DNA from: an uncultured Acidobacteriota bacterium | GTDB taxonomy: Bacteria > Acidobacteriota > Vicinamibacteria > Vicinamibacterales > CAVVIG01 | NCBI GenBank assembly: GCA_963794305.1 | Contig: CAWCDQ010000045.1 | Span: 64,138 to 128,137 of the forward strand | DNA length: 64,000 bases | Reading direction: 5' to 3' | In this document: positions 1-64,000 of the stretch, in pieces | Layout: each line of letters starts with the position of its first letter | How positions within the stretch are numbered: the stretch's first letter is position 1 | Notes under the pieces: generated by a model | What the model was told of the DNA's origin: nothing | What the model saw: only the letters and a program-made list of their open reading frames with translations | Databases searched by the model: none | Translations under genes and position numbers: made by a program

Positions 1-1
1 C

Positions 2-160
2 GGATTGAACGACCTGACCGATTTGCCCAAGGTGGAAGACATGGCCGAGGCGCTCGGCCTCGAGGCGCCTCTTCTGATCGAGCAGACGCCGTCAGAGGAG
101 ATGCTTCCGCTCGACGAGCCCGAAGCCGACGAAGTCGAGCCGGGCGAGTCGATTCACTGA
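2..160 (+). CDS. 3' end of a gene entering from the window edge; acidic C-terminal tail, possibly ScpB (segregation/condensation protein B)
   Basis: Frame 2 is open from the edge to TGA at 158-160 (GLNDLTDLPKVEDMAEALGLEAPLLIEQTPSEEMLPLDEPEADEVEPGESIH*). It is absent from the ORF track because it has no start. The ScpB idea rests only on the tail pattern and the common scpB-rluB neighbourhood. Confidence 0.35.
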   Translation, partial: GLNDLTDLPKVEDMAEALGLEAPLLIEQTPSEEMLPLDEPEADEVEPGESIH

Positions 161-163
161 GTC

Positions 164-238
164 AACACAAAGGACACCAGGGACACAAAGGTCAGACTGT
201 TTTGGTTTTGCCTTTGTGTCCTTTGTGTCCTTCGTGTT
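164..238. repeat. Word-repeat hairpin, GGACACAAA family
   Basis: Left arm aacacaaaggacaccagggacacaaagg (164-191), 19-nt spacer, right arm cctttgtgtcctttgtgtccttcgtgtt (211-238). The arms are complementary except at 3 positions. The same family occurs at 54870-54941. Confidence 0.8.
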
Positions 239-983
239 TGGCCCGCGCAGCGACGGCCGGCTGCTCGCCGGCCTTTCGCAGCCGCTCGACCTCCTCGTCA
301 CTGAGATCCCGCCAGTATCCGAGTTTCAATCGCGGATCGCGCAGCGGTCCGATGGCGACGCGCTTGAGATGATCGACCGGGTGACCGATCGCATCGCACA
401 TGTTGCGGACCTGGCGATTGCGCCCTTCGCGCAGTGTGATGACCAGCGTCGCCCCTTTGGCGTCGCGCTTCATCGGCAGCATCGACACCTCTGACGCGCG
501 CATGCGGCGGCCGTCGATCGTCAGGCCGCGCTGCAGGCGTTCCAGGTCGTGCGCGTCCGGGACGCCGAGGACCGTCGCCTCGTAGACCCGCGCAATGCCG
601 TGGCTCGGGTGCGTCAACCGCGCCGCGAGGTCGCCGTCGTTCATCAGCAGGAGCAGTCCTTCCGATTCGTAGTCGAGCCGTCCAACCGGATAGACGTATT
701 CCTTGACGCCGCGCAGCAGATCGAGCACCGTCTTCCGCCGCTCAGGATCGGCGCGCGTCGTGACGTACCCGCGCGGCTTGTTGAGGAGGATGTACCGGTG
801 CCGCTCCGCCATCTTCACGCGTGAGCCGTCGACGCGGATGTCGTCGCGCGCCGGATCCGCCTTCGTGCCGAGCTCGCGGACGGTCGCGCCATTCACCGTG
901 ACGCGCCCCTCGAGCATCATCTGCTCGGACGCGCGCCGGGAGGCGACGCCAGCCTGCGACAGGATCTTCTGTAAACGTTCCAT
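192..983 (-). CDS. rluB: Pseudouridine synthase, RluB/RsuA family, with N-terminal S4 domain
   Basis: ORF 192..1019; likely start is MERLQKILSQAGVASRRASEQMMLEGRVTVNG at 983. It has the GRLDYESEGLLLLMNDG catalytic-Asp motif. The last ~15 codons (HEGHKGHKGKTKTV) read through the right arm of the 164-238 hairpin. Confidence 0.85.
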   Translation of the reverse strand: MERLQKILSQAGVASRRASEQMMLEGRVTVNGATVRELGTKADPARDDIRVDGSRVKMAERHRYILLNKPRGYVTTRADPERRKTVLDLLRGVKEYVYPVGRLDYESEGLLLLMNDGDLAARLTHPSHGIARVYEATVLGVPDAHDLERLQRGLTIDGRRMRASEVSMLPMKRDAKGATLVITLREGRNRQVRNMCDAIGHPVDHLKRVAIGPLRDPRLKLGYWRDLSDEEVERLRKAGEQPAVAARAKHEGHKGHKGKTKTV

Positions 984-1096
984 CACACGAGACACACGAA
1001 ACAGATGACCACGAGACACGCGAAAGAGATTAAAGGATTTTAGTCTTCTTCGTGTTTTTCGTGGGCTTGTCTTTTGTGGCTTTCGTGAGCTCGTGG
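984..1096. repeat. Word-repeat element, CACGAA(A/G)A family
   Basis: cacacgagacacacgaaacagatgaccacgagacacgcgaaagag, a 16-nt AT-rich spacer, then cttcttcgtgtttttcgtgggcttgtcttttgtggctttcgtgagctcgtgg. It fills the rluB/hydrolase spacer. Confidence 0.65.
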
Positions 1097-2284
1097 CTAA
1101 CGGGACAGCAAGTCTCCCCAGAAGCCCGCCAGCGGGAGCACATCGTTCATGCGCACCGGGCGGTCCGCTTCAGCGCGCGAGAGCAGTCCGCTCAGCAACA
1201 CACGCACTGGTGCGTGCCCGCGCAAGTCCGCCGCGAGGTATTCCGATTCAATCGCGGGAATCACGTTGTCCTCGAGCCCATGCAGCAGGAAGACCGGCAC
1301 GGTCGGCTTCGGCGATTTCGAGACGGACAGTCCTTCCGTCGCGGTCGATCCGATGAGGGGCAGCAGACGCGCCCCGAGATGCACCACGTCGCGCGCCAGC
1401 ACGTATCGCATGAGCGTGGCAGACGGCTCCGGCAGCGTGCGCGCGAACCTGGCGACGGCTTCGAACGCCTGGGGCGCGCGCGCCTTGTCGACGCCACCGT
1501 CGAGAGCCGACGCCGACAGGTACTGACGGACGCCGTCGCGCAGCCGGGCGACCTGCGCCGGCGGGACGACCCGATCGGCAAGCGACAGCAGGATCACGGG
1601 CACCCCGTAGTCGTGAGGCGGGATCACGACGTCGCTGTCGCGAGCGGTGCCGAGCTGGACATCGGGCATCGGCGACGGCTCGCGTCCCGTGCAGAGAAAA
1701 CGCAACACGCGCTGGAGATCGTCGTGGCCGCCGAGCGAGAAGACGTAGGCGACGCGGTTCGCCAGCGAAGGCCGCGCCGCCGCGATGACGGATAGCCCTC
1801 CGCTGAAGCTGATGCCCATCAGGGCGGCCTTGCGATCGGGAGCCAGCGCGGCCTGGTCGGCGAGCCAGGCTCCCGCGTCCTCGATGGCGTCCGTGATCGC
1901 GGGTGCGATTTCGAAGCGCGAGAGTTCAGGGATGTCGGGCGTGACGACCGCGATGTGGCTCGCGGCGATCTGCTGCGCCAGCCGCACCAGCCGCGGCTCG
2001 TCGATGCCCGACGCGTGAAGGCCCGAGGTCAGCAGCGCTGCGCGTGCATGCGAACCGGCCGGCTCGTACAGCCGTGCGCGCATCGGTCCGCGTCGCGTCG
2101 GGATCGACAGCTCGCTCTCGGTGACGCGTGTGGTATCGAAGTCGGCCGCGCGCCGGGCCGTGCCCTGCATGTCCGCCGCGCGGATGACGAACGACAGTCC
2201 GTGCAGGTACGGCCGGGTGATGAGCGCCAGTGCGAGCAGCGCCACTACAAAGATCGCCCAGCGCAGGAACCGCACGACGTGCAT
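1097..2284 (-). CDS. Membrane-anchored alpha/beta hydrolase
   Basis: Part of ORF 1097..2863. The plausible start is ATG at 2284 (MHVVRFLRWAIFVVALLALALI = TM anchor), because the upstream part overlaps cmk antisense. It has a GISFSGG nucleophile-elbow-like motif. Confidence 0.7.
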   Translation of the reverse strand: MHVVRFLRWAIFVVALLALALITRPYLHGLSFVIRAADMQGTARRAADFDTTRVTESELSIPTRRGPMRARLYEPAGSHARAALLTSGLHASGIDEPRLVRLAQQIAASHIAVVTPDIPELSRFEIAPAITDAIEDAGAWLADQAALAPDRKAALMGISFSGGLSVIAAARPSLANRVAYVFSLGGHDDLQRVLRFLCTGREPSPMPDVQLGTARDSDVVIPPHDYGVPVILLSLADRVVPPAQVARLRDGVRQYLSASALDGGVDKARAPQAFEAVARFARTLPEPSATLMRYVLARDVVHLGARLLPLIGSTATEGLSVSKSPKPTVPVFLLHGLEDNVIPAIESEYLAADLRGHAPVRVLLSGLLSRAEADRPVRMNDVLPLAGFWGDLLSR

Positions 2285-2389
2285 GTTACACTGCGATATC
2301 AGGCAGGCATCGGCAGAAGTGCAGGAACGGCAGGAGGAAATGCTCCGTACCGTTTCTTCGCTTCCTGCCCATCCCGCCCGTCCTGCCTC

Positions 2390-3064
2390 ATGAAACCCCT
2401 GGTGATTGCCATCGACGGTCCGTCCGGCGCCGGAAAAGGCACGATCGCTCGCGCGATCGCCAGCGAGCTTGGCTACCGTCACGTGGACAGCGGCGCGATG
2501 TACCGCGCGGTCGGCTGGAAAGCGCTGCGTCAGGCGGTGGCGCTCGACGACGAGGCGGGCATCGCCGCCATCGCCGAGAGCGCGAGGATCGACGTCACCG
2601 GCACGCATGTCACGATCGATGGAACCGACGTCACACGCGAGATCCGCACGCCTGATATCGATCGGGCGGCCGCAGGTGTCGCGCGGTTGCCGCGCGTTCG
2701 CGCCGTGCTCGTGGAGCAGCAGCGGCAGATGGGTGCCGGCGGCGGAATCGTGATGGAGGGGCGCGACATCGGGACCGTCGTGTTTCCTCACGCCGACGTC
2801 AAGCTGTACCTGGACGCATCGCCCGAAGAACGTGCGCGCCGGCGCGCCAACGACCCCGCGCACAGCGGCGTTCCCGCGGCGGTTTCCGACGTCGCGACGT
2901 TGCTGACGCAGCGCGACGAGCTCGATCGCACGCGCACCGCGTCGCCGCTCTACCCCGCCGAAGACGCGCTCGTTGTCGACACCACGGGGAAGAACATCGA
3001 CCTCGTCGTCAAGGAAGTGCTCGCCGTCGTCGAGCAGGTGCGACGCGCGAAGTCCGATGTCTGA
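2390..3064 (+). CDS. cmk: Cytidylate kinase
   Basis: In frame with ORF 1955..3064; start is MKPLVIAIDGPSGAGKGTIARAIASELGYRHVDSGAMYRA (P-loop). Confidence 0.9.
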   Translation: MKPLVIAIDGPSGAGKGTIARAIASELGYRHVDSGAMYRAVGWKALRQAVALDDEAGIAAIAESARIDVTGTHVTIDGTDVTREIRTPDIDRAAAGVARLPRVRAVLVEQQRQMGAGGGIVMEGRDIGTVVFPHADVKLYLDASPEERARRRANDPAHSGVPAAVSDVATLLTQRDELDRTRTASPLYPAEDALVVDTTGKNIDLVVKEVLAVVEQVRRAKSDV

Positions 3065-3067
3065 GCG

Positions 3068-3724
3068 CTACTTCCGATCCTTGTAGTCTTCCGCCGACGC
3101 GGGATCCAGTTCCCAGCGGTGCTTGTCGCGCTCCTCGAGCTTGTTCGCGCCTTTCAACTCCTCGCTGTCGTCGTACGTCACGCCCAGCGATTTCCCGATG
3201 TCCTCGACGATGTCCTGGTCGGGCGTGGGGTTGTCGCCGCCGGGCGCTTCTTCGCCGGTGAAGTAGGCGTCGTCGATGTCGACGTCGGGGTCGCCGCCGG
3301 TCACGCCGCTCATACCGTGGTGCTCGCGGATGTTCTGGGCGATTTCGGCGCGGCCGGTCCGGGCAGCCGATCCGTGGCGATCCATGTCCAGCGAGGAGGG
3401 TGGCGTGGTGTGGGTTTCGGTTTCCGCCAGCGTACGGCGGACCCTGTCGAGCCGGGCGACCTTGACCGGGGGCGTCGATGAGCTGCCGCTCTTCGTAGCC
3501 GCCTTCGGAGCGCGTTTCGGCTTCGGCTGAACTGGCTTTTTGCTGGCCTTCGCAGCCCTGGATTGCGTTTTTTTAACGGATTTCTTTGCAGGCGCTTTCT
3601 TTTTGGCAGATGCCTGCCGCTTGGCCGCCCGCTTCACCTTCGCGCGCCGCGCCACCCTGGTCTTCGGCCCCTTCCGTCCTGATTTTGCCGGCGCCGCGCG
3701 TCGGGCCGCCTTGCGTTTAGCCAT
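3068..3724 (-). CDS. Hypothetical protein: histone-H1-like Lys/Ala-rich N-terminus plus acidic conserved-looking C-terminal domain
   Basis: ORF of 218 aa. The N-terminal half is AKK/KRA low complexity. The C-terminal half reads GGDPDVDIDDAYFTGEEAPGGDNPTPDQDIVEDIGKSLGVTYDD...RDKHRWELDPASAEDY. Confidence 0.6.
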   Translation of the reverse strand: MAKRKAARRAAPAKSGRKGPKTRVARRAKVKRAAKRQASAKKKAPAKKSVKKTQSRAAKASKKPVQPKPKRAPKAATKSGSSSTPPVKVARLDRVRRTLAETETHTTPPSSLDMDRHGSAARTGRAEIAQNIREHHGMSGVTGGDPDVDIDDAYFTGEEAPGGDNPTPDQDIVEDIGKSLGVTYDDSEELKGANKLEERDKHRWELDPASAEDYKDRK

Positions 3725-3745
3725 CGCTTCAGTCCTTTCGGAACC

Positions 3746-3775
3746 TTGACAGTTCGGCGATAAGTGTCGTACTCT
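3746..3775 (+). promoter_or_regulatory. Candidate sigma70-type promoter for rpsA
   Basis: TTGACA at 3746-3751, 18-nt spacer, TACTCT at 3770-3775. AGGAGG at 3869-3874 lies upstream of the ATG at 3886. Confidence 0.35.
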
Positions 3776-3885
3776 CTGTTGCTTATCGGAATTCAGAAAA
3801 TCCAGCGGGGGGCCGGCACCCGCTCAAACAACCGCCGGCAGACGCCGATCGGAAAACCGATCGGACACAGGAGGACGCGCAAGGC

Positions 3886-5685
3886 ATGGCGAACGTAGCA
3901 GACGAGAACACTCCCGGTGCGGGCAGCGGCGGGGTCGCGACGAGTGAGCGACCCGAACGGAGCGAACGCACGGATAAGGGCACGTTGAAGGCACGGCCCC
4001 GTGAGGACGACGACCAGATCGATCCGGCCGAGTACGCACGGCTGCTCGATTCCTACGATAACAGCTTCCGGAACATCGCGGAAGGTGAGGTCGTCAAGGG
4101 CACGGTTCTCAAGGTGACCGCATCAGAGGTGATTGTCGACGTCGGCTACAAGTCCGAAGGCATTATCTCGGTAGACGAGTTCCTCGACGAGAATCGCGAA
4201 GTCACGGTTCAGGCAGGCGACATCGTGGACGTCCTCCTCGAGCGCACCGAAGACCGCGAAGGTTACGTCGTCCTCTCGCGTGAAAAAGCCGAGAAGATGA
4301 AGATCTGGGACGAGGTCGAGAAGGCCTATGCCGAGCGCAAGGTCGTGATCGGCCGCGTCATCGAGCGGATCAAGGGCGGCCTCGCGGTGGACATCGGCGT
4401 CCGCGCGTTCCTTCCCGGATCGCAGATCGACGTGCGTCCCGTCCGGAACCTGGATGCGCTGCGCGGCCAGGAACTGCGGATGCGGGTCATCAAGGTCAAC
4501 AAGAAGCGCGGCAACATCGTGTTGTCCCGCAAGGCGCTCCTCGAAGAGGAGAACGCCGAGAAGAAGAAGCACACGCTCGACATCCTTGCCGAAGGCAAGG
4601 TGCTCAAGGGCGTCGTGAAGAACATCACCGACTACGGCGCGTTCATCGACCTTGGCGGTATCGACGGGCTGCTGCACATCACCGACATGTCCTGGGGCCG
4701 CGTCGGACATCCATCCGAGCTGTTCAAGGTCAACGACGAGATCGACGTGATCGTGCTGAAGTACGACCCGGCCACCGAGCGCGTCTCGCTCGGCCACAAG
4801 CAGCTCATCACCGATCCCTGGGCGAACGTGATGGAGCGCTACCCGGTCGGCGCGCGCATGGGCGGCAAGGTCGTCAGCCTCACCGACTACGGCGCGTTCG
4901 TCGAGCTCGAGGCGGGAGTCGAAGGGCTGATCCACGTCAGCGAGATGTCGTGGAGCAAGCGCGTCAAGCACCCGTCGAAGCTCCTCAACGTGGGCGACAC
5001 CGTGGACGCGATGGTGCTCGGAGTCGACGCCACCGCCCGGCGCATTTCGCTGGGCCTCAAGCAGGTCGAGACCAATCCGTGGCACGACCTGGCCGAGAAG
5101 TATCCCGTCGGCTCGAAGATTCAGGGCAAGGTGCGCAATCTCACGGAGTTCGGCGCGTTTGTCGAGGTGGAAGAGGAGATCGACGGTCTCATTCACATCT
5201 CGGACATGTCCTGGAGCAAGCGGATCAAGCATCCCTCCGAGGTCCTGAAGAAGGGCGACGTCGTCGAGGCGATGGTGCTGAACATCGACGCCGAGAACCA
5301 GCGGCTGTCGCTCGGGTTGAAGCAGCTCGCCACCGACATCTGGGACGACTTCTTCTCGCATCGCCACGTCGGCGACACGATCGAAGGCAAGGTCGTGCGC
5401 ATGACCAACTTCGGCGCGTTCGTCGAGCTCGACGAGGGCATCGAAGGGCTGATTCACGTGTCGGAATTCGACGACTCGGCGCACGCCGGCAAGGAAGGCA
5501 AGATCGAGCTGGTCGTCGGCGAAACCTATCCGATGAAGATCATCAAGCTGGCTCCGGCCGAGCGGAAGATCGGCCTGTCGATTCGCGCCTTGAAATCCGA
5601 CGAGTTCCGCGCGGACTGGGAGAGCTACCAGGAGAGCGCGGGCGACGGATCGGCGACGCTGGGCGACCACTTCAGAAATCGGTAA
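3886..5685 (+). CDS. rpsA: 30S ribosomal protein S1
   Basis: 599-aa ORF with six repeated S1 motifs (GxVxxxxxxGAFVxL..xEGLIHxSE). Confidence 0.95.
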   Translation: MANVADENTPGAGSGGVATSERPERSERTDKGTLKARPREDDDQIDPAEYARLLDSYDNSFRNIAEGEVVKGTVLKVTASEVIVDVGYKSEGIISVDEFLDENREVTVQAGDIVDVLLERTEDREGYVVLSREKAEKMKIWDEVEKAYAERKVVIGRVIERIKGGLAVDIGVRAFLPGSQIDVRPVRNLDALRGQELRMRVIKVNKKRGNIVLSRKALLEEENAEKKKHTLDILAEGKVLKGVVKNITDYGAFIDLGGIDGLLHITDMSWGRVGHPSELFKVNDEIDVIVLKYDPATERVSLGHKQLITDPWANVMERYPVGARMGGKVVSLTDYGAFVELEAGVEGLIHVSEMSWSKRVKHPSKLLNVGDTVDAMVLGVDATARRISLGLKQVETNPWHDLAEKYPVGSKIQGKVRNLTEFGAFVEVEEEIDGLIHISDMSWSKRIKHPSEVLKKGDVVEAMVLNIDAENQRLSLGLKQLATDIWDDFFSHRHVGDTIEGKVVRMTNFGAFVELDEGIEGLIHVSEFDDSAHAGKEGKIELVVGETYPMKIIKLAPAERKIGLSIRALKSDEFRADWESYQESAGDGSATLGDHFRNR

Positions 5686-5766
5686 TGGCTAAGGGCTGAG
5701 GGCTAATGGCTAGGGCGATGGTCGGCCATCGCCCATGTCCATCAGCCATCAGCCATCAGCCATGAG
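5684..5766. repeat. Word-repeat hairpin, ATGGCTG/CAGCCAT heptamer family
   Basis: aatggctaagggctgagggctaatggctagggcgatgg / tcgg / ccatcgcccatgtccatcagccatcagccatcagccat. It spans the whole rpsA-ihfB spacer. Sister copy at 56337-56433. Confidence 0.8.
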
Positions 5767-5790
5767 TGGGTTCTTATGACGAATGGCAGC

Positions 5791-6126
5791 ATGACGAAGG
5801 CGGAGCTGGTCGAGGAAGTGTCTCGCGTGTCGGACCTCACCAAGAAGCACTCGGAGGTCATCGTCGACACCGTGTTCCGCAGCATCATCGAAGCCTTGCA
5901 TCGCGGCGAGAAGATCGAGTTGCGGGGGTTCGGCAGCTTTCGGCTTCGCAAGCGGGAGCCGCGCAAGGGTCGCAATCCGAAGACCGGCGACAAGGTCGAC
6001 GTGCCGCCGAAGAAAGTGCCGTACTTCAAGCCCGGCAAGGAGCTCAAGGAGCTGATCAACAAGGAGCCCGCCGCTCCGCCGTCGGGAGGCGTCGTCACGC
6101 CGCCGCCGGATGCCTTAGCAGTCTAA
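5791..6126 (+). CDS. ihfB: Integration host factor beta-like (HU/IHF family) DNA-bending protein
   Basis: ORF 5776..6126 with ATGs at 5776 and 5791. MTKAELVEEV...GEKIELRGFGSFRLRKREPRKGRNPKTGDKVDVPPKKVPYFKPGKELKELIN closely follows the IHF-beta pattern. Confidence 0.85.
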   Translation: MTKAELVEEVSRVSDLTKKHSEVIVDTVFRSIIEALHRGEKIELRGFGSFRLRKREPRKGRNPKTGDKVDVPPKKVPYFKPGKELKELINKEPAAPPSGGVVTPPPDALAV

Positions 6127-6129
6127 GAA

Positions 6130-6213
6130 GCAGGGACTGGGGATTAGGGACTGGGGGCTGGAAGTTCCTGGCCCGTGACCCTGGCCCCAAGGCCCTAGCC
6201 CCTAGTCCCAGCC
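6130..6213. repeat. Word-repeat hairpin, GGGGCT(A/G)G / CCCCTAG family
   Basis: gcagggactggggattagggactgggggctgg ... cctggccccaaggccctagcccctagtcccagcc. Sister copy at 20031-20121. Confidence 0.75.
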
Positions 6214-6216
6214 ACT

Positions 6217-6714
6217 ATGGAACGCCTCTGGGCCCCCTGGAGAAGCGCGTACGTGACGAGCTCCGGCGGCAGCAGCACCGAATGCATCTTCTGTCGCACT
6301 TCTGAACCCGACGGCGCCACCCTCGTGGTCGCGCGCGGCAGCGTATCGTTCGTCATCCTCAACCTCTATCCCTACAACAACGGTCACCTCATGGTGGTGC
6401 CGAACCGGCACGCCCCGAATCTTGCGACGTTGACCGGGGACGAGCAGGCGGAACTGATGCGCCTGACGCGCCACGCGGAGATCGCGCTCACCGAGGCCTA
6501 CTCGCCACACGGGATCAACGTCGGTATCAATCTCGGCAAGGCCGCCGGGGCGGGCGTGCTGGATCACCTGCACGTCCACGTCGTGCCCAGGTGGAACGGC
6601 GACACCAACTTCATGACCGCGATCGGCGAGACGCGGGTCCTGCCGGAGGATCTGAACGTGTCGGCGGCGAAGCTGCGCCCGATCTTCGAGCGCCTCGCCA
6701 AAGAAGACGCCTAA
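6217..6714 (+). CDS. HIT (histidine triad) family protein
   Basis: 165-aa ORF with HLHVHVVPRW histidine-triad motif. Confidence 0.85.
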   Translation: MERLWAPWRSAYVTSSGGSSTECIFCRTSEPDGATLVVARGSVSFVILNLYPYNNGHLMVVPNRHAPNLATLTGDEQAELMRLTRHAEIALTEAYSPHGINVGINLGKAAGAGVLDHLHVHVVPRWNGDTNFMTAIGETRVLPEDLNVSAAKLRPIFERLAKEDA

Positions 6715-6823
6715 TCACGAAAATCACGAAAGACCTGCGCGGAGTCGGCACGAAAATCACGAAAGAAACACCTGATTGCGTTTCGTGTGTTTCGTGCCGT
6801 TTGGGTTTCGTGTGTTTCGTGGT
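6715..6823. repeat. Word-repeat hairpin, CACGAAA family
   Basis: tcacgaaaatcacgaaagacc...cacgaaaatcacgaaagaaaca / tttcgtgtgtttcgtgccgtttgggtttcgtgtgtttcgtgg, directly after the HIT stop. Confidence 0.75.
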
Positions 6824-6835
6824 TAAAGTAGTCGG

Positions 6836-7978
6836 ATGATCCTCGAGCTCACGGCGGAACAGAAAGCCTTCCAACAACAGATCCAGCAGTTCGCGCGCGA
6901 GATCGTCGTGCAACGCGCCGCGGGCATCGACAAAACGGGCGAGTTTCCCGCCGACGTGATGCACGCGGCGGCGGGACAGGGGCTGCTCGGCGTCACGATT
7001 CCGAAGGCGTGGGGCGGGCTGGGCAAGGACTACGTGAGCTACGCGCTGGCGATCGAAGCGATCGCGCGCGCGAGCGCAACGGTGGCCGTCTCGCTGTCGG
7101 TGACCAACTCGCTCGTCGCCGAAGTGATCGCACACGCCGGACGCGACTCCCAGCGCGATCGCTGGCTGCGCAAGCTGGCGCGCGGCGAAGCCATCGGCGC
7201 CTTCGCGCTGTCGGAGCCGGACGCCGGCACCGATGCGGCGAACCAGCAGACGAGGGCCGTGCGTTCGGGGGACGGTTATCGGATCACCGGCAAAAAGGTG
7301 TGGGTCGCGAACGCCGAGGACGCCGCGGTGGCGATCGTGTTCGCGCGCACCCGGCCGGGACTGCGGGGACAGGGTGTCACCGCGTTCCTGGTGGCGATGG
7401 ATTCACCCGGCATCAGGCGAACGGCGCGCGCCGATTCGCTGGGCGTCCGCGGTCTCGGGTGCATGGACCTCGAGCTCGATCTCACCGTTGCGGACGATCA
7501 GGTGCTCGGCCATGTCGATCAGGGATTCGAGCTGGCGATGTGGGCGCTGCAGGGCGGGCGCGTGGCGATCGCCGCGCAGGCGCTCGGCATCGGGCAGGCG
7601 GCGCTCGACGAGGCGATTGCCTACGCGAAGCAGCGGGAGCAGTTCGGTCAGCCGATCGCCAATTACCAGGCGATCCAGTGGATGCTGGCCGACATGGCCA
7701 CCGAACTGGCCGCCGCGAGGATGCTCACGTTGAAAGCGGCCGCCGCCAAGGATACTCAGGAGAAGAGCAGCGTCGAGGCGTCGATGGCGAAGCTCGCCGC
7801 GTCCGAGGCGGCGCACAAGGCGGCGGACAAGGCGATGCAGATCCTGGCGTCGGCCGGCTATCGTCGAGGCTCGGTCGTGGAACGGCTGTTCCGCGACGTG
7901 CGGGCGACGGAGATTTATCAGGGGACGTCCGAAGCGCAGCGTATGATCATCGCCGCCAACGTGCTCGCCAACGTATAG
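6836..7978 (+). CDS. Acyl-CoA dehydrogenase
   Basis: 380-aa ORF with typical ACAD N-, middle and C-terminal regions (...IYQGTSEAQRMIIA). Confidence 0.9.
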   Translation: MILELTAEQKAFQQQIQQFAREIVVQRAAGIDKTGEFPADVMHAAAGQGLLGVTIPKAWGGLGKDYVSYALAIEAIARASATVAVSLSVTNSLVAEVIAHAGRDSQRDRWLRKLARGEAIGAFALSEPDAGTDAANQQTRAVRSGDGYRITGKKVWVANAEDAAVAIVFARTRPGLRGQGVTAFLVAMDSPGIRRTARADSLGVRGLGCMDLELDLTVADDQVLGHVDQGFELAMWALQGGRVAIAAQALGIGQAALDEAIAYAKQREQFGQPIANYQAIQWMLADMATELAAARMLTLKAAAAKDTQEKSSVEASMAKLAASEAAHKAADKAMQILASAGYRRGSVVERLFRDVRATEIYQGTSEAQRMIIAANVLANV

Positions 7979-8011
7979 GCAGGAACGGCGGGAGCGGGCA
8001 GGAGGGGCAGG

Positions 8012-9139
8012 ATGACACGGAAGCTGAACCGCCGGCAGTTCGTTCAGACCACGACCGCAGCGGCTGCGGCCGCCGCCGCGCCCGTCACGCTCTTCGGACA
8101 AGCGCCGACGATGATGACGCCGAAGAGCGTCAAGCCGGTCGTTGTCTCCTCGAGCAACGGCAACAAGTTCAAGAACGGCGGAGCGAAGACCTGCGTCGAG
8201 ACGGCGTTCTCGATGATCACGGGCGGCGCCGACGTGCTCGACGCCCTCATCGCCGGCGTCAACATCGTCGAGCTCGATCCCACCGACGACAGCGTCGGCT
8301 ATGGCGGCCTGCCCAACGCCGACGGCGTCGTCCAGCTCGACTCGTGCTGCATGCACGGGCCGAAAAAGCGTGCCGGCGGCGTGGCGGAAATCGAAGGCGT
8401 CCGCACGCCGTCGAAGGTCGCGCAGCTGGTCATGGACCTCACCGACCATCACCTGCTCGTCGGGAAGGGCGCGCAGGAGTTCGCGCGCGCGATGGGGTTC
8501 AAGATCGAGGACGATCTCAACACGGAGAACTCGCGCGGCAAATGGCTCGAGTGGAAGCGCCGCACCGACCCGCTCCACTATCTCTCGCCGAAGGATCGCC
8601 AGACCGCGTATCACAACGTGGCGATGGACATGATCGCCGAGGGGCTGATCGATCGCGATCACTACTACGGCACCATCAACTGCGACGGCGTCAACGCCCG
8701 CGGCGAAGTCTGCGGCGTGACGACGACGAGCGGCCTGGCGTGGAAGATTCCGGGGCGTGCCGGCGATTCGCCGATTCTTGGCGCCGGTCTCTACGTCGAC
8801 GGCGAAGTGGGCGCGGCGGGATCCACGGGCCGCGGCGAAGCGAACCTGTACAACCTGTCGTCGTTCCAGATCGTCGACGAGATGCGCCGCGGCGCGAAGC
8901 CGAAGGACGCGTGCATCACGGTGCTGAAACGCATCGCGAAGAATACGATCGAGAAGCGGCTGCTGACCGACAAGGGTCAGCCGAACTTCGGGCTGAACTT
9001 CTACTGCCTGAACAGCAGGGGCGAGTACGCCGGCGTGTCGATGTACGACTCGACGTTCGCCGTCTGCACCGAGAACGGCGCGCAGACCCTCAAGACCGAT
9101 TCGCTCTTCGGTCAGCAGAGTCCTGACGGTCGACGTTGA
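8012..9139 (+). CDS. Secreted Ntn-hydrolase, glycosylasparaginase/isoaspartyl-peptidase-like
   Basis: 375-aa ORF with a Tat-like N-terminus (RRQFVQTTTAAAAAAAAP). Also GYGGLPNADG, HYYGTINCD and AGSTGRGEA motifs. Confidence 0.75.
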   Translation: MTRKLNRRQFVQTTTAAAAAAAAPVTLFGQAPTMMTPKSVKPVVVSSSNGNKFKNGGAKTCVETAFSMITGGADVLDALIAGVNIVELDPTDDSVGYGGLPNADGVVQLDSCCMHGPKKRAGGVAEIEGVRTPSKVAQLVMDLTDHHLLVGKGAQEFARAMGFKIEDDLNTENSRGKWLEWKRRTDPLHYLSPKDRQTAYHNVAMDMIAEGLIDRDHYYGTINCDGVNARGEVCGVTTTSGLAWKIPGRAGDSPILGAGLYVDGEVGAAGSTGRGEANLYNLSSFQIVDEMRRGAKPKDACITVLKRIAKNTIEKRLLTDKGQPNFGLNFYCLNSRGEYAGVSMYDSTFAVCTENGAQTLKTDSLFGQQSPDGRR

Positions 9140-9320
9140 TCACGTCGCCCCGGCCGACACATGGGTCGGCCGCTACGTTTTGCGGCTTCGCACTCGCCCT
9201 TGGATTCGCCGCCGCGCCTTTCGGGATCCTCACCCCGGCCGACACATAGGTCGGCCGCTACGGTTTGATCGTCACCCGTTCACGTAGGGGCGGACCCGTG
9301 TGTCCGCCCCGCCGACGGGC
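9140..9320. repeat. Cluster of three GC-rich REP-like hairpins
   Basis: cggccgac-acatgg-gtcggccg (9151-9172), cggccgac-acatag-gtcggccg (9236-9257), and ggggcggac-ccgtgt-gtccgcccc (9287-9310). The first two share flanks (ccccggccgacaca..ggtcggccgctacg.ttt). Confidence 0.8.
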
Positions 9321-9331
9321 GGCGATAGCGC

Positions 9332-9877
9332 CTAGCGGTTCTTGAAATCGCCCTTCAGCCCCGCCGACGCGCCTTTCGGGATCGTCAGCGACGTCCACGT
9401 ATCGCCGGCGAAGTGCCTGGCGAGATACACGATCTGGCCGACGTGTGACGCCATGTGCGCCAGCGATCGATTGAGCGCCTCGATCACCAGGAACGCTTCG
9501 CCGCGGATGTGAACGGTCCGTTCGAGATCCGCCGGGCCGAGCGCTTCGAGCGACCTAAGTGCGATCGACCACCCTTCGTCCCATCCCTTCAGGATGTCGG
9601 CGCGCGATTCCTGGCCCGTCGTTTCGAATTCACTGTCGCGATCGCGATCCGGTTTTTCTCCGTCGGTGGTGAGGAAGTCGCGGTACCGCGATCGCAGGTT
9701 GCCGCCCACGTGCTTGACGATGACCGCGATGCTGTTGGAATTCGGGTCGAGCACGGTGTGCAGGTGCTCGTCGGGGACGCGGGGGAGCGCCTTGTCGACG
9801 TATCCCTTGAACATTTTGAACTGGCGAATCACGTCCGCCAGGTACGCCGAGCGCATGTCGGAAGCCGTGGCCGTCAT
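9332..9877 (-). CDS. DinB/DUF1572-like four-helix-bundle protein
   Basis: Part of ORF 9332..10372. The start is ATG at 9877 (MTATASDMRSAYLADVIRQFKMFKGYVDKAL...), 2 nt after the upstream ACAD stop. Confidence 0.7.
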   Translation of the reverse strand: MTATASDMRSAYLADVIRQFKMFKGYVDKALPRVPDEHLHTVLDPNSNSIAVIVKHVGGNLRSRYRDFLTTDGEKPDRDRDSEFETTGQESRADILKGWDEGWSIALRSLEALGPADLERTVHIRGEAFLVIEALNRSLAHMASHVGQIVYLARHFAGDTWTSLTIPKGASAGLKGDFKNR

Positions 9878-9879
9878 GA

Positions 9880-11022
9880 TCACCCCAGGATGTTCTTGGC
9901 AATCGTCTGCAGTTGCAGGTTCGACGTGCCCTCGTAAATCTGGCCGATTTTCGCGTCGCGGTACAGCTTCTCGACGGGATACTCCTTCACGAAGCCGTTG
10001 CCCCCGAAGAGATTCACCGCCAGCGACGCGGTCCGCTCCGCAACCTCCGACGAGAAGATCTTGCACATCGCCGCTTCCGTGAGGAACGGCAGCTTCGCGT
10101 CCCGCAGACGCGCCGCGTTGTAGACGAGCAGCCGGGCGGCCTCGATGTCGGTGGCCGCGCGCGCGAGCTGGTGCTGCACCGACTGAAACTCGGCGATCGC
10201 TTTGCCGAACTGCTTGCGCTCGCGGGTATATGCGATCGTGTGATCGAGCGCGCCCTGGGCCAGGCCGATCATCTGCGCGCCGATGCCGATGCGCCCTTCG
10301 TTGAGCGTTTCGATCGCGACCTTGTAGCCCTTGCCGACGTCGCCGAGCACGTTGGCTTTCGGCACACGGCACTCCTCGAACAGCAGCTCGCAGGTGCTGC
10401 TCGCGCGGATGCCGAGCTTGTCCTCCTTCTTGCCGACCACGAAGCCGGCGGTCCCGCGCTCCACCAGAAACGCCGTGATCCCCCGATAGCCCGCATCGGG
10501 GTTCACGTTCGCGAAGACGATGAAGAGGCCGGCCTCGTTGGCGTTGGTGATCCAGAGCTTCCGTCCGGTGAGCACGAAGTCGCCGTCGCGTTCGACGGCG
10601 CGCGTCGTCAGGGCGAACGCATCGCTGCCCGATCCCGCCTCCGACAACGCGTACGCGCCGATCAGGTCGGTCGCCATCCTCGGCAGGAACCGCTTCTTGA
10701 TGTCGTCGTTTCCCCAGCGAAGAAGCGCGTTGATGACGAGCGTGTTCTGGACGTCGACCATGACGCCGACCGAGGGATCCACTCTCGACAGCGCTTCGAC
10801 CGCGAGGACCGAGTGGAAGAAACTCGCGCCGCCGCCGCCGTAGCCGTCCGGAATCTCGATGGCCATCACGCCGAGCGCGAACAGCTTTTCGATCAGCGCG
10901 GGCGTGAACTTCGCGTGCTCGTCCATCTCGCGGACCAGCGGGCGGATCTCTTTGTCCGCGAACTCGTACACACTGTCCCGCAGGAGCCGTTCGTCCTCCG
11001 CCAGAATCGTCAGGGGCTGCAT
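9880..11022 (-). CDS. Acyl-CoA dehydrogenase
   Basis: Part of ORF 9880..11115; likely start is MQPLTILAEDERLLRDSV at 11022. C-terminus is ...IYEGTSNLQLQTIAKNILG. Confidence 0.9.
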   Translation of the reverse strand: MQPLTILAEDERLLRDSVYEFADKEIRPLVREMDEHAKFTPALIEKLFALGVMAIEIPDGYGGGGASFFHSVLAVEALSRVDPSVGVMVDVQNTLVINALLRWGNDDIKKRFLPRMATDLIGAYALSEAGSGSDAFALTTRAVERDGDFVLTGRKLWITNANEAGLFIVFANVNPDAGYRGITAFLVERGTAGFVVGKKEDKLGIRASSTCELLFEECRVPKANVLGDVGKGYKVAIETLNEGRIGIGAQMIGLAQGALDHTIAYTRERKQFGKAIAEFQSVQHQLARAATDIEAARLLVYNAARLRDAKLPFLTEAAMCKIFSSEVAERTASLAVNLFGGNGFVKEYPVEKLYRDAKIGQIYEGTSNLQLQTIAKNILG

Positions 11023-11048
11023 TCTCTGGATGTTATCATCGAGGCATC

Positions 11049-12606
11049 GTGCGAAGGATCGGGCTGCTGACCGCCGCGCTCTTCGCGGTAACGCTCCACG
11101 CGTCGCCTCAGACATCTCAGGCCCAGCCGCCGCCCCAGCCGCCCCCGGTCTTTCGTGCCGGCACGAATCTCGTGCAGGTGGACGCCATCGTCACCGACCC
11201 CGACGGCCATCCGCTCGTCGAGCTCACCGCCGCCGACTTCGAACTGCAGGACGACGGCAAGCCGATGACGATCGATCGAGTGCGTTTCCTCGGCGCCGAA
11301 GACTATTCGGGAGATAGCACGCCTGCGCCGATCCGCACGCACGATGACGAGGAGCGCGAGGCGTCGCGCGACGATGTGCGGGTCTACGCCATCATGCTCG
11401 ACGACTACCACGTCCAGCGCATGGAGGAGCTGCGCGTCATCGAGCCCCTGCTGGCGTTCGTGCGCCAACTGCCGCCGACCGACCTCGTCGCCGTGTACTA
11501 CCCGCTCGACTCGGTGACCGACGTCGCGTTCACCCGGGACCGCGAAGCGGTGTTCAAGGCGATTCGCGCCTTCTACGGCCGTAAAGGCGACTATCAGCCG
11601 AAACGCCCGGTCGAAGAGGAGCACTTGCGCTTTTCGCCAGGGCAACGAGAAACGATTCGCCGCCAGATCGTCACGTCGGCGCTCGAGGGGCTGGCGCTCC
11701 ATCTCGGATCGATCAAGATCGGACGCAAGACAATCATCTTCGTCAGCGACGGGTTCACGCAGCCGGTCGAAGACGTGCGCGACCTGTTTCAGGCCGCCAA
11801 CCGGACCAACACTGCCATCTATCCGCTCGACCCCCGAGGCCTGACCATGGCCAATGGCCGCACGACGAGCGGGATGATAATGAACGGGCTCATGAGCGAT
11901 CGCGACGCGATGGAAACGCTCGCCGCCGAGACCGGCGGCCGCGCCATCGTCCAGAAGAACGACCTCAGCGCCGCGCTCGGGCAGGTGATCCGTGATTCGC
12001 GCGCCTACTACCTGATCGCGTACGAGTCGCCGCATCCCGACGATGGCAAGTTTCACAAGGTCAGCGTGCGCGTGAAGCGCCGGGGCGCCAGCGTGTTTGC
12101 ACGCACCGGCTACTGGGCGTTCAAGCGCGAGCGAAAACACCGCGATGGTGCCCTCGGCGCTGCCGCCCGTGTCGCCTGCCGTGCAGGCGGCCGTCGACAG
12201 GCTGGCCGACTCCCTGCGTCCCGACGCGGACGAGCCGACGGAACGCCCGCGCCGGATGATGATGCCGGCGGCGGCCGCCCCGGCCGCGGCGCCGCTTCTC
12301 GCACCGCCGACGATCGCGGTGGCTCACGGAAAAGCCGTGGGCGAGCCGGTGAAGCGGCGCGAGTTCAGCCGCACCGACACGCTGGTCGTCCGCTCGGAAA
12401 CAAAGCGGACGCCGGTCGTTTCCGGACGCCTGCTCAATCGACGCGGCGACCCGCTGACCGATTTGCCGCTGACGCCCGGCACGGACATGCCTGAGCTGCG
12501 GCTGCCGCTTGGCAGCCTGGGCGCGGGCGACTACGTCATCGAGCTGACGGCCAAGGCCGGCGACGAGACCGTTCAGCAGTACGTCGCGTTCCGCGTCGTC
12601 CGGTAG
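11049..12606 (+). CDS. Secreted VWFA-domain protein, paralog 1 (apparent frameshift)
   Basis: ORFs 11049..12494 (frame 0) and 12097..12606 (frame 1) join at about 12129 (GYWAFKR|SENTAMVPS). Signal peptide, then PVFRAGTNLVQVDAIVTD...FELQDDGKP, as in the two downstream paralogs. Confidence 0.75.
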
Positions 12607-12621
12607 TCTAAGATTGAGGGT

Positions 12622-14740
12622 ATGCGGATGCGAAATTCACTCGCCGCCGGCGCCGCTCTTCTTCTCGCGTTGGGGGCGCAGGGCGCCGCTCAACAACCCG
12701 CTCAGCAACCGGCCAAACCGGCTTCGCCGCCGGCGCAGCCGCAGGCGGCCGACCCGGCCCAGCAGCCTCCCATCTTCCGCGCCGGGATCAACTACGTCCG
12801 CGTCGACGTCATCATCTCGGACAAGAACGGCAACCCGGTCGCCGATCTGCAGCCGTCGGACTTCGACGTGTTCGAGGACAACAAGCCCCAGAAGATCGAC
12901 ACGTTCAAGCTGGTCAAGCTCGACGGCGGCACGGCGGACGCGATCAAGGATCCGCCGAAGGAAATTCGCAACGACTTCGACGAGGAATCCGAGGCGGCGC
13001 GCGACGACGTGCGTCTGTTCGCGATTTTTCTCGACGACTACCACGTTCGCCGCGGCGCGAGCATGGCGGTGCGCGGACAGCTGGCGCGCTTCATCGATAC
13101 GCAAATCGGTCCGTCCGACATGGTCGGCGTGATGTATCCGCTGGAATCGACCGGATCGGTCCGCATGACGCGGAATCATTCGGCCGTGTCGCGCGGACTC
13201 CAGCAGTTCCTCGGCCGCAAGTATGAGTACGAGCCGAAGAACCAGTTCGAAGAGCAATACGCGCACTACCCGACCGAGACGGTCGAACGCGTGCGCAACC
13301 AGGTGTCGCTCTCCGCGATCAAGGCGCTGATCGTCCACATGGGATCGCTGAAGGAAGGACGCAAGTCGCTGATCCTGGTCAGCGAGGGCTACACCTACAT
13401 GGTCCCGCCGCAGATGCGCAGCGCCGACGCGCAGCAGCCGGGCCTGGGCAACCCGAACCAGTTCAACCCGAACGCAGGGCAGAACGACATCAACGAAGAC
13501 AGGGCGGCCTGGACTGCCGGCCTCGACATGGACTCGGATCTGCGCGAGCTCTACGACACCGCCAACCGGAACAACGTGGCGATCTACGCGGTCGATCCCC
13601 GCGGCCTGCCTGGCTTCGAGTTCGACATCAACGAGGGCGTCGGCCTTCAGACCGACACGAAGTACCTGAACACGACGATGGACTCGCTGCGGACGCTGGC
13701 GGAGAACACCGACGGCCGCGCGATCGTCAACCGGAACGACATCGCCACCGGCATGAAGCAGATCACGCGCGACTCGAGCGCGTACTACCTGATCGGCTAC
13801 AACTCGGCGCAGGCGCCCACCGACGGAAAGTTCCACGAGATCAAGGTGAAGGTGAAGCGGCCGGGCCTGCAGGTTCGCGCGCGGCGCGGCTACTGGGCGC
13901 TCAACCGCGAAGAAGTCGCGCGCGCGACCGCTCCCGCAAAGGCACCAACGCCGAAGCCCGTCGAAGCGGCGATCGCCAACGCCGTGGTCCGGCCGTCGCG
14001 CGCGAGCGTCGTGCGATCCTGGGTCGGCATGTCACGCGGCGAAAACGGCAAGACGCGCGTGACGTTCGTGTGGGAACCGCTGCCGAAGTCGCCTGGCGAT
14101 CGGCCTCGCGAAGAACCGGCGCGCGTGTCGTTGATGGCGATCGCGCCGGACGGCTCGCCGTCCTTCCGCGGCAAGGTACCGGACGTCGCGCTCGCGTCGA
14201 CGGCACCCTCGGCCGCAGCGGGCGCCGGCGGAGCCGCGGCAGGCCGTGGTCCCTCGCGCGTCTCGTTCGACGTCAGCCCGGGCAAGATCCAGCTGCGCAT
14301 CTCGGTGGAAGGCTCCGTGTCGCAAGTGCTCGACAGCGAGACGCGAGAAATCACCGTGCCCGACTTGACGTCCGCTCAGGCGACGCTCGGCACGGCCTCG
14401 GTGCTGCGGGCCCGTACGGCGCGTGAGTTCCAGCAGTTGAAGGCGCGACGCCGACGCCGTTCCCATCGCCGGCCGCGAGTTCAGCCGGACCGAGCACTTG
14501 CTGGTCAGGGTGCCGAGCTACGGGCCTGGCGGCACGACGCCGGTGCTGCGCGTACACCTGCTCAACCGCGCCGGCTCGGCGATGAACGAGCTGAAGGCGG
14601 AGCCGTCGCCGAAAGCGGGCGAGCAGCAGGTCGATCTCCCGCTGGCCGCGCTGCCGCCCGGCGAGTACGTGCTCGAGATCAAGGCCGGCGATCAGGACGG
14701 CGACGCGACGGAACTGGTCGGCTTCCGCGTCACAGGCTGA
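12622..14740 (+). CDS. Secreted VWFA-domain protein, paralog 2 (apparent frameshift)
   Basis: N-terminal 607 codons of ORF 12622..16578, then an extra base at about 14446. The true C-terminus continues in ORF 14498..14740 (DADAVPIAGREFSRTEHLLVRV...ELVGFRVTG*), colinear with the C-terminus of paralog 3. Confidence 0.8.
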
Positions 14741-14745
14741 TCGGC

Positions 14746-16578
14746 ATGCGCGCTCTCGTCGCGGTGCTCCTCGTCGCAGCGGGGATGAGCGATCAATCAG
14801 CTCTCGCGCCGAAGTCCGCCGGTTCCGATTCCGCTTCCTCGCCCGGTCGCCTCGTCACGATCGACATGACGGTGACCGATGCGCGCGGCCGAGCCCTCAC
14901 CGATCTCAAGCAGTCCGATTTCGAGCTGCGGGAAGGCGCCACGCTGCTGCCGCTGGAATCCGTTCGGCTCGTCCGCGTGGCTCCCGGCCCGCCGTCCGAT
15001 CCGCCGGCGCGGATTCAATCCGCCGCCGACGAGCGTCTCGCCGCCGGGCAGGAACAGTCCCGGCTGTTCGCGATCTACCTGGACGAGTATCACGTCGCGA
15101 GCGGCACCGAGTCGAACCGCGTGCGTGAAGCGCTGATCCGCTTCGTGGACCGCGACGTCTCTCCCGACGATCTCATCGTGGTCCTGAAACCACTCGATTC
15201 GCTGTTGACGATTCGCATGACGCGCGACCGCGACGCCGTGCGGCGCTCGATCGAGAGCTTCGAGGGCCGCAAAGGGGACTACGAGCCGCGCAACGGGTAC
15301 GAGCGTGAGTTCATGGCCGCCACGCCGGCGCGCATCGACGCGGCTCGCGGCCAGGTGGCGCTGTCGGCGATCAACGCGCTCGCGGTCCACCTCGGAAGCC
15401 TGACCGACCGGCGCAAGACGCTGATCGTCGTCACCGACACCGTCGGCCGTACCGATCGGCGGCGCGGCCAGGAGTATCTGCCGACGCTGGACACGATCAT
15501 CCGATCGGCGAACCGGTCCAACGTGGCGGTGTATCCGTTCGACCCGCGCGACATCGCCGACGGCCAGTCGGAAGGCGCCGATCTCCGCCGGCTCGCGGAC
15601 GAAACCGACGGCCGGGCGATCGACGCCGACGCCGATGCCGGCCTGCGGCGCGTGTCAGCCGATTCGAGCGCCTACTACCTGGTGTCGTTCCGCACCGCGC
15701 ATCCCGACGACGGACAGTTCCGCGAGCTGCTGGCGCGCGTCAAGCGGGCGGGCGCGGTCGTGCGCGCGCGAAAGGGATACTGGACGGCGTCGCCCGACGA
15801 GGCGTTGCGCACGGCGCTGATTGCAAAGGCGAACGCGCCGAAAGTGGTCGCGCCGGTGGAACCGCCTCCGCACGCCAGCCCGCTGATTCGTCCGTGGTTC
15901 GGTGTCGCGCGCGGCGAGAATGGCCGGACGCGGGTGACCTTCGTGTGGGAGCCGGCGACACGCGTGCCCGGCGATCGCGTTCGCCGGACCGTGTCGAAGC
16001 TCGAATTCCAGGCGCGTTCGGCCGACGGAGCCGTGCTGTTCGAGGGACCGGTCGCGCCGACCGGTCCCGGGACGATCGACGAGCCGGCAGGGCCGCCCGC
16101 TCGCGTGGTCTTCGATGCGCCGCCAGGGGTGCTGCGCCTGCGCATGTCGATTCAGGATGCGGCGGCGACGGTCCTCGATCAGGACGTGCGCCAGCTGTCG
16201 CTGCGGGACCTGAAGGGCGACGTCGCGATCGGCACGCCGGAAGTCCTGCGCGCGCGGAATGCGCGCGAGTTCCGCGCGCTCGACGCCGAGACCGCCGTTC
16301 CGGTGGCGTCGCGCGAGTTCAGCCGGACCGAGCGCTTGTTGATCCGTTTCCGCGCGTACGGGCCGGCCGGTGAGCCGCCGGTCGTCTCCGCGAAGCTCCT
16401 CGACCGGGTCGGTCACGTGATACACCCGATCGACGTCGTTGGGGCGCCGGCCGCTGGAGAAAACGCCATCGACCTGCCGCTCGCGGGCTTTGCGCCAGGC
16501 GACTACACGATCGAAGTCAAAGCGGCCGGCGGCGGGCACGAAGCGGTCGAGCGGATGCCGTTCCGCGTCACCTACTGA
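14746..16578 (+). CDS. Secreted VWFA-domain protein, paralog 3
   Basis: ATG at 14746 (MRALVAVLLVAAGMS...) inside ORF 12622..16578. Intact to the stop at 16578. Confidence 0.8.
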   Translation: MRALVAVLLVAAGMSDQSALAPKSAGSDSASSPGRLVTIDMTVTDARGRALTDLKQSDFELREGATLLPLESVRLVRVAPGPPSDPPARIQSAADERLAAGQEQSRLFAIYLDEYHVASGTESNRVREALIRFVDRDVSPDDLIVVLKPLDSLLTIRMTRDRDAVRRSIESFEGRKGDYEPRNGYEREFMAATPARIDAARGQVALSAINALAVHLGSLTDRRKTLIVVTDTVGRTDRRRGQEYLPTLDTIIRSANRSNVAVYPFDPRDIADGQSEGADLRRLADETDGRAIDADADAGLRRVSADSSAYYLVSFRTAHPDDGQFRELLARVKRAGAVVRARKGYWTASPDEALRTALIAKANAPKVVAPVEPPPHASPLIRPWFGVARGENGRTRVTFVWEPATRVPGDRVRRTVSKLEFQARSADGAVLFEGPVAPTGPGTIDEPAGPPARVVFDAPPGVLRLRMSIQDAAATVLDQDVRQLSLRDLKGDVAIGTPEVLRARNAREFRALDAETAVPVASREFSRTERLLIRFRAYGPAGEPPVVSAKLLDRVGHVIHPIDVVGAPAAGENAIDLPLAGFAPGDYTIEVKAAGGGHEAVERMPFRVTY

Positions 16579-16598
16579 ATGCAGCGTTTCAGTTCGGC

Positions 16599-16670
16599 GT
16601 AGTGCAGGCCTTCAGGCCGGACTTCACGCGGCGGACCTGAAGGTCCGCACTACATCGAAGTGAAAACACG
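16599..16670. repeat. Composite palindromic REP-like element, copy 1
   Basis: gtagtgc-aggccttcaggcc...gcggacctgaaggtccgc-actac followed by the tail atcgaagtgaaaacacg. Second copy at 46928-46999. Confidence 0.8.
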
Positions 16671-16919
16671 CTAGCGTTTGGGCGACAGCAAACCGAGCGC
16701 TTCTGCATACGCGCGTGTGAGCCGCTCCAGCTCCCCGACCGAGAATTGCGCGGGATGCTCGAGCGCGGAAGGAAGATCGAACGACCTCACCTGGCCGTCG
16801 TCCATCAGCAGGGGAAGGGTGATGCGCCGGGATCGGACTGGTTCGCGCTTGCCGTCGTGCGAAGTGGCCTGTCGCGTGACGTCGAAGAGATTGGGTGAGT
16901 TCGTCGAACTCTGCGTCAT
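16671..16919 (-). CDS. Hypothetical small protein (82 aa)
   Basis: ORF downstream of gdhA on the same strand. Mixed, non-repetitive composition; no recognisable motif. Confidence 0.35.
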   Translation of the reverse strand: MTQSSTNSPNLFDVTRQATSHDGKREPVRSRRITLPLLMDDGQVRSFDLPSALEHPAQFSVGELERLTRAYAEALGLLSPKR

Positions 16920-16995
16920 AAGCTGACGACCAGCGGCTTTCGACTGACAACCGGCGACTGACGACTGACCGGCGACTGACGACTGATAACCACGC
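16920..16995. repeat. Tandem heptamer run, CGACTGA family
   Basis: ...cgactgacaaccggcgactgacgactgaccggcgactgacgactgataacc between the gdhA stop and the small ORF. Confidence 0.7.
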
Positions 16996-16997
16996 CC

Positions 16998-18254
16998 TTA
17001 CGCGTACATCCCGCGCATCCGCGTGACGGTGGCGACGCGGCTGATCGCGACGATGTAGGCGGCTGTCCGCATGTCGACCTTGTACTTCAGCGAGGTCTCC
17101 AGCACGGCATGGAACGCCTCGCACATCTTGGCTTCGAGCCGTTCGTTGACTTCCTTCTCGGTCCAGAAGTACCCGTACCGATCCTGCACCCACTCGAAGT
17201 AGGACGTCGTGACACCGGAGCTGTTGGCGAGAATATCGGGCACGACGAACACGCCGTGGTCGTGCAGGTACTTGTGCGCGTCGGGCGTCGTCGGGCCGTT
17301 GGCGCCTTCGATGATGATCTTCGCCTTGATGGACGGCGCGTTGTCGATCGTGATCTGATTCTCGAGCGCGGCAGGAATCAGGATGTCCACGTCGAGCGAG
17401 AAGAGGTCGGCGTTGGTCAGCGGTTCGCCGCCGGAGTACCCGTCGACCGTCTTGTGCTGCTTGACATAGTCGAGCAGCGCAGGGATGTCGAGGCCTTTGG
17501 CGTTGTAGAGGCCGCCCTTCCAGTCGGTGACGGCGACGATGGTCGCGCCGACTTGCGAGGCGAGCAGCTCGGCTGAAATCGAGCCGACGTTGCCGAAGCC
17601 CTGGACTGCGACTTTCGCGCCCTTGATGTTGAGGCCGACGTGGTTGGCCGATTCGCGCGCCGCGATCATGACGCCGCGTCCCGTCGCTTCGCGCCGGCCG
17701 AGCGAACCGCCCATCTCGATCGGTTTGCCGGTGACCACGGCCGTCGAGGTGTGGCCAACGTGCATGGAGTAGGTGTCCATCACCCACGCCATGATCTGCG
17801 CATCGGTGTTGACGTCGGGCGCAGGAACGTCTTTCTCGGGACCGATCGCGTCGACGATCTCCGCGATGTAGCGGCGCGTCAGCGCCTCGACTTCGCGCCT
17901 CGACATCTTCGTGGGATCGCAGATCACGCCGCCCTTGCCGCCGCCGAACGGGATGTGCGCGACGGCGCATTTCCAGGTCATCCACGCCGCCAGCGCCGTG
18001 ACTTCGTCGAGCGTCACTCCCGGGTGGAACCGGATGCCGCCCTTGGCCGGACCGAGCGTGATGTTGTACTGGACCCGATAGCCGGTGAAGACTTCGATCT
18101 CGCCGTTGTCCATCTGGATCGGACAGGAGACCGTGATTTGACGTTTCGGGTTGGTGAGGATCTTCCAGATGCCCGGCTCGAGATTGAGGATGCGGGCGGC
18201 TCCGTCGAACTCCTGGAGCATCGCGTTGAAAATCGAACCGTTCGTAGCCGCCAT
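16998..18254 (-). CDS. gdhA: Glutamate dehydrogenase (Glu/Leu/Phe/Val dehydrogenase family)
   Basis: 418-aa ORF with [17 protein letters not shown] and GFGNVG (Rossmann) motifs. Confidence 0.92.
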
Positions 18255-18350
18255 GAGGCTCCTAGTCCAAGCGCGCCAGACTACCCCTGTCCGGCTGTAC
18301 TAGTCAAACACCGTGCTGACAGCCGAAGGCGTCGGAAGGGATCGGGCGGG

Positions 18351-18356
18351 TATAAT
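18351..18356 (+). promoter_or_regulatory. Perfect TATAAT -10 box 9 nt upstream of the mutase ATG (possible leaderless transcript)
   Basis: gggcgggTATAATgttcagtgtATG. No good -35 box was seen. Confidence 0.35.
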
Positions 18357-18365
18357 GTTCAGTGT

Positions 18366-20030
18366 ATGAAAACGGTTGCCGAGAGCGGCAAGGCGCGATG
18401 GCAGCACGAGACGCTCGAGCCGGCGCTGAAGAAATCGCCCGAACGCGCCACGAGCTTCACCACGATTTCCGGGCGGCCGATCGAGCCGCTCTATACCGCC
18501 GAGGATGTCGAGGAGATTGACTACACACGGGACGTCAACAACCCCGGTGTGTTCCCGTACACGCGCGGCATCCACCCGACCGGCTATCGCGGCAAGCTGT
18601 GGACGATGCGCCAGTTCGCCGGCTTCGGCACGCCGGAGGACACCAATCAGCGCTACAAGACGCTCCTGAAGGCGGGCGGCACCGGGCTGAGCGTCGCGTT
18701 CGACCTGCCCACGCTGATGGGACGCGATCCCGATCACGAGCTGTCGCTCGGCGAAGTGGGGAAGTGCGGCGTCAGCATCATGTCGCTGGCCGACATGGAA
18801 ACGCTCTTCGACGGCATCCAGCTCGGCGACATCACCACGTCGATGACGATCAACTCGCCGGCGGCGATGATCTTCGCGATGTACCTCGTCGTGGCCGAGA
18901 AGCAGGGCGCCGACTGGAAGACGATCTCCGGCACGATCCAGAACGACATCCTGAAGGAGTTCATCGCCCAGAAGGAGTACATTTTCCCGCCGCGGCCGTC
19001 GATGCGGCTCATCACCGACGTCTTCGCGTTCTGCTCGACGCAGGTGCCGAAGTGGAACACGATCTCGGTGAGCGGTTACCACATCCGGGAGGCGGGGGCG
19101 ACCGCGGTCCAGGAACTGGCGTTCACGCTGCGCGACGGTCTCGAGTACGTGCAGTGGGGCGTGGACGCGGGCCTCGACGTGGATGCGTTCGTGCCGCAGA
19201 TCTCGTTCTTCTTCAACGCGCACAGCGATTTCTTCGAGGAGATCGCCAAGTACCGCGCGGCGAGGACGATCTGGGCGCATGCGATGCGCGATCGGTTCCA
19301 CGCCAGGAACGAGCGGTCGTGGAAGCTGAGGTTTCACAGCCAGACCGCCGGCGTCTCGCTCACCGCGCAGCAGCCGTACAACAACGTCGTCCGCACGGCG
19401 CTGCAGGCGCTCTCCGCCGTGCTCGGCGGAACCAACTCGCTGCACACCAACTCGCTGGACGAGGCGCTCGCGCTGCCAACCGCCGAAGCCGCCACCCTCG
19501 CGCTGCGCACGCAGCAGATCATCGCCCACGAAAGCGGCGTGGCGAATGTCGTCGATCCACTTGGCGGCTCGTATTTCGTCGAGCGGCTGACCAGGGACAT
19601 GGAGGAGGGCGCGCTGGCGTATTTCAGGACCATCGACGCCATGGGCGGCATGGTCGAGGCGATCGAGCGCGGGTTTCCCCAGCAGGAGATTGCCGAGAGT
19701 TCGTACCGGTTTCAGCAGGCGTTCGAACGCAAAGAGAAGATCATGGTCGGCGTCAACGCTTTCGTGCAGCAGGACGATCCGCCGATCGAGATCCTGTACA
19801 TCGACGAGTCGACGTCCGACACGCAGCTCGCCAAGCTCGAAGCGCTCCGGAAGACGCGGAACAACGACGCGGTCAAGCGGACGCTCGACGCGCTGCGGAC
19901 CAGTGCGCGGACCACGGAGAACCTGATGCCGCGCATCCTGGACGCCGTCCGCGCCTATGCGACCGTCGGCGAGATGTGCGATGCCCTCCGCGAGGTGTGG
20001 GGGGAATACGAGGAAGTGCCGATCATCTAG
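18366..20030 (+). CDS. Methylmalonyl-CoA mutase family, catalytic (large) subunit
   Basis: ATG at 18366 within ORF 17640..20030. Motifs: [54 protein letters not shown]. Confidence 0.9.
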
Positions 20031-20121
20031 GGCCTGGGGATTGGGGATCAGGGGCTAGGTTGGGGCTGGTCGTGACAGCCGGATGAGCCTCCAGCCCCTA
20101 ACCCCTAGCGCCTAGCCCCTG
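20031..20121. repeat. Word-repeat hairpin, GGGGCT(A/G)G family
   Basis: ggcctggggattggggatcaggggctaggttggggctggt ... cctccagcccctaacccctagcgcctagcccctg. It fills the spacer between the two mutase subunits. Confidence 0.75.
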
Positions 20122-20124
20122 AAT

Positions 20125-20523
20125 ATGAGAAAGCTCAGAGTCGTCATCGCCAAACCCGGCCTCGATGGCCACGACCGCGGCGCCAAGGTCATCGCGCGCG
20201 CCTTGCGGGACGCGGGCATGGAGGTGATCTATACAGGTCTCCGCCAGACGCCCGAGATGATCGCGTCGGCGGCGCTGCAGGAGGACGCCGACTGCATTGG
20301 CCTGTCGATCCTGTCAGGCGCCCACAACCACATCGCGCCGCGTCTCATGGAACTGCTCCGCGAGAAGGGGCTCGACGACGTGCTCGTCGTGATTGGCGGC
20401 ATCATCCCCGACGTCGACATCCCAAAACTGAAGGAAATGGGCATCAAGGGCATCTTCCTGCCCGGCACCCCCATGCAGGACATCATCGGCTTCATCAATG
20501 CCAACGTCCGGGCGCGGGTTTGA
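20125..20523 (+). CDS. Methylmalonyl-CoA mutase B12-binding subunit
   Basis: 132-aa ORF with the [23 protein letters not shown] (DxHxxG) cobalamin-binding motif. Confidence 0.9.
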
Positions 20524-20580
20524 GCCCGGAAAACCCCTGTACCCTGAAGTCTGGAGTCTGAAGTTCCGATAAGTCAGACC

Positions 20581-21776
20581 GTGCCGCATACCCTCCTTCT
20601 CGCAGACGACAGCGTCACGATTCAGCGCGTCATCGAACTGACGTTTGCCGATGAGGACGTGACCGTCGTCGCCGTCAGCAACGGCGACCAGGCCATCGAG
20701 CGGCTCGAGGCGTCGCCGCCCGACATCGTGCTCGCCGACGTCGGGATGCCGGGCAAGAGCGGCTACGAGGTTGCGCAGTACATGCGCCGTTCGCCCAGGC
20801 TCGAGCACATTCCGGTCGTGCTGTTGACCGGCGCATTCGAGCCGGTGGATCAGGCGCGCGCCGACGACGCAGGCTGCGACGGAGTGCTCGCCAAGCCGTT
20901 CGAGCCGCAAATGGTGATCGGTCGCGTGAAGGAACTGCTGGGCCGGCCACAGCGCACGACGACGTCTCCTTCATCGCAGCATTGGTCGGCAGCCGGCGAT
21001 GCCGATTCCCCGGCGCCGCCGCCAGCCGATCTCAATTCATATTTCGATCGGCTCGATTCAGCATTTGGCCCGCCGGCGCCCGACTCGGCGTCAGGCGCCA
21101 CACCGGACGAGGTGCCCCTCTCTCCTCAGGCCGCACCGCAAACGGGACTCGATTGGTTCAGCGGTCTTGCCCAAAACGATCGGAAGGAGGCGTCGGATTC
21201 GGCGGGCACGACCGAAGCGGCGCTGGATCTTCCGTTGACCGCTCCGTTGCCGCAAATCGAGGCGCTGGCGGCGCTGACACGCTCGTCGGAAGAGCACCTG
21301 GCGAAGCTCTCTGACGTTGAACCGATGCCGGTGCTTGCGCCTGCCGTGGAGTCGTCCTGGACCGGTGCCGCGGCCCCGATCGAGCACGCGGCGATTGTCG
21401 AACCCGAAGTTCCTGTCGCACCCGTCGCGCAGAGCACGCCTGTAGAGGCGTTCGCTACGTCCGACGCCGCTGCGCCGGCTGTTCCTGCGGCGCATGCCAG
21501 CTCCAGGTCCCGCTGAAAAACCCGCCGCCGCTCCCGCCGCTCGCCGATGCCTTCGCGGCTTTGCTGGCCGCCGAAAAGGGCGGAACCATGTCGGCAGGCA
21601 CCACATGGCCCGCCCCGCCATCGTCTCCCGCTGTCGTGAGCGCCGAGATGATCGAGGCCATCACGCGCCGGGTTCTCGAGCGGCTCTCAGACGCGGTCGT
21701 TCGGCAGACGGTGTCGGACATCGCCGAGCGGCTCATTCGCGAAGAGATCGAGCGGATCAAGGCAACCATCAAATAG
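20581..21776 (+). CDS. Response-regulator receiver protein with Pro/Ala-rich linker and conserved helical C-terminus (apparent frameshift)
   Basis: ORF 20581..21516 has a REC domain (LLADDS...DIVLADVGMPGKSGYEV...AKPFEP). The C-terminal part (PLADAFAALLAAEKGG...EMIEAITRRVLERLSDAVVRQTVSDIAERLIREEIERIKATIK) is in another frame (ORF 21561..21776). The frame change lies between 21490 and 21545. Confidence 0.7.
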
Positions 21777-21880
21777 TTGGCGAATTGGTGAGTTAGTGAA
21801 TTGGTGAATTGGAGGGTCGGTGACTTGAACTCGCCAGCTCACTGATTCGCCAACTCTCCAATTCGCCAAGTCACCAATTT
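21777..21880. repeat. Word-repeat hairpin, GAATTGGT / CACCAATT family
   Basis: ttggcgaattggtgagttagtgaattggtgaattgg ... ctcactgattcgccaactctccaattcgccaagtcaccaattt. Confidence 0.75.
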
Positions 21881-21897
21881 CTGTATACGATCTCGGG

Positions 21898-24558
21898 ATG
21901 CCCGAGTCGTCGACGCCGTTGACGCGCGTGGATCCCGCGCGTCTGCACCTTCCGGAGAAACCTGCCCTCGAAGGGCTCGAGTCGAAATGGATGCCCCGGT
22001 GGGAGGCATCCGGGGTCTATCGGTTCTCGCGCGTCGCGAATCGGTCCGACGTCTATTCCATCGACACGCCACCGCCGACGGTCAGCGGTTCGCTGCACGT
22101 CGGCCACGTCTTCTCCTACACCCACACCGATCTCGTGGCGCGCTTCCAGCGGATGCGCGGCAAGGCCGTCTTCTATCCGATGGGATGGGACGACAACGGG
22201 CTGCCGACCGAGCGCCGCGTCCAGAACTACTACGGTGTGCGCTGCGATCCCTCGTTGCCGTACGTCGCCAACTTCGAGCCGCCGGCACAACCGCCGAAGC
22301 CGCCGATCTCGGTATCGCGACCGAACTTCATCGAGCTCTGCGATCGCCTGACGAAAGAAGACGAGCGGGCGTTCGAGCAGTTGTGGAAGACGCTCGGCCT
22401 GTCGGTCGACTGGTCGATGACGTACGCCACGATTGGCAAGCGTGCTCAGCGCGTTTCGCAGCTCATGTTCCTCCACCACCTGGCGCGCGGGCTCGCTTAC
22501 CAGGTCGAGGCGCCCACGCTGTGGGACATCGACTTCAAGACCGCGGTGGCGCAGGCCGAGCTGGAAGATCGCGACATGCCGGCCGCCTACCATCGCGTCC
22601 GATTCAAGCTCGACGCCGATCGGTTCGTTGAGATCGACACGACCCGTCCCGAGCTGATTCCGGCGTGCGTCGCGCTGGTCGCGCATCCAGACGATGCGAG
22701 ATACCAGCCGCTGTTCGGGAAGGAAGTCGAGACGCCGCTCTTCGGCGTGAAGGTGCCGGTGCGGGCGCACCCGCTGGCCGATCCCGAAAAGGGCAGCGGC
22801 ATCGCGATGATCTGCACGTTCGGCGACGTGACCGACGTGACGTGGTGGCGGGAGCTGAGCCTGCCGGTGCGCGCCGTGATTCAGCAGGACGGGACGCTGC
22901 GCGACGTGACCTGGGGCGCGCCGGGATGGGAGTCGGCCGATGCCGGGCGCGCGCAGCGCCACTACGCCGATCTGAAAGGGCTGACCGCCGCGAAGGCGCG
23001 CGCCAAAATCGTCGAACAGCTGCACGCCAGCGGCGACCTGGTGGGTGAGCCGCGGCCGATCACCCACGCCGTGAAGTTCTACGAGAAGGGCGATCGCCCC
23101 CTCGAAATCGTCACCAGCAGGCAGTGGTTCATCAAGACGATCGAGCTCCGCGAGGCCCTGATCGCCCGCGGCAAAGAGCTCCAGTGGCACCCGGAATACA
23201 TGGAGACGCGTTTCGAGAACTGGGCGAACGGCCTCAACGGGGATTGGTGCATCAGCCGCCAGCGGTACTTCGGTGTGCCGTTCCCCGTGTGGTACCCGCT
23301 CGACGGCCAGGGGCGGGTGCAGTACGACAAGGCGATGCCGGCGCGCGAAGACCAGCTGCCCGTGGATCCGTCCACGGACGTTCCGGCAGGCTATCGTGAA
23401 GATCAGCGCGGCGTGCCGGGCGGGTTCATCGGCGATCCGGACGTGATGGACACGTGGGCGACCTCGTCGGTCTCGCCGCAAATCGTCTGCGGCTGGCCGG
23501 ACGACAAGGAACTGTTCGCGATCACGTTTCCGATGGATCTGCGCCCGCAGGCGCACGACATCATCCGCACGTGGCTGTTCGACTCGGTGCTGCGCGCGCA
23601 CCTGGAACACGACTCGCTGCCCTGGATGCACGCGGCGATTTCGGGGTGGGTGCTCGACCCCGACCGCAAGAAGATGTCGAAGTCGAAGGGCAACGTCATC
23701 ACGCCGATGGCGCTGCTGGAAGAGTTCGGCTCGGACGGCGCGCGCTACTGGGCCGCGAGCGGCCGGCCCGGAACCGACACCGCATTCGATCCCGGCCAGA
23801 TGAAGGTCGGCCGGCGTCTCGCGATCAAGATCCTCAACGCCTCGAAGTTCGCCCTCATGAACACGGCTGCGCCGGCAGATGGCGCGCAGTCGCCGCGGGC
23901 GACTGCGATCACGGCTGCCGTCGATCGCGCGATGCTCCGCGACCTTGCCGCGCTGGTGGACGAGGTCACCAAAGCGTTCGACGCGTACGACTACGCGCGC
24001 GTGCTCCAGCGCACCGAGGCGTTCTTCTGGGGCTTTTGCGACGATTACCTCGAGCTGGTCAAGGGACGCCGGTACGGTGAGCAGGGCGTGGAAAGCGCGG
24101 GCTCGGCCAACGCGGCGCTCACCGCCGCGCTGTCGGTGATGCTGCGCCTGTTCGCCCCGTTCCTTCCCTATGTCACAGAGGAGGTCTGGTCGTGGTGGCG
24201 GGAGGGCTCGATTCACACGAGTCCATGGCCGACGGCGGGAGAGCTGACGTCGCTGCTCGACGACAACGCACCGGAAACGGCCGCGGCCGACCGGGCGACC
24301 TACCAGTGGGCAACCGACGTGCTGTTCGAGGTTCGCAAACAGCGCTCCGAAGCCAAGCAGCCGCTGAAGGTGCCGATCACCAGGGTCACCGTGACAGCCG
24401 AGGCTGCCGCGATCGCGTTGATGCCTGTTGTCGACGCCGACCTGCGCGCGGCACTGCGCGTGCTGGCGTTCGAGACCGCCGCCGGCGAGCCGCGCCAGAT
24501 TGTCGTGACCGGCTACGAGCAGCCCGCGCTGAAATCGGAGTCCCAGTCTGAAATCTGA
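21898..24558 (+). CDS. valS: Valine--tRNA ligase
   Basis: 886-aa intact ORF with PPPTVSGSLHVGH (HIGH) and KMSKSKGN (KMSKS) motifs. The last codons (LKSESQSEI*) lie in a CTGAAAT word run. Confidence 0.97.
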   Translation: MPESSTPLTRVDPARLHLPEKPALEGLESKWMPRWEASGVYRFSRVANRSDVYSIDTPPPTVSGSLHVGHVFSYTHTDLVARFQRMRGKAVFYPMGWDDNGLPTERRVQNYYGVRCDPSLPYVANFEPPAQPPKPPISVSRPNFIELCDRLTKEDERAFEQLWKTLGLSVDWSMTYATIGKRAQRVSQLMFLHHLARGLAYQVEAPTLWDIDFKTAVAQAELEDRDMPAAYHRVRFKLDADRFVEIDTTRPELIPACVALVAHPDDARYQPLFGKEVETPLFGVKVPVRAHPLADPEKGSGIAMICTFGDVTDVTWWRELSLPVRAVIQQDGTLRDVTWGAPGWESADAGRAQRHYADLKGLTAAKARAKIVEQLHASGDLVGEPRPITHAVKFYEKGDRPLEIVTSRQWFIKTIELREALIARGKELQWHPEYMETRFENWANGLNGDWCISRQRYFGVPFPVWYPLDGQGRVQYDKAMPAREDQLPVDPSTDVPAGYREDQRGVPGGFIGDPDVMDTWATSSVSPQIVCGWPDDKELFAITFPMDLRPQAHDIIRTWLFDSVLRAHLEHDSLPWMHAAISGWVLDPDRKKMSKSKGNVITPMALLEEFGSDGARYWAASGRPGTDTAFDPGQMKVGRRLAIKILNASKFALMNTAAPADGAQSPRATAITAAVDRAMLRDLAALVDEVTKAFDAYDYARVLQRTEAFFWGFCDDYLELVKGRRYGEQGVESAGSANAALTAALSVMLRLFAPFLPYVTEEVWSWWREGSIHTSPWPTAGELTSLLDDNAPETAAADRATYQWATDVLFEVRKQRSEAKQPLKVPITRVTVTAEAAAIALMPVVDADLRAALRVLAFETAAGEPRQIVVTGYEQPALKSESQSEI

Positions 24559-24610
24559 ACTCTTCTGAAATTAATCTCGATCCCGTGCCTCCGCCCTCTA
24601 CCGCGACGTC

Positions 24611-25429
24611 GTGCGCCGCGCGCTCGAAGAGGATGTCCGCGACGGCGACATCACGACCGATGCGACAGTCGCGGCGACCGCGATGGCTCGAGGCGTCTTC
24701 CTGATGAAGGCCGATTGCGTCCTCGCCGGCCTGGAGGTCGCCTTCGAAGCATTTCGACAGGTGGCCTCGACGCAACAGGGCCCCGTGCCCGCGTTTGCGG
24801 CCGCCCGGCACGATGGCGACGCCTGCCGCGCGGGCGAGGAGATCGCGGAGGTGGTCGCCTCCGCGCGGACGCTGCTCGTCGGCGAACGGACCGCGCTCAA
24901 CTTTCTGCAGCGGCTTTCGGGCATCTCCACGCGCGCGCGCCGGTTCGTCGAGGCCGCGGGCGGCCGCATCACCATCCTCGACACGCGCAAGACGACGCCG
25001 ACGCTGCGCGCGCTCGAAAAGTACGCCGTCCGCGCCGGCGGCGCGTCGAACCACCGGGTCGGCCTTTTCGACGCGGTGCTCATCAAGGACAACCACATCC
25101 GTCTTGCGGGAGGTGTGCAGGCGGCCATACAAGGTGTGCGGGCGCATCGGCCCGGCTTGCCCGTCGAAATCGAGGCGGAGACGCTCGCACAGGTGGACGA
25201 GGCGCTCGCGGCCGGCGCCGAGACAATCCTTGTCGACAACATGCCGACCGAGCGCATTCGCGAGGCGGTGATCCGGGCTCGAGGCCGCGCGAAGATCGAG
25301 ATCTCGGGCGGCGTCACGCTGGAGCGGATACCGGAGCTCGCCGCGACCGGGGCCGACTTCGTTTCGGTCGGCGCGCTCACGCATTCAGCGCCGGCCATCG
25401 ACATCAGCTTTGAAATCGGACCCGCCTGA
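24611..25429 (+). CDS. nadC: Nicotinate-nucleotide pyrophosphorylase (carboxylating)
   Basis: 272-aa ORF, GTG start, RRALEEDVRDGDITTDATV. The N-terminus looks about 10 aa short, so the true start may be upstream in another frame. Confidence 0.85.
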   Translation: MRRALEEDVRDGDITTDATVAATAMARGVFLMKADCVLAGLEVAFEAFRQVASTQQGPVPAFAAARHDGDACRAGEEIAEVVASARTLLVGERTALNFLQRLSGISTRARRFVEAAGGRITILDTRKTTPTLRALEKYAVRAGGASNHRVGLFDAVLIKDNHIRLAGGVQAAIQGVRAHRPGLPVEIEAETLAQVDEALAAGAETILVDNMPTERIREAVIRARGRAKIEISGGVTLERIPELAATGADFVSVGALTHSAPAIDISFEIGPA

Positions 25430-26241
25430 TCGCGGCGGGTCTGAACACCCGCAGCCCAGTTCCTCGCGAGCTCGCCAGCGCGATCGGGCGCGAGCGTCCA
25501 CGCCTCGGGCGTCTCGCCTCGACGCTTCTCTACTTCGACACGATCGGTTCGACCAACGATGTCGCGATGGCCAGAGCTGTCGAGGGCCTCGTGGTGGTCG
25601 CCGACGAGCAGACGGCGGGCCGCGGGCGGCGCGGCCACACCTGGTTCTCTCCGCCGGGCTCGGGCCTTTACGTGTCGGTGGTGCTGTCGCCCTCGACATC
25701 GGCTGTCGACCCGGCGCGCGCGACGACGCTCCTGACGCTCGCCGCCGGCGTCGCCATCGCGGAAGGCGTCGAGGAGGCGTGCGGCCTTCGCGTCGATCTG
25801 AAGTGGCCGAACGACCTTCAGGTGTCCCGGCGGAAACTCGGCGGAATCCTCGCCGAGTCGTCCGGCACCGGCGCGCACGGCGCCGTCGTCGTCGGCTACG
25901 GCCTCAACGTCCTGTCGACGGCGTTCCCGCAGGAGCTGGGCGATCGGGCGACGTCGCTGGAGACGGAGTTGGGACGCGCGGTCGATCGCCACCATCTGCT
26001 CGCCGAGACGCTGGCGGCGCTGTCGCGGCGCTACGACGATCTGCTCACCGGACGGTTCGATGCTATTCTCGACGCGTGGCGGCGTCGCGCGCCTGGCGCA
26101 ACGGGCGCGCGCGTCACGTGGACGGTCAACGGGTCAGCTTCGTCCGGTGTGACCGCCGGCATCGACGACCTCGGCGCGCTGCTGGTGCGGGTGGACGATC
26201 GCGTCGAACGGATCGTGTCGGGAGAGGTTGTGTGGGCGTGA
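25426..26241 (+). CDS. birA: Biotin--[acetyl-CoA-carboxylase] ligase
   Basis: ORF 25567..26241 (VVVADEQTAGRGRRGHTWFSPPGSGLYVSVVL). The same frame is open back to 25414 and encodes the expected N-terminal segment (...LLYFDTIGSTNDVA) without any ATG/GTG/TTG. A CTG overlapping the nadC stop (cCTGA) at 25426 is the only candidate, so the start is uncertain. Confidence 0.75.
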   Translation: MIAAGLNTRSPVPRELASAIGRERPRLGRLASTLLYFDTIGSTNDVAMARAVEGLVVVADEQTAGRGRRGHTWFSPPGSGLYVSVVLSPSTSAVDPARATTLLTLAAGVAIAEGVEEACGLRVDLKWPNDLQVSRRKLGGILAESSGTGAHGAVVVGYGLNVLSTAFPQELGDRATSLETELGRAVDRHHLLAETLAALSRRYDDLLTGRFDAILDAWRRRAPGATGARVTWTVNGSASSGVTAGIDDLGALLVRVDDRVERIVSGEVVWA

Positions 26242-26266
26242 CGCTGCTTCAATACAGAAGGCTTTG

Positions 26267-27043
26267 ATGCTGCTCGCAATCGACGTCGGCAACTCCAACA
26301 TCGTGCTCGGCGTGTTCGACGGCGCCACGCTCGTCCAGAGCTGGCGGCTGCAGACACTGCGCGAGCGAACGTCCGACGAGCTCGGCCTGCTCGTCGAGGG
26401 CCTCTTCGCGCACAGCCGCATCGAGCGCCTGCAGATCCGCGGAGTCGTCCTGGGTTCAGTCGTCCCACCTCTCACGGGGACGATGCGTGCGATGGTCCAG
26501 CGCTATTTCGGCGTGACCGCGCTCGTCGTCGAGCCCGGCGTCAACGCGACGATGCCGATCCTGTACGAGAATCCGGCCGAAGTCGGCGCCGATCGCATTC
26601 TCAACGGTGTGGCCGCGTTCGAGAAGTTCGGCAAGGGGCTCGGCAGGCCGCTCATCGTCGTCGACTTCGGGACCGCGACGACGCTGGATGCGATTACGGC
26701 GAAGGGGGAATACCTGGGAGGCGCGATCTGTCCGGGTGTGACGATTTCCGCCGATGCGCTCTTCCAGCGCGCGGCGCGCCTGCCGCGCATCGACGTCCGC
26801 AAGCCCTCGCGCGTCGTCGGGCGGACGACCGTCGGCGCCATGGAGTCGGGGCTGTTCTGGGGATACGTGGGGATGGTCGAAGGGCTGGTGCGGCGGATGA
26901 ACGACGAACTCGGCGGCGATGCCGTGTGCGTCGCCACCGGTGGCCTGGCCGACGTCATCGCGCCGGAGACCGCGCTGATTCAGCACGTCGACCCCGACCT
27001 GACACTCCATGGCTTGAGAATCGTGTGGGAACGCAACCAGTAG
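26267..27043 (+). CDS. coaX: Type III pantothenate kinase
   Basis: MLLAIDVGNSNIVLGVF... within ORF 26228..27043. Also has the VVDFGTATTLD motif. Confidence 0.9.
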   Translation: MLLAIDVGNSNIVLGVFDGATLVQSWRLQTLRERTSDELGLLVEGLFAHSRIERLQIRGVVLGSVVPPLTGTMRAMVQRYFGVTALVVEPGVNATMPILYENPAEVGADRILNGVAAFEKFGKGLGRPLIVVDFGTATTLDAITAKGEYLGGAICPGVTISADALFQRAARLPRIDVRKPSRVVGRTTVGAMESGLFWGYVGMVEGLVRRMNDELGGDAVCVATGGLADVIAPETALIQHVDPDLTLHGLRIVWERNQ

Positions 27044-27750
27044 ACGAGTACTGCCGCGAGATTGAAACCTACCTCTGTCGGAAGAACGACGGCCATCTGA
27101 TTCGCGTCGTGGGCCCATCCTTCGAGGTGGTCTCCGGCTGGGCGGAACAGCGGTGTGCCGCTCAAGGTCGCCTTCTCGGGCATCGACCGCTACTTCGAGC
27201 GCTACTACCGCAAGGGCGCGCGGCGCCGGCCCGTCAAAATCGATTTCTGCGACGCCGACGTGCTCGACGTCTTCGACGAATGGAAGCGCGCCACCGGCGT
27301 GGTGATGGCCTCCGCCTCCTCGCGGACTCTGCGGCAATCCACAATCCGCAATCCACAATCCGCAATCCCTCTCTGCCGGCGCATCTCGAGCGCGTGGTAC
27401 TGCGGTTAACGTCGGCGCGTGCCAGCGGGACGCTCGGCGACGAGTTCGATGCGTTGATCGATCGCGCTTCGGCGGAGCTGGACGCGGCTCGCGCGAAGGC
27501 GGGAGGCCTTCGAGGGACGGCGCGGCAGACGCTGTTGGATCGACTTGCGGCGCTCGACGCGGAGGTCGTACGCCAGGCGCGGTCGAGCCTCGACGAGTCC
27601 ACACGCGCATCGCTCGTGCGGGAGGCCGAATCCGAACTGGCCGGGTACCGCGCAGGCATGACCGCGGAGGCGTTCGCGCGCGCGTTGGACGCCGCGGTCG
27701 ATCGTCTCGTCCGCGAACGGGCCAGGCTGCCCACGATCGCGTTCGTCTGA
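27025..27750 (+). CDS. Conserved-looking hypothetical protein (two frame changes, heptamer repeat in linker)
   Basis: Frame 1 runs from GTG 27025 (MGTQPVDEYCREIETYLCRKNDGHLIRVVGPSFEVVSGWAEQ). An extra base at about 27151 moves to frame 2 (GVPLKVAFSGIDRYFERYYRKG...FDEWKRATGV, ORF 27155..27409). It returns to frame 1 somewhere in 27300-27375 (LPAHLERVVLRL...coiled-coil...TIAFV*). Confidence 0.55.
   Translation: MGTQPVDEYCREIETYLCRKNDGHLIRVVGPSFEVVSGWAEQRCAAQGRLLGHRPLLRALLPQGRAAPARQNRFLRRRRARRLRRMEARHRRGDGLRLLADSAAIHNPQSTIRNPSLPAHLERVVLRLTSARASGTLGDEFDALIDRASAELDAARAKAGGLRGTARQTLLDRLAALDAEVVRQARSSLDESTRASLVREAESELAGYRAGMTAEAFARALDAAVDRLVRERARLPTIAFV
27335..27369. repeat. Perfectly phased heptanucleotide tandem repeat (CAATCCN)x5 inside a coding region
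   Basis: caatcca caatccg caatcca caatccg caatccc. Confidence 0.9.
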
Positions 27751-27753
27751 GCC

Positions 27754-29031
27754 ATGAAGACCGGCGACGTCATCCCGCTCGCGATTGAGAAGCCGGCTGT
27801 CGGCGGAGCCATGATTGGGCGTCACGACGGGCGCGTGGTGCTCGTGTCCGGCGCGATTCCGGGCGAGCGCGTACAGGCGCGCATCGGCCGCGTGGCCAAG
27901 GGCATGGCGCTTGCGGATGCCGTGACGATTGACGAGCCGTCGCCGGATCGCCGCTCGTCGTCCGAGGATCCGCTGTGCGGCGGTTGCCTCTACCGGCACA
28001 TCGCGTACGCGCGCCAGCTCGAGATCAAGAGTCAGGTCATCGCCGATGCCTTCACGCGCATCGGCCATCTCGAACTGCCTGCGCCGGTCGTCGTTGCCGG
28101 ATCGCCCGAGGAGGGCTACCGCATGCGCGCGAGGCTGCACGTGCGCGGAGGGCGGGCCGGATTCTTCCGGGAAGGGACGCACGACCTCTGCGATGCGCGA
28201 CAGACGCGGCAGCTGCTGCCGGCCTCGCTCGAGGCGCTCGATCGGTTGATGGCGGCCGTCCGCTCGATCGGCGCGCACACAGTGCGCGAGATCGAACTGT
28301 CCGAGAATGTCGACGCCAGCGAGCGCGTCGTCCACCTCGAGACATCCGAGCCGGTCGATCCGCGTCTCGTCGCCAAGCTCGTTGCGGTCGACGGCTTGAC
28401 GCCCGGTCCGTACGTCACCGACACCCTGACGATCGACCAGTCATTGCTCAAGCTGCGGCGCCACGTGCTGGCGTTCTTTCAAGGCAACCGCTACCTGCTG
28501 CGCGACCTGGTGACGCACGTGACCGACCGCGTGCCGATTGGCGCGCCGCTGCTGGATCTGTATGCCGGCGTGGGACTCTTTTCGGTCGCAGCGGCCGTCC
28601 GCCGGGGAGCGATGACCGTCGCAGTTGAGGGGGACAAGGCCGCGTTCGATGATCTGTCCGCGAACGCGTCGGCGGCCGGAGCGAAGCTGACGGCGATTCG
28701 CTCGCCTATCGAGAACATTGGCGCCAGCCTGACGAAGTCCAGGCCCGCGTGGCCGACGCTGAGGCAGGCGGCACTGGCGGCGGGCGCACCGCCGCTCGAA
28801 GTCGTCATCGTCGATCCGCCGCGGACCGGGATGTCGCCCGAGGCGCTCGGCGGCGTCGTTGCGATGAAGCCGCCGCGACTCATCTACGTATCGTGCGATG
28901 TAGCGACGCTCGCGCGCGATGCCCGGAAGATCGTCGACGCCGGCTATGCGATCGAGCGTGCCGACGCCTTCGACATGTTTCCGAACACGCCGCACGTGGA
29001 GACGGTGGTGGTGTTCAACAGGACGGCCTGA
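27754..29031 (+). CDS. TRAM-domain SAM-dependent RNA (uracil-5-)methyltransferase, RlmD/TrmA family
   Basis: 425-aa ORF with a CGGCLYRH Cys cluster, IVDPPRTGMS, and the YVSCDVATLARD catalytic-Cys motif. Confidence 0.85.
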   Translation: MKTGDVIPLAIEKPAVGGAMIGRHDGRVVLVSGAIPGERVQARIGRVAKGMALADAVTIDEPSPDRRSSSEDPLCGGCLYRHIAYARQLEIKSQVIADAFTRIGHLELPAPVVVAGSPEEGYRMRARLHVRGGRAGFFREGTHDLCDARQTRQLLPASLEALDRLMAAVRSIGAHTVREIELSENVDASERVVHLETSEPVDPRLVAKLVAVDGLTPGPYVTDTLTIDQSLLKLRRHVLAFFQGNRYLLRDLVTHVTDRVPIGAPLLDLYAGVGLFSVAAAVRRGAMTVAVEGDKAAFDDLSANASAAGAKLTAIRSPIENIGASLTKSRPAWPTLRQAALAAGAPPLEVVIVDPPRTGMSPEALGGVVAMKPPRLIYVSCDVATLARDARKIVDAGYAIERADAFDMFPNTPHVETVVVFNRTA

Positions 29032-29064
29032 GAGTCTTCCGCGCGTCGCCCACGAGCGCGGGGC

Positions 29065-29087
29065 GCCCCGCGGGTTTGCCGCGGGGC
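29065..29087. terminator. GC-rich hairpin between the convergent methyltransferase and micro-peptide genes
   Basis: g-ccccgcgg-gtttg-ccgcgggg-c: 9-bp stem, 5-nt loop, no U-tract on either strand. Confidence 0.35.
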
Positions 29088-29164
29088 CAGCTGTCTTCAG
29101 ACTCCGATCGGGACGATCTCACATGTCGCGGCGAATGCCGGCCTCGGCCCGGTGGGGAGTCGAG

Positions 29165-29317
29165 TTACCCGAGCGGGTTGCGTTTCAGTCCGCCGACAAC
29201 GTTCCGGAGTTCCGAACCGGTCGGCTCCTTCGGCTTGAGCGTTTTTAGAGAGGCTTTCCGGGTGGCGTCGGCGGGACTCGCGGACGACGGTCTCTTGTTC
29301 TTGGTGGACTTCTTCAT
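29165..29317 (-). CDS. Unlisted 50-codon ORF: candidate double-glycine-leader precursor peptide with 7-residue cargo
   Basis: My own translation of the reverse complement gives MKKSTKNKRPSSASPADATRKASLKTLKPKEPTGSELRNVVGGLKRNPLG*. GGAGGG (plus-strand ccctcc 29323-29328) lies 5 nt upstream of the ATG at 29317. The ORF sits 110 nt downstream of the SelO-like gene on the same strand, next to a C39 exporter. It is too short for the 60-aa ORF track. Confidence 0.55.
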   Translation of the reverse strand: MKKSTKNKRPSSASPADATRKASLKTLKPKEPTGSELRNVVGGLKRNPLG

Positions 29318-29427
29318 GACAACCCTCCATGCTGCGACGACCTGCTCAGCGGTGTCGCAAGCTGATACGAAATGCGAATCAGCGCGCGAATGCTAGCACA
29401 TCATCGGCTGCTCCTTCCAACGAGAAC

Positions 29428-31089
29428 TCAGCGCCTGCCGCACACCTCCACCCCTCGCCGAGTCATTCCGTCGAGCGCGGCCGATCCGACCGGGTTGTGA
29501 GCCAGAATCCCGTCGATAAATGCCTGCACCCGACGAGGATATTGTTGCCCCCGATCCGAATACTGACGAACCAGTGAGGAGATCCGCGAAACAAGCCGCG
29601 CACGTCGGTACGCGTGCAATGGGACATGACCGTGTTCTGCGCGCGAGCACATTGCGTCGCACACGGTCCGCCATTTCTCCGAATCGCTGGCGGTGACGAG
29701 CCGCGCTGCGGCCATGACTTCTCCGTAAGCGCGCGTCAGCCGATCCAGATGCCTGTGCGCGAGTTCGCGAGTACGCCGCCGCCGAGCCATCGTCCCGGAC
29801 ACCTGAATGCGCGCCAGTGTGCGAACCACTTCGGTATGATCCGCCTCCGGGCGCCGGAGGTAGCGTCGCGGCAACAACGAGAGCAGCCGAAACACATCCA
29901 CCACGCTGATGCCCCGGCCGGTCGCGGTCCTCGCGTCCAGCGTTCCCGGATTTCTGAGCGCTATCAGACGACTCAGCACCTGCACGAAGCGCCCGACGAC
30001 CGGAGGGTGATGGCATCGCACGCGGAGGGCGAGGGTCTCGTCGAACCCGGCGGCCTTCAGAAACTGAATCGAGAGCTCTTCCTCGTAGCACCTGTGAAAT
30101 TCGGCGACGCAATCAAGGCCGTCGGCGCCGAGAGCGCTCCGTCGTTCAGGCGTCAGCGACTCCGTCACGCACAGAAACATCGCGTGCAGGTGCGGCACTC
30201 TGGAGAGGTGTTCCCGCCCGAAGACCGCGTCACGGCGTCGTTGACGCGCGGCGTGCATCGGCGCAGTGCGGTCCTGTGTCGTCATCAGCCACACATCGAG
30301 CATCTCGCCAAACAGCCCCATGTTCGATGTGGAGAGCGCTCCGTGCAGCACGCGCCATCGGACTTGCTCGGCGGCCGTGCGAGCCTGCAGGCGAAGGATG
30401 CGCCGCATCGTATCGGCCAGCTGCGGTCGGCCGTCTCTTGTGACCAGGACGCCACCGTATCGGGCGAGCTTCACGAAGAGCGTCGGCAGATCGCTGAGGT
30501 CTTCGCCGAGCTGCCGAACCAAATGCGCTGGACGATAGGGTGCACCACAGCGGGCAATCACCGCCGCGCGCGCAAGACCGCCATCGACCTCCACGGTGCG
30601 TCCTTGATCGAGAATCGCCACGACCCGTGCGGCACCAGCCGAGAAGATACGCGTCGCGAGCTCGCCGTAGACGGCCTCGGCGATCGCGTGAACAAGTTGG
30701 AGCCCGCCGTCCCGATGACGCGGGCCGCCCACGCCCGCCAGCGGCGTCCGCCCGATCCCTTTGAGGAACACGTTCTTCGAGAGCAAGATGCCGCCTCGAG
30801 CCGAGCCCGCGTGGTCGCCCATGGCGGAACCGTAGTACCGATCGCAATGGAGTGTGACGACAGCACGGCGGCCCGCCGCCTGGCCAGCCTCGATCGCCCG
30901 GCACGAGAATGCGTCGACGAGCTGCCGCTCGAGGCGTCGGCTGAGGCGATTCTCGCGTGGTACTGAAAAGCCCATTTGCCGGGCGACCTCGAAGTTGCAC
31001 CACAGTACCCGCGCTGGAACGACGGCCGCCGGGAACGGCGACAGCGTGCGTGCTCCGAGAGCGCCGAATCGAAGAGAAGGCGCGCGCAT
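29428..31089 (-). CDS. Divergent SelO/YdiU-like kinase-fold protein (putative nucleotidyltransferase) with long Arg-rich helical C-terminal extension
   Basis: 553-aa intact ORF. By-eye matches to SelO family motifs: RYYGSAMGDHAGSARGGILL, FLKGIGRTP (Lys of LKGxGxTP), DGGLQLVHAIAEAVYGE, and RVLHGALSTSNMGLFGEMLDVW (compare HGVLNTDNMS..G.T.DYG). Confidence 0.65.
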   Translation of the reverse strand: MRAPSLRFGALGARTLSPFPAAVVPARVLWCNFEVARQMGFSVPRENRLSRRLERQLVDAFSCRAIEAGQAAGRRAVVTLHCDRYYGSAMGDHAGSARGGILLSKNVFLKGIGRTPLAGVGGPRHRDGGLQLVHAIAEAVYGELATRIFSAGAARVVAILDQGRTVEVDGGLARAAVIARCGAPYRPAHLVRQLGEDLSDLPTLFVKLARYGGVLVTRDGRPQLADTMRRILRLQARTAAEQVRWRVLHGALSTSNMGLFGEMLDVWLMTTQDRTAPMHAARQRRRDAVFGREHLSRVPHLHAMFLCVTESLTPERRSALGADGLDCVAEFHRCYEEELSIQFLKAAGFDETLALRVRCHHPPVVGRFVQVLSRLIALRNPGTLDARTATGRGISVVDVFRLLSLLPRRYLRRPEADHTEVVRTLARIQVSGTMARRRRTRELAHRHLDRLTRAYGEVMAAARLVTASDSEKWRTVCDAMCSRAEHGHVPLHAYRRARLVSRISSLVRQYSDRGQQYPRRVQAFIDGILAHNPVGSAALDGMTRRGVEVCGRR

Positions 31090-31110
31090 ACGCCGCGTAG
31101 AATACCGTGT

Positions 31111-32181
31111 GTGCCGTCATGCTTGGCGAACCCTCGATGGAAGCAGGGAGTGTTTTCTGTCGGCGGTCGCGATTACGAGTGGCTGGACATTTTTCTCGCG
31201 GCAATGCTGCGCGGTGAGTGGCGCGCGTTCGAGACGCGACTGGTTGAAGCCCTTGCCTGCCTGGCTGAAGCAAGCGAGGAGCAGTATTGGCCCGACGCGG
31301 ACCGCATCGACGCCGCAGCGAGCGCCTTCCGGTACGATCGCGACCTCCTGACGAGCGACGCGACCATTGCCTGGATCGAGCAGGAGGGTCTGACCCTCGA
31401 CGACTGGACCAACTTCCTGGTGGGACGCCTCCTCGTCGAGGAGTGGAGCGATCGACTCGCGCTGGTCGATCGGCATGCGCCGTCGCCGACTGTCACAGAT
31501 AGCGCCTTCGCCGCCGAGGGCATCTGCTCCGGAGCCTTCGATGCATGGGCCAGCACCCTCGCCGGACGGGCCGCCGTCGCGGCGACGGCGGCGAACGTCG
31601 AACTGGAGCACGCGCCCATCGACGATGCGCGCCTCGAGCGGGCTCGAAGGGATCATTCGGCCTGGCTCGAGCCGATCGAGCCAGCCATCCTTGCCGATCG
31701 GCTGATGTTCCTGGACCGGCTGCACTCGACGTTTGACGCACAGGCGCGAGCCAGGACCACGCCTGAGGCGCTTACCGCGCAACTCACGCGCAATCGCCTC
31801 GAATGGATGCGGGTGGACCTGGAACGCCTCTCGTTCGCCACTGTCGATGCGGCGCGCGAAGCGGCGTGGTGTGTGCTCGAAGACGGGCTCACCCTTGATG
31901 ACATTGCCGTCGATTTAGGGCTTGCCGTCCACGACTCGTGCGAGCTGATCGAGCGGCTCGACCCCGAGGTGCGCGAGGCTGTCCTTGGCGCCAACGTCGA
32001 TCAGCTCATCGGACCGGTGAAGGTTGGCGACCGCTACGAGGTGATCTGGGTTGTCGGCAAGGCTGTACCAGACCTCGCCGATCCGTTGGTCTCCGCCCGC
32101 GCGGCGACCGCCGCGATCGAACAACTGGTCGCGATGGCCACACGCTCGCACGTCCGCTGGGTGGGTCTGCCCCGGTTCTGA
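31111..32181 (+). CDS. Hypothetical protein with C-terminal parvulin (PpiC)-like segment
   Basis: In ORF 30976..32181, whose 5' end overlaps the divergent gene. In-frame starts are GTG 31111, TTG 31123 and GTG 31150, so the start is unresolved. The C-terminus SFATVDAAREAAWCVLEDGLTLDDIAVDLG...LGANVDQLIGPVKVGDRYEVIWVVGKAVP resembles a rotamase domain. Confidence 0.55.
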   Translation: MPSCLANPRWKQGVFSVGGRDYEWLDIFLAAMLRGEWRAFETRLVEALACLAEASEEQYWPDADRIDAAASAFRYDRDLLTSDATIAWIEQEGLTLDDWTNFLVGRLLVEEWSDRLALVDRHAPSPTVTDSAFAAEGICSGAFDAWASTLAGRAAVAATAANVELEHAPIDDARLERARRDHSAWLEPIEPAILADRLMFLDRLHSTFDAQARARTTPEALTAQLTRNRLEWMRVDLERLSFATVDAAREAAWCVLEDGLTLDDIAVDLGLAVHDSCELIERLDPEVREAVLGANVDQLIGPVKVGDRYEVIWVVGKAVPDLADPLVSARAATAAIEQLVAMATRSHVRWVGLPRF

Positions 32182-32229
32182 GTTATCCTCAGCTGGGTTC
32201 GGTCCCGGAGCGGAGGACTTGGCTGTGGG

Positions 32230-35200
32230 GTGGCGCGAGTGAGCGACCATGGCGTTCTCGACGAGTTGCCGATCCTCAGATTCCTGCCGGAGGGCGTTCG
32301 GGCGAACGTGATCCGGCGGTTCGTGCCGGCTTCGTTTCCGTTCGGCTCGGTGATCGTCGCTGAAGGCTCGCCCTCCGACGCGTTCTACGTCCTCGTATCT
32401 GGCAAAGCGCGCGTGGTCAAACGCGGCTCGACCGGAGACGAAATCCCCCTGAACGTGCTGCGCGCGGGCGACAGTGTCGGTGAAGCCGAGCTCCTGGATG
32501 GTGCGGTGCGCCCGTCAACAGTGCGGGCGAGCACACACGTTCTGGCGCTGCGGCTCGATGCCGACGAATTCCGGACCCTCGTCGATGCTCACCCCGACAT
32601 CCGGACCTACCTCGAACTGCAGCTCAAACACGCCCGCCTGCAAGCCTTCTTTCGCAACATGCCGGCGTTTGCGCGGCTGCCGGCTGAAGCGGTCGCTGGA
32701 GTGGTCCTTGCCGAACTGGAACCAGTGGTCCTCGACGCTGGCGAACTCGTCTACCGTCACGGCGACTCCGCCGGACCGCTGTATCTGATTGAACAAGGCC
32801 GCGTGCGTGTCCTGCAGAGCGCCAACGGTCGTTCGAACTATGTGGCGACGCTGGGAGCGGGCGAATCGTTTGGCATCGTGTCAGCGGTGCGCCGATCGCC
32901 CCGGACCACCACCGTCGAGACCATGACATCGGTACGGCTCCTGACCCTCAGCGGCGAGACGCTGGAGCGTCTCGCCGCGGCCTTGCCACAATTCCGCACA
33001 ATGCTGGACGACTGGATCGCTCAGCACGATTTCCGCAACATCGCCAACGTTCCGGCCGACATCGATCAGGAGCTGCTGCCCGCAGGTGCTGCGGCGCAAC
33101 AGTCCGTCAGCGAAGCCCAGGTCGATCAAACGGAAGACGAGGTCGACGAGGCCGATCTCGATGCGCCATTTGCTGAAGGCGGCCACTTCGTCAAGGCTCA
33201 CCGCCGTCGACGCGTGCCCTTCATCCAGCAAATCGACGAGGTGGATTGTGGCGCAGCATGCCTGGCGATGGTCACTCGCGCGTTTGGTCGGCGCGTCAGC
33301 CTCGCCCGCATTCGTCAGCTCGTGAACACCGGTCTGGACGGCACCAGTCTTCGATCGATCTGCCGAGCGGGCGAAGAACTGGGCCTGGCGACTCGCGCGG
33401 TCAAGTCGGCGACCGGCCATCTCGACCAGATGCCTCTGCCCGCCATCGTCCACTGGGACAAGTACCACTGGATCGTCGTGGTTACCGTCGATCGGAAGCA
33501 CGTCAAGGTGATCGATCCCGCTCTGGGGCGGCGGACGCTGGCGCGGGCGGAGTTCGAGAGCAGATGGAGTGGCTACGCAGCGCTGTTCGACTACACGCCC
33601 GACTTCGAGCAGGCACCGCAAGCGACTCGCCGGCTGGCGTGGACGTGGTCGCTCGTCAGGCCGCACGCGGGGCTTCTGGCGCAAGGCCTGGGGCTGGCCG
33701 TTGTCGTGAGCGCGCTGCAGATGGTGCTGCCCGTGTTCACGCAGGTGATCGTCGACCGCGTTCTCGTCGATCAGGATCTCTCGCTGCTCTATCTCCTCAT
33801 CGTCGCCATGGCCACGACGATGGTGTTCATCGTTATGTCGCTGTTGTTGCAGCGGTACCTGGTGAGCTTCTCCGCGGTCCGTATCGACGCGGCCGCCCTC
33901 GACTACATCACCCGGCGCCTGCTCGCGCTGCCGATGTCGTACTTCGCGTCGCGGCGCACCGGCGATTTGCAGCGCCGCCTCGAAGGCGTTCGACACGTAC
34001 GAGACGTCCTCGCCCAGCATGGCATCGCCGGCATCACTGCTGTCGCGCAGCTCGGCGCGACCGTCATGCTGATGGCGTTCTACAGCCGATGGCTGACCGT
34101 GGTGTTTCTCGCAACCGCGCCGCTCTACGCCCTGTTGATGCTCATGGCCGCCAAGCTGCTGCGGCCGATCTTCCTGGATCTCGAGGATTCATTCAGCAAG
34201 TACCACTCGTATCAAATCGACGCGATCAAGGGGATTGAAACAGTCAAGGCTCTGGGCGGCGAATCGGCGTTCCGCCGGCTGCTGCTCGGCCAGTTTCTGG
34301 GGGTGTCGGACAAGATCTTCAAGGCGGACTTCACGGCGATGACCTACGAGGGGGCCATCGATGCGGTGACCTTTCTTGCCGTCGGCCTCTTCCTCTGGGC
34401 GGGGGCATACCAGGTCTTGAATGGCAGGCTGTCGATTGGCGGCCTGGTGGCATTCAACTCGCTCGTGGCGCTGGCCAACACGCCCATTCGCAATCTGCTG
34501 GTGCTCTGGGACAACCTCCAACGCTGCGACGTGCTGCTCAATCGGGTCGACGACGTGTTGCAGCAGGAACCCGAGCAGGGTCACGACCGCTCGGCACTGC
34601 GGCCGGTCTCGAGCCTCGCCGGGCACGTGACGTTGAGCAACGTCGGCTTCCGTTACGGCGGTCCTGAGGCACCCGCCATCCTCGAACACGTGACCCTCGA
34701 TGTGCCCGCCGGCAAAGTGGTCGCCATCGTCGGCCGCAGCGGATCGGGGAAGACGACGGTGGCCAAGTGCATGGCCGGTCTGCTCGAGCCGACTGAGGGC
34801 ACGATTCTCTACGATGGGCTCGACCTCAGGACGTTGAACTACCGAGATCTGCGGCGCCAGATCGGGTTTGTGCTGCAGGATTCGTATGTGTTTGCCGATA
34901 CCATCGCGCGCAACATCGCGTTCGGCGAAGACGAGCCGGACATGGACCGTGTCGCGTGGGCGGCGGAAGTGGCCGGCGCGAGCGAGTTCATCACGCGGCT
35001 GCCGTTTGGTTATGACACTCGCATCGGCGAAACCGGCCTGGCGCTGTCAGGCGGTCAACGCCAGCGGATTGCCATCGCCCGTGCCGTCTACAACAGGCCG
35101 CCGATCCTGATTTTCGACGAGGCGACCAGCTCGCTCGACGCCGAATCGGAGCGGGCGGTGCAGCAGAACATCGATTCGCTGCTCGAAGGCCGAACGGCGT

Positions 35201-35358
35201 TTGTCATCGCCCATCGAATGAGCACGGTTCAGAACGCCGACGTCATCATCGTCATCGAGCGCGGCCGGTTGGTCGAACAGGGCACTCACGACGATCTGAT
35301 CGCGCGGCGCGGCCTCTACTACTATCTGGTCAGCCAGCAGCTTGGAGCAGGTGGGTAG
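32230..35358 (+). CDS. Peptidase-C39 ABC exporter (PCAT) with two N-terminal cyclic-nucleotide-binding domains
   Basis: 1042-aa intact ORF. Two CAP-type cNMP domains (GDSVGEAELLDGAVRPSTVRA; GESFGIVSAVRRSPRTTTVET). C39 domain with IDEVDCGAACLAMV (Cys) and HWIVVV (His). Six-helix TMD. Walker A GRSGSGKTT, signature LSGGQRQRIAIARA, Walker B ILIFDEATSSLD. Confidence 0.92.
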   Translation: MARVSDHGVLDELPILRFLPEGVRANVIRRFVPASFPFGSVIVAEGSPSDAFYVLVSGKARVVKRGSTGDEIPLNVLRAGDSVGEAELLDGAVRPSTVRASTHVLALRLDADEFRTLVDAHPDIRTYLELQLKHARLQAFFRNMPAFARLPAEAVAGVVLAELEPVVLDAGELVYRHGDSAGPLYLIEQGRVRVLQSANGRSNYVATLGAGESFGIVSAVRRSPRTTTVETMTSVRLLTLSGETLERLAAALPQFRTMLDDWIAQHDFRNIANVPADIDQELLPAGAAAQQSVSEAQVDQTEDEVDEADLDAPFAEGGHFVKAHRRRRVPFIQQIDEVDCGAACLAMVTRAFGRRVSLARIRQLVNTGLDGTSLRSICRAGEELGLATRAVKSATGHLDQMPLPAIVHWDKYHWIVVVTVDRKHVKVIDPALGRRTLARAEFESRWSGYAALFDYTPDFEQAPQATRRLAWTWSLVRPHAGLLAQGLGLAVVVSALQMVLPVFTQVIVDRVLVDQDLSLLYLLIVAMATTMVFIVMSLLLQRYLVSFSAVRIDAAALDYITRRLLALPMSYFASRRTGDLQRRLEGVRHVRDVLAQHGIAGITAVAQLGATVMLMAFYSRWLTVVFLATAPLYALLMLMAAKLLRPIFLDLEDSFSKYHSYQIDAIKGIETVKALGGESAFRRLLLGQFLGVSDKIFKADFTAMTYEGAIDAVTFLAVGLFLWAGAYQVLNGRLSIGGLVAFNSLVALANTPIRNLLVLWDNLQRCDVLLNRVDDVLQQEPEQGHDRSALRPVSSLAGHVTLSNVGFRYGGPEAPAILEHVTLDVPAGKVVAIVGRSGSGKTTVAKCMAGLLEPTEGTILYDGLDLRTLNYRDLRRQIGFVLQDSYVFADTIARNIAFGEDEPDMDRVAWAAEVAGASEFITRLPFGYDTRIGETGLALSGGQRQRIAIARAVYNRPPILIFDEATSSLDAESERAVQQNIDSLLEGRTAFVIAHRMSTVQNADVIIVIERGRLVEQGTHDDLIARRGLYYYLVSQQLGAGG

Positions 35359-35359
35359 G

Positions 35360-36580
35360 ATGCCAAGTTCCACTGACGTGCTATTTCTGGATTCGACGCC
35401 GCCGCCGTGGGCGGCCCGCGCGTTGGCCTGGGTCCTGCTGGCGCTTTTCGGTGTGGCCGCGCTCGCGCTGATCCTCGTTCAAGTGCCCGAGACGGTCGCC
35501 GCACCCTTCGTCCTGGTTTCTGAGCACGGGTCCGATCCGGTGCGCACGCTGCACGACGGCATCGTGACGGGTGTTTCCGTCGCTGATGCCCAGACGGTCG
35601 AACCTGGCACCGTCCTCTACACCATCAGCTCCGAAGCGGTCGGCGATCGCACGGCGGAAAGGACGGCGCTTGGAAACAGCCTGTCGGGCGGGCAGATGCA
35701 TCTCGCCAACGAGCGGAGCAAGTACGACAACCAGCGTCAGGCCGATGAGCAGGAAGTCGGCCGGCTGCAGCAGCGCCTGACCGCGATCGCGTCGCAAGTG
35801 CTGCTCAAAGAACGCCAAGTGCAGAACGCGCGGGAGATCGCCGCACGCCAGCAGCGCAGTTTCGAGGAGGGCCTCACCAGCTGGATCGAAGCATCGAAAC
35901 CGAGAATGGATACCGATCGCCTCTCCGTGGAGCTCGAAGCGGCCCGGGCGGAATCAGTGGAGACGCAGGCGGCGCTCTCGCGGCAGCGTTTCGAGATGGC
36001 CTCCCGAAAGGCGGCCTTCGACGAACTGAATCGCAGCGTCAGAGAGGAGCTCGATCGCACCCGCGTGCGCAAAGGCATGCTGGATGCCGAGTCCTCTCGG
36101 CAGGGGAGTGTCCTGACTATCCGCGCACCGTGCTCGGGGACCATCCTGAAGCTGGTGGTCCGAAACCCCGGCACCGTGGTGCACGGCTCCGAGGTGCTCG
36201 CCGAGATCACGTGCCGCGACAATCGGCTGCAGGCCGAGCTGATGGTGCCGCAGCGTGGGCTGGCGATTTTGCGAGCCGGGCAACCGGTCAAGCTGCAGTA
36301 CGACGCCTTCCCGTATCAACGCTTTGGCGTGCGCTACGCGACGCTTCGTTGGATCAGCCCAGCTTCGTCTACGCCGGAGACCGGTGGATCGTTTCGAGCG
36401 CTGGCAGACTTGGACGACCAGATTCTCCACATCGGCGGCCAGCCCCGCGCCGTCCTGCCGGGCATGGGCGGTCAGGCGTCCATCGTGGTCGGACGGCGAT
36501 CCTTGGCGAGCTACGCACTGGAGCCGCTGCGCCAAATGCGCGAGGTGATGTCATCGGGTCGATCCGCCGGCGGAATCTAG
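35360..36580 (+). CDS. HlyD-family membrane-fusion (periplasmic adaptor) protein
   Basis: In ORF 35342..36580, with the ATG at 35360 just after the exporter stop. N-terminal TM, long coiled coil (QRQADEQEVGRLQQRL...), C-terminal beta-barrel (GQPVKLQYDAFPYQRFG...LPGMGGQASIVVGRRSL). Confidence 0.85.
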   Translation: MPSSTDVLFLDSTPPPWAARALAWVLLALFGVAALALILVQVPETVAAPFVLVSEHGSDPVRTLHDGIVTGVSVADAQTVEPGTVLYTISSEAVGDRTAERTALGNSLSGGQMHLANERSKYDNQRQADEQEVGRLQQRLTAIASQVLLKERQVQNAREIAARQQRSFEEGLTSWIEASKPRMDTDRLSVELEAARAESVETQAALSRQRFEMASRKAAFDELNRSVREELDRTRVRKGMLDAESSRQGSVLTIRAPCSGTILKLVVRNPGTVVHGSEVLAEITCRDNRLQAELMVPQRGLAILRAGQPVKLQYDAFPYQRFGVRYATLRWISPASSTPETGGSFRALADLDDQILHIGGQPRAVLPGMGGQASIVVGRRSLASYALEPLRQMREVMSSGRSAGGI

Positions 36581-36595
36581 TGTTGGTCGAAATCC

Positions 36596-37285
36596 TCAGC
36601 TCTTCTGCGCCGTTTCGAGAAATCCCTCGAACAGCGCCCGGAATTCTCCCGTTCGGAAAAAATTCTCGGGATGCCATTGAACCCCGAGACAGAAGAGCGC
36701 CTTCGGATCCTCGATGGCCTCGATGACGCCGTCCGGCGCCGTCGCCGATATGACGAAGCCGCGCGCGACAGCCTTCACCGCCTGATGGTGACGGCTGTTC
36801 ACCTCGAGCGCCTCGTCAACAAGGCGATCGCGCATCAGTTTTGCGAGCAGCGAGTCCTTGTCGACCCAGACCTCGTGCGCCAACTCGTACGGCTGGTGCT
36901 GCGGCACCGGCAGGCTGTGCGCGAGCGCGCCCGCGATCTGCGACGGGATGTCCTGCACGAGCGTCCCGCCGCACGCGACATTGAGCACTTGAACGCCGCG
37001 GCAGATGGCGAGGATCGGCAGATTGCGCGCGCGCGCCGCGAGGATCAGCGCAATCTCGAATTCATCCCGTCCGGGCTCCGCCTCCTCGACCGTCTCGTGA
37101 GCGGCCTCGCCGTACCTCGACGGCGCGACGTCTCCGCCGCCCGTCAGCATGAGGCCGTCGATGCCGGTCAGCGCCTGCTCGATCGGCATCGACGAGTCGA
37201 GGGTGCGCGGTTCGCCGCCGACGTGAAGAATTGACTGCCGGTAGTCCTCGAGCTTCCGGCAGGCCGCGATGCCAATGACTGTCAT
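36596..37285 (-). CDS. Class I glutamine amidotransferase / peptidase C26 (gamma-glutamyl-GABA-hydrolase-like)
   Basis: MTVIGIA... at 37285 within ORF 36596..37375. Motifs PILAICRGVQVLN (Cys) and GVQWHPE (His). Confidence 0.85.
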   Translation of the reverse strand: MTVIGIAACRKLEDYRQSILHVGGEPRTLDSSMPIEQALTGIDGLMLTGGGDVAPSRYGEAAHETVEEAEPGRDEFEIALILAARARNLPILAICRGVQVLNVACGGTLVQDIPSQIAGALAHSLPVPQHQPYELAHEVWVDKDSLLAKLMRDRLVDEALEVNSRHHQAVKAVARGFVISATAPDGVIEAIEDPKALFCLGVQWHPENFFRTGEFRALFEGFLETAQKS

Positions 37286-37287
37286 GG

Positions 37288-39304
37288 TCACATTCGATTC
37301 GGGATGTCTATGCCCATCAGATCGAGCGCCCGCGTGAGCTGCGCGCGCACGTATGCCACACCGGCGGCGCGCCACCGCTTCCGATCCGCGTCTTCTTCGC
37401 CCAGGATCGGATACCGATGGTAGAACGCGTTGAACGTCTGCGCCAGCCCGAACGTGTACTTGGCCAGGCCCGAGAACTCCAGCGATCGGACGACCGACTC
37501 GACTACCTCATCCAGGCGCGATGCCTCGAAGACCACGGCCCACAGGTCGTGGGTCGGGTCGTCGGACCCTTCGGCGAGCTCGCTGGCTGACGCCGGGTCG
37601 AGCCCTGCAAGCACGTCCGCCTCCGAGACGCCTTCGCGTTCCTGCAGCTTGTGCAGGATATTGCGCGCGCGGACGACGGCGTACTGCAGGTACGGGCCGG
37701 TCTCACCTTCGAAACTCAGCGCCTCTTCGATGTCGAACACGATCAGCTTGCCGCGGGAGAACTTCAGCATGAAGTACCGGATCGCCGCGACGGCGATCTG
37801 CGCGCCGGCGCGCTGGCACTCCTCCGGAGGTGAACTCAGGGTTGCGCTGCGCGACCTCGGCCGCCGCCTTGTTCGTCAACAGGTCGAGCAGATCGTCAAT
37901 CTTGACGCCGAGCCCCTTCCGTCCGGAGACCTCGACGAACGGCTTCCGCGCGTCTTCCGCCGCTGTTTCGTAGCCCAGTTCGCGCGCCGTCGCGTGCGAC
38001 AGCGCGACCATCTCGTAGGAGAAATGAATCGAGTTCTCGGCTTCCGTCGGATGTCCCAGCGTCCGCAGCGCCTGGCTGAGCAGCGCCTGCAGATACATCT
38101 GCCGCGAGTCGATGACGTTGAAGATCCGTCGTGCGTTTCCGAACGATGGCGCTCCCGGATCGGTGTCTGCCGAGGTCGTGGCCCACAACGAACGCTCATG
38201 CGCCTGCATCGCGAATCGCCGATAGCGGAAATCGAGACCAAGGAGCCCGAACTTCCAGAACTGGTTGGCGAGATCCTTGCCAACGTAGGTGACGACGCCG
38301 TTCGAGCGGACGATGACTTTCTCTCGCTGCTCGGGATCCTCGCCCTCGTCGGACTGGTCCGCGGCTGGTTGTCCGTCCGCGCTCTTCGCGGTTCCGTCGT
38401 CGATTCGCATGACCCAGCAGCCGGCGAGCTTGCCTTCCGTTTGCAGGAACACCGCTCCCTGGGCTTTCAGCGTTTCGAAGGCGTGCGTCCAGAAGTGCAG
38501 GCGCAGGATGTCGCCCTCGTAGGTCAGCAGGTCGTAACCGATGTTGAGGCGCGCCATCGTCTTCAGGTGCGCGCGGACGATGCGATCGACGATGAACGTG
38601 CCCATCGCGGCGGTGTCGTTGCCGCCGTGCTCGAGGTCGTGCAGAACGGCGGCGCGGATGGCCAGGCGCTGCTTGTCGCCGTCGTACCATTCGGTGACCC
38701 TGGAGTACAGATCCCAGCAGTAGTAGTCGAAGCGCGTGGTGTCCGCGATCGTTCGCACGGCGTCGAGCGTCAGCTGTTCGATCTCCCGGAACCCGACGAT
38801 GACGTCGGCCACCTGAACGCCCGTGTCGTCGATGTAGTTCTGGGTCTCGACCGGCGTGCCGCGGAAACTCAAGGCCCGCACCAGCGTGTCGCCGAGCGCC
38901 GCATTGCGGAGGTGGCCGATGTGCGCGGCCTTGTTCGGGTTGATCGCCGTGTGCTCGACGATGGTTTTCTCCCGCGCTTCCAGCGCCGGTGTCACCTGTT
39001 GACGAACGCGGGCGGTGAAGAACGGAGCGCGCTCGATGTACAGATTCAGGTAGCCGTTCGGCGTCGCGACAACGCGGGCGATGCCTGGAATGTCGCCAAG
39101 CGCCTGGCTGAGTTCCTGCGCGATGTTTCGCGGCGCCTTACGAAGGACGCGGGCGAGCTGGAAAGCGACGGGCACGGCGAGATCGCCAAGGGTTCGCGTC
39201 GGCGGGACTTCGATGGCGAACGCCGGCACATCGGCGACGCCGAAGTGTTTCCGGATCGCCTCGCTGATGGCGTCGTGAACGTGTCGTTGAAGGCTGAGAA
39301 TCAT
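37288..39304 (-). CDS. argS: Arginine--tRNA ligase (apparent frameshift)
   Basis: ORF 37703..39304 (N-terminal part, INPNKAAHIGHLRNA) and ORF 37288..37770 (C-terminal anticodon-binding part). They join at about 37828 (NPEFT|PEECQRAGAQIAVAAIRYFMLKFSR); one extra base. Confidence 0.9.
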
Positions 39305-39432
39305 GTACGGGTTGCGTGCGAGCCGGCGCCGGGGCGCGCTAAGCTCGTGATACGATTACAGTTTGTGACCTTGAAGCGCCCCGGGATCCGCGTAGTCGGC
39401 CGGCGTGTTGACTCATGGCATCTTAACCTGAC

Positions 39433-40038
39433 ATGCGAGAAGCCGGCATAGGCCGAGTGCTCGTCGCCAGCCTGCATCAGGGGATCGCGGACATCCTGCC
39501 GTCCCGGCTGACGTTCTATGAAAACTGGCTCAACGCCGAAGGGCTCCGCGAAGGCACCATCGGCCTTGCGCCACTCTACGCCGTTCTGAGTTTCCTGCGA
39601 CAGGAAGGCGACGCCTACAAGCTGATTACCACCCGCGCCGGGGAGTACGCCGCAGACTGGACGGTGCAGTCGCTGCCGCCGTTCCAGCAGGCGATGCTGA
39701 AACGCGCGCCGCTGTGGCTCCGCAGGCGGCTCCTGCTGCGCCTGGCGCGGCGCCTCGTGAGCAACTGCTACAAGGGCAGCCGCGCGATCTCGCGCCTGCG
39801 CGGCGTGACGGCTCGCGTCGAATTGCGCGCGTCGGTGTTCTGCACGGTTCGCGAAAGGGTTCCGTATCCTCTGTGCGGCTTCTACCGTGCCGCATTCACC
39901 AGGCTGCTGGCGCTCTTCGACATCAGCGCCAGCACCGAGATCGTCACCTGTCGCGGTGCCGGCGAGACGACGTGCGTGTTGAACGTGTCGATCGCCAGCC
40001 CGGAAGCGTTGGGATCCGCATCCGTCGAGGCACTATGA
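39433..40038 (+). CDS. Hypothetical protein (201 aa); weak resemblance to V4R-type ligand-binding domains
   Basis: ORF with the Cys-containing C-terminus CGFYRAAFTRLL...VTCRGAGETTCVLNV. The function call is weak. Confidence 0.45.
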   Translation: MREAGIGRVLVASLHQGIADILPSRLTFYENWLNAEGLREGTIGLAPLYAVLSFLRQEGDAYKLITTRAGEYAADWTVQSLPPFQQAMLKRAPLWLRRRLLLRLARRLVSNCYKGSRAISRLRGVTARVELRASVFCTVRERVPYPLCGFYRAAFTRLLALFDISASTEIVTCRGAGETTCVLNVSIASPEALGSASVEAL

Positions 40039-41668
40039 CGCGGTGGCTCATCGCCGTCTGGTCTCGCGCTGACGCTGGTGGTTCCCGGGCTTGCCGCACA
40101 GTCGGGGACAGCGACGAGCGCCGGACCCGCCGCTTCGTCTTCGCGGGTCCTCGTCATGCCGTTCGAGAACGTCACGCCGTGGAGGGCCGTTGTTCTGGCT
40201 CACCGAGGCCTCTGCCGTGCTGCTGGCCGACGACCTCAACGCGCTCGGCGCCAGCGCGATCACACGGACGGAACGGCAGCAGGCGTTCGAACGCCTTCAG
40301 GTCCCGCCAGCCTCCGTCCTGACCGACGCCACCGTCATTCGGATTGGGCAGCTGGTCGGCGCATCTCAGGTCGTCATGGGATCGCTGCTGATGGACGGCG
40401 ATGCGCTGGTGGTTCACGCGCGGAGCATCGCCCTCGACACCGGGCGCGTGAGGGCCGATGTCACCGAGCGCGGACCGTTGCCCGAACTGTTCATCACGTT
40501 CGAACGGATTGCACGCCGCATGGCGCTCCCCACGTCGACTTCGTCGGCCGACCTCGAAAAGCAGCACCCGCCGGTGGCCGTCTTCGAGGCGTTCATCAAG
40601 GGACTGCTCGCGGACACGCCGGCGACCGCGGTCGGCTACCTGCGAGCCGCGCTGGCCGGACAGCCGTCATTCGATCGCGCGCGCCTCGCGCTGTGGGACG
40701 TCTACGCGGAGCAGGGCGATCACGCGCTGGCGCTCGCCGCCGTCGAGTCGGTCGCCGAGGAGTCTCCCTGGTTCCGTCGCGCCCGGTTCCTCGCCGGCTT
40801 GTCGCAGTTGAACCTGAAGAAGTACGACGATGCGTTCGCGACGTTCAGCGCGCTGGCGGCTGTCGACCCGTCGCCTGCGCTGCTGAACAACCTCGGCGTC
40901 GTGCAACTCCGCCGCGGCGGCACGCCGCAGGGCGGCCAGCCGGCCTATTTCTTCACCAAGGCCGCCGAGGCCGACCGCGACGACGAAGATTTCCTGTTCA
41001 ACCTCGGGTACGCGTACTGGTTCGATCGCGACCCGCCGGCGGCGACCTATTGGCTGCGCGAGGCGGTGCGGCGCAACCCCGCCGACGCCGACGCGCATTT
41101 CGTGCTCGCTGCCTCGCTGACCGCCGGCAACAACAACGCCGAGGCGGCGCGCGAGCGTGAACTGGCCCATCGTCTTTCGGACGCCTACGCGCCGTCCGCG
41201 CGTCCGGGCGGAGATGCCGTGCCCAGGGGGCTCGAACGCCTCAAGCCTCAAGTCGAGCTCCCGCACGCGAGGCAGATCGACGCCCGGCTCACGAGCGGCG
41301 AGCAGCGGAACAGCGACGAGATCGCGCGCTTCCGCCTCGAACGCGCCCAGAGGCTGTTTCAGCAGGAGAACGACCGCGAGGCGATTGTCGAATTGAACCA
41401 CGCGATCTACGTCTCGCCGTACCTCGCCGAGGCGCACCTGCTGCTCGGCCGGTCGCTGCTCCGAACGGGACGCGTCCACGAAGCGATCGACGCCTTCAAG
41501 ATCGCGCTGTGGAGCACCGAGACGGCCGAGGGGCACGCGGCGCTTGGCGAGGCCTACCGCCAGGCGAAGGACCTCGACGCGGCGCGGGCCGAAGCCGGAC
41601 GCGCGCTCGTGCTCGATCCGTCGTCGGTCGAAGCCAGGGAGCTGCTGGCGCGAATCGATGGCCGTTAG
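40035..41668 (+). CDS. Secreted TPR-repeat protein (two apparent frameshifts near the 5' end)
   Basis: ATG 40035 (MTRWLIAV, frame 0), extra base about 40059 to frame 1 (GLALTLVVPGLAAQS...VMPFENVT), extra base about 40177 to frame 2 (ORF 40091..41668: GGPLFWLTEASAVLLADDLNALG..., several TPR units). Confidence 0.7.
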
Positions 41669-41670
41669 AT

Positions 41671-41695
41671 CCGGAAGTCGTGCAACGACATCCGG
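41671..41695 (+). terminator. Hairpin immediately after the TPR gene stop
   Basis: ccggaagtcgt-gca-acgacatccgg (10 of 11 bp paired), no U-tract. Confidence 0.3.
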
Positions 41696-41716
41696 GTCAA
41701 GAGCGCTCTAACGTGC

Positions 41717-41722
41717 TAAAAT
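41717..41722 (+). promoter_or_regulatory. Extended -10-like element (TGcTAAAAT) 10 nt upstream of the SPOR-gene GTG
   Basis: acgTGcTAAAATcacgctggttGTG; suggests a leaderless or near-leaderless mRNA. Confidence 0.3.
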
Positions 41723-41732
41723 CACGCTGGTT

Positions 41733-42504
41733 GTGGCGCAACAGATCCAGGACGAGGGCTTTCACGAAATTCAGCTGAACGGGAAACAGCTGGTGTTCCT
41801 GTTCATGGCCGCGACGGTCGTCTCGGTCGTGATCTTCCTGTGCGGCGTGCTCGTCGGGAGAGGCGTCAAGGCTCAGCTGAACAACGTCGCCGAGAACACA
41901 CCGGCCAGCAGCGTGGCCGAAACGACACCCACGCAGCCCCCGACGCCGGCGCCGGTGCCCGCGGCCGGGTCCGATCCCACGACGGCGCCACCGCCGCCGG
42001 CCGCCGACGAGCTCAGTTATTTCAATCGCCTGGAGAAGCCGAACGCCGCCGCGCAGAGCAGCTGAAGACCGGCCGACCGCGGTGCAAAGGCCGAGCAGCG
42101 GGAAGCGCCGGCTGCCGCGCCGCCGCGAACGCCGCCTCCGGCTCCGCCTCCTGCAGCGGTCAAGGCGGCCCCGGAGCCGGCCGCGCCGCCAGCTCCGCCC
42201 GCTCCCGCACCGGCACCCGTCGCGGCGCCTGTCAGCGACGCCTGCACCGGCGGCATCGTCGGCCGAACCGGGTGGGCAGGGGTTCGCCGTGCAGATTGCC
42301 GCATTGAACGTGCGGAGCGAGGCCGATGCCATCGCGAAGCGACTCAGCTCGAAGGGCTACACCGCGTACGTGCTGACGCCGGCCAGCGGCGCGCCGTCGG
42401 TGTTCCGCGTTCGCATCGGCAAGTTCAACACCCGCCGGGAAGCCGAGAACGTCGCGGCCAGACTGCAAAAAGAAGAGCAGTTCAAGCCGTGGGTCACCCG
42501 CTAA
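41733..42504 (+). CDS. SPOR-domain cell-division protein (in-frame TGA plus frameshift)
   Basis: ORF 41733..42065 (TM helix LVFLFMAATVVSVVIFLCGVLVG). The same frame continues after the TGA at 42063-42065 as a Pro/Ala-rich linker. It then shifts (42200-42270) into ORF 42082..42504 (GFAVQIAALNVRSEADAIAKRLSSKGYTAYV...FRVRIGKF = SPOR). Confidence 0.65.
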
Positions 42505-42554
42505 CGGCTCCACCGTTCCGGGCTTCCGAACTCAAGTAGTACACTGATCGCGAG

Positions 42555-44120
42555 TTGTCCTCGCGTTTATCGTACGCGCTGGCGGTGGCGTCCGGTGCGC
42601 TGCTGGCGCTGAGCTTTCCGAAATTCGGTCACGCTGCCGTCGGGTGGATCGCCCTCGCGCCGCTGCTGCTGGCGCTGTCGGGCGCCACGCTGCGGCGCGC
42701 CTTCGTGCTTGGCCTGCTGACCGGCGTGGTGTATTTTGCCGGCACGCTGTACTGGATCACCGATGTGATGGTGATGTACGGCGACTTGCCGCGCTGGATC
42801 GCCGGGTCCCTGAACGCGGCGCTCATCCTGTACCTCGCGCTCTTTCCCGCGATCTTCGCGCTCGTCGTGCGCCGCATCGTGATCGCGCACGGTCCGGGCT
42901 GGCTGATGACCGCGCCGATCGTCTGGGTCGCCACCGAACTCGGCCGCACCTACATATTCCCCGGCGGCTTTCCGTGGGTCCTGCTCGGGTACAGCCAGAC
43001 CACGGTGCTGCCGATCGCGCAGTTTGCGAGCGTCTTCGGCGTCTACGGCGTGTCGATGCTGGTGGCGTCGGTCAGCGCGGCATGCGCGACGGCGTTCCTC
43101 TCGCCGGAAACCGGACACGTCCCATCGACCGGCGTTCGCTCGAGCGGCATCTTCGCTGGCAGCCGCGCGTCCCTGGTCTGCGTCATCATCGCGGTCCTCG
43201 CGATCGCCGCGTGGGGGAGCCGTCGCGTCGCGGTCGCGGAGTTGACGCACGCCGGCGACCCGATCCGCGTGGGCATCGTGCAGGGCAACATCGACCAGGC
43301 GGAGAAATGGAAGCCCGCCCGCGCCGCCGCCATCTTCCAGGACTACCTGGGCATGACCCGTCAGGCGATTCGCGAAGGGGCGGAGCTGATCATCTGGCCC
43401 GAGTCGTCCACGCCGTTCCGGTTCGAGGACGATCCGCTGGGCGCCGCGCAGATCCGCACCCTGGCGCGGCAGGCGCGGGTTCCCATCCTGTTTGGCAGCG
43501 ACCAGTTCGTGCGCGACGCCGCCGGTCGGCCGACCACGTTCTACAACTCGGCGTTTCTCGTGGGCCCGGACGGCGCGACGGCCGGCGTCTATCGCAAGAT
43601 GCACCTGGTGCCGTTCGGCGAGTACGTGCCGGCCAAGAAGCTGCTGTTCTTCGCCGCGCCGCTGGTCGAAGCGGTGTCGGATTTCTCGGCCGGTACCGAG
43701 GCGGTGCTGCTGCCGGTCGGGCGCCATCGGCTCAGCACGGCGATCTGCTACGAGGTGGTCTATCCGGATCTCGTCCGGCGCTTCGTGGCCGGCGGCAGCG
43801 AGATGCTGACGACCATCACGAACGACGCCTGGTACGGGCGATCGTCGGCGCCGCATCAGCACTTCGAGCAGGCGGCGATGCGCGCGATCGAGGAAGGGCG
43901 CTATCTGGTGCGCTCGGCCAACACCGGCGTCAGCGGCATCGTGGATCCCTACGGCCGGGTGCTCGCGCGCAGCGGCATCTTCGAGCCGGCCGTCCTCGTG
44001 GGCGAGGCCCGCTTCCTGACGACGTCGACGTTCTACGCGAGGCACGGCGACATCCTGGCGTATGCGTCGGTGGTGGCGACGGCGCTGCTGTTGCTGTTGG
44101 CGCGCCGGCACACCGTGTAA
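42555..44120 (+). CDS. lnt: Apolipoprotein N-acyltransferase
   Basis: 521-aa intact ORF with a multi-TM N-terminal half and a CN-hydrolase domain (IIWPES, ...TAICYE...). Confidence 0.9.
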   Translation: MSSRLSYALAVASGALLALSFPKFGHAAVGWIALAPLLLALSGATLRRAFVLGLLTGVVYFAGTLYWITDVMVMYGDLPRWIAGSLNAALILYLALFPAIFALVVRRIVIAHGPGWLMTAPIVWVATELGRTYIFPGGFPWVLLGYSQTTVLPIAQFASVFGVYGVSMLVASVSAACATAFLSPETGHVPSTGVRSSGIFAGSRASLVCVIIAVLAIAAWGSRRVAVAELTHAGDPIRVGIVQGNIDQAEKWKPARAAAIFQDYLGMTRQAIREGAELIIWPESSTPFRFEDDPLGAAQIRTLARQARVPILFGSDQFVRDAAGRPTTFYNSAFLVGPDGATAGVYRKMHLVPFGEYVPAKKLLFFAAPLVEAVSDFSAGTEAVLLPVGRHRLSTAICYEVVYPDLVRRFVAGGSEMLTTITNDAWYGRSSAPHQHFEQAAMRAIEEGRYLVRSANTGVSGIVDPYGRVLARSGIFEPAVLVGEARFLTTSTFYARHGDILAYASVVATALLLLLARRHTV

Positions 44121-44129
44121 AATAACGTC

Positions 44130-45268
44130 ATGTCCACAGTCGACGAGTTGATGCGCCGCTACGAGGATCTCAGCAAACGTGCTTCCGATCTTCGGAGTTA
44201 TCTTTGAGGCGACACGGCCTGACGAAGAACTGACCCGCCTCGACGTGCGCGCCGCTTCGCCCGATTTCTGGAAGGATCAGGCGGAAGCGCAGAAAGTCCA
44301 GCAGCGCCGCCGCCGCATCGAGCAAGATCGCGATCTCATTCTCTCGCTCAAGAAGAAGAGCGACGATCTCGCCGTGCTCATCGAATGGGCCGAGGCGGGC
44401 GAGCCGGTGGACGCCGAATTCGCGGCGGGACTCGACGCGCTCGACCAGGAGGTCCAGGCGGGCGAGATCAAGAAGATGCTCGGCGGCGAGCACGATCGCA
44501 AGAACGCCATCATCACCATCCATCCCGGCGCCGGCGGCACCGAGTCTCAGGACTGGGCGGAGATGCTGCTCCGCATGTACATGCGGTGGACCGATCGCCG
44601 CGGGTTCAAGCGCGAGATCATGGACTACCAGCCGGGCGAAGAGGCCGGTCTGAAGAGCGCGACGGTGATGGTCACCGGCGAGTACGCCTACGGCCTGCTT
44701 GCCGCCGAAGCCGGCGTCCACCGCCTGGTGCGCATCTCGCCCTTCGATCAGGCGGCGCGCCGGCACACCTCGTTCGCGTCGCTGTACGTCTGGCCCGAAC
44801 TGCCCGAGGACGTCGACATCGTCATCGACGACAAGGACATCCGCATCGACACGTTCCGGTCGAGCGGCGCCGGCGGCCAGCACGTCAACGTCACCGACTC
44901 GGCCATCCGGATCACGCACCTGCCGACCGGCCTGGTGGTGTCGTGCCAGAACGAGCGATCGCAGCACCGCAACAAGGACTCGGCGATGAAGGTCCTCAAG
45001 GCGCGGCTCTACGACATCAAGATGAAGGAGAACCAGGCCAAGCTGGATCAGATCAGCGGCGTCAAGAAGGAGATCGGCTTCGGCAGCCAGATCCGGAGCT
45101 ATGTCCTGCATCCGTACCAGCTGGCCAAGGATCACCGGACGAAGGAATCGATCGGCGACGTCGATGCGCGTGCTCGACGGCGATCTCGATGCGTTCATCA
45201 AGTCGTACCTGATGAAGAAGTCGAACGGCACGCTCGGCCAGGCCACGCCTGACGAGGATCTTGACTGA
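44130..45268 (+). CDS. prfB: Peptide chain release factor 2 (programmed +1 frameshift at 44202-44208; a second, unprogrammed frame break near the 3' end)
   Basis: ATG 44130, 25 codons, then CTT TGA G preceded by GGAGTTAT (compare E. coli AGGGGGUAUCUUUGAC). It continues in ORF 44179..45252 (SPF and GGQ motifs: RSSGAGGQHVN). An extra base at about 45169 separates GDVDA from VLDGDLDAFIKSYLMKKSNGTLGQATPDEDLD* (stop at 45266-45268). Confidence 0.92.
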
Positions 45269-46870
45269 GCCGCCTTCGCGCCCCGCGGGGCTTCGGCGCG
45301 CCGAGCGCTCGCGGGCCGGCGGGGCTGCCCTGGTCGCCGCCGGCATCCTTCTCAGCCGGATCGCCGGCCTGATCCGTCAGCGCGTCTTCTCGCACTACTT
45401 CGGTCTGCGCACCGACGCGGCCGACGCCTTCACCGCCGCGTGTGCGCATTCCCAACTTCCTGCAGAACCTGTTCGGCGAGGGCGCGCTGTCAGGCTCGTT
45501 CATCCCCGTCTATGCGGCGCTGGTCGCGCGCGGCGAGCGGCGCGAGGCCGACCGCGTCGCCGGCGCCGTTGCTCGCGATGCTCGAGCCTGATCGTCTCCG
45601 TGCTCGTGCTCGTCGGCGTGTTCGCGACGCCGCTGCTCATCGACGCGATCGCGCCGGGATTTCACGGCAGCAAGCGCGAGCTGACGATCGCCATCGTGCG
45701 CGTGCTGTTTCCCGGCGACCGGCATGCTCGCGATCTCCGCGTGGTGCCTCGGGATCCTGAACAGCCATCACAAGTTCCTGCTGTCGTACGCGAGCGGCGT
45801 GGTGTGGAACGCCGCGATGATCGCGACGCTGATCGTGTTCGGCGCCGGCACGACGCTGCCGCGGCTGGCGGTGCTGCTGGCGTGGGGCTCGGTCGCCGGC
45901 AGCGCGCTGCAGTTCCTGGTGCAGCTGCCGGTCGTGCTGCAGGTCGCGCCGGATCTTCGGCTGGCGCTCGACACGACGTCCACGCACGTGCGGACGATCG
46001 GACGCAACTTCCTGCCGGTGGTCGATCAGCCGCGGCGTCAACCAGGTGAGCGCTGTACGTCGATCAGGTGATCGCCAGCTGGCTCAGCACCGGCGCGGTA
46101 ACCGGCCTGCAGAACGCGTCGACGCTCTACACGCTGCCGGTGAGCCTGTTCGGGATGTCGGTGTCGGCAGCCGAGCTGCCGGCGATGTCGGGGATCGCCA
46201 GCGCCGATCCGGCGTCGATCGAGGCGGTCCGCGTGCGCCTGGACGCGGGTCTTCGCCGCATCGCGTTCTTCGTCGTCCCGTCCGCGGTCGCCTTTCTCGC
46301 GCTCGGCGACGTCGTCGTCGGCGCGCTGTTTCAGACCGGCCGGTTCAACCACAGCGACTCGATCTACGTGTGGCGGATTCTGGCGGGATCGTCCGTGGGA
46401 CTTCTCGCCTCGACGCTCGGCCGCCTCTACTCCTCGACCTACTACGCGTTTCGCGACACCCGGACGCCGCTCCGCTACGCCGCCATCCGCGTGGCGCTCA
46501 CGACCGTGCTCGGGTATTTCTGCGCGATTCCGCTCCCCGGGATCCTCGGCATCGCCCCCGAGTGGGGAGCCGCAGGGCTGACCGCGTCGGCCGGCGTCTC
46601 GGGTTGGGTCGAAATGCTTCTGCTGCGCTCCACGCTGAACGCCCGAATCGGGAAGACCGGGTTGCCGGCCGCGTTACGTCGCGCAGCTCTGGGGATCGGC
46701 GATCGCCGCGGCCGCGATCGCCTGGGGCGTCAAGCTGGCGCTGCCGTCGCTGCATCCGGTCGTGACGGCGATCCTCGGTACTCGGCCCGTACGGCGTCGC
46801 CTTCCTCGCGATGACGCTGGCGCTGCGAGTCCCTGAAGCATCGAGCTCCCTGGCACGCCTGCGACGCTAA
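45261..46870 (+). pseudogene. murJ: Lipid II flippase MurJ, interrupted by eight single-base insertions
   Basis: The reading frame must be advanced by +1 at about 45441, 45571, 45587, 45717, 46024, 46054, 46676 and 46778. This recovers a colinear MurJ sequence (AGILLSRIAGLIRQRVFSHYFG...RIPNFLQNLFGEGALSGSFIPVY...LFPGTGMLAISAWCLGILNSHHKF...ISRGVNQVSAYVDQVIASWL...LALRVPEASSSLARLRR*). Confidence 0.8.
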
Positions 46871-46927
46871 GGACGCCGGCGTCAGGTTAATTCCGCGGAT
46901 GATCTGTTTAGAGGAAGGCCAACGGAA

Positions 46928-46999
46928 GTAGTGCGGACCTTCAGGTCCGCCGTGTCGGGCAGGCCTGAAGGCCTGCACTACTTCGGAGTGAAAACGCCG
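46928..46999. repeat. Composite palindromic REP-like element, copy 2
   Basis: gtagtgc-ggaccttcaggtccgc...gcaggcctgaaggcctgc-actac plus the tail ttcggagtgaaaacgccg. The core is inverted relative to the copy at 16599-16670 while the tail keeps its orientation. Confidence 0.8.
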
Positions 47000-47035
47000 T
47001 AGCAGAGGCGAATGTAGCTCGCGTCGCGCGATCGG

Positions 47036-47602
47036 ATGGCGGGTGAGTGTATGCTGTCGTTCATGCAGCGAATCGTTCAGCGTTCACTCGTCGCCCTCGC
47101 GGCTCTCGCGCTCATCGTCGTCGGCCTTGACGCGCAGCAGGTCACGAAGCGGCAGATCGAAGGCGTGTCGACATTCGCGCAGCTCGATACGACGATCGCG
47201 TGCGGCGGCGCGACCCGGCCGGAGGCGATTCCCGAACTGGGGAAGATGGGTTTCAAGTCGGTGATCAACCTCCGGCTCGCCGGCGAAGAAGGCGCCCAGG
47301 TGGAGCAGGAAGGCGAAGCGGTGAGGGCTGCCGGAATGAGGTACGTGCATCTGCCGTTCAACGTGCAGACGCCGGATCCGAAACTGGTGGACGACTTCAT
47401 CGCGGCGGTGACGCTCCCCGCCAACCAGCCGGCCTATGTTCACTGTGCCGCAGGCGGCCGGGCAGCGGCGATGTGGATGATCAAACGGGTCGTGGCCGAC
47501 CACTGGGACGAGCAGCGCGCGCTCACGGAGGCCAACGCGCTCGGGCTCAACGATCGCCTGCGGCCGTTCGCGCTCAACTACATCCACACGCACGCCAGGT
47601 AG
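47036..47602 (+). CDS. Secreted DUF442/dual-specificity-phosphatase-like protein (CX5R motif)
   Basis: 188-aa ORF (alternative ATGs at 47051 and 47060). Signal peptide, then HCAAGGRAA = CX5R. Confidence 0.65.
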   Translation: MAGECMLSFMQRIVQRSLVALAALALIVVGLDAQQVTKRQIEGVSTFAQLDTTIACGGATRPEAIPELGKMGFKSVINLRLAGEEGAQVEQEGEAVRAAGMRYVHLPFNVQTPDPKLVDDFIAAVTLPANQPAYVHCAAGGRAAAMWMIKRVVADHWDEQRALTEANALGLNDRLRPFALNYIHTHAR

Positions 47603-47626
47603 ACGTTCTGGCTCGCCGGCAGTCCT

Positions 47627-48195
47627 CTATTTCGCCGCAGCGCTCCTGACCGCCTTGATGTAGATGTAGTCGCCGAGCGGCGAGTCGTCGTTGTTCGACG
47701 CGTTGGCGGCCACGTTGAACTGCACCGGGCTCCAGCTGCCGAGGACGGAGCGGTCCACTCCATCGTCCAGCTGTTGGACCCGGGTGTGGCCGCACGCGAG
47801 CCGGTCTGGTTGTGCTGGACGAAGGTGAGTGCCTTGTCCACCGCACCAGGGATGAGCTGCGCGCGCGCGTCGAGCAGCCGCCAGGAGCCCGCCTGCCGTC
47901 CCTTCTGCCGGCCGCCCACGAAACGCGCCGCGATCTCGAAGCCGCCGCGCCGAAGTCCCTGCCGGCTGATCGTGACCGTGATCGGATAGGCCTGATCGGG
48001 CGCGAACGACGCCGGCACACCGTCGAGCGTGAGCGTGCCGCCGGGCGCGTTGATCGGGTTGTCGATGTGGCAGAGGTGACAGGTCTGCTCGCCGAAGCCT
48101 CCGGTCACATTGGGATACGGCCCTTCCTTGAACGCGGAGACCGCCAGCGGGAGAGCGATCACAAAGACTGCGCACGGCGCTAGAATCCGGATCAT
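47627..48195 (-). CDS. Secreted CxxCH (heme-c-type motif) protein (apparent frameshift)
   Basis: ORF 47578..48195 (MIRILAPCAVFVIALPLAVSA...GEQTCHLCHIDNP...) joins ORF 47627..48289 (VQFNVAANASNNDDSPLGDYIYIKAVRSAAAK*) at about 47728. A CCCC run there appears shortened to CCC. Confidence 0.5.
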
Positions 48196-48206
48196 TGGAG
48201 GTCATT

Positions 48207-49251
48207 ATGCGCGTGAAAGCCTTCTCGATGTGCGCCCTGGTCGTCGCGCTCTTTGCGTTCGTGCAGGCCCGCCCGGCGATCACCGACACCGTTCAGGTGA
48301 AGTTCGATGACTGGATGACCCCGAGCAAGCCGGCGTACCCGCACGACCCGGCAGTGGCGCCGGACGGATCGATCTGGTACACGGCCCAGCGCGCGAGCAC
48401 GATCGGCCGATTCGATCCGGTCACCCAACAGTTCAAGGAGTTCGCGCTGCCCACGCCCAACTCCGGACCGCACGGCCTGCAGCCCGACGCGAACGGCAAC
48501 ATCTGGTACACGGGCAACGCCGCCGGCCTGATCGGCATGGTCGACGCGAAAACGGGGAAGGTCACCGAATACAAGATGCCCAACCCGAAGGCGAGGGATC
48601 CGCACACCATCGCGTTTCTTCGCGACGGACGCCTGTTCTTCACCGTGCAGGCGGGGAACTTCGTCGGCGTGCTCGATCCCAAGGTGCCCGGCGGCAACAT
48701 CAAGCTGATTGAAGCGCCGACCGTGAACTCACGGCCCTACGGCGTGCGTCTCGACTCACGGGGCGTGCCGTACTTCGACGAGTTCAACTCGAACAAGATT
48801 GGCAGCATCGATCCGCAAGACGCTGGTCATCCGCGAGTTCACGCTGCCGGCGAAGGACGCGCGCCCGCGCCGCATCGCCATCGGCAAGGACGACACGGTG
48901 TGGTACGGCGACTACGCGCGCGGCTTCCTCGGCCACCTCGATCCGAAGACGGGGAAGGTCGAGGAATTCCAGTCGCCCGGAGGTGCCGAGTCGATGCCGT
49001 ACGCGATCGACGTGACGCCCGACGGGGCCGTCTGGTATGTCGAAACGGGCGACGATTCGAAGAACGTGCTGGTGCGCTTCAATCCCGAGACGAAGAAGTT
49101 CCAGACCTGGCCTGTGCCCGGCGGCGGCGGCACGGTCCGCAACATGGACATCGACAAGGCCGGCAACCTGTGGCTCGCGGAGAGCGGCGTCGGCAAGATC
49201 GCCCGGGTGACGATTACCAGCCGGAAAGAGCACGGCGCAGTAGCTACATGA
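48207..49251 (+). CDS. Secreted beta-propeller protein, virginiamycin-B-lyase (Vgb)-like repeats (apparent frameshift)
   Basis: ORF 48195..49325 up to about 48816, then ORF 48799..49251 (IGSIDP|KTLVIREFTLP). Repeated blades: GPHGLQPDANGNIWYTG, RPYGVRLDSRGVPYFDE, MPYAIDVTPDGAVWYVE. Confidence 0.6.
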
Positions 49252-49342
49252 CCACGAAGACACGAAGACGCGAAGAACCAGCACGAAGAAAGCCCTATTG
49301 GTTTCTTCTTCGTGCGTCTTCGTGACCTTCGCGTTTTCGTGG
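49252..49342. repeat. Word-repeat hairpin, CACGAAGA family, between convergent genes
   Basis: ccacgaagacacgaagacgcgaagaaccagcacgaagaaa / gccctattgg / tttcttcttcgtgcgtcttcgtgaccttcgcgttttcgtgg. Confidence 0.8.
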
Positions 49343-49352
49343 TTAAGGCAGG

Positions 49353-51657
49353 TTACGGCTGGCGATTGAAACTGTTCGCGCCCGGCTGGGTACCCGAGAT
49401 GAATGCCTCGCGGATGGCGCCCGGCGTTTCAGCCGGCAGCACCGAACCGTTGCCCTTGTCCACCGCGAGGAAGACGATGTTTCCGGGGGCCGCGAAGTCG
49501 GGCGGATCGTCCTTGTCGGACCGGCCGTCGATGTAGGCCTTCATGAAGTCCATCCAGATCGGCAGCGCCGCGAAGGCGCCCTGTTCGGCGGTGCCGAGCG
49601 ACTTGCGCTTGTCGTCGAACCCGAGCCACACGCCGACGGTGATGTCGGGATCGAACCCGACGAACCACGCGTCGGTGTTGTCGTCGACGGTGCCGGTCTT
49701 GCCCGCCAGCGGCCACGACGCCGCCAGGCTCGTCGCCCTCGCGCCGGTGCCGCGCGGACTCAGGACGCCGCGGAGCATGTTGGTCATCACGAACGCCGTG
49801 TCGGCGCGGATGACGTCGTTGGGCTCGGCGCGGTTCTCCTCGAGCAGGTTGCCGTCGCGGTCCTTGACGTTCAGCACCGAAAACGGCTTCATGCGCACGC
49901 CCTGATTCGGGAACGTCGTGTAGGCGCTCGTGATGTCGAGCAGCGTCGCGTCGCCCGCGCCGAGGGCGATCGGCAGGTAGGGCGGGAAGTCCTCGTCGAA
50001 GCCGAAGCGTTTCGCGAACTCGAGCACGTTCTTCGGCCCGAGCGTGTCCATCATCTTGATCGCCGGGATGTTGCGCGATTCCTCCAGCGCGTAGCGCAGC
50101 GTGACCGGCCCGAGGAAGTCGTGATCGTAGTTCTTGGGGCTGTAGATCTGCCCGTTGCCGCTGGAGTAGCTCACCGGAGCGTCGACGATGATGGACGAGG
50201 GCGTGAAGCCGCGATCGATCGCCGCCGTATACACAATCGGCTTGAAGGTTGACCCGAGCTGCCGGTACGCCTGCACCGCGCGGTTGAACTTGCTGCGGGT
50301 GAAGCTCCAGCCGCCCACCATCGCCTTGATCTGGCCGGTGTGGTTGTCGATGGCGAGGATCGCGCCCTCGGCGAGCGGTGATTGCTCCAGCGTCACCGTT
50401 GCCGCGCCGGTCGCCGCATCCGTCTTCACGATCGCCACGTCGACCAGGTCGCCGGGCTTGAAGAGATCCGCCGCCGACACCTTGCGCGTCCACGCGTAAC
50501 CCGCTTTGTCGAGATCGGCATGCAGGCTGCCGATGCGCAGCCTGGCGGCTCCGGTCTTCGGCGCCGTCACGACGACCGCCGGCACGATGTCGCCCGTCGG
50601 CGATGGGCCGAGTCCAGCGGTCGGTTCTGAATCCGTCGAGGGTGTGCCGCTCATCGATGACGTTGCGCAACGGACGACGCCAGCCGTGACGCTTGTCGTA
50701 GCCGCGCAATCCGCGCTCGAGCGCCTTGTTCGCCAGATCCTGCAGCCTCGCGTCGAGCGTGGTCGTGACGTTGAGGCCGTTCTCGTACAGCACCTTGGCG
50801 CCGTACTGCTTCTCGAGGTGTTTGCGCACCTCTTCGACGAAGTAGGGCGCGATACCCGGCGGCTGGTTCGGCTGTCCCCGCGTGACGATCGGCCGCTGCT
50901 TGGCGGCGTCGGCGTCCGCCTGCGTGATGTAGCGTTCCTCCGCCATTCGCTGCAGCACGACGTTGCGGCGGCTGGTCGCCCGCTTCATGTCGACGAAGGG
51001 GCTCTGCCGCTCCGGCGTCTGGAAGATGCCGGCGATGAGCGCAGCCTCCTCCAGCGAGAGCTGCTTGTTCGACTTCTGGAAATACAGCCGCGACGCGGCC
51101 TCGACGCCGTACGCGCCGTGACCGAGGTACATCTGGTTGCAGTAGATCGTGAAGATTTCCTTCTTCGTGTAGCGCTTCTCGATTTGAATCGCGAGAATCG
51201 CTTCGCGGATTTTCCGTTCGAACGATTTCTCGTTGTTGAGACCGAACTGCTCTTTCAGGTTCCGCGCGAGCTGTTGCGTGAGCGTGCTCGCACCCTGCGC
51301 CCGGCGCCGCTCGACGATGTCGGTGGCGGCGGCCACGAAGATGCGCCAGATGTTGACGCCGAAGTGGCGGTCGAATTCCGCGTCCTCGGTCGCGATGATC
51401 GCCTGTCGCAGCAGCGGGTTGATCTCGTCGTATCCCACCACCACGCGGCGCTGCGTCGCGAACTCGCCGATGGTCTGGCCGCCGCTGGCGTAGATGCGCG
51501 TGATGGTGCTCGGGGAGTAGTTGTCGAGCGCGGATACCTGTGGGAGGTCGCCGGCGTAGGCGAACATGACGCCGCTGAGGACGCCGAGCATCGCCGCGAC
51601 GATGAACAGCGCAACCAGTCCGGCGTTGCGCGCGACTTTGACGACTACGTGAGCCAA
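49353..51657 (-). CDS. Penicillin-binding protein 1A (bifunctional transglycosylase/transpeptidase; apparent frameshift)
   Basis: TTG start at 51657 inside the chimeric ORF 49429..53370 ([20 protein letters not shown]). It joins ORF 49353..50654 (STFK, SRN, KTG motifs) at about 50594, where GGG stands for an expected GG (WTRPIADG|DIVPAVVV). Confidence 0.9.
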
Positions 51658-51718
51658 GGAAAAGGACCGCAACTGCAGTATAGCATGCGACTTAGCGTGA
51701 AAACAGTCCAGCCCGAGA

Positions 51719-51747
51719 TTTACAGCAGCCCACTCAACTTTTATACT
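51719..51747 (+). promoter_or_regulatory. Candidate sigma70 promoter of the dnaK operon in an AT-rich spacer
   Basis: TTTACA (51719-51724), 17 nt, TATACT (51742-51747). The ATG is at 51781. Confidence 0.4.
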
Positions 51748-51780
51748 AAGAGCATTATCAGCACAGCGTAGAGGTATCGC

Positions 51781-53718
<1,938 letters not shown>

Positions 53719-53719
<1 letters not shown>

Positions 53720-53783
53720 ACGTGAGAAGTCAGAAGTGAGAAATCTGAAATCTGAAATCTGAACCCTGAAGTCTGAAATTCTC
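53719..53783. repeat. Tandem heptamer run, CTGAAAT/CTGAAGT family
   Basis: gacgtgagaagtcagaagtgagaaatctgaaatctgaaatctgaaccctgaagtctgaaattctc fills the dnaK-dnaJ spacer. Related runs occur at 20536-20580 and 24533-24580. Confidence 0.75.
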
Positions 53784-54887
53784 ATGGACTTCTATCTCAT
53801 TCTGGGCGTCGAGCGTGGTGCGTCGCTGGCCGACGTCAAGCGGGCGTACAAGCGGCTCGCGCGGAAGTACCATCCGGACATCAACCCGGGTGACCGCCAG
53901 GCGGCGGCGCAGTTCCGTCAAATCGCCGAGGCGTACGAGACGCTGAGCGACATGGAGCGCCGCCAGCAGTACGACCGCACAGGATCGCTCGAGGAAGCCG
54001 GCGGCGGCCCGGCGTTCGGCTTCGACGGCTTCGACTTCACGGTCAGCGTCCACGGGGACGAGGCGCCGACCTTCGGCGATCTGTTCGCCGACGTCCTGAA
54101 TCAGCGCGGCGCGAGGCGGGCGCAGGGCACGCCGGAGCGCGGCGTCGATCTGCATCAGTCCATTGCGCTCGAGTTCGACGAGGCGTTCCGCGGGAGCAGG
54201 CGGACGATCACCGTCACGCGGCAGGACGACTGCCCGACGTGCGGGGGCACCGGTCAGCTTCACGTGACGCCGTCCGCGTGCGCGCACTGTCGTGGTGCCG
54301 GCGCGGTGAAGTCGGTCCGGGGACACATGGTGTTCTCAAAGCCGTGTCTTCACTGCGGCGGCACGGGGCAGCAGCGCCAGGCCCGCTGTCCGGCGTGCCG
54401 CGGCGATCAGTATCAGATGCGGACCGAGTCGATGACGATCAGCGTGCCGGCCGGTCTGGCCGATGGCGCGCGGATCCGGGTTCCCGGCAAGGGCCACGTC
54501 GGCCGCAACGGCGGCGAGGCCGGCGACCTCTACGTCGACGTCACCGTGCGGCCCCATCCGTTCTTCGAGCGCGACGGCGACGATCTGCACGTGACGGTGC
54601 CCGTGGCCGTGCACGAGGCGGCGCTCGGCGCGAAGATCGAGGTGCCGTCTCCCGACGGCCCGGCGCGCGTGCGCCTGCCGCCGGGCACCCAGTCGGGCCA
54701 GCGGTTTCACGTGCGCGAACGCGGCATGCCCTCGCCGCGCGACGGACGCCGCGGCGACCTGGTCGTCGAGGTTCAGCTCGCGCTGCCAAGGATGCTGGAC
54801 GAACGGTCGAAGGAACTGTTGCGGGAGTTCGGGCGGATCAACGCGGTGGATGTTCGACAGGAGCTGAATCAACACAAAGGACACTAA
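53784..54887 (+). CDS. dnaJ: Co-chaperone DnaJ
   Basis: 367-aa ORF with a J domain (HPD: KYHPDINPGD) and four CxxCxG zinc-finger motifs. Confidence 0.93.
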   Translation: MDFYLILGVERGASLADVKRAYKRLARKYHPDINPGDRQAAAQFRQIAEAYETLSDMERRQQYDRTGSLEEAGGGPAFGFDGFDFTVSVHGDEAPTFGDLFADVLNQRGARRAQGTPERGVDLHQSIALEFDEAFRGSRRTITVTRQDDCPTCGGTGQLHVTPSACAHCRGAGAVKSVRGHMVFSKPCLHCGGTGQQRQARCPACRGDQYQMRTESMTISVPAGLADGARIRVPGKGHVGRNGGEAGDLYVDVTVRPHPFFERDGDDLHVTVPVAVHEAALGAKIEVPSPDGPARVRLPPGTQSGQRFHVRERGMPSPRDGRRGDLVVEVQLALPRMLDERSKELLREFGRINAVDVRQELNQHKGH

Positions 54888-54941
54888 GGACACAGAGAAA
54901 AATCCGATACTGCCTTGGTGTCCTTTGTGTCCTCTGTGTTG
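54870..54941. repeat. Word-repeat hairpin, GGACACAAA family
   Basis: caacacaaaggacactaaggacacagag / aaaaatccgatactg / ccttggtgtcctttgtgtcctctgtgttg. The left arm overlaps the last six dnaJ codons (NQHKGH*). Confidence 0.8.
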
Positions 54942-54958
54942 AATAGGCGCTGGTACCC

Positions 54959-55342
54959 ATGAAGAAGCCGGGCAAAGCGTATTACATGATCAGCGCCGTG
55001 GCGCAGAAGTACAACATCCACGCGCAGACGCTGCGGCTGTACGAGCGAGAGGGCTTGCTGAAGCCGTCGCGCACCGAGGGCAACACTCGACTGTATTCCG
55101 AAGAGGATCTCGAGCAGCTCGAAGTCATTCTGTCACTTACCCGAGACATGGGCGTCAATCTCGCCGGCGTGGAGATCATCCTCAACATGCGGCGAAAAAT
55201 CGAAGCGATGCAGCACGAAGTGAACGAGTTCATGGCGTACGTCAAGAAGGAGATGGCGCGCGGCGTGGACGACTGGGAAGCGCGGCTCTCCACCGCGCTC
55301 GTGAAATCTTCGCCGACCGATCTCGTCAAGAGCCAGAAATAA
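54959..55342 (+). CDS. hspR: MerR-family heat-shock regulator, HspR-like
   Basis: 127-aa ORF, YMISAVAQKYNIHAQTLRLYEREGLLKPSRTEGNTRLYSEEDLEQL, located downstream of dnaK-dnaJ. Confidence 0.75.
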   Translation: MKKPGKAYYMISAVAQKYNIHAQTLRLYEREGLLKPSRTEGNTRLYSEEDLEQLEVILSLTRDMGVNLAGVEIILNMRRKIEAMQHEVNEFMAYVKKEMARGVDDWEARLSTALVKSSPTDLVKSQK

Positions 55343-55395
55343 CGACGCAATCGTGAATAGGTGTGTTGGTGAATCGGTGAGTTGGTTAATGCGTC
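55343..55395. repeat. Word-repeat run, GAAT(T/C)GGTGA family
   Basis: gtgaataggtgtgttggtgaatcggtgagttggttaatg. Same word family as 21777-21880. Confidence 0.6.
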
Positions 55396-55470
55396 GTTCG
55401 TGCGTACGACCAACTTGTTCCAGCCTGCTGAAGTCGTTCGCACGTTCGCGCGAACTGATAGAATCAGTCG

Positions 55471-56336
55471 ATGTCCTGCGAGCTGTGTGACGACACGGGG
55501 TGGAAGCCCGTCGACGAGAAGGGCATCCGCCGCGTGGTCCGCTGCGACTGCTGGCGCGAGCAGGTGGGTGGGCATCGCCTCGCCGCCGCGAACATCCCGA
55601 AGCGCTATCAGCACTGCACGCTCGAGAATTTCTCCGCCTACAATCCGTCGCTCGAGCGCGCGCTCGAGCAGGCGCGACGCGTACCCGGCGGTTTCCGTCG
55701 GCCAACAACCTCCGCGAGCAGGGTCGAGGGCTGCTGCTTGGCGGCTTGCCGGGCGTCGGCAAGACGCACCTCGCGGTCGCCGTCCTCAAACAGGTGATGA
55801 ACTCCTCGCCGGCGCGCGGGCTGTTCTACGACACGCGCGATCTGCTGCGCGTCATCCGCAGCACCTACGATCCGTCGATCCGGACCACCGAGCTCGAGGT
55901 GCTGCGGCCGGTGATGACCGCGGATCTGCTCGTGCTCGACGATCTGGGCGCCGAGAAGACGTCGGAGTGGGTCGAGGAGACGATGAACCTGATCGTCAAC
56001 ACCCGCTACAACGAGCGGCGACTGACCATCTTCACCACCAACTACGTCGACATTCCCGACGACACGGATCCGAACTCGCTGATCTGCCGCATCGGCTTCC
56101 GGATGCGATCGCGGCTGCACGAGATGTGCGACTTCGTCGAGATGGACGGCGCCGACTACCGCGAGCTGCCCAAGAACGGCGGCCCGGAAGACCTGATCAT
56201 GCTGTGGAAGAAGCGGAAGATGTCGCCGCTGCCCTCGCCGCGCGGCGGACGTCAGGCGCGCGCCCAGCTGCGCGATCCGTCCGTGCGCGACGGCAAGGCC
56301 GACCTCAAATGGCCGGGCGGACGGGCGGGCTCTTAG
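55471..56336 (+). CDS. DnaC/IstB-like AAA+ ATPase with N-terminal Cys cluster (apparent frameshift)
   Basis: ORF 55471..55797 (MSCELCDDTGWKPV...VRCDCW) joins ORF 55500..56336 at about 55675-55700. Walker A GLPGVGKTHLAVA, Walker B LLVLDDLG. Confidence 0.65.
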
Positions 56337-56433
56337 AATGGCTGAGGGCTAATGGCTGATGGCTATGGAGAATGGTTCTTCCACCGGCCATGACCATCAG
56401 CCATCAGCCATTAGCCATCAGCCATCAGCCATG
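56337..56433. repeat. Word-repeat hairpin, ATGGCTG/CAGCCAT heptamer family
   Basis: aatggctgagggctaatggctgatggctatggagaatgg ... ccatgaccatcagccatcagccattagccatcagccatcagccatg. The right arm ends in the hemW ATG. Confidence 0.8.
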
Positions 56434-57665
56434 TTGGGTTTGTACGTCCACGTCCCCTTCTGTTCCGCCATCTGCAACTACTGCAACTTCAACCGCGGCC
56501 TGTTCGACGCGGACCTGAAGGCGCGCTACGTCGATGCGTTGATCGCGGAGATCGTTGCGCCGGGCAGGCACATGGGTCCGCCACTACGAGTCCAGGTAGC
56601 GTCCGGCCCGACCTCCGATGGGGGCGCGCCGACCTCCGTAGGGTGTCCGTCCCCGACTTTCTAGGTGCTGACCCGTGTGTCAGCAGGTTACGCGCTGACA
56701 CGATCTTCTTCGGCGGCGGGACACCCTCGCTGCTCGAGCCCGAGGAGATCGCGCGGATCATCGCCGCGTGCGAGTCGGCGTTCGCCGTCGCCGCCGATCG
56801 CGAAGTGACGCTCGAGGCGAATCCGGAGTCGGTCACCGAGGCGCGGCTCGCGGCATACCGGCGGGCGGGCGTCAACCGAATCAGCTTCGGCGTGCAGTCG
56901 TTTCGCGACGACGAGCTGCGGCGTCTCTCGCGTCTGCACAGCGCGGATCGGGCGCGCGCGGCGCTGGGCGAGGCGCGCCGCGCCGGGTTCGACAACGTCA
57001 GCCTCGACCTGATGATGTGGCTGCCGCAGCAGCGCGTCAGCGAGTGGCTCGAGTCGATCGACGCGGCCATCGCGCTCGCCCCGGAGCACATCTCGCTGTA
57101 CATGCTCGAGGTGTATCCGAACGCTCCGCTGAAGGACGACATGGCGCGCGCGCGCTGGTCGCAGGCCCCGGACGAAGACGTGGCGGCGATGTATCTCGGG
57201 GCGATGGAGCGGCTGGATGAGGCAGGCTATGCCCAGTACCAGATCTCGAACGTCGCGAGACCAGGCCGGGCATCGCGGCATAACCTCAAGTACTGGACCG
57301 ACGGCGAGTGGCTCGGCTTCGGTTGCGGTGCGCACTCCACACGGCAGGGCGTCCGGTGGAAGAACATCTCCGGCACGGCGGATTACATCGCCGAAGTCGG
57401 TCGCGGGGGCGCACTGGCCGTCGACCGGCGGTGCCTGACTCCTGACGAGCGGCTGGGCGACGCGCTGTTCACGGGGCTGAGACTGGTTGACGGAATCGAC
57501 GTAAATGCCATACAAACTCGGTACGGAGTTGATGTCTGGCGCAGGTTTGGCGCCGACCTCGAGCCGTTTCTCGAAGCCGGCTGCCTGCGGCGCACCGAAT
57601 CTCGCCTCAGCCTGACCCGCGAGGGAATGCTCCTTGCTCACGAAGTGATGTCGGTTTTCGTGTAG
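56431..57665 (+). pseudogene. hemW: Radical-SAM heme chaperone HemW / oxygen-independent coproporphyrinogen-III-oxidase-like, split by an inserted REP-like segment
   Basis: ATG 56431, MLGLYVHVPFCSAICNYCNF (CxxxCxxC), in-frame TAG at 56662-56664. The rest (ADTIFFGGGTPSLL...) is in ORF 56643..57665, in a different frame. Confidence 0.75.
56560..56692. mobile_element. Roughly 110-130-nt REP/MITE-like insertion inside hemW (boundaries approximate)
   Basis: It contains acatgggtccgccactacg (compare 9159-9176), ggaggtcgg direct repeats on the opposite strand, and the hairpin tgctgac-ccgtgt-gtcagca (56666-56685). That hairpin is homologous to 9287-9310 with compensatory stem changes. Confidence 0.55.
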
Positions 57666-57709
57666 CAACAAGTACGCTAAAGTAACCGCCTTTCGCAGAG
57701 GAGGCCGCG

Positions 57710-58174
57710 ATGCTTCGCAGGATTGTGTTTGGACTTGTTGTCGGCACGTTGTCGGCAACCACCGCTTTCGCTCAGGCCGCTCCCGCGGCGGCGGCCCAGG
57801 CGGCGCCCACCGCACGGTTGTTCGCGTCGGACGCCGGCATGGTGCTCAATTTCATCAAGCCGGACAAGACCGCCGATTTCGAGACCGTCATCGGCAAGCT
57901 GAAGGAGGCGCTCCACAAGAGCGAGAAGCCTGAGCGCAAGCAGCAGGCGGCGAGCTGGAAGGTCTTCAAGTCGCCGGACCCGGCCGCCGGCGGCAACGTG
58001 CTCTACGTCTTCATGATCGATCCGTCGGTCAAGGGCGCGGACTACACGGTGTCGACGATTCTCGCCGAGGCGTTCCCGACCGAGGTGCAGGCGCTCTACA
58101 AGCAGTACGCCGAGGCCTACGCGTCAGGACAGAACTTCGTGAATCTGTCGCTCGTGTCGGACCTCGCGAAGTAG
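57710..58174 (+). CDS. Hypothetical secreted protein (154 aa)
   Basis: ORF with GAGGAGG upstream and a signal peptide (MLRRIVFGLVVGTLSATTAFAQA). Confidence 0.55.
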   Translation: MLRRIVFGLVVGTLSATTAFAQAAPAAAAQAAPTARLFASDAGMVLNFIKPDKTADFETVIGKLKEALHKSEKPERKQQAASWKVFKSPDPAAGGNVLYVFMIDPSVKGADYTVSTILAEAFPTEVQALYKQYAEAYASGQNFVNLSLVSDLAK

Positions 58175-58195
58175 CACGCCGGAACGGCTGCGGCT

Positions 58196-58682
58196 TCAGA
58201 GCTTCAGATTCAGTCCTGCATAGAAGCGGTGCGCTGGTGAGTCCAGCGCGCCGCTTCCCAGCTTGAAGATCCGGTAGTCCACCCGCAGCCGGATCGGTCC
58301 CGCCAGCGAGATCTTGACCCCGCCGCCCGTGTTGAAGCCGACGCTCGTGTCGGAGTGCAGTGCCGAGCTCCTCCTGGTAGATCCCGCCGCCGGTCGTGAA
58401 GTACGGCTGAAATCCCATGATGGCCGATCGGCGTCTGCAGAATCACGTTGCCCATGCCGGTCTTCAGCGAAGGGGCCCCCGCGATCGGATCGTCCGGGCG
58501 AATAGGCGTATTCGAACTCGAAACCGACGACGAGCAGGCCGGCACCCGAGCGCAAGGCCGGTCACGTGCCGATTGGCCGGCGTCGTATTTGCGCCGATAA
58601 ACCCCGTGATGTCGGCCCGGGCGGGCGCCGACGCGAGCGCCAGCAGGGCGAGAGCCAGTCCAGCGGTTCTGATGCGGTGCAT
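58196..58682 (-). pseudogene. Small outer-membrane beta-barrel protein, four frame changes
   Basis: Pieces from ORFs 58464..58682, 58196..58555, 58210..58692 and 58029..58418 join colinearly. The joined sequence is MHRIRTAGLALALLALASAPARADITGFIGANTT...GLLVVGFEFEYAYSP|DDPIAGAPSLKTGMGNVILQTPIGHH|GFQPYFTTGGGIYQEEL|...VGFNTGGGVKISLAGPIRLRVDYRIFKL...FYAGLNLKL*. Confidence 0.55.
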
Positions 58683-58717
58683 AGCTGTCCATAGTAGTAC
58701 AATCGCGCTTAAGTCCT

Positions 58718-59765
58718 GTGAAATCTCATCATTACAGTCTGCACGCGGCCGCGTTGCGCACCGAGCTCGGCCACACGCTGACGCGCGAGCAGATGCGAAC
58801 GTTTCACACGAAGGACGCGTGGCGTCATTTCCTGGTCGCCGCCCGGCAGTTCGCGATCCTCGGGCTGACCACCTGGGCGCTCATCGCCGTCAGCAACCCG
58901 CTCATCTGGATTCCGCTCGTCTTCGTGCAGGGTTTCACCGTCTTCAACTTCACGGTCCTCCTGCACGAGGTGGTCCACCACACGATCTTTGCGCGACGCC
59001 GGCCCGTCGCGGAGCGCGCGCTGGGCTGGCTGTACGCCGTGCCGAGCGGGATCTCCGCGAGCCAGTTCACGCGCTGGCACCTGGATCATCACGCCGAGCT
59101 CGGGTCCGATGAGGACGATCCCAAGAGGCATCACCTGTCGCCCAAGATCAACGCGCGGTGGTTCAAGCTGCTGTACTGTTCGCCGGCGCTGTTTCCCATC
59201 TACTTCCGCGCCGCGCGCCGCGAGAGCGCCACGTATCCCGAGGCGCTGCAGCGGCGGATCGCATTCGAACGCAAGGTCTCGATCGCGGCCCACCTGTCGG
59301 TGCTGGCGCTGATCTGGGCGATCGGCCGGCGGCGCCGCCGCCGCGCGGGCCTACATCATCCCCGTCTTCTTCGTCTTCCCGATTGCGTTCACGCTGAACC
59401 GCCTCGGGCAGCACTACGACATCGATCCGACCGACACGGCGAAATGGGGCACGCTGATGCGCGGCCACTGGTTCTGGGACTTCGCCTTCCTCAACTCCAA
59501 CTATCATCTCGAGCACCACTACTTTGCCGGCGTGCCGTTCTACCGGCTGCCGGCCCTGCAGCGGGCGCTCGTGCCGTTCTACCAGCGGCATCGCATGCGG
59601 TGGCAGAACTACTCGGGTCTCGTGTATGGCTGGCTGGTGGAAAACCGCGCGCCGCACACCAACTGGTCGCGCGACGTAATCGGCGAGGTTCGCGATGCTG
59701 CAGTGGCTGCTCCTCACGTCGGCGCTGTCGATCTCACCCGGCCAGACTCCCGGCGCTCCCATTGA
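58718..59765 (+). CDS. Membrane fatty-acid desaturase (apparent frameshift)
   Basis: ORF 58718..59779 (His boxes HEVVHH, HLDHH) joins ORF 59457..59765 (HLEHH) via a frame change at about 59325-59350. Confidence 0.75.
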
Positions 59766-60470
59766 TGTCGCGACGCTGAAGATCGGCGCTCCCGCGATCG
59801 TCGCGGAGCTCGATCTCGGCACGCTGAAAGGTGAGCTGCGGCAAGTCGGCTGGTCGCCGGACGGCGCCGAGTTCTACGTGCTGACCGTCGACGGGAACGG
59901 CCGTCCGAGAGATCGCGGCACTACATCCTGCCGGCCGCGGGTGGCACGCCGAAGTCAGTCGACGCGGCGCCCGAGTGGGCCAAGGCGTACTGGAGCGTCA
60001 AGTCCGATCGGTTTGCGCCCGGCATCGGCTCGCTGATGATCGGCTTCGAGCAGAAGGCCGAGAAAATGAAGATCGGCACCGGCTCGGGGCGTCCCGGTGA
60101 GGCGGTCTCCGCGTCTCCTGGCGCGAATCCAAGCGTGCCCGTGGACATCGAGAAGACGACGGAAGGCCAGTACCAGAACTTCGCGCGCCTCACGCTCCTT
60201 GGCGAGACCATCAGCGAGTTCGTGAACCAGATGCCGATTCCCGGCTTGATGTTCAGTTGGGGACCGTCGGGCAGCGGAGCCATCGCGTACACCGATCGCG
60301 AGTCCGGCCACCTGATGCTGCTCGATCAACACAAGCACAAACAGACGGTTTCCGGGGTGAAGGACGCGCTCCTGCCCGCGTGGTCGACCGACGGCGCGAG
60401 GCTGGCGTGGGTGAGGAAGTCCGGGCGCAAGAAGTACACGCTGGTCTGGGCCGAGGTTTCGAAGGGTTAG
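59695..60470 (+). CDS. Hypothetical secreted protein, tandem paralog A (apparent frameshift)
   Basis: ATG 59695 (MLQWLLLTSALSISPGQTPGAPIDVATLKIGAPAIVAELDLGTLKGELRQVGWSPDGAEFYVLTVDGNG). At about 59901 a CC stands for an expected CCC. It then continues as PSERSRHYILPAAGG...(ORF 60036..60470)...LPAWSTDGARLAWVRKSGRKKYTLVWAEVSKG*. Confidence 0.5.
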
Positions 60471-60477
60471 GCGCTCG

Positions 60478-61215
60478 ATGATGCGTGCGCTCGCGATCCT
60501 CGCTCCTGGCCGCGCAGACGGCGGCGTCGCCCATCGCTGGATGTCTCCTCGCTGACTGTTTCGTCACCGACGCTCGTCTGCGAGCTCGACATGAATCAGC
60601 TGAAGGGCGAGCTGCGCCGGCTTTCGTTGTCGCCGGACGGCCGCAACATCCACGTGCAGACCGCCGAGATCGGCGTCGCTCAGCACGACTACATCGTCAC
60701 GATGCCGGACGGCGTCGTCAGCCTCGCGTTTGGCGAGCCGGAGTGGGCGGCCGCGTACTGGGCGATGAAGTCGGACATGGCGGCGCCGGGCATTCCGTCG
60801 CTGCGGCTCGAGGTGCAGCAGGACAACCGGCGCACGCGTCCGACGCCGTTCACCGGCGGCACCGCCAACGGCGGCGCGTACACGCCCGACGTCAGGAATC
60901 CGGTCGATGCCTTCGAGTCGGAAGTCACGCTGCGTCTGCTCGGCGTGCAGCTCGGCAACTGGATCAACGGCGCGCCGATGGCTGGTGAAACCTTCGGCTG
61001 GGGGCCTGCGGGCAGCGGCGCGATCGTGTTCGTCGGATCCGGCGAACGGCTCACGCTGATGGATCAGGCAGGCGCGACGGAAGGTTGTCGCCACGATCAA
61101 GGGCGCGTCGATGCCCGCGTGGTCGAGCGACGGCACGCGGCTCGCGTTCCTGCAGAAGGCCGGGAGGAAGCGCTACCGGCTCATGACCGCGGCAGTCGGG
61201 CGTGCTACGATCTAG
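60478..61215 (+). CDS. Hypothetical secreted protein, tandem paralog B (three apparent frameshifts)
   Basis: ATG 60478 with frame changes at about 60503, 60535 and 61080. ...LDVSSLTVSSPTLVCELDMNQLKGELRRLSLSPDGRNIHVQTAE...MPAWSSDGTRLAFLQKAGRKRYRLMTAAVGRATI* is colinear with paralog A. Confidence 0.5.
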
Positions 61216-61220
61216 AGTTC

Positions 61221-62368
61221 ATGGACTTCCGGCCGACCGAAGAGCAGGAACTGCTGCGCCGCACGGTGCGGGAGTTCGCCGAAACCGAAATCCGCCCGCA
61301 CATCCGCGAATGGGATGAGGAGTCAGCGCTTCTCCGCCGACCTGATGCCGAAGCTGGCGGCGCTCGGCCTGCTCGGCATTCAGTATCCCGAGCAGTACGG
61401 CGGCGCCGGCATGTCGGCGATCGACTATTGCATCTGCATCGAGGAGCTCGCGCGCGTCGATCCGAGCATCGCGTTGTCGGTCGCCGCGCACAACGGCCTC
61501 TGCGCGTCGCACATCTTCCTGTTCGGTTCCGACGACCAGAGAACGCAGTTCCTCGCGCCGCTCGCCCGCGGCGAGAAGCTTGGCGCGTGGGGTCTGACCG
61601 AATCGACGTCCGGGAGCGACGCGGCGAACATGCGCACCACCGCCGCGCGCGCCGGCGAGTGCTGGGTGATCAACGGATCCAAGACGTTCATCACGCACGG
61701 GCGGATCTCCGACGTGATGGTGGTGATGGCGGTCACCGACCGCACGGCCGGCCGCAAGGGCGTCTCGGCGTTCATCGTCGAGCGGGGCAACCCGGGCATG
61801 TCGCCCGGCAAGAAGGAAGACAAGCTCGGCATGCGCGCCAGCGACACGAGCGAGGTGCTGTTCGACAACTGCCGTATTCCCGCGGATCGGCTCGTCGGCG
61901 TCGAAGGCGAAGGCTTCATCAACACGATGCAGGTGCTCGACGCCGGGCGCATCGGCATCGCGGCGCTGTCGGTCGGGCTCGCGCAGGGCGCGTACGAGGC
62001 GGCGCTGCGCTACGCGCGCGAGCGCAAGTCGTTCGGCAAGACCGATCTCCGGCTTCCAGGCGATTCAGTGGAAGCTCGCGGACGCGGCGACGAAGATCGA
62101 AGCGGCGCGGCTGCTGACGTATCGCGCGGCCTACCTGAAAGGGCGCGGCGCGCGGACTTCGCTCGAGTCGTCGATGGCCAAGCTCTACGCGAGCGAGATC
62201 GCGGTGAAGGTCGCCGACGACTGTGTCCAGATTCACGGCGGCTACGGCTTCGTGAAGGACTACCCGGCCGAGAAATACTTCCGCGACGTCAAGCTGACCA
62301 CCATCGGCGAAGGGACGAGCGAGATCCAGCGTCTCGTCATCGCTCGCCAGCTCCTGTCGCACTCGTGA
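61221..62368 (+). CDS. Acyl-CoA dehydrogenase (two apparent frameshifts)
   Basis: ATG 61221 ([34 protein letters not shown]), extra base about 61323, ORF 61315.. ([18 protein letters not shown]...), extra base about 62054, then ORF 62174..62368 frame ([24 protein letters not shown]...[23 protein letters not shown]). Confidence 0.85.
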
Positions 62369-63353
62369 CGCCCACGCTCGCCGAGAGGCTCCTGGCGGGC
62401 GATCCGCGCGCGATCGCGCGCGCGATTTCCCTCATCGAGGACGAGGATCGCTCGGCGGCCGATCTGGTGCGCGCGATCTTCGCTCACACGGGCCGTGCGT
62501 ACCTGATTGGCGTCACGGGCCCTCCCGGCGCCGGCAAGAGCACGCTCGTCGATCGGCTGATCACGAACCTGAAGAAACCGCAGAGACCGCAAAGCACGCA
62601 GAGTGAAGAAACCATCGTCGTCGATCTCGTCGATCGGTGTGATCGCCGTCGATCCGACAAGCCCGTTCACCGGCGGCGCGGTGCTCGGCGATCGACTGCG
62701 GATGCAGGCACACGCGTCGGATCGCTGGCGTGTTCATCCGCAGCATGGCGACCCGCGGACATCTGGGCGGCCTCGCGCGCGCGACAGGCGACGCGGCCCT
62801 CGTGCTCGACGCGGCCGGCAAGGACGTGGTGATCATCGAGACCGTCGGCGTCGGACAGGACGAAGTGGACATCATCCGCACTGCCGACGTCTCGATCGTC
62901 ACGCTGGTGCCGGGCACGGGCGACGAGGTGCAGGCGCTCAAGGCCGGCATCATGGAGATCGCCGACATCTTCGTCGTGAACAAGGCGGACCGGGAAGGGG
63001 CCGAGCGCCTCGTGTCGGCGGTCGAGTCGAACCTCGCGCTCCATCCGTATGCGAACGGAGAATGGCGGCCGCCGATTCTGAAGACCGTCGCCACGACGGG
63101 GCAGGGCATTGCGGAGGTCGTGGACCGCATCGCGGCGTTTCGCGCGCATTCGCAGGCGGCGCAGGCCGCGCGCCGGAAGACACGAAGCGAGTACCGCCTG
63201 CGGGAGCTCGTGTCGCAGCGGTTCATGGATCATCTCGAACGGCAGGTGCTGACGCCAGGCGAACTCGGCGCGATCGTCGACCGCATCGCGGCGCGAGAGG
63301 TCGATCCGTACACGGCGGCGAACGACCTGCTGACCCGCGCGATTGGACGCTGA
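62365..63353 (+). CDS. meaB: Methylmalonyl-CoA-mutase-associated GTPase MeaB/ArgK (34-nt insertion plus a second frame break)
   Basis: GTG 62365 overlaps the ACAD stop. P-loop [13 protein letters not shown] frame change is caused by the 62571-62613 repeat, followed by [30 protein letters not shown]. An extra base at about 62718 leads into ORF 62730..63353 ([15 protein letters not shown]...[10 protein letters not shown]). Confidence 0.85.
62571..62613. repeat. 25-nt word-type insert flanked by a perfect 9-bp direct repeat inside meaB
   Basis: GAAGAAACC-gcagagaccgcaaagcacgcagagt-GAAGAAACC. Removing one repeat plus the insert (34 nt, +1 in frame terms) restores the MeaB reading frame. Confidence 0.8.
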
Positions 63354-63370
63354 GTGCCGAGCCACTGACA

Positions 63371-63442
63371 ACTCACGAAAGACACGAAGCAAGAAGACCT
63401 CTGTTCACTGTTTCGTGGCGTTGTTTTCGTGCGTTTCGTGAT
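63371..63442. repeat. Word-repeat hairpin, CACGAA(A/G)A family
   Basis: actcacgaaagacacgaagcaagaag / acctctgttcactg / tttcgtggcgttgttttcgtgcgtttcgtgat. Confidence 0.75.
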
Positions 63443-63455
63443 CCCGGGTCGTCAG

Positions 63456-63893
63456 ATGAAAGCTATTCTCGATCACGTCGGCATCGCGGTAAAGGACCTC
63501 GCGGCGGCGCTCGCGTTCTATCGCGACGCGCTCGGTCTCGAGATCGAAGCGCCCGAAGACGTCGCGTCGCAGCGCGTCCGCGCGCATTTTCTGCCGGTGG
63601 GCGAGGCCAAGCTCGAGCTGCTCGAAGCGACCGCGCCCGATTCGCCGATCGCGAAGTACACGGACAAGCGCGGCCCCGGGCTGCATCACATCACGCTGCG
63701 CGTCGACGACATTCGACGCCGCGCTCGCCCAGCTCCAGGCGCGCGGCGCGCGGCTGATCGACGAGCAGCCGAGGCCCGGCGCGGAACACTCGCTGGTCGC
63801 CTTCGTTCACCCCTCGAGCGCTCACGGCGTGCTCGTCGAGCTGAAGCAGTCGCCAGTCGTCAGCCATCAGCCAGTCAGCCATCAGCCGCATGA
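63456..63893 (+). CDS. Methylmalonyl-CoA epimerase (VOC/glyoxalase fold; apparent frameshift, 3' end unclear)
   Basis: MKAILDHVGIAVKDL... at 63456 in ORF 63429..63893. An extra base at about 63714 separates HHITLRVDDI from DAALAQLQARGARLIDEQPRPGAEHSLVAFVHPSSAHGVLVELKQ. In the corrected frame no stop occurs before the window end. Confidence 0.75.
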   Translation: MKAILDHVGIAVKDLAAALAFYRDALGLEIEAPEDVASQRVRAHFLPVGEAKLELLEATAPDSPIAKYTDKRGPGLHHITLRVDDIRRRARPAPGARRAADRRAAEARRGTLAGRLRSPLERSRRARRAEAVASRQPSASQPSAA

Positions 63894-64000
63894 CACGGCC
63901 GTCAGGCGATATGCGCTCGGGGATTTGGAGCTCATATCGCTCTGTGACGGCCTGATCCGCCTGGACGGCGGAGCGATGTTCGGTATCGTGCCGAAACCGC
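63890..64000 (+). CDS. 5' end of an MBL-fold metallo-hydrolase-like gene (partial, probable frame break near 63908)
   Basis: ATG 63890 (MTRPSG) lies in one frame. YALGDLELISLCDGLIRLDGGAMFGIVPKP lies in the adjacent frame and runs off the window. Confidence 0.4.

Follow-up and report, generated by a model that had tools for sequence, protein, structure and literature searches.

REPs have been proposed to play a role in the protection of mRNA 3' ends. The short tandemly repeated repetitive (STRR) heptamers of cyanobacteria are attributed to Mazel et al. (1990). REP units are short palindromes with a GTAG or CGTC tag that are mobilised by RAYT transposases (PMC3733652), and direct arrays of the heptamer TAACTGA occur in Beggiatoaceae, cyanobacteria and Bacteroidetes (MacGregor 2015, PMC4679880). 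The closest published parallel to the elements considered here is formed by the inverted GGGAATC arrays near stop codons in Xanthomonas: 70-75 of these heptamer arrays are convergent inverted pairs capable of forming stem-loops, and the arrays are clustered at stop codons and under-represented between divergent ORFs (Rehm et al. 2015, PMC4692102). A first-pass annotation of our locus knew of no such system in a high-GC genome, which overlooks these arrays.

The stretch of DNA analysed here (the window, 64,000 nucleotides) belongs to a soil acidobacterium of the order Vicinamibacterales (Acidobacteriota). Its word repeats are real, and approximately 198 two-armed elements are found in 1.6 Mb from 81 related sources. 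An element is 60-110 nt long and consists of one arm built from a tandem 7-9-nt word and a second arm that is the reverse-complement array. Elements are common throughout the Vicinamibacterales; in the genome of the window and in related ones, about 1 in 8 gene boundaries carries such an element, which is long, can form a hairpin and begins at the stop codon. The window itself contains 17 periodic segments (about 1 in codon- and spacer-shuffled controls) and 6 strict two-armed elements (0.05 in Markov controls). Its elements were initially placed at almost every gene boundary, which is too many: about 18-20 of roughly 50 boundaries (about a third) are occupied, and 28-49 kb has none.

The likeness to STRR sequences, also proposed in the first-pass annotation, extends to the building blocks. 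Both are intergenic tandem 7-nt arrays with several word families per genome, and period 7 is dominant here (87 of 106 strict elements). STRR sequences, however, are direct arrays with their own consensus words in heterocystous cyanobacteria, whereas the host here is an acidobacterium, and neither the hairpin layout nor the abutment to stop codons is defining for them. With the GGGNATC repeats of Xanthomonas and Nostoc the elements share the tandem heptamers, and the Xanthomonas genome also has roughly 65% GC; further common traits with Xanthomonas are the location within ~50 nt of, or overlapping, stop codons with the G-rich strand in sense, the rarity between divergent ORFs and a copy number that varies among related strains (PMC4692102). 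The Xanthomonas repeats are a single word family, read as a G-quadruplex (G4) former that prefers four units (PMC4692102), as opposed to ~200 words here, where 20% of the elements are G4-capable, most adjacent arrays are inverted pairs and the word itself turns over at a fixed spacer. REP, BIME and REPIN elements are likewise extragenic and palindromic, occur at gene 3' ends and between cistrons in species-specific families, and have arms more conserved than loops. Unlike REPs, the word hairpins lack both the GTAG or CGTC tag and a palindrome inside each single arm; genuine REPs with a GTAG tag are found alongside them in the window (9150-9310, 16597-16657 and 46925-46984). The TAACTGA arrays resemble only the one-armed arrays described below, with forward heptamers running up to the downstream start codon; AAATCTG and CTGAAGT found here share CTGA with TAACTGA, yet are different words, and the TAACTGA arrays are almost never inverted (1 of 170) and occur in other taxa (PMC4679880). 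The 3' stem-loops of high-GC bacteria without U-tract are also long, stable 3'-end stems, but much shorter than those found here and not composed of tandem words. Literature searches found nothing on elements in Acidobacteriota with many words that turn over rapidly, and this version appears to be undescribed.

The first class of sites in the window has two arms:

164..238: hairpin with three 9-nt ACACAAAGG-type words per arm (-45.9 kcal/mol, z -8.5) in the convergent scpB/rluB spacer, with the rluB stop codon (192-194) inside the loop.
984..1096: hairpin of irregular CACGARA words (z -3.7 in one calculation, -6.4 in another), spanning the whole spacer between two minus-strand genes, from the stop of 1097-2863 to the rluB start; the sister strain L001 has a GGACACAAA-type element in this spacer instead.
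2296..2393: hairpin of GGCAGGA/TCCTGCC words (-48.6 kcal/mol, z -4.7), missed by the first-pass annotation and hypervariable relative to L001 (37 differences in 2300-2400).
5684..5766: hairpin of ATGGCTN words in the rpsA-ihfB spacer (-51.6 kcal/mol, z -6.1); the rpsA stop codon lies within the first word, and the following words begin TAA/TGA/TAA/TAG.
6130..6213: hairpin of GGGRCTR words in the spacer between ihfB and the HIT gene (-49.5 kcal/mol, z -2.4), the latter starting 3 nt after the element.
6715..6823: hairpin downstream of the HIT gene, built from CACGAAA(AT) words (-49.9 kcal/mol, z -5.5).
20031..20121: hairpin of GGGGMTN words (-51.8 kcal/mol, z -2.4) between the large and the B12-binding subunit of methylmalonyl-CoA mutase.
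21777..21880: hairpin of 8-nt GAATTGGT words (-53.3 kcal/mol, z -8.3) upstream of a class I tRNA synthetase gene.
49252..49342: hairpin of 8-nt CACGAAGA words (-53.5 kcal/mol, z -8.2) between convergent Vgb-lyase-like and transpeptidase genes.
54870..54941: hairpin with the three-word cassette of 164-238 (-37.4 kcal/mol, z -9.1) in the dnaJ-hspR spacer, with the dnaJ stop codon (54885-54887) inside the left arm.
56337..56433: hairpin of ATGGCTG words after an IstB/DnaC-like gene (-60.9 kcal/mol, z -8.8), with a 27-nt inverted repeat that is 96% complementary.
63371..63442: weak and degenerate element with two CACGAAA arms, downstream of a meaB-like gene (z -1.3).

A second class consists of one-armed arrays:

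7976..8011, plus strand: purine-rich array of GGCAGGAGG type without hairpin (z -0.1), filling the space from the acyl-CoA dehydrogenase stop to the asparaginase gene start; missed by the first-pass annotation.
16920..16995, minus strand: CGACTGA array (z +0.3) from the gdh stop (16998) to a small ORF starting at 16919, gdh and the ORF being encoded on the minus strand as well; in the relative L028 this word forms a two-armed element.
20536..20580, plus strand: CTGAAGT array (z +0.3) running up to the start of a response-regulator gene.
24533..24580, plus strand: CTGAAAT-type array (z +0.5) overlapping the tRNA synthetase gene stop (24556-24558).
27335..27369, plus strand: CAATCCR array with a 14-nt super-period (100% match at period 14) and no fold; the surrounding gene model is uncertain, and in L065 the word forms two-armed elements.
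53719..53783, plus strand: GAAGTSA/GAAATCT array (z -2.0) filling the space between dnaK and dnaJ as far as the dnaJ start.
55343..55395, plus strand: GTGAATNG array (z -1.1) enclosed as a loop by a 9-bp stem, immediately 3' of the hspR stop.
63855..63890, plus strand: CAGCCAT array (z +0.7), read as codons for the C-terminal tail of ORF 63429-63893 (glyoxalase/epimerase-like).

The first-pass annotation had listed 18 stretches, all of which contain the words given for them. Each was compared with 200 dinucleotide shuffles for its folding energy and also examined with TRF and an inverted-repeat search. The claim that every such spacer holds two arms is correct for the ten sites that fold as hairpins (z -2.4 to -9.1) and fails for about 40%, which are one-armed or fold no better than shuffles: the 18 comprise ten two-armed hairpins, one marginal element (63371) and seven one-armed direct word arrays. 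Strong single hairpins (z -5.5 to -9.1; -37 to -61 kcal/mol) are found at 164, 54870, 6715, 49252, 5684, 56337 and 21777, moderate ones at 984, 6130 and 20031 (z -2.4 for the latter two). At the remaining eight sites (63371, 63855, 55343, 20536, 24533, 53719, 16920 and 27335) the fold does not exceed that of shuffles (z -2.0 to +1.35). Across the related sources, the consensus words of two adjacent arrays match as reverse complements, allowing 1 mismatch, in 69 of 102 cases (68%, versus 2.6% in controls), and neighbouring arrays are almost never direct copies of each other. The purine-richer arm comes first in 76 of 95 elements (80%), an order that a model of RNA hairpins shaped by slippage does not predict. 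Distant copies of a family share arm sequence, as had been noted, and the ~200 different 7-mer words make up a continuum and do not fall into a few families.

The elements have a preferred position relative to genes. In agreement with the first-pass annotation they abut stop codons: relative to the stop codon's end, the median position of the element edge is -2 nt (82 of 113 within -15..+10), and the downstream start codon follows ~11 nt past the element. Elements occupy the space from the stop to the Shine-Dalgarno sequence or start of the next gene, or to the stop of a convergent gene. A census gives an occupancy of 13% for co-directional (++) spacers, 17% for convergent and 4.7% for divergent spacers; the latter are the longest class, yet elements are three- to four-fold depleted there. 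Obligate operons also contain elements: one separates the genes of the two mutase subunits, and others lie in dnaK-dnaJ-hspR. A stop triplet exactly one period after the gene's stop is found in 23 of 204 elements, compared to 3-7 at neighbouring offsets, indicating that some arrays grew out of the gene's own stop codon.

Stable hairpins at gene 3' ends and in convergent spacers are what ordinary intrinsic (Rho-independent) terminators of a high-GC genome would provide. This explanation is nevertheless very unlikely: a U-tract is absent, as the first-pass annotation had noted (T fraction after the hairpin 0.21 versus 0.18 in the background; TTTT in 1 of 111), the fitted fold has a median span of 114 nt with 42 pairs (elements padded by ~15 nt on each side), far above typical terminator stems, elements lie between genes that need co-expression, and only 13-17% of the eligible spacers are filled. 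The elements are neither canonical terminators nor GTAG-tagged REPs; the first-pass annotation, too, had found them less like classical terminators or REPs than like STRR sequences.

An action at the level of DNA, as G-quadruplexes or i-motifs, cruciforms, triplexes or site arrays for nucleoid or regulatory proteins that affect supercoiling, replication or recombination rather than RNA, would agree with the near strand symmetry of the elements. The sense RNA is the more stable in 34 cases and the less stable in 22 (mean -1.5 kcal/mol; p = 0.08, not significant). The purine-to-pyrimidine arm polarity is a duplex property, some of the words (GGGATTA, GGGGCTG) could form G4, as the related heptamers of Xanthomonas and Nostoc do in vitro (PMC4692102), and the strain differences at elements recall triplex-motif instability (PMC4666352). 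Yet a canonical G4 motif on either strand is present in only 21 of 106 strict elements, a dedicated binding protein for each of ~200 words is not possible, and a period of 7-9 nt is out of step with the helical repeat of DNA. Stop-codon abutment and depletion in divergent, promoter-containing spacers fit a role linked to transcripts or translation better, and we regard action at the DNA level as unlikely.

Orthologous spacers bear out a turnover of word identity, while the hairpin itself is often, though not always, kept. For example, of 74 genomes, 37 have a word hairpin in the rpsA-ihfB spacer; in about 19 others this spacer is long and folds strongly but gets no word-periodic score from the detector, and only 18 have a spacer of at most about 65 nt without strong fold, so that some strong hairpin exists in ~75% of genomes. 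The words at this same spacer differ from genome to genome. Even strains with identical IhfB protein can differ in their word, and among them one spacer shows presence or absence of an element and replacement of one family by another. Third-codon positions of ihfB differ by 1-11% between strains, the flanking elements by 7-20% plus indels or by carrying another word family: words change faster than the silent sites of neighbouring genes. In L001, element 6130..6213 shows the same G-to-A change in three words with matching changes on the opposite arm, and one strain has lost a 24-nt arm segment. RNAalifold on strain alignments yields 0 of 30 and 4 of 20 compensatory pairs, the register ambiguity of periodic arms making these alignments unreliable. 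Strain differences are concentrated in elements, and together with the concerted change, the 24-nt loss and the periodic stop triplets this points to slippage and homogenisation.

Slippage in place cannot explain a second set of observations. The GGACACAAA 9-nt family, with three words per arm and a distinctive variant middle word, is found at at least 5 distinct loci in close strains and in at least 120 soil metagenome contigs (44-72% GC), and the sharing of exact words amounts to 2.9% within a 21-kb locus versus 0.34% between genomes (about 8-fold). Both indicate copying between loci. They would also be expected of selfish or neutral palindromic cassettes similar to REPINs or MITEs, without host function, that are copied by an unknown enzyme or by template switching and survive only where they are harmless, in the gap that separates a stop codon from the following ribosome-binding site or in convergent spacers. 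The changes among strains with identical IhfB, the near-absence of elements in some genomes and the ORFs that run into elements and stop there (rluB, dnaJ and the epimerase-like ORF, for example), as gene-end insertions would produce, are consistent with such cassettes; since the hairpin holds a stop and the next start spatially close, an insert would not break translational coupling. However, loops are unrelated between copies and no target-site duplication is visible, the continuum of words is difficult to reconcile with discrete cassettes, and no transposase or RAYT domain was found among the ~50 window ORFs scanned. After the HIT gene, other strains have a GGACACAAA or CGCAGAG element in place of 6715..6823, and the swapped block includes the last ~5 HIT codons, which looks like allelic recombination and not transposition. 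Random insertion also fails to account for a strong hairpin at one spacer in three quarters of the genomes unless that spacer is a hotspot. Selfish cassettes are possible, but somewhat doubtful.

We note that frameshifted genes in the window (dnaK, murJ and acyl-CoA dehydrogenase/meaB) indicate an imperfect base-level quality, as would be seen in an artefact of long-read metagenome assembly. Elements of the same type, however, occupy the same spacers in contigs assembled independently from Illumina reads (JGI, MEGAHIT k141, SPAdes NODE) and in many MAG projects, and similar elements are also present in independent long-read assemblies. An artefact is refuted for the elements as a class and hardly conceivable overall; single base differences within words could still be errors.

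Our tentative preference is for REP-like 3'-end or intercistronic RNA hairpins that are made and remade by slippage and arm-to-arm copying. The structure supports RNA hairpins, because ten listed sites and one missed site fold far better than shuffles; that they are not strong terminators follows from the missing U-tract and the elements inside obligate operons. For high-GC species, shorter U-tracts with longer terminator stems have been reported (PMC13613805). A function at the RNA level we infer from position alone. The word architecture would be a mutational signature: replication slippage may gain, lose and homogenise words, fold-back template switching or repair within the hairpin may keep the arms complementary, and occasional copying or recombination between loci and strains may spread a word family. 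One-armed arrays would be the same raw material without partner arm, filling the spacer from stop to start. The absence of any element within 21 kb in some relatives (L029, also L010, L039 and L040), together with the small fraction of eligible spacers filled, indicates that the elements are dispensable. Where present, an element would form the transcribed tail of the mRNA from the upstream gene and fold there into a long hairpin without U-tract. Such a hairpin may work in the manner of REP/BIME elements or of the stem-loops between cistrons in other high-GC bacteria, not as a canonical intrinsic terminator. It may stop 3'-to-5' exonucleases, serve as the mark of a processed 3' end or reduce read-through in part.

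Every stretch that the first-pass annotation named, 18 sites in all, contains the words given for it. We folded each site as RNA against 200 dinucleotide shuffles, with z denoting the folding energy relative to these shuffles. The description of each spacer as being filled by two complementary arms holds for ten sites, namely the hairpins beginning at 164, 54870, 6715, 49252, 5684, 56337 and 21777 (z -5.5 to -9.1) and those at 984, 6130 and 20031 (z -2.4 to -3.7). It does not hold for the remaining eight (63371, 63855, 55343, 20536, 24533, 53719, 16920 and 27335), which fold no better than shuffles and consist of direct, one-armed arrays; among these, 63371 is marginal, with degenerate two-armed CACGAAA words. 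Two search strategies were dropped, a tandem-repeat detector with strict scoring (match +1, mismatch -2; 1 element found) and an exact 5-mer pair detector (11 matches, chance about 4.4 per 64 kb). The detector used combines a windowed periodicity score with Smith-Waterman detection of a complementary partner arm, and reports 17 periodic segments in the window versus about one in codon- and spacer-shuffled controls. Two elements absent from the first-pass list, as well as the one-armed arrays that reach a start codon, are given below.

Additional elements and one-armed arrays reaching the start codon
2296-2393, GGCAGGA hairpin (z -4.7), not listed before
7976-8011, purine-rich one-armed array that reaches the start codon and fills the whole stop-to-start spacer, not listed before
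16920-16995, minus strand, one-armed array reaching the start codon
20536-20580, one-armed array reaching the start codon
53719-53783, one-armed array reaching the start codon

The placement of elements at almost every gene boundary was overstated, since only about 18-20 of roughly 50 boundaries are occupied and the region from 28 to 49 kb is empty. The window (GC 66%) harbors no tRNA genes, and no curated Rfam family matches at its gathering score over the 64 kb; sub-threshold matches are miRNA-precursor look-alikes only (21-34 bits vs cut-offs of 38-110). Overall, the initial observation is partly confirmed and its interpretation partly supported.

The window is probably a long-read metagenome assembly with indel errors. 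The following genes are affected.

Disrupted genes in the window
45253-46814, frameshifted murJ, MurJ split into at least two ORFs
51781-53739, frameshifted dnaK, reading frame of DnaK lost after about residue 355
59457-59765, desaturase fragment, conserved gene broken by a frameshift
60591-63353, acyl-CoA dehydrogenase and meaB, the two domains run together

Because this pattern of frameshifts is typical of long-read indel errors, single-base details of the words need caution. The possibility raised in the first pass that the elements themselves are assembly artefacts was rejected, since like elements are found in the same spacers of independent Illumina assemblies. For comparison, a look-up with the HIT protein yielded a sister-strain contig (L001), 97.6-98.6% identical to the window, and a genome scan with RpsA yielded 80 loci, nearly all titled as Vicinamibacterales, Vicinamibacteria or Acidobacteriota MAGs; two MAG records bear Bifidobacterium or Bifidobacteriaceae titles. 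The RpsA identity of the related loci L002 and L003 is 100%. A blastn row under L002 gives 87% nucleotide identity, in an output that pools many loci, such that it can be assigned to L002 or L003 only tentatively.

Across 82 sources, we identified 524 periodic segments, of which 313 have a complementary partner close by, and about 198 two-armed elements once L001 is left out, corresponding to a density of approximately one element per 8 kb across 1.6 Mb. The period is 7 in 87 of the 106 two-armed elements detected at high stringency. Of 102 pairs of adjacent arrays, 69 have consensus words that are reverse-complementary with one mismatch or none (control 2.6%), and only 6 are direct copies. 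This word-level complement test replaced RNAalifold covariation on strain alignments (compensatory pairs 0 of 30 and 4 of 20), which we regard as uninformative since periodic arms align in several registers. Word arrays are absent or almost absent in the loci L010, L011, L029, L030, L039, L040 and L079 (5-22 kb), while L048, L076, L058, L059 and L063 contain 10-17 each; element density therefore differs strongly between Vicinamibacterales lineages.

These stable hairpins lie 3' of genes, directly at the stop codon. As initially proposed, the elements abut stop codons: with the end of the stop codon as reference, the gene-proximal edge lies at -2 nt (median), and within -15 to +10 in 82 of 113 cases. 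The next start codon follows about 11 nt past the element, leaving space for a Shine-Dalgarno site. Spacers between co-directional (++) and convergent genes are occupied in 13% and 17% of cases, respectively, whereas occupancy of divergent spacers is 4.7% despite their being the longest class. The reported lack of a U-tract is borne out, with a T fraction after the hairpin of 0.21 versus a background of 0.18; of 111 hairpins, 1 is followed by TTTT and 9 have four or more T among the first 8 nt. In 76 of 95 elements (about 80%, p = 3e-9; window and L002-L081), the first arm is the purine-richer one and contains more G than C. This rule was rejected as a strand marker: the reverse complement of a hairpin has the same polarity, hence the rule is a property of the element and not of the gene strand. 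None of the explanations we considered accounts for it. In Xanthomonas, the G-rich strand of heptamer arrays is placed near stop codons, which looks like the same polarity (PMC4692102). The elements might also act at the level of DNA, a possibility with which the comparison of sense and antisense folding energies is consistent, the difference being not significant (p = 0.08).

The hairpin at a given site persists while its sequence is replaced, and words and arms change in concert. In the rpsA-ihfB spacer, 37 of 74 genomes carry a word hairpin; in about 19 more, the spacer is long and folds strongly, albeit not scored as word-periodic by the detector, and in 18 it comprises about 65 nt or less and shows no strong fold. 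The words at this site vary by genome (ATGGCTG, GGGGCTG, GGGATTA, GGTGGCT, GGAGGCT, GGCGATA, GGATTTG and CAGCTTC). Among contigs with identical IhfB protein, third-codon positions of ihfB differ by 1-11%; the elements flanking ihfB differ by 7-20% in addition to indels, or belong to another family, for example GGGATTA in L085 and GGGGCTN in L091. The element after the HIT gene is CACGAAA, GGACACAAA or CGCAGAG, depending on the strain, and the exchanged block takes in the last ~5 codons of HIT. Differences between the window and L001 are concentrated in the elements and include one G-to-A change in three words of one arm that is matched on the other arm, reflecting concerted evolution within the element. 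A stop triplet is found exactly one period past the gene's own stop in 23 of 204 elements, versus 3-7 at neighbouring offsets; some arrays therefore grew by duplicating a unit containing the stop codon.

We note that ORFs run into elements and end at internal stops (164-238, 54870-54941 and 63855-63893; 2557-2616 in the related locus L092), and hence element turnover rewrites protein C-termini. The stop of rluB sits in the hairpin loop, that of dnaJ lies in the left arm in the window, whereas other strains have it in the loop (374 vs 367 aa), and a CAGCCAT array is read as the C-terminal tail of an epimerase-like ORF. Directly after dnaK-dnaJ-hspR lies an IstB/DnaC-like ATPase gene (window 55382-56336; L092 3140-4006), assigned to Pfam IstB_IS21 in sister contigs and conserved in position in all strain contigs; no IS21 transposase adjoins it.

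The elements comprise about 200 distinct 7-mer consensus words, and exact words are shared more often within a 21-kb locus (2.9%) than between genomes (0.34%). Sharing of arm sequence between distant copies, claimed in the first pass, is corroborated by the 9-nt GGACACAAA element (three words per arm with a distinctive middle word), which occurs at no fewer than 5 different loci in close strains. A metagenome pattern scan recovers this element on at least 120 contigs of 44-72% GC. The loops of its copies are unrelated to each other, and no target-site duplication flanks them; the flanks show only stop triplets, which cluster at offsets -3 and -7 relative to the first word at about a third of array ends. 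That these triplets form part of the GGACACAAA termini was rejected, as the stop type varies (TAA, TAG, TGA); they are probably the genes' own stops. GGACACRAA arrays and hairpins, one array reaching 186 nt (L147), are also found in AT-rich surroundings on contigs of 44-58% GC (L102, L106, L110, L112, L147, L211, L212 and others), as are other word arrays on lower-GC contigs. Judged from these contigs, the phenomenon is probably not confined to one order, and the GGACACRAA family or the process making it probably extends well beyond Vicinamibacterales. The dispersed GGACACAAA cassette, together with presence/absence polymorphism, speaks for the main rival explanation, which regards the elements as selfish or neutral cassettes that are tolerated since the hairpin keeps the stop and the next start close; unrelated loops, the continuum of words and allelic-looking swaps argue against classical transposition.

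Several known repeat systems share individual properties with the word hairpins. STRRs are repeats of cyanobacterial hosts with consensus words of their own. The likeness to STRRs suggested in the first pass extends to non-coding, tandem heptamer building blocks but not to host or words, as the hosts here are nearly all Vicinamibacterales or Acidobacteriota relatives and the words number about 200. Our literature search found no description of such elements for Acidobacteriota, Acidobacteria or Vicinamibacter. The first pass knew of no description in a high-GC genome, but one does exist: the closest published case is that of the GGGAATC heptamer arrays of Xanthomonas, which has a similar GC content, and these arrays likewise form inverted pairs, lie near stop codons and are scarce between divergent ORFs (PMC4692102). 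The Xanthomonas system has one G4-forming word, whereas a canonical G4 motif is present in only 21 of the 106 high-stringency elements (20%); main families, for example CACGAAA, GGACACAAA, ATGGCTG and GAATTGGT, lack G-tracts, of which GGGNATC arrays have at least four (G3-4). TAACTGA-type arrays (PMC4679880) resemble our one-armed arrays in being forward direct heptamers that end just before the start codon, but the one-armed words here are GAAATCT, CTGAAGT, CGACTGA and GGCAGGAGG, and TAACTGA itself is missing. REPs and REPINs share the extragenic position at 3' ends or between cistrons; their unit is a 20-40-nt imperfect palindrome with a GTAG or CGTC end, whereas the word arms have neither tag nor internal palindrome. 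A Pfam scan of the ~50 window ORFs detected no transposase domain. Rho-independent terminators require a U-tract, without which the word hairpins stand, and MITEs are conserved over their full length, with terminal inverted repeats and target-site duplication, whereas copies of the word hairpins have unrelated loops and those of GGACACAAA no flanking duplication. The same window also contains a distinct repeat family, REP-like palindromes with a GTAG end (9150-9310, 16597-16657 and 46925-46984; for example GTAGTGCGGACCTTCAGGTCCGC and GTAGCGGCCGACCCATGTGTCGGCC), including two sites with inverted pairs that resemble REPINs (z -8.1 and -6.4) and one site with three copies in a convergent spacer. 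Their presence suggests that the genome encodes a RAYT somewhere.

With respect to function, we infer that the elements would be co-transcribed with the upstream gene and may act as REP-like 3'-end or intercistronic stem-loops, that is, as exonuclease barriers or partial attenuators. Elements are also found within operons that need co-expression, between the two mutase subunits and in dnaK-dnaJ-hspR; these sites, the low occupancy and the missing U-tract disfavour strong termination. The word architecture is most readily explained as the footprint of slippage and arm-to-arm copying. Periodic arms can pair in any register, hence gain and loss of words is tolerated. A more far-reaching proposal, which we consider unlikely, is that the elements represent a hitherto unrecognised type of gene-end cassette that renews itself and is widespread among Acidobacteriota of soil, perhaps also outside this phylum: word palindromes seeded by or targeted to stop codons, with arms homogenised in concert, copied between loci without RAYT or classical transposase, and with a role coupled to translation termination. 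Fold-back template switching would be an example of the copying mechanism, and the order of purine-rich followed by pyrimidine-rich arm as well as the abutment to stop codons would reflect the termination-coupled role, for which ribosome release, re-initiation past the hairpin or protection of C-rich RNA against Rho are candidates.

Vicinamibacterales rank with the most abundant bacteria of soil, and to our knowledge next to nothing has been learned of the ways in which their transcripts end or are stabilised. At the observed density, a genome assumed to measure about 6 Mb would contain several hundred hairpins, which would make them a major unannotated feature of gene organisation in this clade. 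The elements change faster than silent sites and are potential markers for strain typing; they are also a known hazard to assemblers and gene callers, as reading frames enter them and terminate within. They show 3'-end hairpins in the course of being made, enlarged and replaced, and such hairpins could in general originate de novo through slippage of short words combined with inverted copying.

What the first reader, a model, noticed from the sequence alone, without database searches (positions are those of the whole stretch)
29165..36580. Candidate novel peptide system: GG-leader micro-peptide + SelO-like enzyme / parvulin-like protein + cNMP-gated C39 ABC exporter + HlyD
A divergently organised block is wedged between housekeeping genes (RNA methyltransferase ending at 29031; amidotransferase/argS from 36596). 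On the minus strand is a SelO/YdiU-like kinase-fold protein (31089 to 29428), followed after 110 nt by an unlisted 50-codon ORF with a strong SD. On the plus strand are a parvulin-like protein and a 1042-aa exporter. The exporter has two cyclic-nucleotide-binding domains, an intact C39 Cys/His protease domain and a complete ABC half-transporter. An HlyD adaptor follows 2 nt after the exporter stop. The small ORF ends ...TGSELRNVVGG|LKRNPLG. C39 exporters cleave after exactly this kind of double-glycine motif (E at -8, L at -7, V at -4). The predicted exported product would therefore be only a cationic heptapeptide without Ser/Thr/Tyr/Cys. C39 exporters, including cNMP-fused ones, are known. 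Their pairing with a SelO-family nucleotidyl-transferase fold, a parvulin-like protein and a heptapeptide cargo is not a RiPP, bacteriocin or pheromone class I recognise. All five genes are intact, although other parts of the window are riddled with indels. No TolC-like outer-membrane partner lies in the window.
Basis: partly seen in the sequence, partly recalled or inferred. Interest (0 to 1): 0.85.

Follow-up and report, generated by a model that had tools for sequence, protein, structure and literature searches.

The report
SelO-like enzyme with secreted micro-peptide cassette
A soil bacterium (probably an Acidobacterium) carries a conserved five-gene cassette: a distant relative of the AMP-transferring enzyme SelO, a 50-residue peptide with a classic cleave-and-export signal, a cytoplasmic chaperone, and a protease-containing exporter. 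It looks like an undescribed way of making a tiny (7-11 residue) secreted peptide.

Summary
All five ORFs exist as described.

- **Small ORF.** It is real and conserved. I found 32 distinct precursors. In all 9 loci of the peptide-linked subclade that extend past the gene, one lies directly downstream of the short, very basic SelO-like gene. None lies beside 25 long-form relatives.
- **Precursor anatomy.** Only the double-glycine motif ([E/D]LxxVxGG) is invariant. The tails after GG are 7-11 residues (one has 22), always contain Lys, and carry net charge +1 to +3.
- **Tail under selection.** One tail is identical across loci through synonymous changes only.
- **Cassette.** The order SelO-like, peptide, SurA/parvulin-like chaperone, cNMP-C39-ABC exporter, HlyD recurs in 5 loci in two gene arrangements. 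In 4 other loci the enzyme-peptide pair stands alone.
- **Chaperone.** It is a distant relative of TIGR04500/MirC, a known RiPP partner protein. The triad chaperone-exporter-HlyD is widespread on its own.

No paper in the library links SelO/YdiU to a precursor peptide.

Best reading: a RiPP-like secreted signalling or antimicrobial micro-peptide with a SelO-fold tailoring enzyme. The chemistry is unknown. Canonical O-AMPylation of the exported part is impossible for the window's own tail, LKRNPLG. This is a new variant of a known kind. Interest 0.72.

The parts
29165..29317 (-). Precursor peptide gene (50 aa + stop). Leader is residues 1-43 (29189-29317), ending ELRNVVGG. Predicted exported tail is LKRNPLG (29168-29188).
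   Evidence: ORF. Homologous ORFs lie directly downstream of SelO-like genes in L001, L002, L034, L035, L037 and L038. A profile search found 24 further peptides. Substitutions show a coding pattern. The exact sequence is already called as 'hypothetical protein' on 6 public contigs.
29323..29328 (-). Shine-Dalgarno sequence GGAGGG, 5 nt upstream of the peptide ATG.
   Evidence: Sequence. Comparable purine-rich SD-like sequences precede the ATG in all six loci with DNA.
29428..31089 (-). SelO-like (protein-kinase-fold, predicted NMP-transferase) enzyme, 553 aa, net charge +36. Invariant K110, E138, R180, R186, N256, D265. Catalytic loop HGALSTSNM.
31150..32181 (+). Cytoplasmic SurA/PrsA-like chaperone with a C-terminal parvulin-fold domain, 343 aa, net charge -27. 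Distant relative of TIGR04500 (MirC).
32230..35358 (+). Peptidase-containing ABC transporter (PCAT), 1042 aa. It has two N-terminal cNMP-binding-type domains (first domain about 32332-32589), C39 peptidase (about 33214-33591), ABC transmembrane domain (about 33691-34482) and ATPase (about 34681-35130).
35342..36580 (+). HlyD-family periplasmic adaptor (membrane fusion protein). The likely ATG is at 35360, just after the exporter stop.
   Evidence: The same juxtaposition is seen in L001, L034, L041 and the P0090 locus.

Best explanation
This is a self-contained cassette for a very small secreted peptide, built like a Gram-negative RiPP or pheromone locus.

1. **Shown by sequence and comparison.** The 50-residue precursor has a long polycationic leader that ends in a canonical double-glycine motif, followed by a 7-residue tail.
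2. **Inferred from family knowledge of PCATs.** The C39 domain of the exporter binds the leader and cleaves after GG. The ABC-HlyD pair, with an unlinked outer-membrane channel, expels the tail. The product is a 7-11-residue peptide with net charge about +2, usually of the form basic-basic-x-Pro-x-small.
3. **Inferred from the MirC precedent and charge complementarity.** The acidic cytoplasmic SurA-like protein acts as a chaperone or partner. It holds the basic leader, and possibly the very basic enzyme, and delivers the precursor.
4. **Inferred from strict gene pairing and an intact SelO-type active site.** The SelO-like enzyme uses a nucleotide donor to modify the precursor before export.
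   - The window's tail has no Ser, Thr or Tyr, so the target cannot be a hydroxyl in the exported part.
   - The most likely targets are a Lys amine (every tail has one) or a terminal group. Alternatively a Ser/Thr in the leader is modified as a licensing step.
5. **Inferred.** The N-terminal cNMP-type domains couple export to an intracellular nucleotide signal (cAMP, cGMP or ppGpp).

The exported peptide is most likely a signal (pheromone-like) or a narrow-spectrum antimicrobial.
For: **Pairing.**
- A GG peptide gene follows the short-form SelO-like gene on the same strand, 5-153 nt away. This holds in all 9 loci of the peptide-linked subclade that extend past the gene: window, L034, L001, L002, L035, L037, L038, and the P0090 and P0101 loci. 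The two 657-aa-form loci counted in the Against line are not part of these 9.
- None was found downstream of 25 long-form relatives.

**Cassette.** All five genes are adjacent in the window, L034, L001 and the P0090 locus (335-kb contig, unrelated flanks), and partly in L038. They occur in both collinear and divergent arrangements.

**Motif.** Across 32 precursors, including one with a leader only 26% identical, the invariant residues are M1 and L(-7), V(-4), G(-2), G(-1).

**Tail under selection.** LGSRTAEK is identical in L001 and L037, with 4 synonymous changes. The leaders of these two loci differ at 11 of 24 codons.

**Enzyme.**
- SelO fold.
- All six SelO nucleotide- and metal-binding residues are invariant.

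**Exporter.** Catalytic C39 motifs are present and the protein is full-length similar to PCAT1 and ComA.

**Chaperone.**
- Its fold and family relation to MirC are supported. MirC is required for and co-purifies with a RiPP synthetase next to a PCAT.
- Charges are complementary: chaperone -27, peptide +10, enzyme +36.

**Precedent for the architecture.** The raxX-raxSTAB cluster has the same layout.
Against: - Nothing shows that the peptide is translated, cleaved, exported or modified.
- 5 of 18 tail types lack Ser, Thr and Tyr, so known SelO chemistry cannot act on the exported part.
- The enzyme and the peptide are both strongly cationic, which argues against direct attraction.
- The residue before the metal-binding Asn is Ser instead of SelO's Asp throughout the family. 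The catalytic-loop region of the model has low confidence.
- The pair occurs without an adjacent exporter in 4 loci.
- The exporter triad occurs without the pair, so the coupling is not obligatory.
- Two 52%-identical SelO-like genes of the 657-aa form have no peptide downstream.
- A 7-residue cargo is shorter than any PCAT cargo I know of. This last point rests on my own knowledge.
Confidence: 0.5

Rival explanations
1. The peptide is an unmodified double-glycine pheromone or bacteriocin-like peptide, processed and exported by the PCAT. The SelO-like enzyme does not touch it. Instead the enzyme AMPylates or UMPylates cellular proteins or the export machinery (producer regulation, immunity or stress response), and it is co-transcribed because both answer the same signal.
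For: Tails need no modification to be functional, and many GG peptides are unmodified (own knowledge; one search lists such systems). The window tail has no hydroxyl acceptor. Enzyme and peptide are both cationic. Known SelO/YdiU enzymes act on cellular proteins.
Against: The enzyme gene and the peptide gene stay together even where the exporter is elsewhere. That is the pattern expected of an enzyme-substrate pair, not of a co-regulated bystander. Only the clade that acquired the peptide became extremely basic and lost the C-terminal domain, which suggests adaptation to this partnership.
Confidence: 0.25
2. This is an intracellular enzyme-substrate or enzyme-regulator pair. The small basic protein is the target or modulator of the SelO-like enzyme inside the cell. 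PCAT cleavage after GG removes or inactivates it in response to a nucleotide signal. On this view the exported heptapeptide is a by-product, not the product.
For: In most comparisons the 43-residue leader is far more conserved than the tail. It is rich in Ser and Thr, the normal SelO acceptors. The pair exists without a neighbouring exporter.
Against: Between the most divergent members only the GG motif is conserved, not any leader Ser/Thr. Tails keep a constrained length, charge and composition, and one is preserved by purely synonymous change. That would not be expected for a by-product.
Confidence: 0.12
3. This is a microcin-C-like Trojan-horse peptidyl-nucleotide. The SelO-like enzyme adenylates the C-terminus of the short tail. 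After export and uptake by a competitor, the product is processed into a toxic aminoacyl-nucleotide analogue.
For: The hepta- to undecapeptide size resembles the MccA heptapeptide (own knowledge). The enzyme is predicted to transfer NMP. The kinase-fold enzyme SidJ makes acyl-adenylates (one search list).
Against: There is no MccB/ThiF-like enzyme. C-terminal residues vary (G, A, V, T, K), whereas microcin C needs a terminal Asn/Asp to form a stable phosphoramidate (own knowledge). A plain acyl-adenylate would be unstable. No dedicated immunity gene lies in the cassette.
Confidence: 0.05
4. The small ORF is a chance ORF and the gene neighbourhood is coincidental.
For: High-GC DNA produces many spurious ORFs (one search lists 121 in 11.5 kb).
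Against: There are 32 distinct homologous precursors with a conserved start, SD and GG motif, and an excess of synonymous differences. The position next to the SelO-like gene is fixed.
Confidence: 0.02

Closest known systems
raxX-raxSTAB of Xanthomonas oryzae (sulfated RiPP RaxX; PMC6637879, bioRxiv 10.1101/442517)
   Same: A compact Gram-negative cluster with a roughly 50-60-residue precursor, one cytoplasmic tailoring enzyme, a C39 PCAT (RaxB) and an HlyD-type adaptor (RaxA). The outer-membrane channel is encoded elsewhere.
   Different: The tailoring enzyme there is a tyrosine sulfotransferase and the mature peptide is longer, with a Tyr acceptor. Here the enzyme has a SelO fold and the tail is 7-11 residues, often without any hydroxyl. 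The exporter here carries two cNMP-type domains, and a SurA-like chaperone gene is added.
Rosaritide cluster mirABCD (graspetide with TIGR04500 partner MirC and PCAT; PMC13097080)
   Same: A precursor, a modifying enzyme, a cytoplasmic SurA-like TIGR04500-type protein and a TIGR03796-type PCAT. The partner protein is indispensable for the enzyme and co-purifies with it.
   Different: The enzyme there is an ATP-grasp ligase, whereas here it is SelO-like. The window protein scores only 22 bits against TIGR04500 (cut-off 180). It retains a parvulin-fold domain. It is genetically tied to the exporter rather than to the enzyme.
SelO / YdiU AMPylases-UMPylases (PF02696; PDB 6EAC, 6K20)
   Same: The same fold is the only significant PDB match. 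The K/E/R/R/N/D residues that hold the flipped nucleotide and the metal are conserved, with the same N-x8-D spacing.
   Different: About 17% identity, below Pfam and NCBIfam thresholds. Ser replaces Asp before the catalytic-loop Asn. The protein is extremely basic. It is paired with a dedicated small peptide gene, which I found in no paper.
HetC of Nostoc PCC 7120 (cNMP-domain PCAT; PMC10986499)
   Same: An N-terminal cyclic-nucleotide-binding-type domain fused to an active C39 peptidase and an ABC exporter in a Gram-negative bacterium. It is thought to export a signalling peptide.
   Different: HetC has one such domain and no adjacent adaptor, and its substrate is unknown. Here there are two such domains, an HlyD partner and an obvious GG substrate next door.
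Double-glycine pheromones/bacteriocins exported by ComA, PCAT1 and CvaB
   Same: A GG cleavage motif with Val at -4, Leu at -7 and Glu at -8. The exporter is homologous over its full length.
   Different: The leader is 43 residues and polycationic, instead of about 15-25 residues. Position -12 is Pro. The cargo is far shorter than typical cargos (own knowledge).

Membership tests
SelO/YdiU (Pfam PF02696, NCBIfam NF000658) | Score above the curated family threshold | tested here: not met
   No Pfam hit at E<=0.1. NF000658 scores 14 bits against a cut-off of 431. 8 of 18 relatives give weak SelO hits, best E 1.4e-5.
SelO/YdiU (Pfam PF02696, NCBIfam NF000658) | Protein-kinase-like fold of the SelO type | tested here: met
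   The Foldseek PDB search of the AF2 model (pLDDT 72, pTM 0.70) gives 9 hits with E<=0.001, all YdiU/SelO. E values are 1e-10 to 5e-9 and TM scores 0.42-0.54.
SelO/YdiU (Pfam PF02696, NCBIfam NF000658) | Residues that bind the flipped ATP and Mg2+ (P. syringae K113, E136, R176, R183, N253, D262) | tested here: met
   K110, E138, R180, R186, N256 and D265 are invariant in 18 sequences and align to the YdiU motifs. Residue roles are taken from PMC8097203. The Asp preceding the Asn is replaced by an invariant Ser.
SelO/YdiU (Pfam PF02696, NCBIfam NF000658) | NMP-transferase activity | not testable with these tools
   Needs an enzyme assay.
Peptidase-containing ABC transporter (PCAT; C39 + ABC) | C39 domain with catalytic Cys/His motifs, a six-helix ABC exporter domain and an ATPase | tested here: met
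   Pfam C39 3e-36, ABC_membrane 2e-39, ABC_tran 3.9e-33. The motifs DCG and HWIV...VIDP are present in the sequence. Residues 327-1035 align to PCAT1 4ry2 residues 11-722.
NHLP-type exporter TIGR03796 (equivalog) | Score above the equivalog cut-off | tested here: not met
   522 bits against a cut-off of 853.
Double-glycine leader peptide | GG at -2/-1, hydrophobic residues at -4 and -7, acidic residue near -8, and a gene next to a PCAT | tested here: met
   ELRNVVGG in the window. The motif is invariant across 32 precursors. The gene is adjacent to the PCAT in 5 loci. Position -12 is Pro, not hydrophobic, in the main group.
Double-glycine leader peptide | Cleavage after GG by the C39 domain | not testable with these tools
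   Needs a protease assay or secretome mass spectrometry.
TIGR04500 (MirC-like peptide-maturation partner) | Score above the family cut-off | tested here: not met
   22 bits against a cut-off of 180. 29 of 31 homologues hit the model weakly, best E 3e-13.
TIGR04500 (MirC-like peptide-maturation partner) | Cytoplasmic SurA/Cj1289-like chaperone architecture next to a PCAT | tested here: met
   The model has pLDDT 93.8. The top PDB matches are SurA, Cj1289/PEB4 (3rgc) and PrsA. The gene lies immediately upstream of the PCAT in the window, L001, L041 and the P0090 locus. No signal peptide is evident by eye; this was not tested formally.
Parvulin PPIase | Parvulin fold with catalytic residues | tested here: inconclusive
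   Residues about 221-305 match parvulin domains (3gpk, 1zk6; probability 0.99-1.0, target TM 0.65-0.71). Pfam Rotamase_2 gives only E 0.067. The two active-site His are not apparent by eye. Activity was not tested.
RiPP | Ribosomal precursor with leader and core, plus a dedicated modifying enzyme that installs a post-translational modification | not testable with these tools
   The precursor and the co-located enzyme are shown. No modification can be demonstrated in silico.
Microcin C-like peptidyl-nucleotides | MccB (ThiF/E1-like) adenylyltransferase and a C-terminal Asn on the heptapeptide | tested here: not met
   No such domain is present in the cassette. The tail C-termini are G, A, V, T or K.

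The most novel reading that the evidence does not exclude
The short, highly basic SelO-like clade is the class-defining enzyme of a previously unknown RiPP family. Working in complex with an acidic SurA-like partner, it nucleotidylates a non-hydroxyl group of a 7-11-residue peptide. The target would be a Lys or terminal amine, as the SelO-related NiRAN domain does on nsp9, or a carboxylate, as SidJ does. Alternatively it performs another phosphoryl-transfer-derived modification. The product is then cleaved and secreted by a nucleotide-sensing PCAT as a signal or antibiotic. This would be the first SelO-dependent natural product, the first dedicated small substrate for any SelO-family enzyme, and the first cNMP-domain PCAT with an identified cargo.
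Probability: 0.3. Interest if true: 0.88.

Novelty: new variant of a known kind. Interest (0 to 1): 0.72.

Why it matters
- **A defined substrate for a SelO-family enzyme.** SelO/YdiU enzymes are conserved from bacteria to humans, but their substrates are diffuse and debated. A SelO-fold enzyme hard-wired to one 50-residue peptide would allow clean chemistry. That chemistry is necessarily non-canonical for the exported part, because the window's tail lacks Ser, Thr and Tyr.
- **A possible new RiPP class.** It would add an enzyme class to RiPP biosynthesis and extend the newly recognised partner-protein (MirC-type) principle beyond graspetides.
- **A cargo for cNMP-domain PCATs.** The cassette gives an obvious cargo for this class of exporter. 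The substrate of its only studied member, HetC, is still unknown.
- **Acidobacterial biology.** It points to peptide signalling or antagonism in uncultured soil Acidobacteria, whose cell-cell communication is essentially unexplored.

Tried and rejected
- **Long-form relatives.** I looked for the peptide, chaperone or exporter beside 29 long-form SelO-like genes (Pyrinomonadaceae, Blastocatellia, Myxococcota) by tblastn, and by a motif scan of the 700 nt downstream of 25 of them. None was found. The link is therefore clade-specific, not a property of the whole family.
- **GTDB species representatives.** They hold no close (>37% identical) homologue, so the source organism could not be named. 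The Acidobacteriota/Vicinamibacterales assignment rests only on labels of related loci.
- **RNA features.** The Rfam scan of the window found nothing. The 110-nt spacer between enzyme and peptide is not unusually structured (z = -0.96). No sigma-70-like promoter was found.
- **Anti-phage defence.** PADLOC gave only generic domain hits to the exporter.
- **Literature.** Searches for SelO/YdiU together with RiPP, precursor peptide or biosynthetic gene cluster returned nothing relevant.
- **Microcin-C analogy.** Considered and rejected on the variable C-termini and the absence of MccB.
- **Wasted look-up.** The window exporter's exact sequence was not on record for the contig look-up.

Full report
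**1. Observation**

- The small ORF is at 29165-29317(-). It encodes MKKSTKNKRPSSASPADATRKASLKTLKPKEPTGSELRNVVGG|LKRNPLG. A GGAGGG Shine-Dalgarno sequence lies 5 nt upstream.
- It lies 110 nt downstream of a 553-aa ORF at 29428-31089(-).
- Divergently transcribed from these two are three genes on the + strand. The first is a 343-aa protein whose real start is probably the GTG at 31150, matching the length of the 97%-identical P0019. The second is a 1042-aa exporter at 32230-35358. The third is an HlyD-type adaptor at 35342/35360-36580.
- The flanks are housekeeping genes: a TRAM/U5 RNA methyltransferase, a Peptidase_C26 amidotransferase, and argS split by a frameshift.
- I scanned 27 other large ORFs of the window and hit no outer-membrane-factor family.

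**2. What the proteins are**

*Exporter.* It has two cNMP_binding domains, a Peptidase_C39 domain, ABC_membrane and ABC_tran, all far above Pfam thresholds.
- It aligns end-to-end with PCAT1, ComA and HlyB after the first 320 residues or so.
- Both C39 signature motifs (Q-x4-DCG and HWIV-x10-VIDP) are present, so the peptidase should be active.
- The adaptor is a type-I HlyD protein.

*SelO-like protein.* The 553-aa protein gets no Pfam hit and only 14 bits against NCBIfam YdiU. Several lines still support a SelO relationship:
- Two homologues carry faint precomputed SelO hits.
- 8 of 18 family members hit Pfam SelO when scanned one by one (best E 1.4e-5).
- A family profile finds E. coli YdiU/SelO structures over the stretch that contains the KGxGxTP, RxxxxxRxxH and HGxxxTxNM...D motifs.
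- An AlphaFold model (pLDDT 72, pTM 0.70) has only YdiU/SelO as significant PDB neighbours (E 1e-10 to 5e-9).
- The six residues that hold the flipped ATP and Mg2+ in P. syringae SelO are K113, E136, R176, R183, N253 and D262 (PMC8097203). They correspond to the invariant K110, E138, R180, R186, N256 and D265.
- One difference runs through the whole family. The residue before the Asn is Ser (HGALSTSNM) where SelO has Asp (HGVMNTDNM).

So this is a divergent SelO-fold enzyme that is probably catalytically competent. It is not a member of SelO/YdiU by curated thresholds.

*Chaperone.* The 343-aa protein gives a very confident model (pLDDT 93.8).
- Its best PDB matches are SurA, Cj1289/PEB4 and PrsA chaperones, with a C-terminal parvulin-fold domain.
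- It and 29 of 31 homologues weakly hit NCBIfam TIGR04500, best E 3e-13, always far below the 180-bit cut-off.
- TIGR04500 was recently characterised as MirC. MirC is a cytoplasmic SurA-like partner without which the graspetide synthetase MirB is inactive and insoluble, and its cluster also contains a TIGR03796-type PCAT (PMC13097080).

**3. Is the small ORF real, and is the gene combination conserved?**

Yes to both.

*Homologues of the SelO-like protein.* Only 18 were found by the word-indexed search. A full HMMER scan of 1.84 billion representatives found a larger family: 1,346 at E<=1e-10 and 248 at E<=1e-30. The family splits in two.
- **Long form.** These proteins are 700-800 aa and near-neutral. 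They occur in Pyrinomonadaceae, Blastocatellia and Myxococcota MAGs. None has a peptide, chaperone or exporter nearby.
- **Short form.** This is a narrow clade, at least 49% identical to the window protein. It is absent from GTDB species representatives and present in soil metagenomes.

*The peptide next to the short form.* In all 9 loci of the peptide-linked subclade that extend beyond the gene, a homologous small ORF follows on the same strand. These are the window, L034, L001, L002, L035, L037, L038, and the P0090 and P0101 gene tables. Two loci of a 52%-identical 657-aa form (L032, L033) lack it.

*The peptide family.* A profile search with the peptides returned 24 further members, giving 32 distinct precursors and 18 distinct tails.
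- The leader KNKGRSSSNAAEARRKKASSLKTLKPKxxTSEELRQVVGG is strongly conserved within the main group.
- The most divergent member is MSNEPKKKKKVKPETASDAVESKDDKELGDEDLENVSGG|TAATVSPALRDALNKAGSVGRA. Against it, the only invariant positions are M1 and L(-7), V(-4), G(-2), G(-1). These are the positions that C39 peptidases read.

*Coding signature.* Codon comparisons show the pattern expected of a coding sequence. For example, the window versus L001 has 12 synonymous and 6 non-synonymous codon differences in the 24 codons before the cleavage site.
- The tail LGSRTAEK is identical in L001 and L037 through four synonymous changes.
- The leaders of those two loci differ at 11 of 24 codons.
- The tail is therefore under purifying selection in its own right.

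*Tail properties.* Tails are 7-11 residues (one has 22). All contain at least one Lys. Net charge is +1 to +3. 15 of 18 contain Pro, typically as basic-basic-x-Pro-(Leu/Pro)-small. 5 of 18, including the window's, have no Ser, Thr or Tyr.

**4. Cassette structure**

- The five genes are contiguous and collinear in L001 and on a 335-kb contig with unrelated flanks: 545 aa, 51 aa, 373 aa, 1038 aa, 406 aa.
- In the window and in L034 the enzyme-peptide pair is inverted relative to chaperone-exporter-HlyD.
- L038 shows the peptide followed by the chaperone.
- In L002, L037, L035 and the P0101 locus the pair stands without the export genes nearby.
- Conversely, the chaperone family is broader, with 71 homologues. 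Chaperone-exporter-HlyD recurs without a SelO-like gene in a Vicinamibacterales MAG (L041) and in the P0026 locus. In the P0026 locus two 58-60-aa ORFs precede the chaperone gene.

There are thus two modules, an enzyme-precursor pair and a generic export triad. They are joined in about half of the observed cases, and in two different orientations.

**5. Mechanism**

*Best-supported model (confidence about 0.5).* The precursor is made in the cytoplasm. The acidic SurA-like protein binds the polycationic leader and possibly the very basic enzyme. The SelO-like enzyme modifies the precursor using a nucleotide donor. The PCAT C39 domain cleaves after Gly43. The ABC-HlyD pair, with an unlinked outer-membrane channel, expels a 7-11-residue cationic peptide. 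Export is tuned by a ligand of the two cNMP-type domains.

*Shown versus inferred.*
- Shown: the anatomy, the conservation, the fold assignments and the intact catalytic motifs.
- Inferred: cleavage and export (from PCAT family knowledge), the partner role (from MirC and from charges), and modification (from the obligate gene pairing).

*Where the model is weakest.* The chemistry is open. O-AMPylation of the exported part is impossible for LKRNPLG-type tails. Candidate targets are a Lys or terminal amine, a carboxylate, or a leader Ser/Thr as an export licence. NiRAN, a SelO-like fold, NMPylates a primary amine (paper listed). SidJ, a kinase-fold enzyme, adenylates a carboxylate (paper listed).

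*An unexplained observation.* The peptide-linked SelO-like clade has net charge +34 to +46, whereas long-form relatives range from -23 to +24. The peptide itself is +10. The chaperone family is uniformly acidic, at -7 to -40. This fits a chaperone-bridged complex. It could also mean that the enzyme binds some other polyanion.

*The sensor domains.* 'cNMP-gated' should be read cautiously. The cNMP-type domain of HetC binds ppGpp in vitro (PMC10986499).

**6. Rivals**

- (a) An unmodified pheromone or bacteriocin, with the SelO-like enzyme acting on other targets: 0.25.
- (b) An intracellular enzyme-regulator pair in which PCAT cleavage is a switch: 0.12.
- (c) A microcin-C-like peptidyl-nucleotide: 0.05. 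The C-termini vary and there is no MccB.
- (d) A chance ORF: 0.02.

**7. Comparison with known systems and novelty**

- In architecture the cassette resembles raxX-raxSTAB (tailoring enzyme, GG precursor, PCAT and adaptor) and mirABCD (precursor, enzyme, TIGR04500 partner and PCAT).
- It is a PCAT-dependent GG-peptide system, which is a known kind.
- The candidate tailoring enzyme is of a fold never reported with a precursor peptide in the searchable literature.
- The cargo is unusually short and the exporter carries tandem nucleotide-sensor domains.
- I therefore rate it a new variant of a known kind. It would become a new RiPP class if a modification is demonstrated.
- The peptide is already present in public gene calls, but only as 'hypothetical protein'.

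**8. Verdict**

Interest is 0.72. The most novel reading not excluded is a SelO-dependent, non-hydroxyl nucleotidylated secreted micro-peptide, with probability about 0.3 and interest about 0.88 if true.

Noticed in passing
L041:18168-19379 (+), Vicinamibacterales MAG JAXLRB010000002.1: A 403-aa Cys-rich protein with no Pfam hit ends in ...MAAKKPAKKVRVKDMKPAKSIKGG|AAKKAY. That is a Lys-rich stretch, a GG, and a 6-residue basic tail. It lies about 2.7 kb from a chaperone-cNMP/C39/ABC-HlyD-sigma54 activator block. It may be a second kind of cargo or enzyme fusion for the same export triad.
   Followed up: partly
L002:2009-5291: Directly upstream of a SelO-like + peptide pair lie an MvdD-type ATP-grasp, a sulfotransferase, a JmjC/cupin and a PhyH dioxygenase gene. 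These look like RiPP tailoring genes. It is unclear whether they act on the same peptide.
   Followed up: no
window 29428-31089 and homologues P0001-P0008 versus P0009-P0017: Peptide-linked short-form SelO-like proteins are extraordinarily basic (net +34 to +46, pI about 11). Long-form relatives are near neutral. The chaperone family is uniformly acidic, at -7 to -40.
   Followed up: partly
Loci L003-L031 (Pyrinomonadaceae, Blastocatellia, Myxococcota MAGs): There is a sizeable uncharacterised 'long-form' SelO-like family. It has 1,346 representatives at E<=1e-10, is 700-800 aa long and has an extra C-terminal beta-rich domain. Its signature is RWRxxHGAxSxSNMxxxGxxLD, with Ser where SelO has Asp. 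No conserved neighbourhood was seen.
   Followed up: partly
window 37288-39304 (-), 51781-53739 (+), 61315-62832 (+): These look like assembly indels. argS is split into two overlapping ORFs. The dnaK ORF matches HSP70 only up to profile position 345 of 599. One ORF fuses acyl-CoA dehydrogenase with a MeaB fragment. The 92%-identical contig L034 has frameshifts inside the cassette itself.
   Followed up: partly
window 12622-16578 (+): A 1318-aa ORF with coding-like GC3 (0.83) has no Pfam hit at E<=1e-5.
   Followed up: no
L040:10001-11158 and 19049-21158; P0026 locus (no DNA): Chaperone homologues sit near other peptide-related genes. One is about 8 kb from a LanB-type lanthipeptide dehydratase on a frameshift-ridden contig. 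Another is preceded by two 58-60-aa ORFs and followed by a 947-aa protein and an HlyD-like protein.
   Followed up: no

Follow-up and report, generated by a model that had tools for sequence, protein, structure and literature searches.

A double-glycine leader peptide gene paired with a SelO/YdiU-fold enzyme beside a C39 exporter: a candidate for a rare kind of soil-bacterial peptide, modified or signalling

A minus-strand open reading frame (ORF) at positions 29165 to 29317 of the window, by which we mean the whole 64-kb stretch of DNA analysed here, encodes a 50-residue peptide with a long basic leader, a double-glycine (GG) motif and a 7-residue core. It lies directly downstream of the gene for a divergent SelO/YdiU-fold enzyme and close to an operon encoding a SurA-like protein, a peptidase-containing ABC transporter (PCAT) and an HlyD-family adaptor. 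In our reading, to which we assign a probability of roughly 0.6, the peptide is a precursor that would be modified by the SelO-like enzyme, cleaved after GG43 by the exporter and secreted. The logic of GG leader and PCAT is known; the novelty lies in the fold of the tailoring enzyme, in the length and basic character of the leader and in so short a core. The locus points to a rare and so far undescribed kind of peptide in soil bacteria, either modified or acting as a signal.

Re-translation of the ORF gives MKKSTKNKRPSSASPADATRKASLKTLKPKEPTGSELRNVVGG-LKRNPLG, in exact agreement with the hand translation of the preliminary description. The precursor gene comprises 50 codons and a stop codon (29165-29167), an assignment that draws on the translation, the orthologues, selection on the leader and independent gene calls. 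Residues 1-43 form the leader (nt 29189-29317, minus strand) and residues 44-50 the core LKRNPLG (nt 29168-29188, minus strand). The Shine-Dalgarno (SD) sequence GGAGGG is present as described (29323-29328, minus strand), with a 5-nt spacer to the ATG at 29317. The 43-aa leader, reported as basic and rich in Ser/Thr, indeed holds 11 Lys/Arg and 10 Ser/Thr residues together with 3 Asp/Glu. With this composition and no hydrophobic segment, it is not a Sec-type signal.

Leaders of class II bacteriocins and ComC-type pheromones carry the double-glycine consensus L-S-x-x-E-L-x-x-I-x-G-G. The final 12 leader residues here, P-T-G-S-E-L-R-N-V-V-G-G, fit this consensus at positions -11, -8, -7, -4, -2 and -1. 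None of T(-11), E(-8), L(-7), V(-4), G(-2) and G(-1) varies among the aligned members; position -12, not always hydrophobic, is occupied by Pro, Ala or Leu. Consensus fit and invariant key positions thus bear out the canonical GG leader with a very short core that had been recognised in the single sequence. Across an alignment of 11 sequences the invariant residues are M1, K2, S11, K25, L27, K28, T33, E36, L37, V40, G42, G43 and L44, T33 being the usual Ser(-11) site of the consensus. Upstream of the GG consensus lies a second conserved box, S-L-K-T-L-K-P-K. C39 domains are not known to require a box of this type, and it could thus be a recognition site for some other protein. The curated leader models (bacteriocin-type signal, NHLP, Nif11) gave no match, the peptide having no NCBIfam or Pfam hit at E <= 0.01. 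Within the 64-kb window, the peptide ORF is the sole small ORF with a GG-leader motif. A relaxed form of the motif brought up one other small ORF feature in the window; each of the two matches is contained in a long ORF.

In DNA of about 67% GC the size of the ORF says little. As many as 169 ORFs of at least 40 aa are found in 20 kb, so that a 50-codon ORF is not significant by itself. Together with the absence of a Pfam or NCBIfam family match for the peptide, this number favours a chance ORF in GC-rich intergenic DNA. The case for a real gene is made by conservation, not by ORF size. Protein searches found six database homologues with 63-94% identity, most of them 50-54 aa long; one of the six carries, as called, an extra 72 aa upstream. 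Three further, more distant homologues, and nothing else credible, came from a profile search of 1.84 billion cluster representatives, and identity among the peptide homologues reaches down to 38%. Orthologues were recovered from the DNA around homologues of the enzyme (loci L013, L015, L007, L014, L001, L011 and L010) and lie directly downstream of the enzyme gene in 7-9 metagenomic loci. Homologous small ORFs, a search for which the preliminary description had proposed, are therefore present beside the same enzyme gene in several loci. At the site equivalent to the SD sequence, the orthologues carry purine-rich, SD-like sequences (GGAGGG, GGGGAG, GGGAGG, GGAGCG), and the ORF was independently called as a gene in L013, L015 and L014.

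The substitution pattern is that of a coding sequence. In L015, the reference relative, whose enzyme is 88% identical to the window enzyme, 14 of the 19 substitutions in the ORF fall in third positions (P = 4e-4) and pN/pS of the leader is 0.031/0.392. Nucleotide identity is 88% in the ORF as against 66% and 74% in the intergenic flanks. Length differences between homologues amount to whole codons, with indels in frame. The bias towards third positions, the low pN/pS of the leader, indels that keep the frame, an SD sequence shared by the orthologues, an ORF better conserved than its flanks, homologues with as little as 38% identity and repeated independent gene calls all run against a chance ORF, a rival that the comparative data effectively exclude and to which we give hardly any weight. 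By the same comparisons, among them the homologues at syntenic positions, the ORF is almost certainly the real small gene that the preliminary description took it for.

The copy in L007 is frameshifted. We discarded this as evidence against coding; since all neighbouring genes are fragmented in that assembly and the change is an A5 to A4 homopolymer difference, an assembly error is most likely. Codon usage had been described as atypical for the window. This did not hold, as the GC3 of the ORF (0.765) resembles that of the neighbouring cluster genes (0.73-0.80). It is the highest among its three frames and so speaks mildly for coding; GC1 alone is low, a consequence of the many Lys, Ser and Thr residues in the peptide. 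Scans of the window brought up no Rfam family and no tRNA, and no known RNA therefore accounts for the region. Between the convergent peptide and RlmD-like genes lies a GC stem-loop with a perfect 9-bp stem and a 5-nt loop (29065-29087, minus strand). The hairpin had been noted before and is there, but a role as terminator finds no support: a U-tract is absent, a terminator scan gave no intrinsic terminator, and shuffled sequences fold as well as the region does (z = -0.55). The stem-loop may mark the end of the transcript or stabilise it.

Downstream of the GG motif the picture changes. Nine core types occur on one leader type in a lineage-dependent manner: LKRNPLG, LKRNPLA, LKRGPLA, LKGRPLA, LGSSKGRPLA, LGSSKKPLA, LGSRTAEK, LASRKAEK and QGGPKRPPV. 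The tails are cationic and 7-10 residues long; the leaders have 43-46 aa. Between close relatives the leader is conserved (pN 0.02-0.03) and the core variable (pN 0.21-0.27), as in RiPP precursors (ribosomal peptides with enzyme-installed modifications), whose leaders serve recognition by the enzyme. When the window is compared with L013, whose enzyme is 98% identical, the core shows 4 non-synonymous and 0 synonymous substitutions (pN 0.273) beside a pN of 0.009 for the enzyme. When L001 is compared with L010, whose enzymes are 70% and 60% identical to that of the window, the core shows 0 non-synonymous and 4 synonymous substitutions and it is the leader that has diverged. These two selection regimes mark the tail as functional and lineage-specific, as would be expected of a released product.

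The enzyme gene (29428-31089, minus strand) has the same orientation as the peptide ORF and lies 110 nt upstream of it. It encodes a 553-aa protein that, judged by profile and AlphaFold (AF2) model, is a divergent SelO/YdiU-fold enzyme and presumably a nucleotide-dependent tailoring enzyme. The protein has no Pfam or NCBIfam match even at E <= 10 and does not reach the gathering score of PF02696, the family of the known SelO/YdiU AMPylases and UMPylases (PDB 6eac, 6k20 and 6lna); faint precomputed matches to it exist solely in two homologues. A profile of the enzyme family (20 members) searched against the PDB gave SelO/YdiU as its best match at a marginal E of about 0.01, with an alignment that spans the K-G-x-G-x-T-P strand and the H-G-x-x-x-T-x-N-M...D catalytic segment. 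The AF2 model is of moderate confidence (pLDDT 72). Its best nine Foldseek matches are all SelO/YdiU (E 1e-10 to 5e-9, TM 0.42-0.54), and the next match follows at E 0.2.

Within the enzyme family K110, E138, R180, R186, N256 and D265 are invariant, and residues of the enzyme align to K107, R170, R177, N247 and D256 of the nucleotide and metal site of YdiU. In SelO/YdiU a Lys, a Glu, two Arg, an Asn and the DFG-type Asp hold the flipped nucleotide and the metal (PMC8097203), and this set is kept here. YdiU Asp246, however, is replaced by an invariant Ser (S255), so that the chemistry may differ, or the protein may merely bind nucleotide. The earlier label 'SelO-like' is right for the predicted fold and the nucleotide site but does not extend to membership of PF02696 by the curated test, similarity being below every Pfam threshold. 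Known SelO/YdiU enzymes differ further in that they act on folded cellular proteins and are not known to be paired with a small peptide gene or to occur in export clusters.

Here enzyme and peptide form a strict pair. The adjacency that had been seen in the window recurs in every locus with enough sequence, the SelO-like gene being always immediately upstream of the peptide gene, in two gene orders. Co-inheritance with a presumed tailoring enzyme of its own is a further trait that the peptide shares with RiPP precursors. In the window, L013, L015 and L007, the pair and the SurA-like/PCAT/HlyD operon point in opposite directions; in L001 and L011 every gene has the same orientation, with the peptide gene placed between those for the enzyme and the SurA-like protein. 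The peptide has thus remained with the enzyme through rearrangement. Adjacency also holds in L014, where the pair adjoins JmjC, sulfotransferase, MvdD-type ATP-grasp and PhyH genes, and in L010. In L008 a longer, 49%-identical enzyme is followed by a different GG peptide (...DEDLENVSGG and a 22-residue tail). Enzyme homologues of 700-800 aa and about 35% identity (L002-L004) have neither a downstream peptide nor an exporter nearby, and no obvious peptide accompanies the 52% homologues in L005 and L006. A search for GG-peptide motifs in L016 and L017 found none, with ORFs taken from the first Met, so that some were possibly missed.

This linkage gives some ground for the idea that the peptide is an intracellular partner of the enzyme (a regulator, an inhibitor or an antitoxin-like substrate) that is not exported, the GG motif and the proximity of the exporter being incidental. 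The pairing persists on the available contigs of L014, L010 and L008, from which an exporter is absent, a fact that also counts against our main reading, and a highly basic peptide that is predicted to be disordered and has no hydrophobic segment would suit such a role. We nevertheless consider it improbable. The full E-L-x-x-V-x-G-G is invariant in all members and recurs even in the L008 peptide, which is otherwise unlike them, six loci in two arrangements have a C39 exporter next to the pair, and lineage-specific replacement of the post-GG tail with purifying selection within a lineage is the behaviour of a released product.

The C39 exporter noted in the preliminary description is a 1042-aa PCAT (32230-35358, plus strand), 2.9 kb from the peptide ORF, with two cNMP-binding domains, a C39 peptidase domain, a transmembrane domain and an ATPase (Pfam PF00027 twice, PF03412 at 3e-36, PF00664 and PF00005). 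Its nearest NCBIfam model is TIGR03796, which it matches below cutoff. The C39 domain has motifs of the catalytic type, VDC340GAAC with the Cys and YH413WIVV with the His, plus Asp429. Besides the window, the C39 exporter is co-located with the pair in L013, L015, L007, L001 and L011. An HlyD-family periplasmic adaptor follows (35342-36580, plus strand; Pfam HlyD_3 and HlyD_D23, with TIGR01843 and TIGR03794 below threshold). Consensus and neighbourhood together make it likely that the peptide is a GG-leader substrate of this exporter.

Directly upstream of the PCAT gene, in every locus, is a gene for a SurA/PrsA-like protein with a parvulin domain, here of 343 aa and predicted to be cytoplasmic (31150-32181, plus strand). 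It is a distant relative of the MirC-type family TIGR04500, scoring 22 bits (cutoff 180; E 6e-5 to 9e-5) over 64 residues and thus below the membership threshold; 51 of the 56 members of its own family have such below-threshold matches, the best with E 3e-13. The AF2 model (pLDDT 93) has SurA, PrsA, PEB4 and parvulin as top structures, giving a SurA-like chaperone and parvulin architecture beside a TIGR03796-type exporter. The preliminary description had suggested that the Asn-Pro bond of the core could be a target of a parvulin-type isomerase. The Pro is missing from LGSRTAEK and LASRKAEK, and the bond becomes Gly-Pro or Arg-Pro even in relatives with 88-98% identity. As Pro is not conserved in the cores, the idea is not supported, and Asn-Pro was rejected as a parvulin target.

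The parvulin-like protein is present with the exporter cassette in genomes without the enzyme and the peptide: a Vicinamibacterales MAG, where the SurA-like homologue is 43% identical, and other contigs carry the SurA-like/cNMP-PCAT/HlyD cassette, often with a sigma-54 activator, but no gene for the enzyme. The SurA-like protein goes with the exporter and not with the enzyme, and chaperoning or presenting substrates is likelier for it than isomerising a specific Asn-Pro bond. These gene orders suggest that enzyme and peptide form a cargo module which has joined an export cassette of wider distribution.

A cassette that serves other cargo elsewhere also lends weight to a simpler account, in which an unmodified GG-leader peptide (pheromone or small microcin-like) is exported and the enzyme has another role, such as immunity, regulation or, as a response to the peptide, AMPylating a cellular protein. 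The GG consensus and the adjacent PCAT fit it, the cores have no conserved Ser, Thr or Tyr, and many GG peptides are exported unmodified (PMC7018657, PMC12219008). Yet the peptide gene remains directly downstream of the enzyme gene even where no exporter is adjacent or gene order has changed, and the 49%-identical enzyme has its own, different GG peptide. The SLKTLKPK box, moreover, lies far upstream of the part needed by C39, as would a recognition site for a tailoring enzyme. We therefore regard export of an unmodified peptide as rather unlikely, although less so than an intracellular role, and we lean slightly towards modification of the peptide by the SelO-like enzyme.

According to this main reading, the 50-residue GG-leader precursor would be translated in the cytoplasm, and its leader, including the S-L-K-T-L-K-P-K box, would be recognised by the adjacent SelO/YdiU-fold enzyme. 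The enzyme would then modify the peptide using a nucleotide triphosphate, most likely by transferring AMP, UMP or phosphate. The unstructured peptide is probably held, or presented to the exporter, by the SurA-like parvulin protein. The C39 domain of the cNMP-regulated ABC transporter would cleave after Gly43, and transporter and HlyD adaptor would export the cationic 7-residue LKRNPLG, or tails of 7-10 residues in related lineages. Outside the cell the product may act as a signal or as an antagonistic peptide.

The kind of modification can be suggested only by analogy with what the SelO/YdiU family is known to do. The usual acceptor of these enzymes is a hydroxyl residue. The window core LKRNPLG has none and none is conserved across the cores; Lys is the only side-chain nucleophile common to every core. 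The preliminary description had looked to the Ser/Thr of the leader as a possible target; of these, S11 and T33 are invariant in the 11 aligned sequences and may be acceptors, but the place of T33 at the usual Ser(-11) site would also account for its conservation. A tentative and rather doubtful proposal is that the enzyme nucleotidylates (AMP/UMP) or otherwise activates the peptide at a non-canonical acceptor, the universal Lys or the C-terminus, and that a cationic peptide-nucleotide conjugate of 7-10 residues is exported via a cyclic-nucleotide/ppGpp-gated C39 exporter. An export product of 7 residues is unusually short for a PCAT substrate, which speaks against the main reading. Further points on that side are the lack of a conserved core hydroxyl, S255, the cassette without the enzyme elsewhere and the pLDDT of 72. 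The activities described for SelO/YdiU are transfer of AMP or UMP to Ser, Thr, Tyr and His and, recently, NAD+ hydrolysis (PMC8097203, PMC13391479).

The locus shares features with several known systems. Class II bacteriocins or microcins and ComC-type pheromones likewise have small precursors whose leaders end in E-L-x-x-V-x-G-G, with a neighbouring C39 ABC transporter and HlyD adaptor. Here, in contrast, the leader is long (43-46 aa) and strongly basic and matches no bacteriocin-leader model, the mature part has 7-10 residues, the gene is coupled to that of a kinase-fold enzyme and the exporter carries two N-terminal cNMP-binding domains. In the RaxX/RaxST/RaxB-RaxA system of Xanthomonas, a single tailoring enzyme adds one charged group, taken from a nucleotide-activated donor, to a GG-leader peptide, which a PCAT with an HlyD-type adaptor then cleaves and exports. 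GG peptide, single tailoring enzyme and PCAT with adaptor are as proposed here; Xanthomonas differs in using a sulfotransferase, a Tyr acceptor and a much longer mature peptide. In microcin C7 the heptapeptide MccA, which is leaderless and ends in Asn, is adenylated by the ThiF/E1-like MccB and exported by an MFS pump. The likeness lies in a peptide of about 7 residues and a tiny gene beside a nucleotide-transferring enzyme, but the ThiF/E1-like fold, the leaderless Asn-ending peptide and the MFS pump are all absent here. No ThiF-like gene was found in the cluster, and the last core residue is Gly, Ala, Lys or Val, so that the locus is not of the microcin C type.

A precedent in cluster logic is the rosaritide graspetide cluster MirA/MirB/MirC/MirD, with precursor, tailoring enzyme, TIGR04500 partner and TIGR03796 exporter, in which MirC, the nearest characterised relative of the SurA-like protein, is a partner protein required by the ATP-grasp enzyme and not a proven isomerase (PMC13097080). 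The locus here follows the same logic: a precursor, a putative tailoring enzyme that depends on nucleotide, a parvulin protein of the SurA type and a C39 exporter of the TIGR03796 type. Unlike in rosaritide, however, the enzyme has a SelO/YdiU fold and not that of an ATP-grasp ligase, the relation to TIGR04500 is distant (22 bits against a cutoff of 180), the core lacks the ring pattern of Asp/Glu plus Ser/Thr/Lys, and the host is acidobacterial-type and not an actinomycete. HetC of Nostoc PCC 7120 is a PCAT with an N-terminal cNMP-type ligand-binding domain and is thought to export a short regulatory peptide (PMC10986499). HetC is without an identified GG substrate or an adjacent adaptor, whereas a candidate cognate substrate is encoded beside the exporter here.

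The family is rare. In a collection of some 15 billion proteins it accounts for about ten cluster representatives, all from soil-type metagenomes, and among 185,579 GTDB species-representative genomes neither alignment of the SelO-like enzyme nor patterns from the N-terminal half of the PCAT found relatives. In the open-access papers and preprints covered by our literature search we found no SelO/YdiU-fold enzyme described as serving a small peptide, a negative that does not prove absence.

If the peptide is indeed modified by the enzyme, chemistry of the SelO type would reach beyond protein regulation into the tailoring of natural products, and the locus would offer a compact, genetically defined enzyme-substrate pair for SelO biochemistry. 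Should the modification be nucleotidylation, the peptides would form the first class of ribosomal peptide natural products to have a pseudokinase-type AMPylase as tailoring enzyme. The locus also provides a candidate cognate substrate for PCATs with cNMP-type sensors, of which HetC, the best-studied member, lacks a known one (PMC10986499). Replacement of the tail between 98%-identical strains beside strict conservation in another clade is a pattern of pherotype or bacteriocin specificity. Such rapid replacement of a 7-residue tail in one clade and its strict conservation in another suggest a strain-level social function in soil Acidobacteria-like bacteria.

The genes of the cluster, comprising those of the peptide, the SelO-like enzyme and the exporter (window 29165-36580), have GC3 values of 0.73-0.80, as compared to 0.85-0.88 in the flanking housekeeping genes encoding GDH, ValRS and an RlmD-like protein (window 16998-18254, 21898-24558 and 27754-29031). 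Since the GC3 of the cluster lies below that of these flanks, base composition hints at horizontal acquisition or a different codon selection. Short tandem repeats occur at two sites, window 21777-21879 (8-, 16- and 24-nt periods) and 27334-27368 (7- and 14-nt periods). A Peptidase C26/class-I glutamine amidotransferase-like gene (36596-37375, minus strand) is convergent with the HlyD gene, and its synteny is kept in L013 and L007, two metagenomic loci carrying orthologues of the peptide. In L007, a 99.5-kb ENA contig, the same peptide gene (9748-9927) is frameshifted by an A5-to-A4 change. Its neighbouring genes match in fragments only, which probably reflects homopolymer errors of the assembly.

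Concerning the individual components, divergence is much faster in the SurA-like protein than in the products of the neighbouring genes. Between the window (31150-32181) and the peptide-bearing locus L001 (7199-8218) it retains 40% identity, as compared to 67-70% retained by the PCAT and by the SelO-like enzyme. Loci that lack a SelO-like gene also carry the SurA-like/cNMP-PCAT/HlyD cassette, as seen in L017 (10001-16490) and in the metagenome loci of proteins P0035 and P0032, and there a sigma-54 activator often follows it. In the P0032 locus, a pair of small ORFs (60 and 58 aa), which may represent other precursor types, lies directly upstream of the cassette. L016 contains a further SurA-like/PCAT cassette and, at a distance of approximately 8 kb, a lanthipeptide dehydratase gene (Lant_dehydr_N/C, 19049-21158).

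The SelO-like/peptide pair is found outside the gene setting of the window. In L014 (1096-5291), the pair of a 76%-identical relative adjoins JmjC-type and PhyH-type hydroxylases, a sulfotransferase and an MvdD-type ATP-grasp enzyme, all of them typical peptide-tailoring enzymes; the gene content of this contig includes no exporter. A more distant SelO-like enzyme of 613 aa (49% identity), encoded in the metagenomic locus L008, is followed at approximately 1870-2058 by a different GG peptide, MSNEPKKKKKVKPETASDAVESKDDKELGDEDLENVSGG and then TAATVSPALRDALNKAGSVGRA. As this enzyme precedes a GG peptide of its own, the pairing of SelO-like enzyme and GG peptide reaches beyond the family found in the window.

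Follow-up and report, generated by a model that had tools for sequence, protein, structure and literature searches.

A SelO-fold protein of the MchC/MceJ branch paired with a short double-glycine-leader peptide in a predicted peptide-maturation cassette

Described systems closest to the locus

MchC, from the microcin H47/M system of E. coli, and MceJ, from the microcin E492 system of Klebsiella, take part in the synthesis of class IIb siderophore-microcins. It is the MceI/MceJ complex that joins salmochelin to microcin E492, at the C-terminal Ser84, and mutants in mceC, mceI or mceJ, which act in MccE492 maturation, make an inactive microcin (PMC6071977). The individual roles of MceJ/MchC and of their partners MceI/MchD are described as unresolved (PMC7472721). 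In E. coli CFT073, MchC adjoins a double-glycine-leader microcin gene, a HlyD-family protein and the C39-ABC exporter MchF, and it carries the label 'hypothetical protein' in the RefSeq entry for this strain. From the work of Nolan and Walsh in 2007-08, MceIJ is said to be ATP-dependent. MchC was already recognised as a distant SELO subfamily, a group of about 20 proteins in 2012 (Dudkiewicz et al., 2012; PMC3281104), and our text search of the literature returned no other paper tying PF02696, YdiU or SelO to RiPPs or bacteriocins.

The SelO/YdiU proteins themselves (PF02696) are protein AMPylases or UMPylases. For P. syringae SelO, the published description (PMC7359531) lists K113, E136, R176, R183, N253 and D262 as the nucleotide and metal ligands; the two Arg hold the gamma-phosphate of a 'flipped' ATP, and Asp D252, next to the metal-binding Asn, is the general base. 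Other reactions of the superfamily are known, such as the formation of His-UMP by YdiU and the modification of the N-terminal amine of nsp9 by the coronavirus NiRAN domain (PMC8017715). The N-linked adducts of NiRAN indicate that the superfamily reaches beyond O-AMPylation of Ser, Thr and Tyr. A further system of interest is that of MirC (TIGR04500), a partner that an ATP-dependent peptide-modifying enzyme strictly requires and whose cluster also has a C39 exporter (PMC13097080).

Here we compare these systems with a locus found in a stretch of 64,000 nucleotides of probably acidobacterial DNA (the window), where a SelO-fold protein is encoded beside a very small peptide gene and an export cassette. 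The reading that we prefer, and to which we give slightly better than even odds (about 0.55), is that this MchC/MceJ-type SelO-fold enzyme is an ATP-dependent maturase of the peptide encoded just downstream.

The SelO-fold protein and its active site

The enzyme gene lies at 29428..31089 on the minus strand and encodes 553 aa; from homology, fold and profile matches we annotate its product as a SelO-superfamily protein of the MchC/MceJ branch, predicted to be an ATP-dependent peptide maturase. The open reading frame is a genuine gene, because homologue searches and alignment gave homologues spanning 98% to about 25% identity, third codon positions carry most of the substitutions (40/43/102 at positions 1/2/3 against related locus L007, 128/93/269 against L004), and AlphaFold2 produced a confident model (pLDDT 82, pTM 0.85). 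GC by codon position is nearly equal in this frame and in the antisense frame 29614-30966 on the plus strand and does not discriminate between them; such a near identity would also be expected if the minus-strand frame were a high-GC artefact and the true gene, if any, lay on the plus strand. That idea is hardly credible, since the minus-strand product keeps its active-site residues in homologues as distant as about 25% identity and adopts a known fold, and the antisense frame has a sub-threshold Pfam match only. The homologue alignment, the AlphaFold2 model, Foldseek and the substitution pattern refute it. A scan for promoters and terminators gave no usable signal.

The protein has the kinase fold of the SelO superfamily. 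When the model was compared with the PDB using Foldseek, the nine best matches were all SelO/YdiU (E 7e-10 to 2e-8, TM 0.45-0.63), ordinary kinases ranked after them (E > 0.1), and the family profile matched PDB SelO at E 4.5e-5; both results agree with the sequence-only reading, which had named a SelO/YdiU kinase-fold protein. The link emerged only through profiles and structure prediction, single-sequence searches with the window protein against Pfam and the PDB being empty (for Pfam, even at E <= 10). With 14.1 bits, the protein fails the NCBIfam YdiU model (NF000658, cut-off 431), and its homologues P0004 (70% identity) and P0007 (67%) lie barely above the Pfam SelO cut-off (24.5 and 24.0 against 22.8 bits). 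A homologue search with E. coli YdiU as the query returned only relatives at 79% identity or above.

Within the superfamily, sequence and profile comparisons place the window protein on the MchC/MceJ branch, much closer to MchC than to YdiU. For E. coli MchC, hhalign gave a probability of 99.5 and an E value of 1.5e-22, as against 91.9 and 7e-7 for YdiU, and the family HMM scored 111 bits on MchC and 21 bits on YdiU. A tblastn search of the window with MchC gave E 1e-13, with 33% identity over 184 aa. No Pfam or NCBIfam model is matched above threshold by the family or by E. coli MchC. A scan with the family profile found 1,794 clusters (50% identity, E <= 1e-3), which puts the family at about 1,500-1,800 clusters; an earlier impression of a tiny family, drawn from a word-indexed search that returned 18 relatives only, was overturned by this full HMM scan. 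The initial description as a divergent SelO was correct as to superfamily, but the protein is not a lone outlier and belongs to a large family on the MchC/MceJ branch.

Three motifs had been matched to SelO by eye, and all are present: FLKGIGRTP (residues 107-115), DGGLQLVHAIAEAVYGE (residues 126-142) and HGALSTSNMGLFGEMLDVW (residues 248-266). Proper alignment gave the same pairing. By HMMER and hhalign, K109, the alphaC Glu E137, N255 and D264 pair with E. coli YdiU K107, E130, N247 and D256, and R179 with YdiU R170; R185 pairs with YdiU R177 in the HMMER alignment only and is shifted in that of hhalign. S254 pairs with the Asp of the SelO TDN motif. The codon for K109, the Lys of KGxGxTP that corresponds to SelO K113, is at 30763..30765 on the minus strand, and the catalytic-loop/metal-binding segment S254-N255...D264 (STSNMGLFGEMLD), defined by the YdiU alignments and the family counts, is at 30298..30330 on the same strand. 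Profile search, structure prediction and active-site alignment, three of the checks proposed when the protein was first noticed, recovered the SelO fold with its nucleotide and metal ligands retained, and not an unrelated fold.

We then counted residues in a family alignment of 166 sequences, taking as denominators the sequences with an aligned residue. K109, E137, R179, R185, N255 and D264 are nearly invariant: N255 is kept in 145/146 and D264 in 147/147, and K109, invariant in another homologue alignment, is Lys in 140 of the 144 aligned family sequences. The position of the SelO general base, D252, is Ser254 in the window protein and is never Asp among the 146 aligned family sequences (Ser 128, Gly 14, other 4). 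These counts and the YdiU alignments bear out the original observation that the Asn and the second Asp are kept while the Asp of TDN has become Ser. The accompanying replacement of DYG by DVW is real in the window protein, but it is confined to the close clade, the wider family having D-[LFY]-G there.

The absence of the SelO catalytic Asp, together with scores below the curated SelO model thresholds, could also point to a dead pseudoenzyme that only binds the leader or acts as a scaffold of the export complex. We regard this as very improbable: Lys, Glu, both Arg, Asn and Asp are near-invariant in more than 140 sequences reaching to about 25% identity, MchC shares this ligand set with the window family, and the inactive microcin of mceC, mceI or mceJ mutants (PMC6071977) is at odds with such a role. 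Near-invariant ligands combined with a position 254 that is never Asp argue that the enzyme is active and uses another nucleophile.

The C-terminal half calls for a correction. About 220 C-terminal residues had been read as an extension with no counterpart in SelO; for the most part they correspond to the helical half that SelO proteins normally have. In Foldseek, the alignments with SelO/YdiU structures cover 520-574 columns, and the match of the Pfam SelO model to the 70%-identical homologue runs to residue 349, which is model position 340 of 466. A greedy profile alignment is colinear and pairs VVDVFRLL with YdiU DYTRTFRML (low confidence), and the C-terminal region, including its Arg-rich helix, is conserved throughout the family. 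By our estimate, the protein is truly longer than E. coli YdiU (478 aa) by about 40-75 residues.

The peptide gene and the export cassette

The peptide gene, at 29165..29317 on the minus strand, begins 110 nt downstream of the enzyme gene, with GGAGGG a short way upstream of its ATG. Its 50-aa product comprises a double-glycine leader and a 7-aa core (MKKSTKNKRPSSASPADATRKASLKTLKPKEPTGSELRNVVGG followed by LKRNPLG), an assignment that also draws on conservation in relatives. A double-glycine-leader ORF lies directly downstream of the enzyme in the window and in 7/7 relatives at 49% identity or above with downstream sequence. In L005, the peptide gene stands beside the enzyme though no exporter is nearby; in L011, the peptide start comes 5 nt after the enzyme stop codon; and in L004, enzyme, peptide, partner and exporter follow one another in this order on one strand. 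Among relatives the leader is conserved and the core variable, the cores being LKRNPLG, LKGRPLA, LKRGPLA, LGSSKGRPLA, LGSRTAEK and TAATVSPALRDALNKAGSVGRA. All contain Lys and Arg and 5/6 end in a small residue; nothing else is universal. The leader is rich in Ser and Thr, and the leader types of the window clade and of L011 are little alike outside the GG region.

The wider family looks different. Most of its members are long forms (640-800 aa) that carry an additional C-terminal domain and come from Pyrinomonadaceae and Blastocatellia. A scan of 185,579 species genomes found no close relative, and a second genome scan, with hits mostly in Pyrinomonadaceae and Blastocatellia MAGs, returned long forms at 31-39% identity and one truncated match at 46%, all without the cassette. 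Among the 34 relatives at 30-39% identity with readable downstream sequence, none has a convincing peptide gene (0/34) and the cassette is absent from all. Many long forms adjoin a protein with a low-molecular-weight phosphatase domain; an 'ABC exporter' that appeared to be conserved beside them was an artefact of single-linkage clustering, the gene in question encoding this phosphatase-domain protein. Since the long forms lack both peptide and cassette, the ancestral role of the family was probably something other than peptide maturation.

Three further genes complete the cassette, all on the plus strand. The first (31150..32181) encodes a SurA/PrsA-like cytoplasmic protein of 343 aa with chaperone and parvulin-like domains, identified using NCBIfam, AlphaFold2 and Foldseek; its start was taken from a 343-aa gene call in L006. 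AlphaFold2 modelled it with a pLDDT of 94, and its top Foldseek matches are SurA, PEB4/Cj1289 and PrsA. Its match to NCBIfam TIGR04500, a PpiC-related peptide maturation protein, has E 5.8e-5 and scores 22.5 bits where the cut-off is 180; TIGR04500 is its only NCBIfam match, and also the sole one of 9/10 of its homologues (21-50 bits). In the window and in related loci its gene adjoins that of the C39 exporter, and it is likely a partner or chaperone of the cassette.

The exporter (32230..35358) is a peptidase-containing ABC transporter of 1042 aa in which Pfam detects two cNMP_binding domains, Peptidase_C39, ABC_membrane and ABC_tran. It carries the C39 motif QIDEVDCGAACL, shares 33% identity with MchF, and scores 521.8 bits on NCBIfam TIGR03796 (NHLP-type bacteriocin export), below the 853-bit cut-off. 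The next gene (35342..36580) encodes a HlyD-family membrane-fusion adaptor of 412 aa (Pfam HlyD_3 and HlyD_D23; NCBIfam TIGR01843), which matches MchE weakly. The trio of partner, exporter and HlyD protein also occurs in loci without any SelO-like gene, so that the partner may serve export rather than the enzyme, and the idea of a dedicated enzyme helper is weakened.

This distribution bears on a second view of the locus, in which the enzyme would be a protein- or self-NMPylating regulator like SelO/YdiU, acting for example on the exporter or on a stress target, and the peptide an unmodified exported signal or bacteriocin whose adjacency reflects co-regulation or immunity. The long-form relatives, standing alone with no peptide or exporter nearby, are consistent with such a role, and their phosphatase-domain neighbour would suit reversible protein modification; moreover, the core LKRNPLG has no Ser, Thr or Tyr for an O-linked NMP, and the exporter trio serves other peptides where the enzyme is missing. 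Nevertheless, we think a regulator unlikely. The general-base Asp needed for SelO-type O-AMPylation is missing family-wide, the peptide gene follows the enzyme in all seven close relatives, including the exporter-less L005 and the tightly coupled L011, and MchC/MceJ, the closest relative to have been studied, is a maturase of peptides.

Proposed maturation and comparison with known systems

From these data we infer the following scheme, in which the peptide as substrate, the use of ATP and each chemical step are predictions. The 50-aa precursor would be made in the cytoplasm, where the enzyme would bind nucleotide in the SelO fashion, through the retained Lys-Glu pair, the two gamma-phosphate Arg and the Asn and Asp metal ligands, and would transfer an NMP moiety to the peptide or use NMP on it. 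The SurA-like protein may assist as partner or chaperone. The C39 domain would then cut the double-glycine leader, and the 7-residue product would leave through the cNMP-binding ABC transporter and the HlyD adaptor.

As to the chemistry, which atom of the peptide is the target is a guess. We favour adenylation of the C-terminal carboxylate, a nucleophile that would need no base, because the family lacks the general-base Asp and because MceJ/MceI modify the C-terminus of their microcin; by analogy with what is inferred for MceJ, the window enzyme would possibly activate the peptide in this way. A general base replaced by Ser or Gly while every ligand is kept likewise suggests adenylation of a carboxylate with flipped ATP. 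The activated carboxylate would then react with an amine or hydroxyl, giving a lactam if this is the Lys of the core, or a conjugate if it belongs to an external molecule.

Alternatively, the enzyme could NMPylate a side chain or the leader with no carboxylate activation, by an N-link to a core Lys or Arg or an O-link in the leader, so that the product would be a peptide-nucleotide conjugate or the modification would gate export. Every SelO nucleotide and metal ligand is in place for this, N-linked NMP adducts are known in the superfamily (YdiU His-UMP and NiRAN/nsp9; PMC8017715), each core offers Lys and Arg, and the leader is Ser/Thr-rich. The sole biochemical precedent of the branch, on the other hand, concerns the C-terminal residue of the peptide, the general base is missing from the family, and the two leader types, so little alike outside the GG region, yielded no acceptor residue. 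We rate this alternative as rather doubtful, and lower than the regulator discussed above.

On carboxylate activation or side-chain NMPylation alike, we tentatively suggest that the close clade may represent a new class of ribosomal peptide natural products made by Acidobacteriota-like soil bacteria. Its SelO-fold enzyme would act, with no HlyC-like helper, on a cationic peptide of 7-10 residues, either by adenylating the C-terminal carboxylate or by NMPylating a side chain. A C39 transporter gated by cyclic nucleotides would export the product, which would be a small lactam or a conjugate of the peptide with a small molecule or a nucleotide, and Ser or Gly in place of Asp would be a signature parting carboxylate-activating from hydroxyl-AMPylating members of the SelO superfamily. 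The same chemistry would also explain the role of MceJ in siderophore-microcin synthesis. This matters because MchC/MceJ proteins are required for siderophore-microcins, yet their family has no model and their individual roles are described as unknown (PMC7472721). A system made up of a single enzyme, a 50-aa precursor, a chaperone-like partner and an exporter would be minimal and much simpler than the microcin E492 pathway, and it may deliver a very short exported peptide from a phylum with few characterised peptide products.

Compared with SelO/YdiU of solved structure (PDB 6EAC, 6K20, 6III and 9JYM), the window protein has the overall fold in common (TM up to 0.63), and its Lys, Glu, Asn and Asp align, joined by both Arg when HMMER is used, but identity is only about 15%. 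SelO/YdiU proteins frequently end in a Cxx>/Uxx> redox motif (PMC3281104), of which the window protein has no conserved Cys/Sec counterpart; its C-terminus reads ...EVCGRR, with a Cys that is not conserved even in homologues at 66-88% identity. The coronavirus NiRAN domain resembles it in its SelO-like active site, which places N-linked NMP adducts on a peptide terminus (PMC8017715), whereas in NiRAN the general-base Asp is retained, no relation to the window protein is detectable at sequence level, and the biology is unrelated.

MirC, the partner of the graspetide synthetase MirB in rosaritide formation, shares its SurA-like architecture with the window partner, and both cassettes combine a precursor, an ATP-using modifying enzyme (predicted in our case) and a C39 exporter (PMC13097080). 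The two differ in that the window partner, at 22.5 bits, is far below the TIGR04500 cut-off of 180, that the enzyme beside MirC has an ATP-grasp fold and the one beside the window partner a SelO fold, and that the window-type trio is also found without the SelO-like gene.

The closest likeness is to MchC and MceJ. These share with the window protein the motifs RYGGSG, KGIG..PL, H-x-x-G and R-x5-RPAH, and MchC has the same Ser-Asn in place of the SelO Asp-Asn, within an SPSN...D motif. The CFT073 locus and that of the window are alike as well, since both place the gene near those for a double-glycine-leader peptide, a HlyD-family protein and a C39 ABC exporter. Differences are also clear: the C-terminal half of the window protein is BLAST-unalignable to MchC, and MchC and MceJ come from enterobacteria, whereas the window protein is probably acidobacterial. 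The microcin precursors are 75 and 92 aa long in full and end in a Ser/Gly-rich C-terminal tail, whereas the window-type cores have 7-22 aa and no tail.

The partners differ too. Microcin systems have the HlyC-like acyltransferase MchD/MceI, whereas tblastn with MchD at E <= 0.01, a search that would miss a very divergent homologue, detected no such partner in the window or in the related loci compared, and Pfam found no HlyC domain in the cassette genes. Glycosyltransferase, esterase and siderophore genes (IroB-like, IroD-like) were likewise not seen in the cassette or among the flanking genes examined, which are housekeeping genes. Because no HlyC-like partner was detected, the known two-protein mechanism is not simply transferable; the window cassette instead has the SurA-like partner and an exporter with two cNMP-binding domains, features that set it apart from MchC systems.

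The sequence-only reading had regarded a SelO-family protein in a peptide-export cassette as a new context. In principle it is not new, because class IIb siderophore-microcins already have a SelO-fold enzyme in a cassette of double-glycine peptide, C39-ABC exporter and HlyD protein; the claim holds for the partners and the peptide, which are different. The locus is a known kind of peptide-modification cassette, and what is new here is its tiny double-glycine-leader peptide together with its differing partners.

Fold of the enzyme and its residues shared with SelO

The sequence-only reading placed an ORF at 29428-31089, and we found it exactly there, on the reverse strand, with a 553-aa translation that contains all three quoted motifs. 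The window has a G+C content of ~66% and long ORFs on both strands, and codon-position GC did not discriminate between this ORF and an antisense ORF at 29614-30966. That it is a gene follows from its homologues (18 in a search of 5.8 billion proteins, 98% to ~25% identical, with shared invariant residues), from substitutions falling mostly at codon position 3 against two relatives (40/43/102 at positions 1/2/3 for L007, 128/93/269 for L004), and from a confident AlphaFold2 model built with the family alignment (pLDDT 82, pTM 0.85).

As a single query the protein has no match in Pfam or the PDB, and it scores 14 bits against the NCBIfam YdiU model (cut-off 431). The family profile matches four solved SelO/YdiU sequences (E ~5e-5), and the homologues P0004 (70% identity) and P0007 (67%) lie narrowly above the Pfam SelO threshold. 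In a Foldseek search of the PDB with the enzyme model, the best nine matches are SelO/YdiU (E 7e-10 to 2e-8, TM up to 0.63), and ordinary kinases come next at E > 0.1. The family profile and the structural matches thus bear out the proposed SelO kinase fold at the superfamily level. However, the enzyme differs from canonical SelO in falling below the thresholds of two separate models, and it has no general base and no C-terminal Cys motif.

The by-eye residue correspondences were also upheld in alignments. K109, E137, R179, N255 and D264 correspond to K107, E130, R170, N247 and D256 of E. coli YdiU; R185 pairs with R177 in the HMMER alignment only, being shifted by hhalign, and S254 takes the place of the Asp of TDN. 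According to the passages of PMC7359531 that summarise Sreelatha et al. (2018), K113 and R176 of P. syringae SelO hold the gamma-phosphate of a flipped ATP, E136 stabilises the Lys, N253 and D262 bind Mg, and D252 is the catalytic base.

The suggestion that the last ~220 residues have no SelO counterpart did not survive, as Pfam SelO, Foldseek and profile alignments all reach into this region. The Pfam model aligned as far as residue 349 in a homologue of 70% identity (model position 340/466), Foldseek alignments to SelO/YdiU span 520-574 columns, and a greedy profile alignment to YdiU is colinear to the end, pairing VVDVFRLL with DYTRTFRML at low confidence. The Arg-rich helix singled out in that region is kept in all family members. 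Because 222 residues follow DYG in E. coli YdiU and 289 follow the equivalent Asp in the enzyme, the true excess is roughly 40-75 residues.

Placement in the MchC/MceJ branch

When 1.84 billion representatives were scanned in full with an HMM, 1,794 family clusters were recovered at E <= 1e-3 and, under the stricter limit of E <= 1e-10, 1,485. In an alignment of 166 sequences drawn from these clusters, K109, R179, R185, N255 and D264 are essentially invariant. Of the 146 with a residue aligned to position 254, 128 have Ser there, 14 have Gly and 4 have something else, and Asp does not occur. The DVW noted in place of DYG is present but restricted to the close clade, whereas D-[LFY]-G is found across the wider family.

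MchC, an enterobacterial microcin-maturation protein, was described as a distant SELO subfamily (Dudkiewicz et al., 2012, PMC3281104). We took its sequence from the mch cluster of E. coli CFT073 (L050:7321-8871, NC_004431.1 1177321-1178871), where RefSeq annotates it as 'hypothetical protein'. With hhalign, the family profile matches MchC at Prob 99.5% (E 1.5e-22) versus 91.9% (E 7e-7) for YdiU; the family HMM scores are 111 versus 21 bits, and tblastn of MchC hits the window at E 1e-13 (33% identity over 184 aa). The family and MchC have in common RYGGSG, KGIG..PL, H-x-x-G and R-x5-RPAH, all missing from YdiU, and the catalytic loop of MchC is Ser-Asn (TTSPSNIAMDGRLMDF), as in the family and unlike YdiU. 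By these sequence comparisons, the enzyme is MchC/MceJ-like at the family level. MchC is recognised by no model in Pfam or NCBIfam. The wider family around it holds about 1,500-1,800 clusters at 50% identity, and the public libraries are without a model for it.

The peptide gene and two separable modules

Directly downstream of the enzyme gene, on the same strand, a 50-aa ORF (29165-29317) is preceded by a Shine-Dalgarno-like GGAGGG. Its product, MKKSTKNKRPSSASPADATRKASLKTLKPKEPTGSELRNVVGG followed by LKRNPLG, has a textbook double-glycine leader (E -8, L -7, V -4, GG at the cleavage site) and a seven-residue core. An equivalent ORF follows the enzyme gene in 7/7 relatives of at least 49% identity with downstream sequence, the window counted. 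The core is identical in L010 and reads LKGRPLA in L006, LKRGPLA in L007, LGSSKGRPLA in L005, LGSRTAEK in L004 and TAATVSPALRDALNKAGSVGRA in L011, where the leader differs from the others and the ORF begins 5 nt past the enzyme stop codon.

On the opposite strand, three genes begin 60 nt from the enzyme start codon, the interval between the divergent starts being 31090-31149; a sigma-70 consensus scan of 28900-31400 found no promoter. The first gene (31150-32181) encodes a 343-aa partner whose sole family match, TIGR04500, is far under cut-off and whose model (pLDDT 94) matches SurA, Cj1289/PEB4 and PrsA. The 1042-aa exporter (32230-35358) is an ABC transporter with a C39 peptidase and a pair of cNMP-binding domains, and an HlyD-family adaptor follows (35342-36580). 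One partner homologue is encoded in a MAG of the Vicinamibacterales; the exporter of this MAG and that of the window share 73% identity. The cassette is followed by a C26 gamma-glutamyl hydrolase-like gene (36596-37375) and then, as the second gene out from the cassette, by a 533-aa arginine-tRNA-ligase-like ORF (37703-39304, reverse strand; 343 bits, below the equivalog cut-off of 460), which could be the housekeeping ArgS or a paralogue.

L006, L007 and L010 carry all five genes too; L010 is a 92%-identical syntenic locus on a 99.5-kb ENA contig. Its enzyme, partner, exporter and RlmD genes are each split over several frames (L010:9592-11921), a pattern more like frameshifts from assembly or sequencing than like pseudogenes. 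L004 carries enzyme, peptide, partner and exporter in this order on a single strand, and its contig breaks off within an HlyD-like gene. In L005 the enzyme-peptide pair is present and the exporter absent from the vicinity, while the partner-exporter-HlyD trio is also found without a SelO-like gene, beside other GG-type peptides. The system thus consists of two modules, one formed by enzyme and peptide and the other by partner, exporter and adaptor, with the double-glycine leader as their logical connection, and several peptide families seem to use the export module.

In the 76%-identical L005 (1096-5291), the pair adjoins JmjC-like, sulfotransferase, MvdD-type ATP-grasp and PhyH-like oxygenase genes, which could tailor this peptide further or belong to an unrelated cluster. 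The trios without enzyme lie at L049:10001-15522 (with 17660-17818) and L048:10001-15700 (with ~16881); the small ORF nearby is of a different GG type (...LDDL.P....GG, then A.(K/R)RVFGA...), and L049 additionally encodes a sigma-54 activator.

Candidate chemistry and comparison with known systems

In work by Nolan and Walsh from 2007-08, the MceIJ reaction reportedly requires ATP and Mg and converts a C-terminal carboxylate to an ester. Microcin E492 is coupled to salmochelin at its C-terminal residue, Ser84, by the MceI/MceJ complex (PMC6071977), and MchC/MchD do the same for microcins H47 and M, the individual role of each being unknown (PMC7472721). We propose that the MchC/MceJ branch adenylates the C-terminal carboxylate of a peptide. 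A SelO-type site with flipped ATP would transfer AMP; a carboxylate nucleophile would make a general base unnecessary and would be repelled by an adjoining Asp, and the proposal stems from the fit of the branch-wide Asp to Ser/Gly change with such a nucleophile. The main chemical alternative is NMPylation of a peptide side chain, which has precedents in YdiU, with its His-UMP, and in NiRAN, which modifies an N-terminal amine.

A regulatory role directed at proteins is also possible, because long forms of the family (640-800 aa) occur without peptide context: a convincing peptide ORF of this kind was found in 0/34 such relatives at 30-39% identity. Many long forms of Pyrinomonadaceae MAGs have in their vicinity a protein of ~540-565 aa that ends in a low-molecular-weight phosphotyrosine-phosphatase domain (L018:8272-9912, L020:7024-8640, L008:8014-9711; directly upstream in L018 and L020). 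It could be an 'eraser' of the long-form modification; equally, this may be plain synteny of related genomes.

Under carboxylate adenylation, the HlyC-like MceI/MchD of the enterobacterial systems would pass the activated peptide to the sugar. No HlyC-like gene was detected in the window or its related loci by tblastn with MchD at E <= 0.01, so that here the activated peptide would have to be captured intramolecularly or by another nucleophile; the former is conceivable since Lys is present in every core. The SurA-like protein may assist the enzyme by analogy with MirC, on which the ATP-grasp enzyme MirB depends and with which it co-purifies (PMC13097080).

Two features of the siderophore-microcin system were not found with the cassette: the HlyC-like partner, and the Ser-rich tail together with siderophore genes. 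Given the MchC/MceJ-like placement, the arrangement of a SelO-fold enzyme within a GG-peptide export cluster is already known and not the new context that the sequence-only reading suggested. New in this version are cationic cores of 7-10 aa, a SurA-like partner, tandem cNMP-binding domains on the exporter and a host that is probably acidobacterial. The cassette offers a minimal system for finding the role of the unmodelled MchC/MceJ branch.
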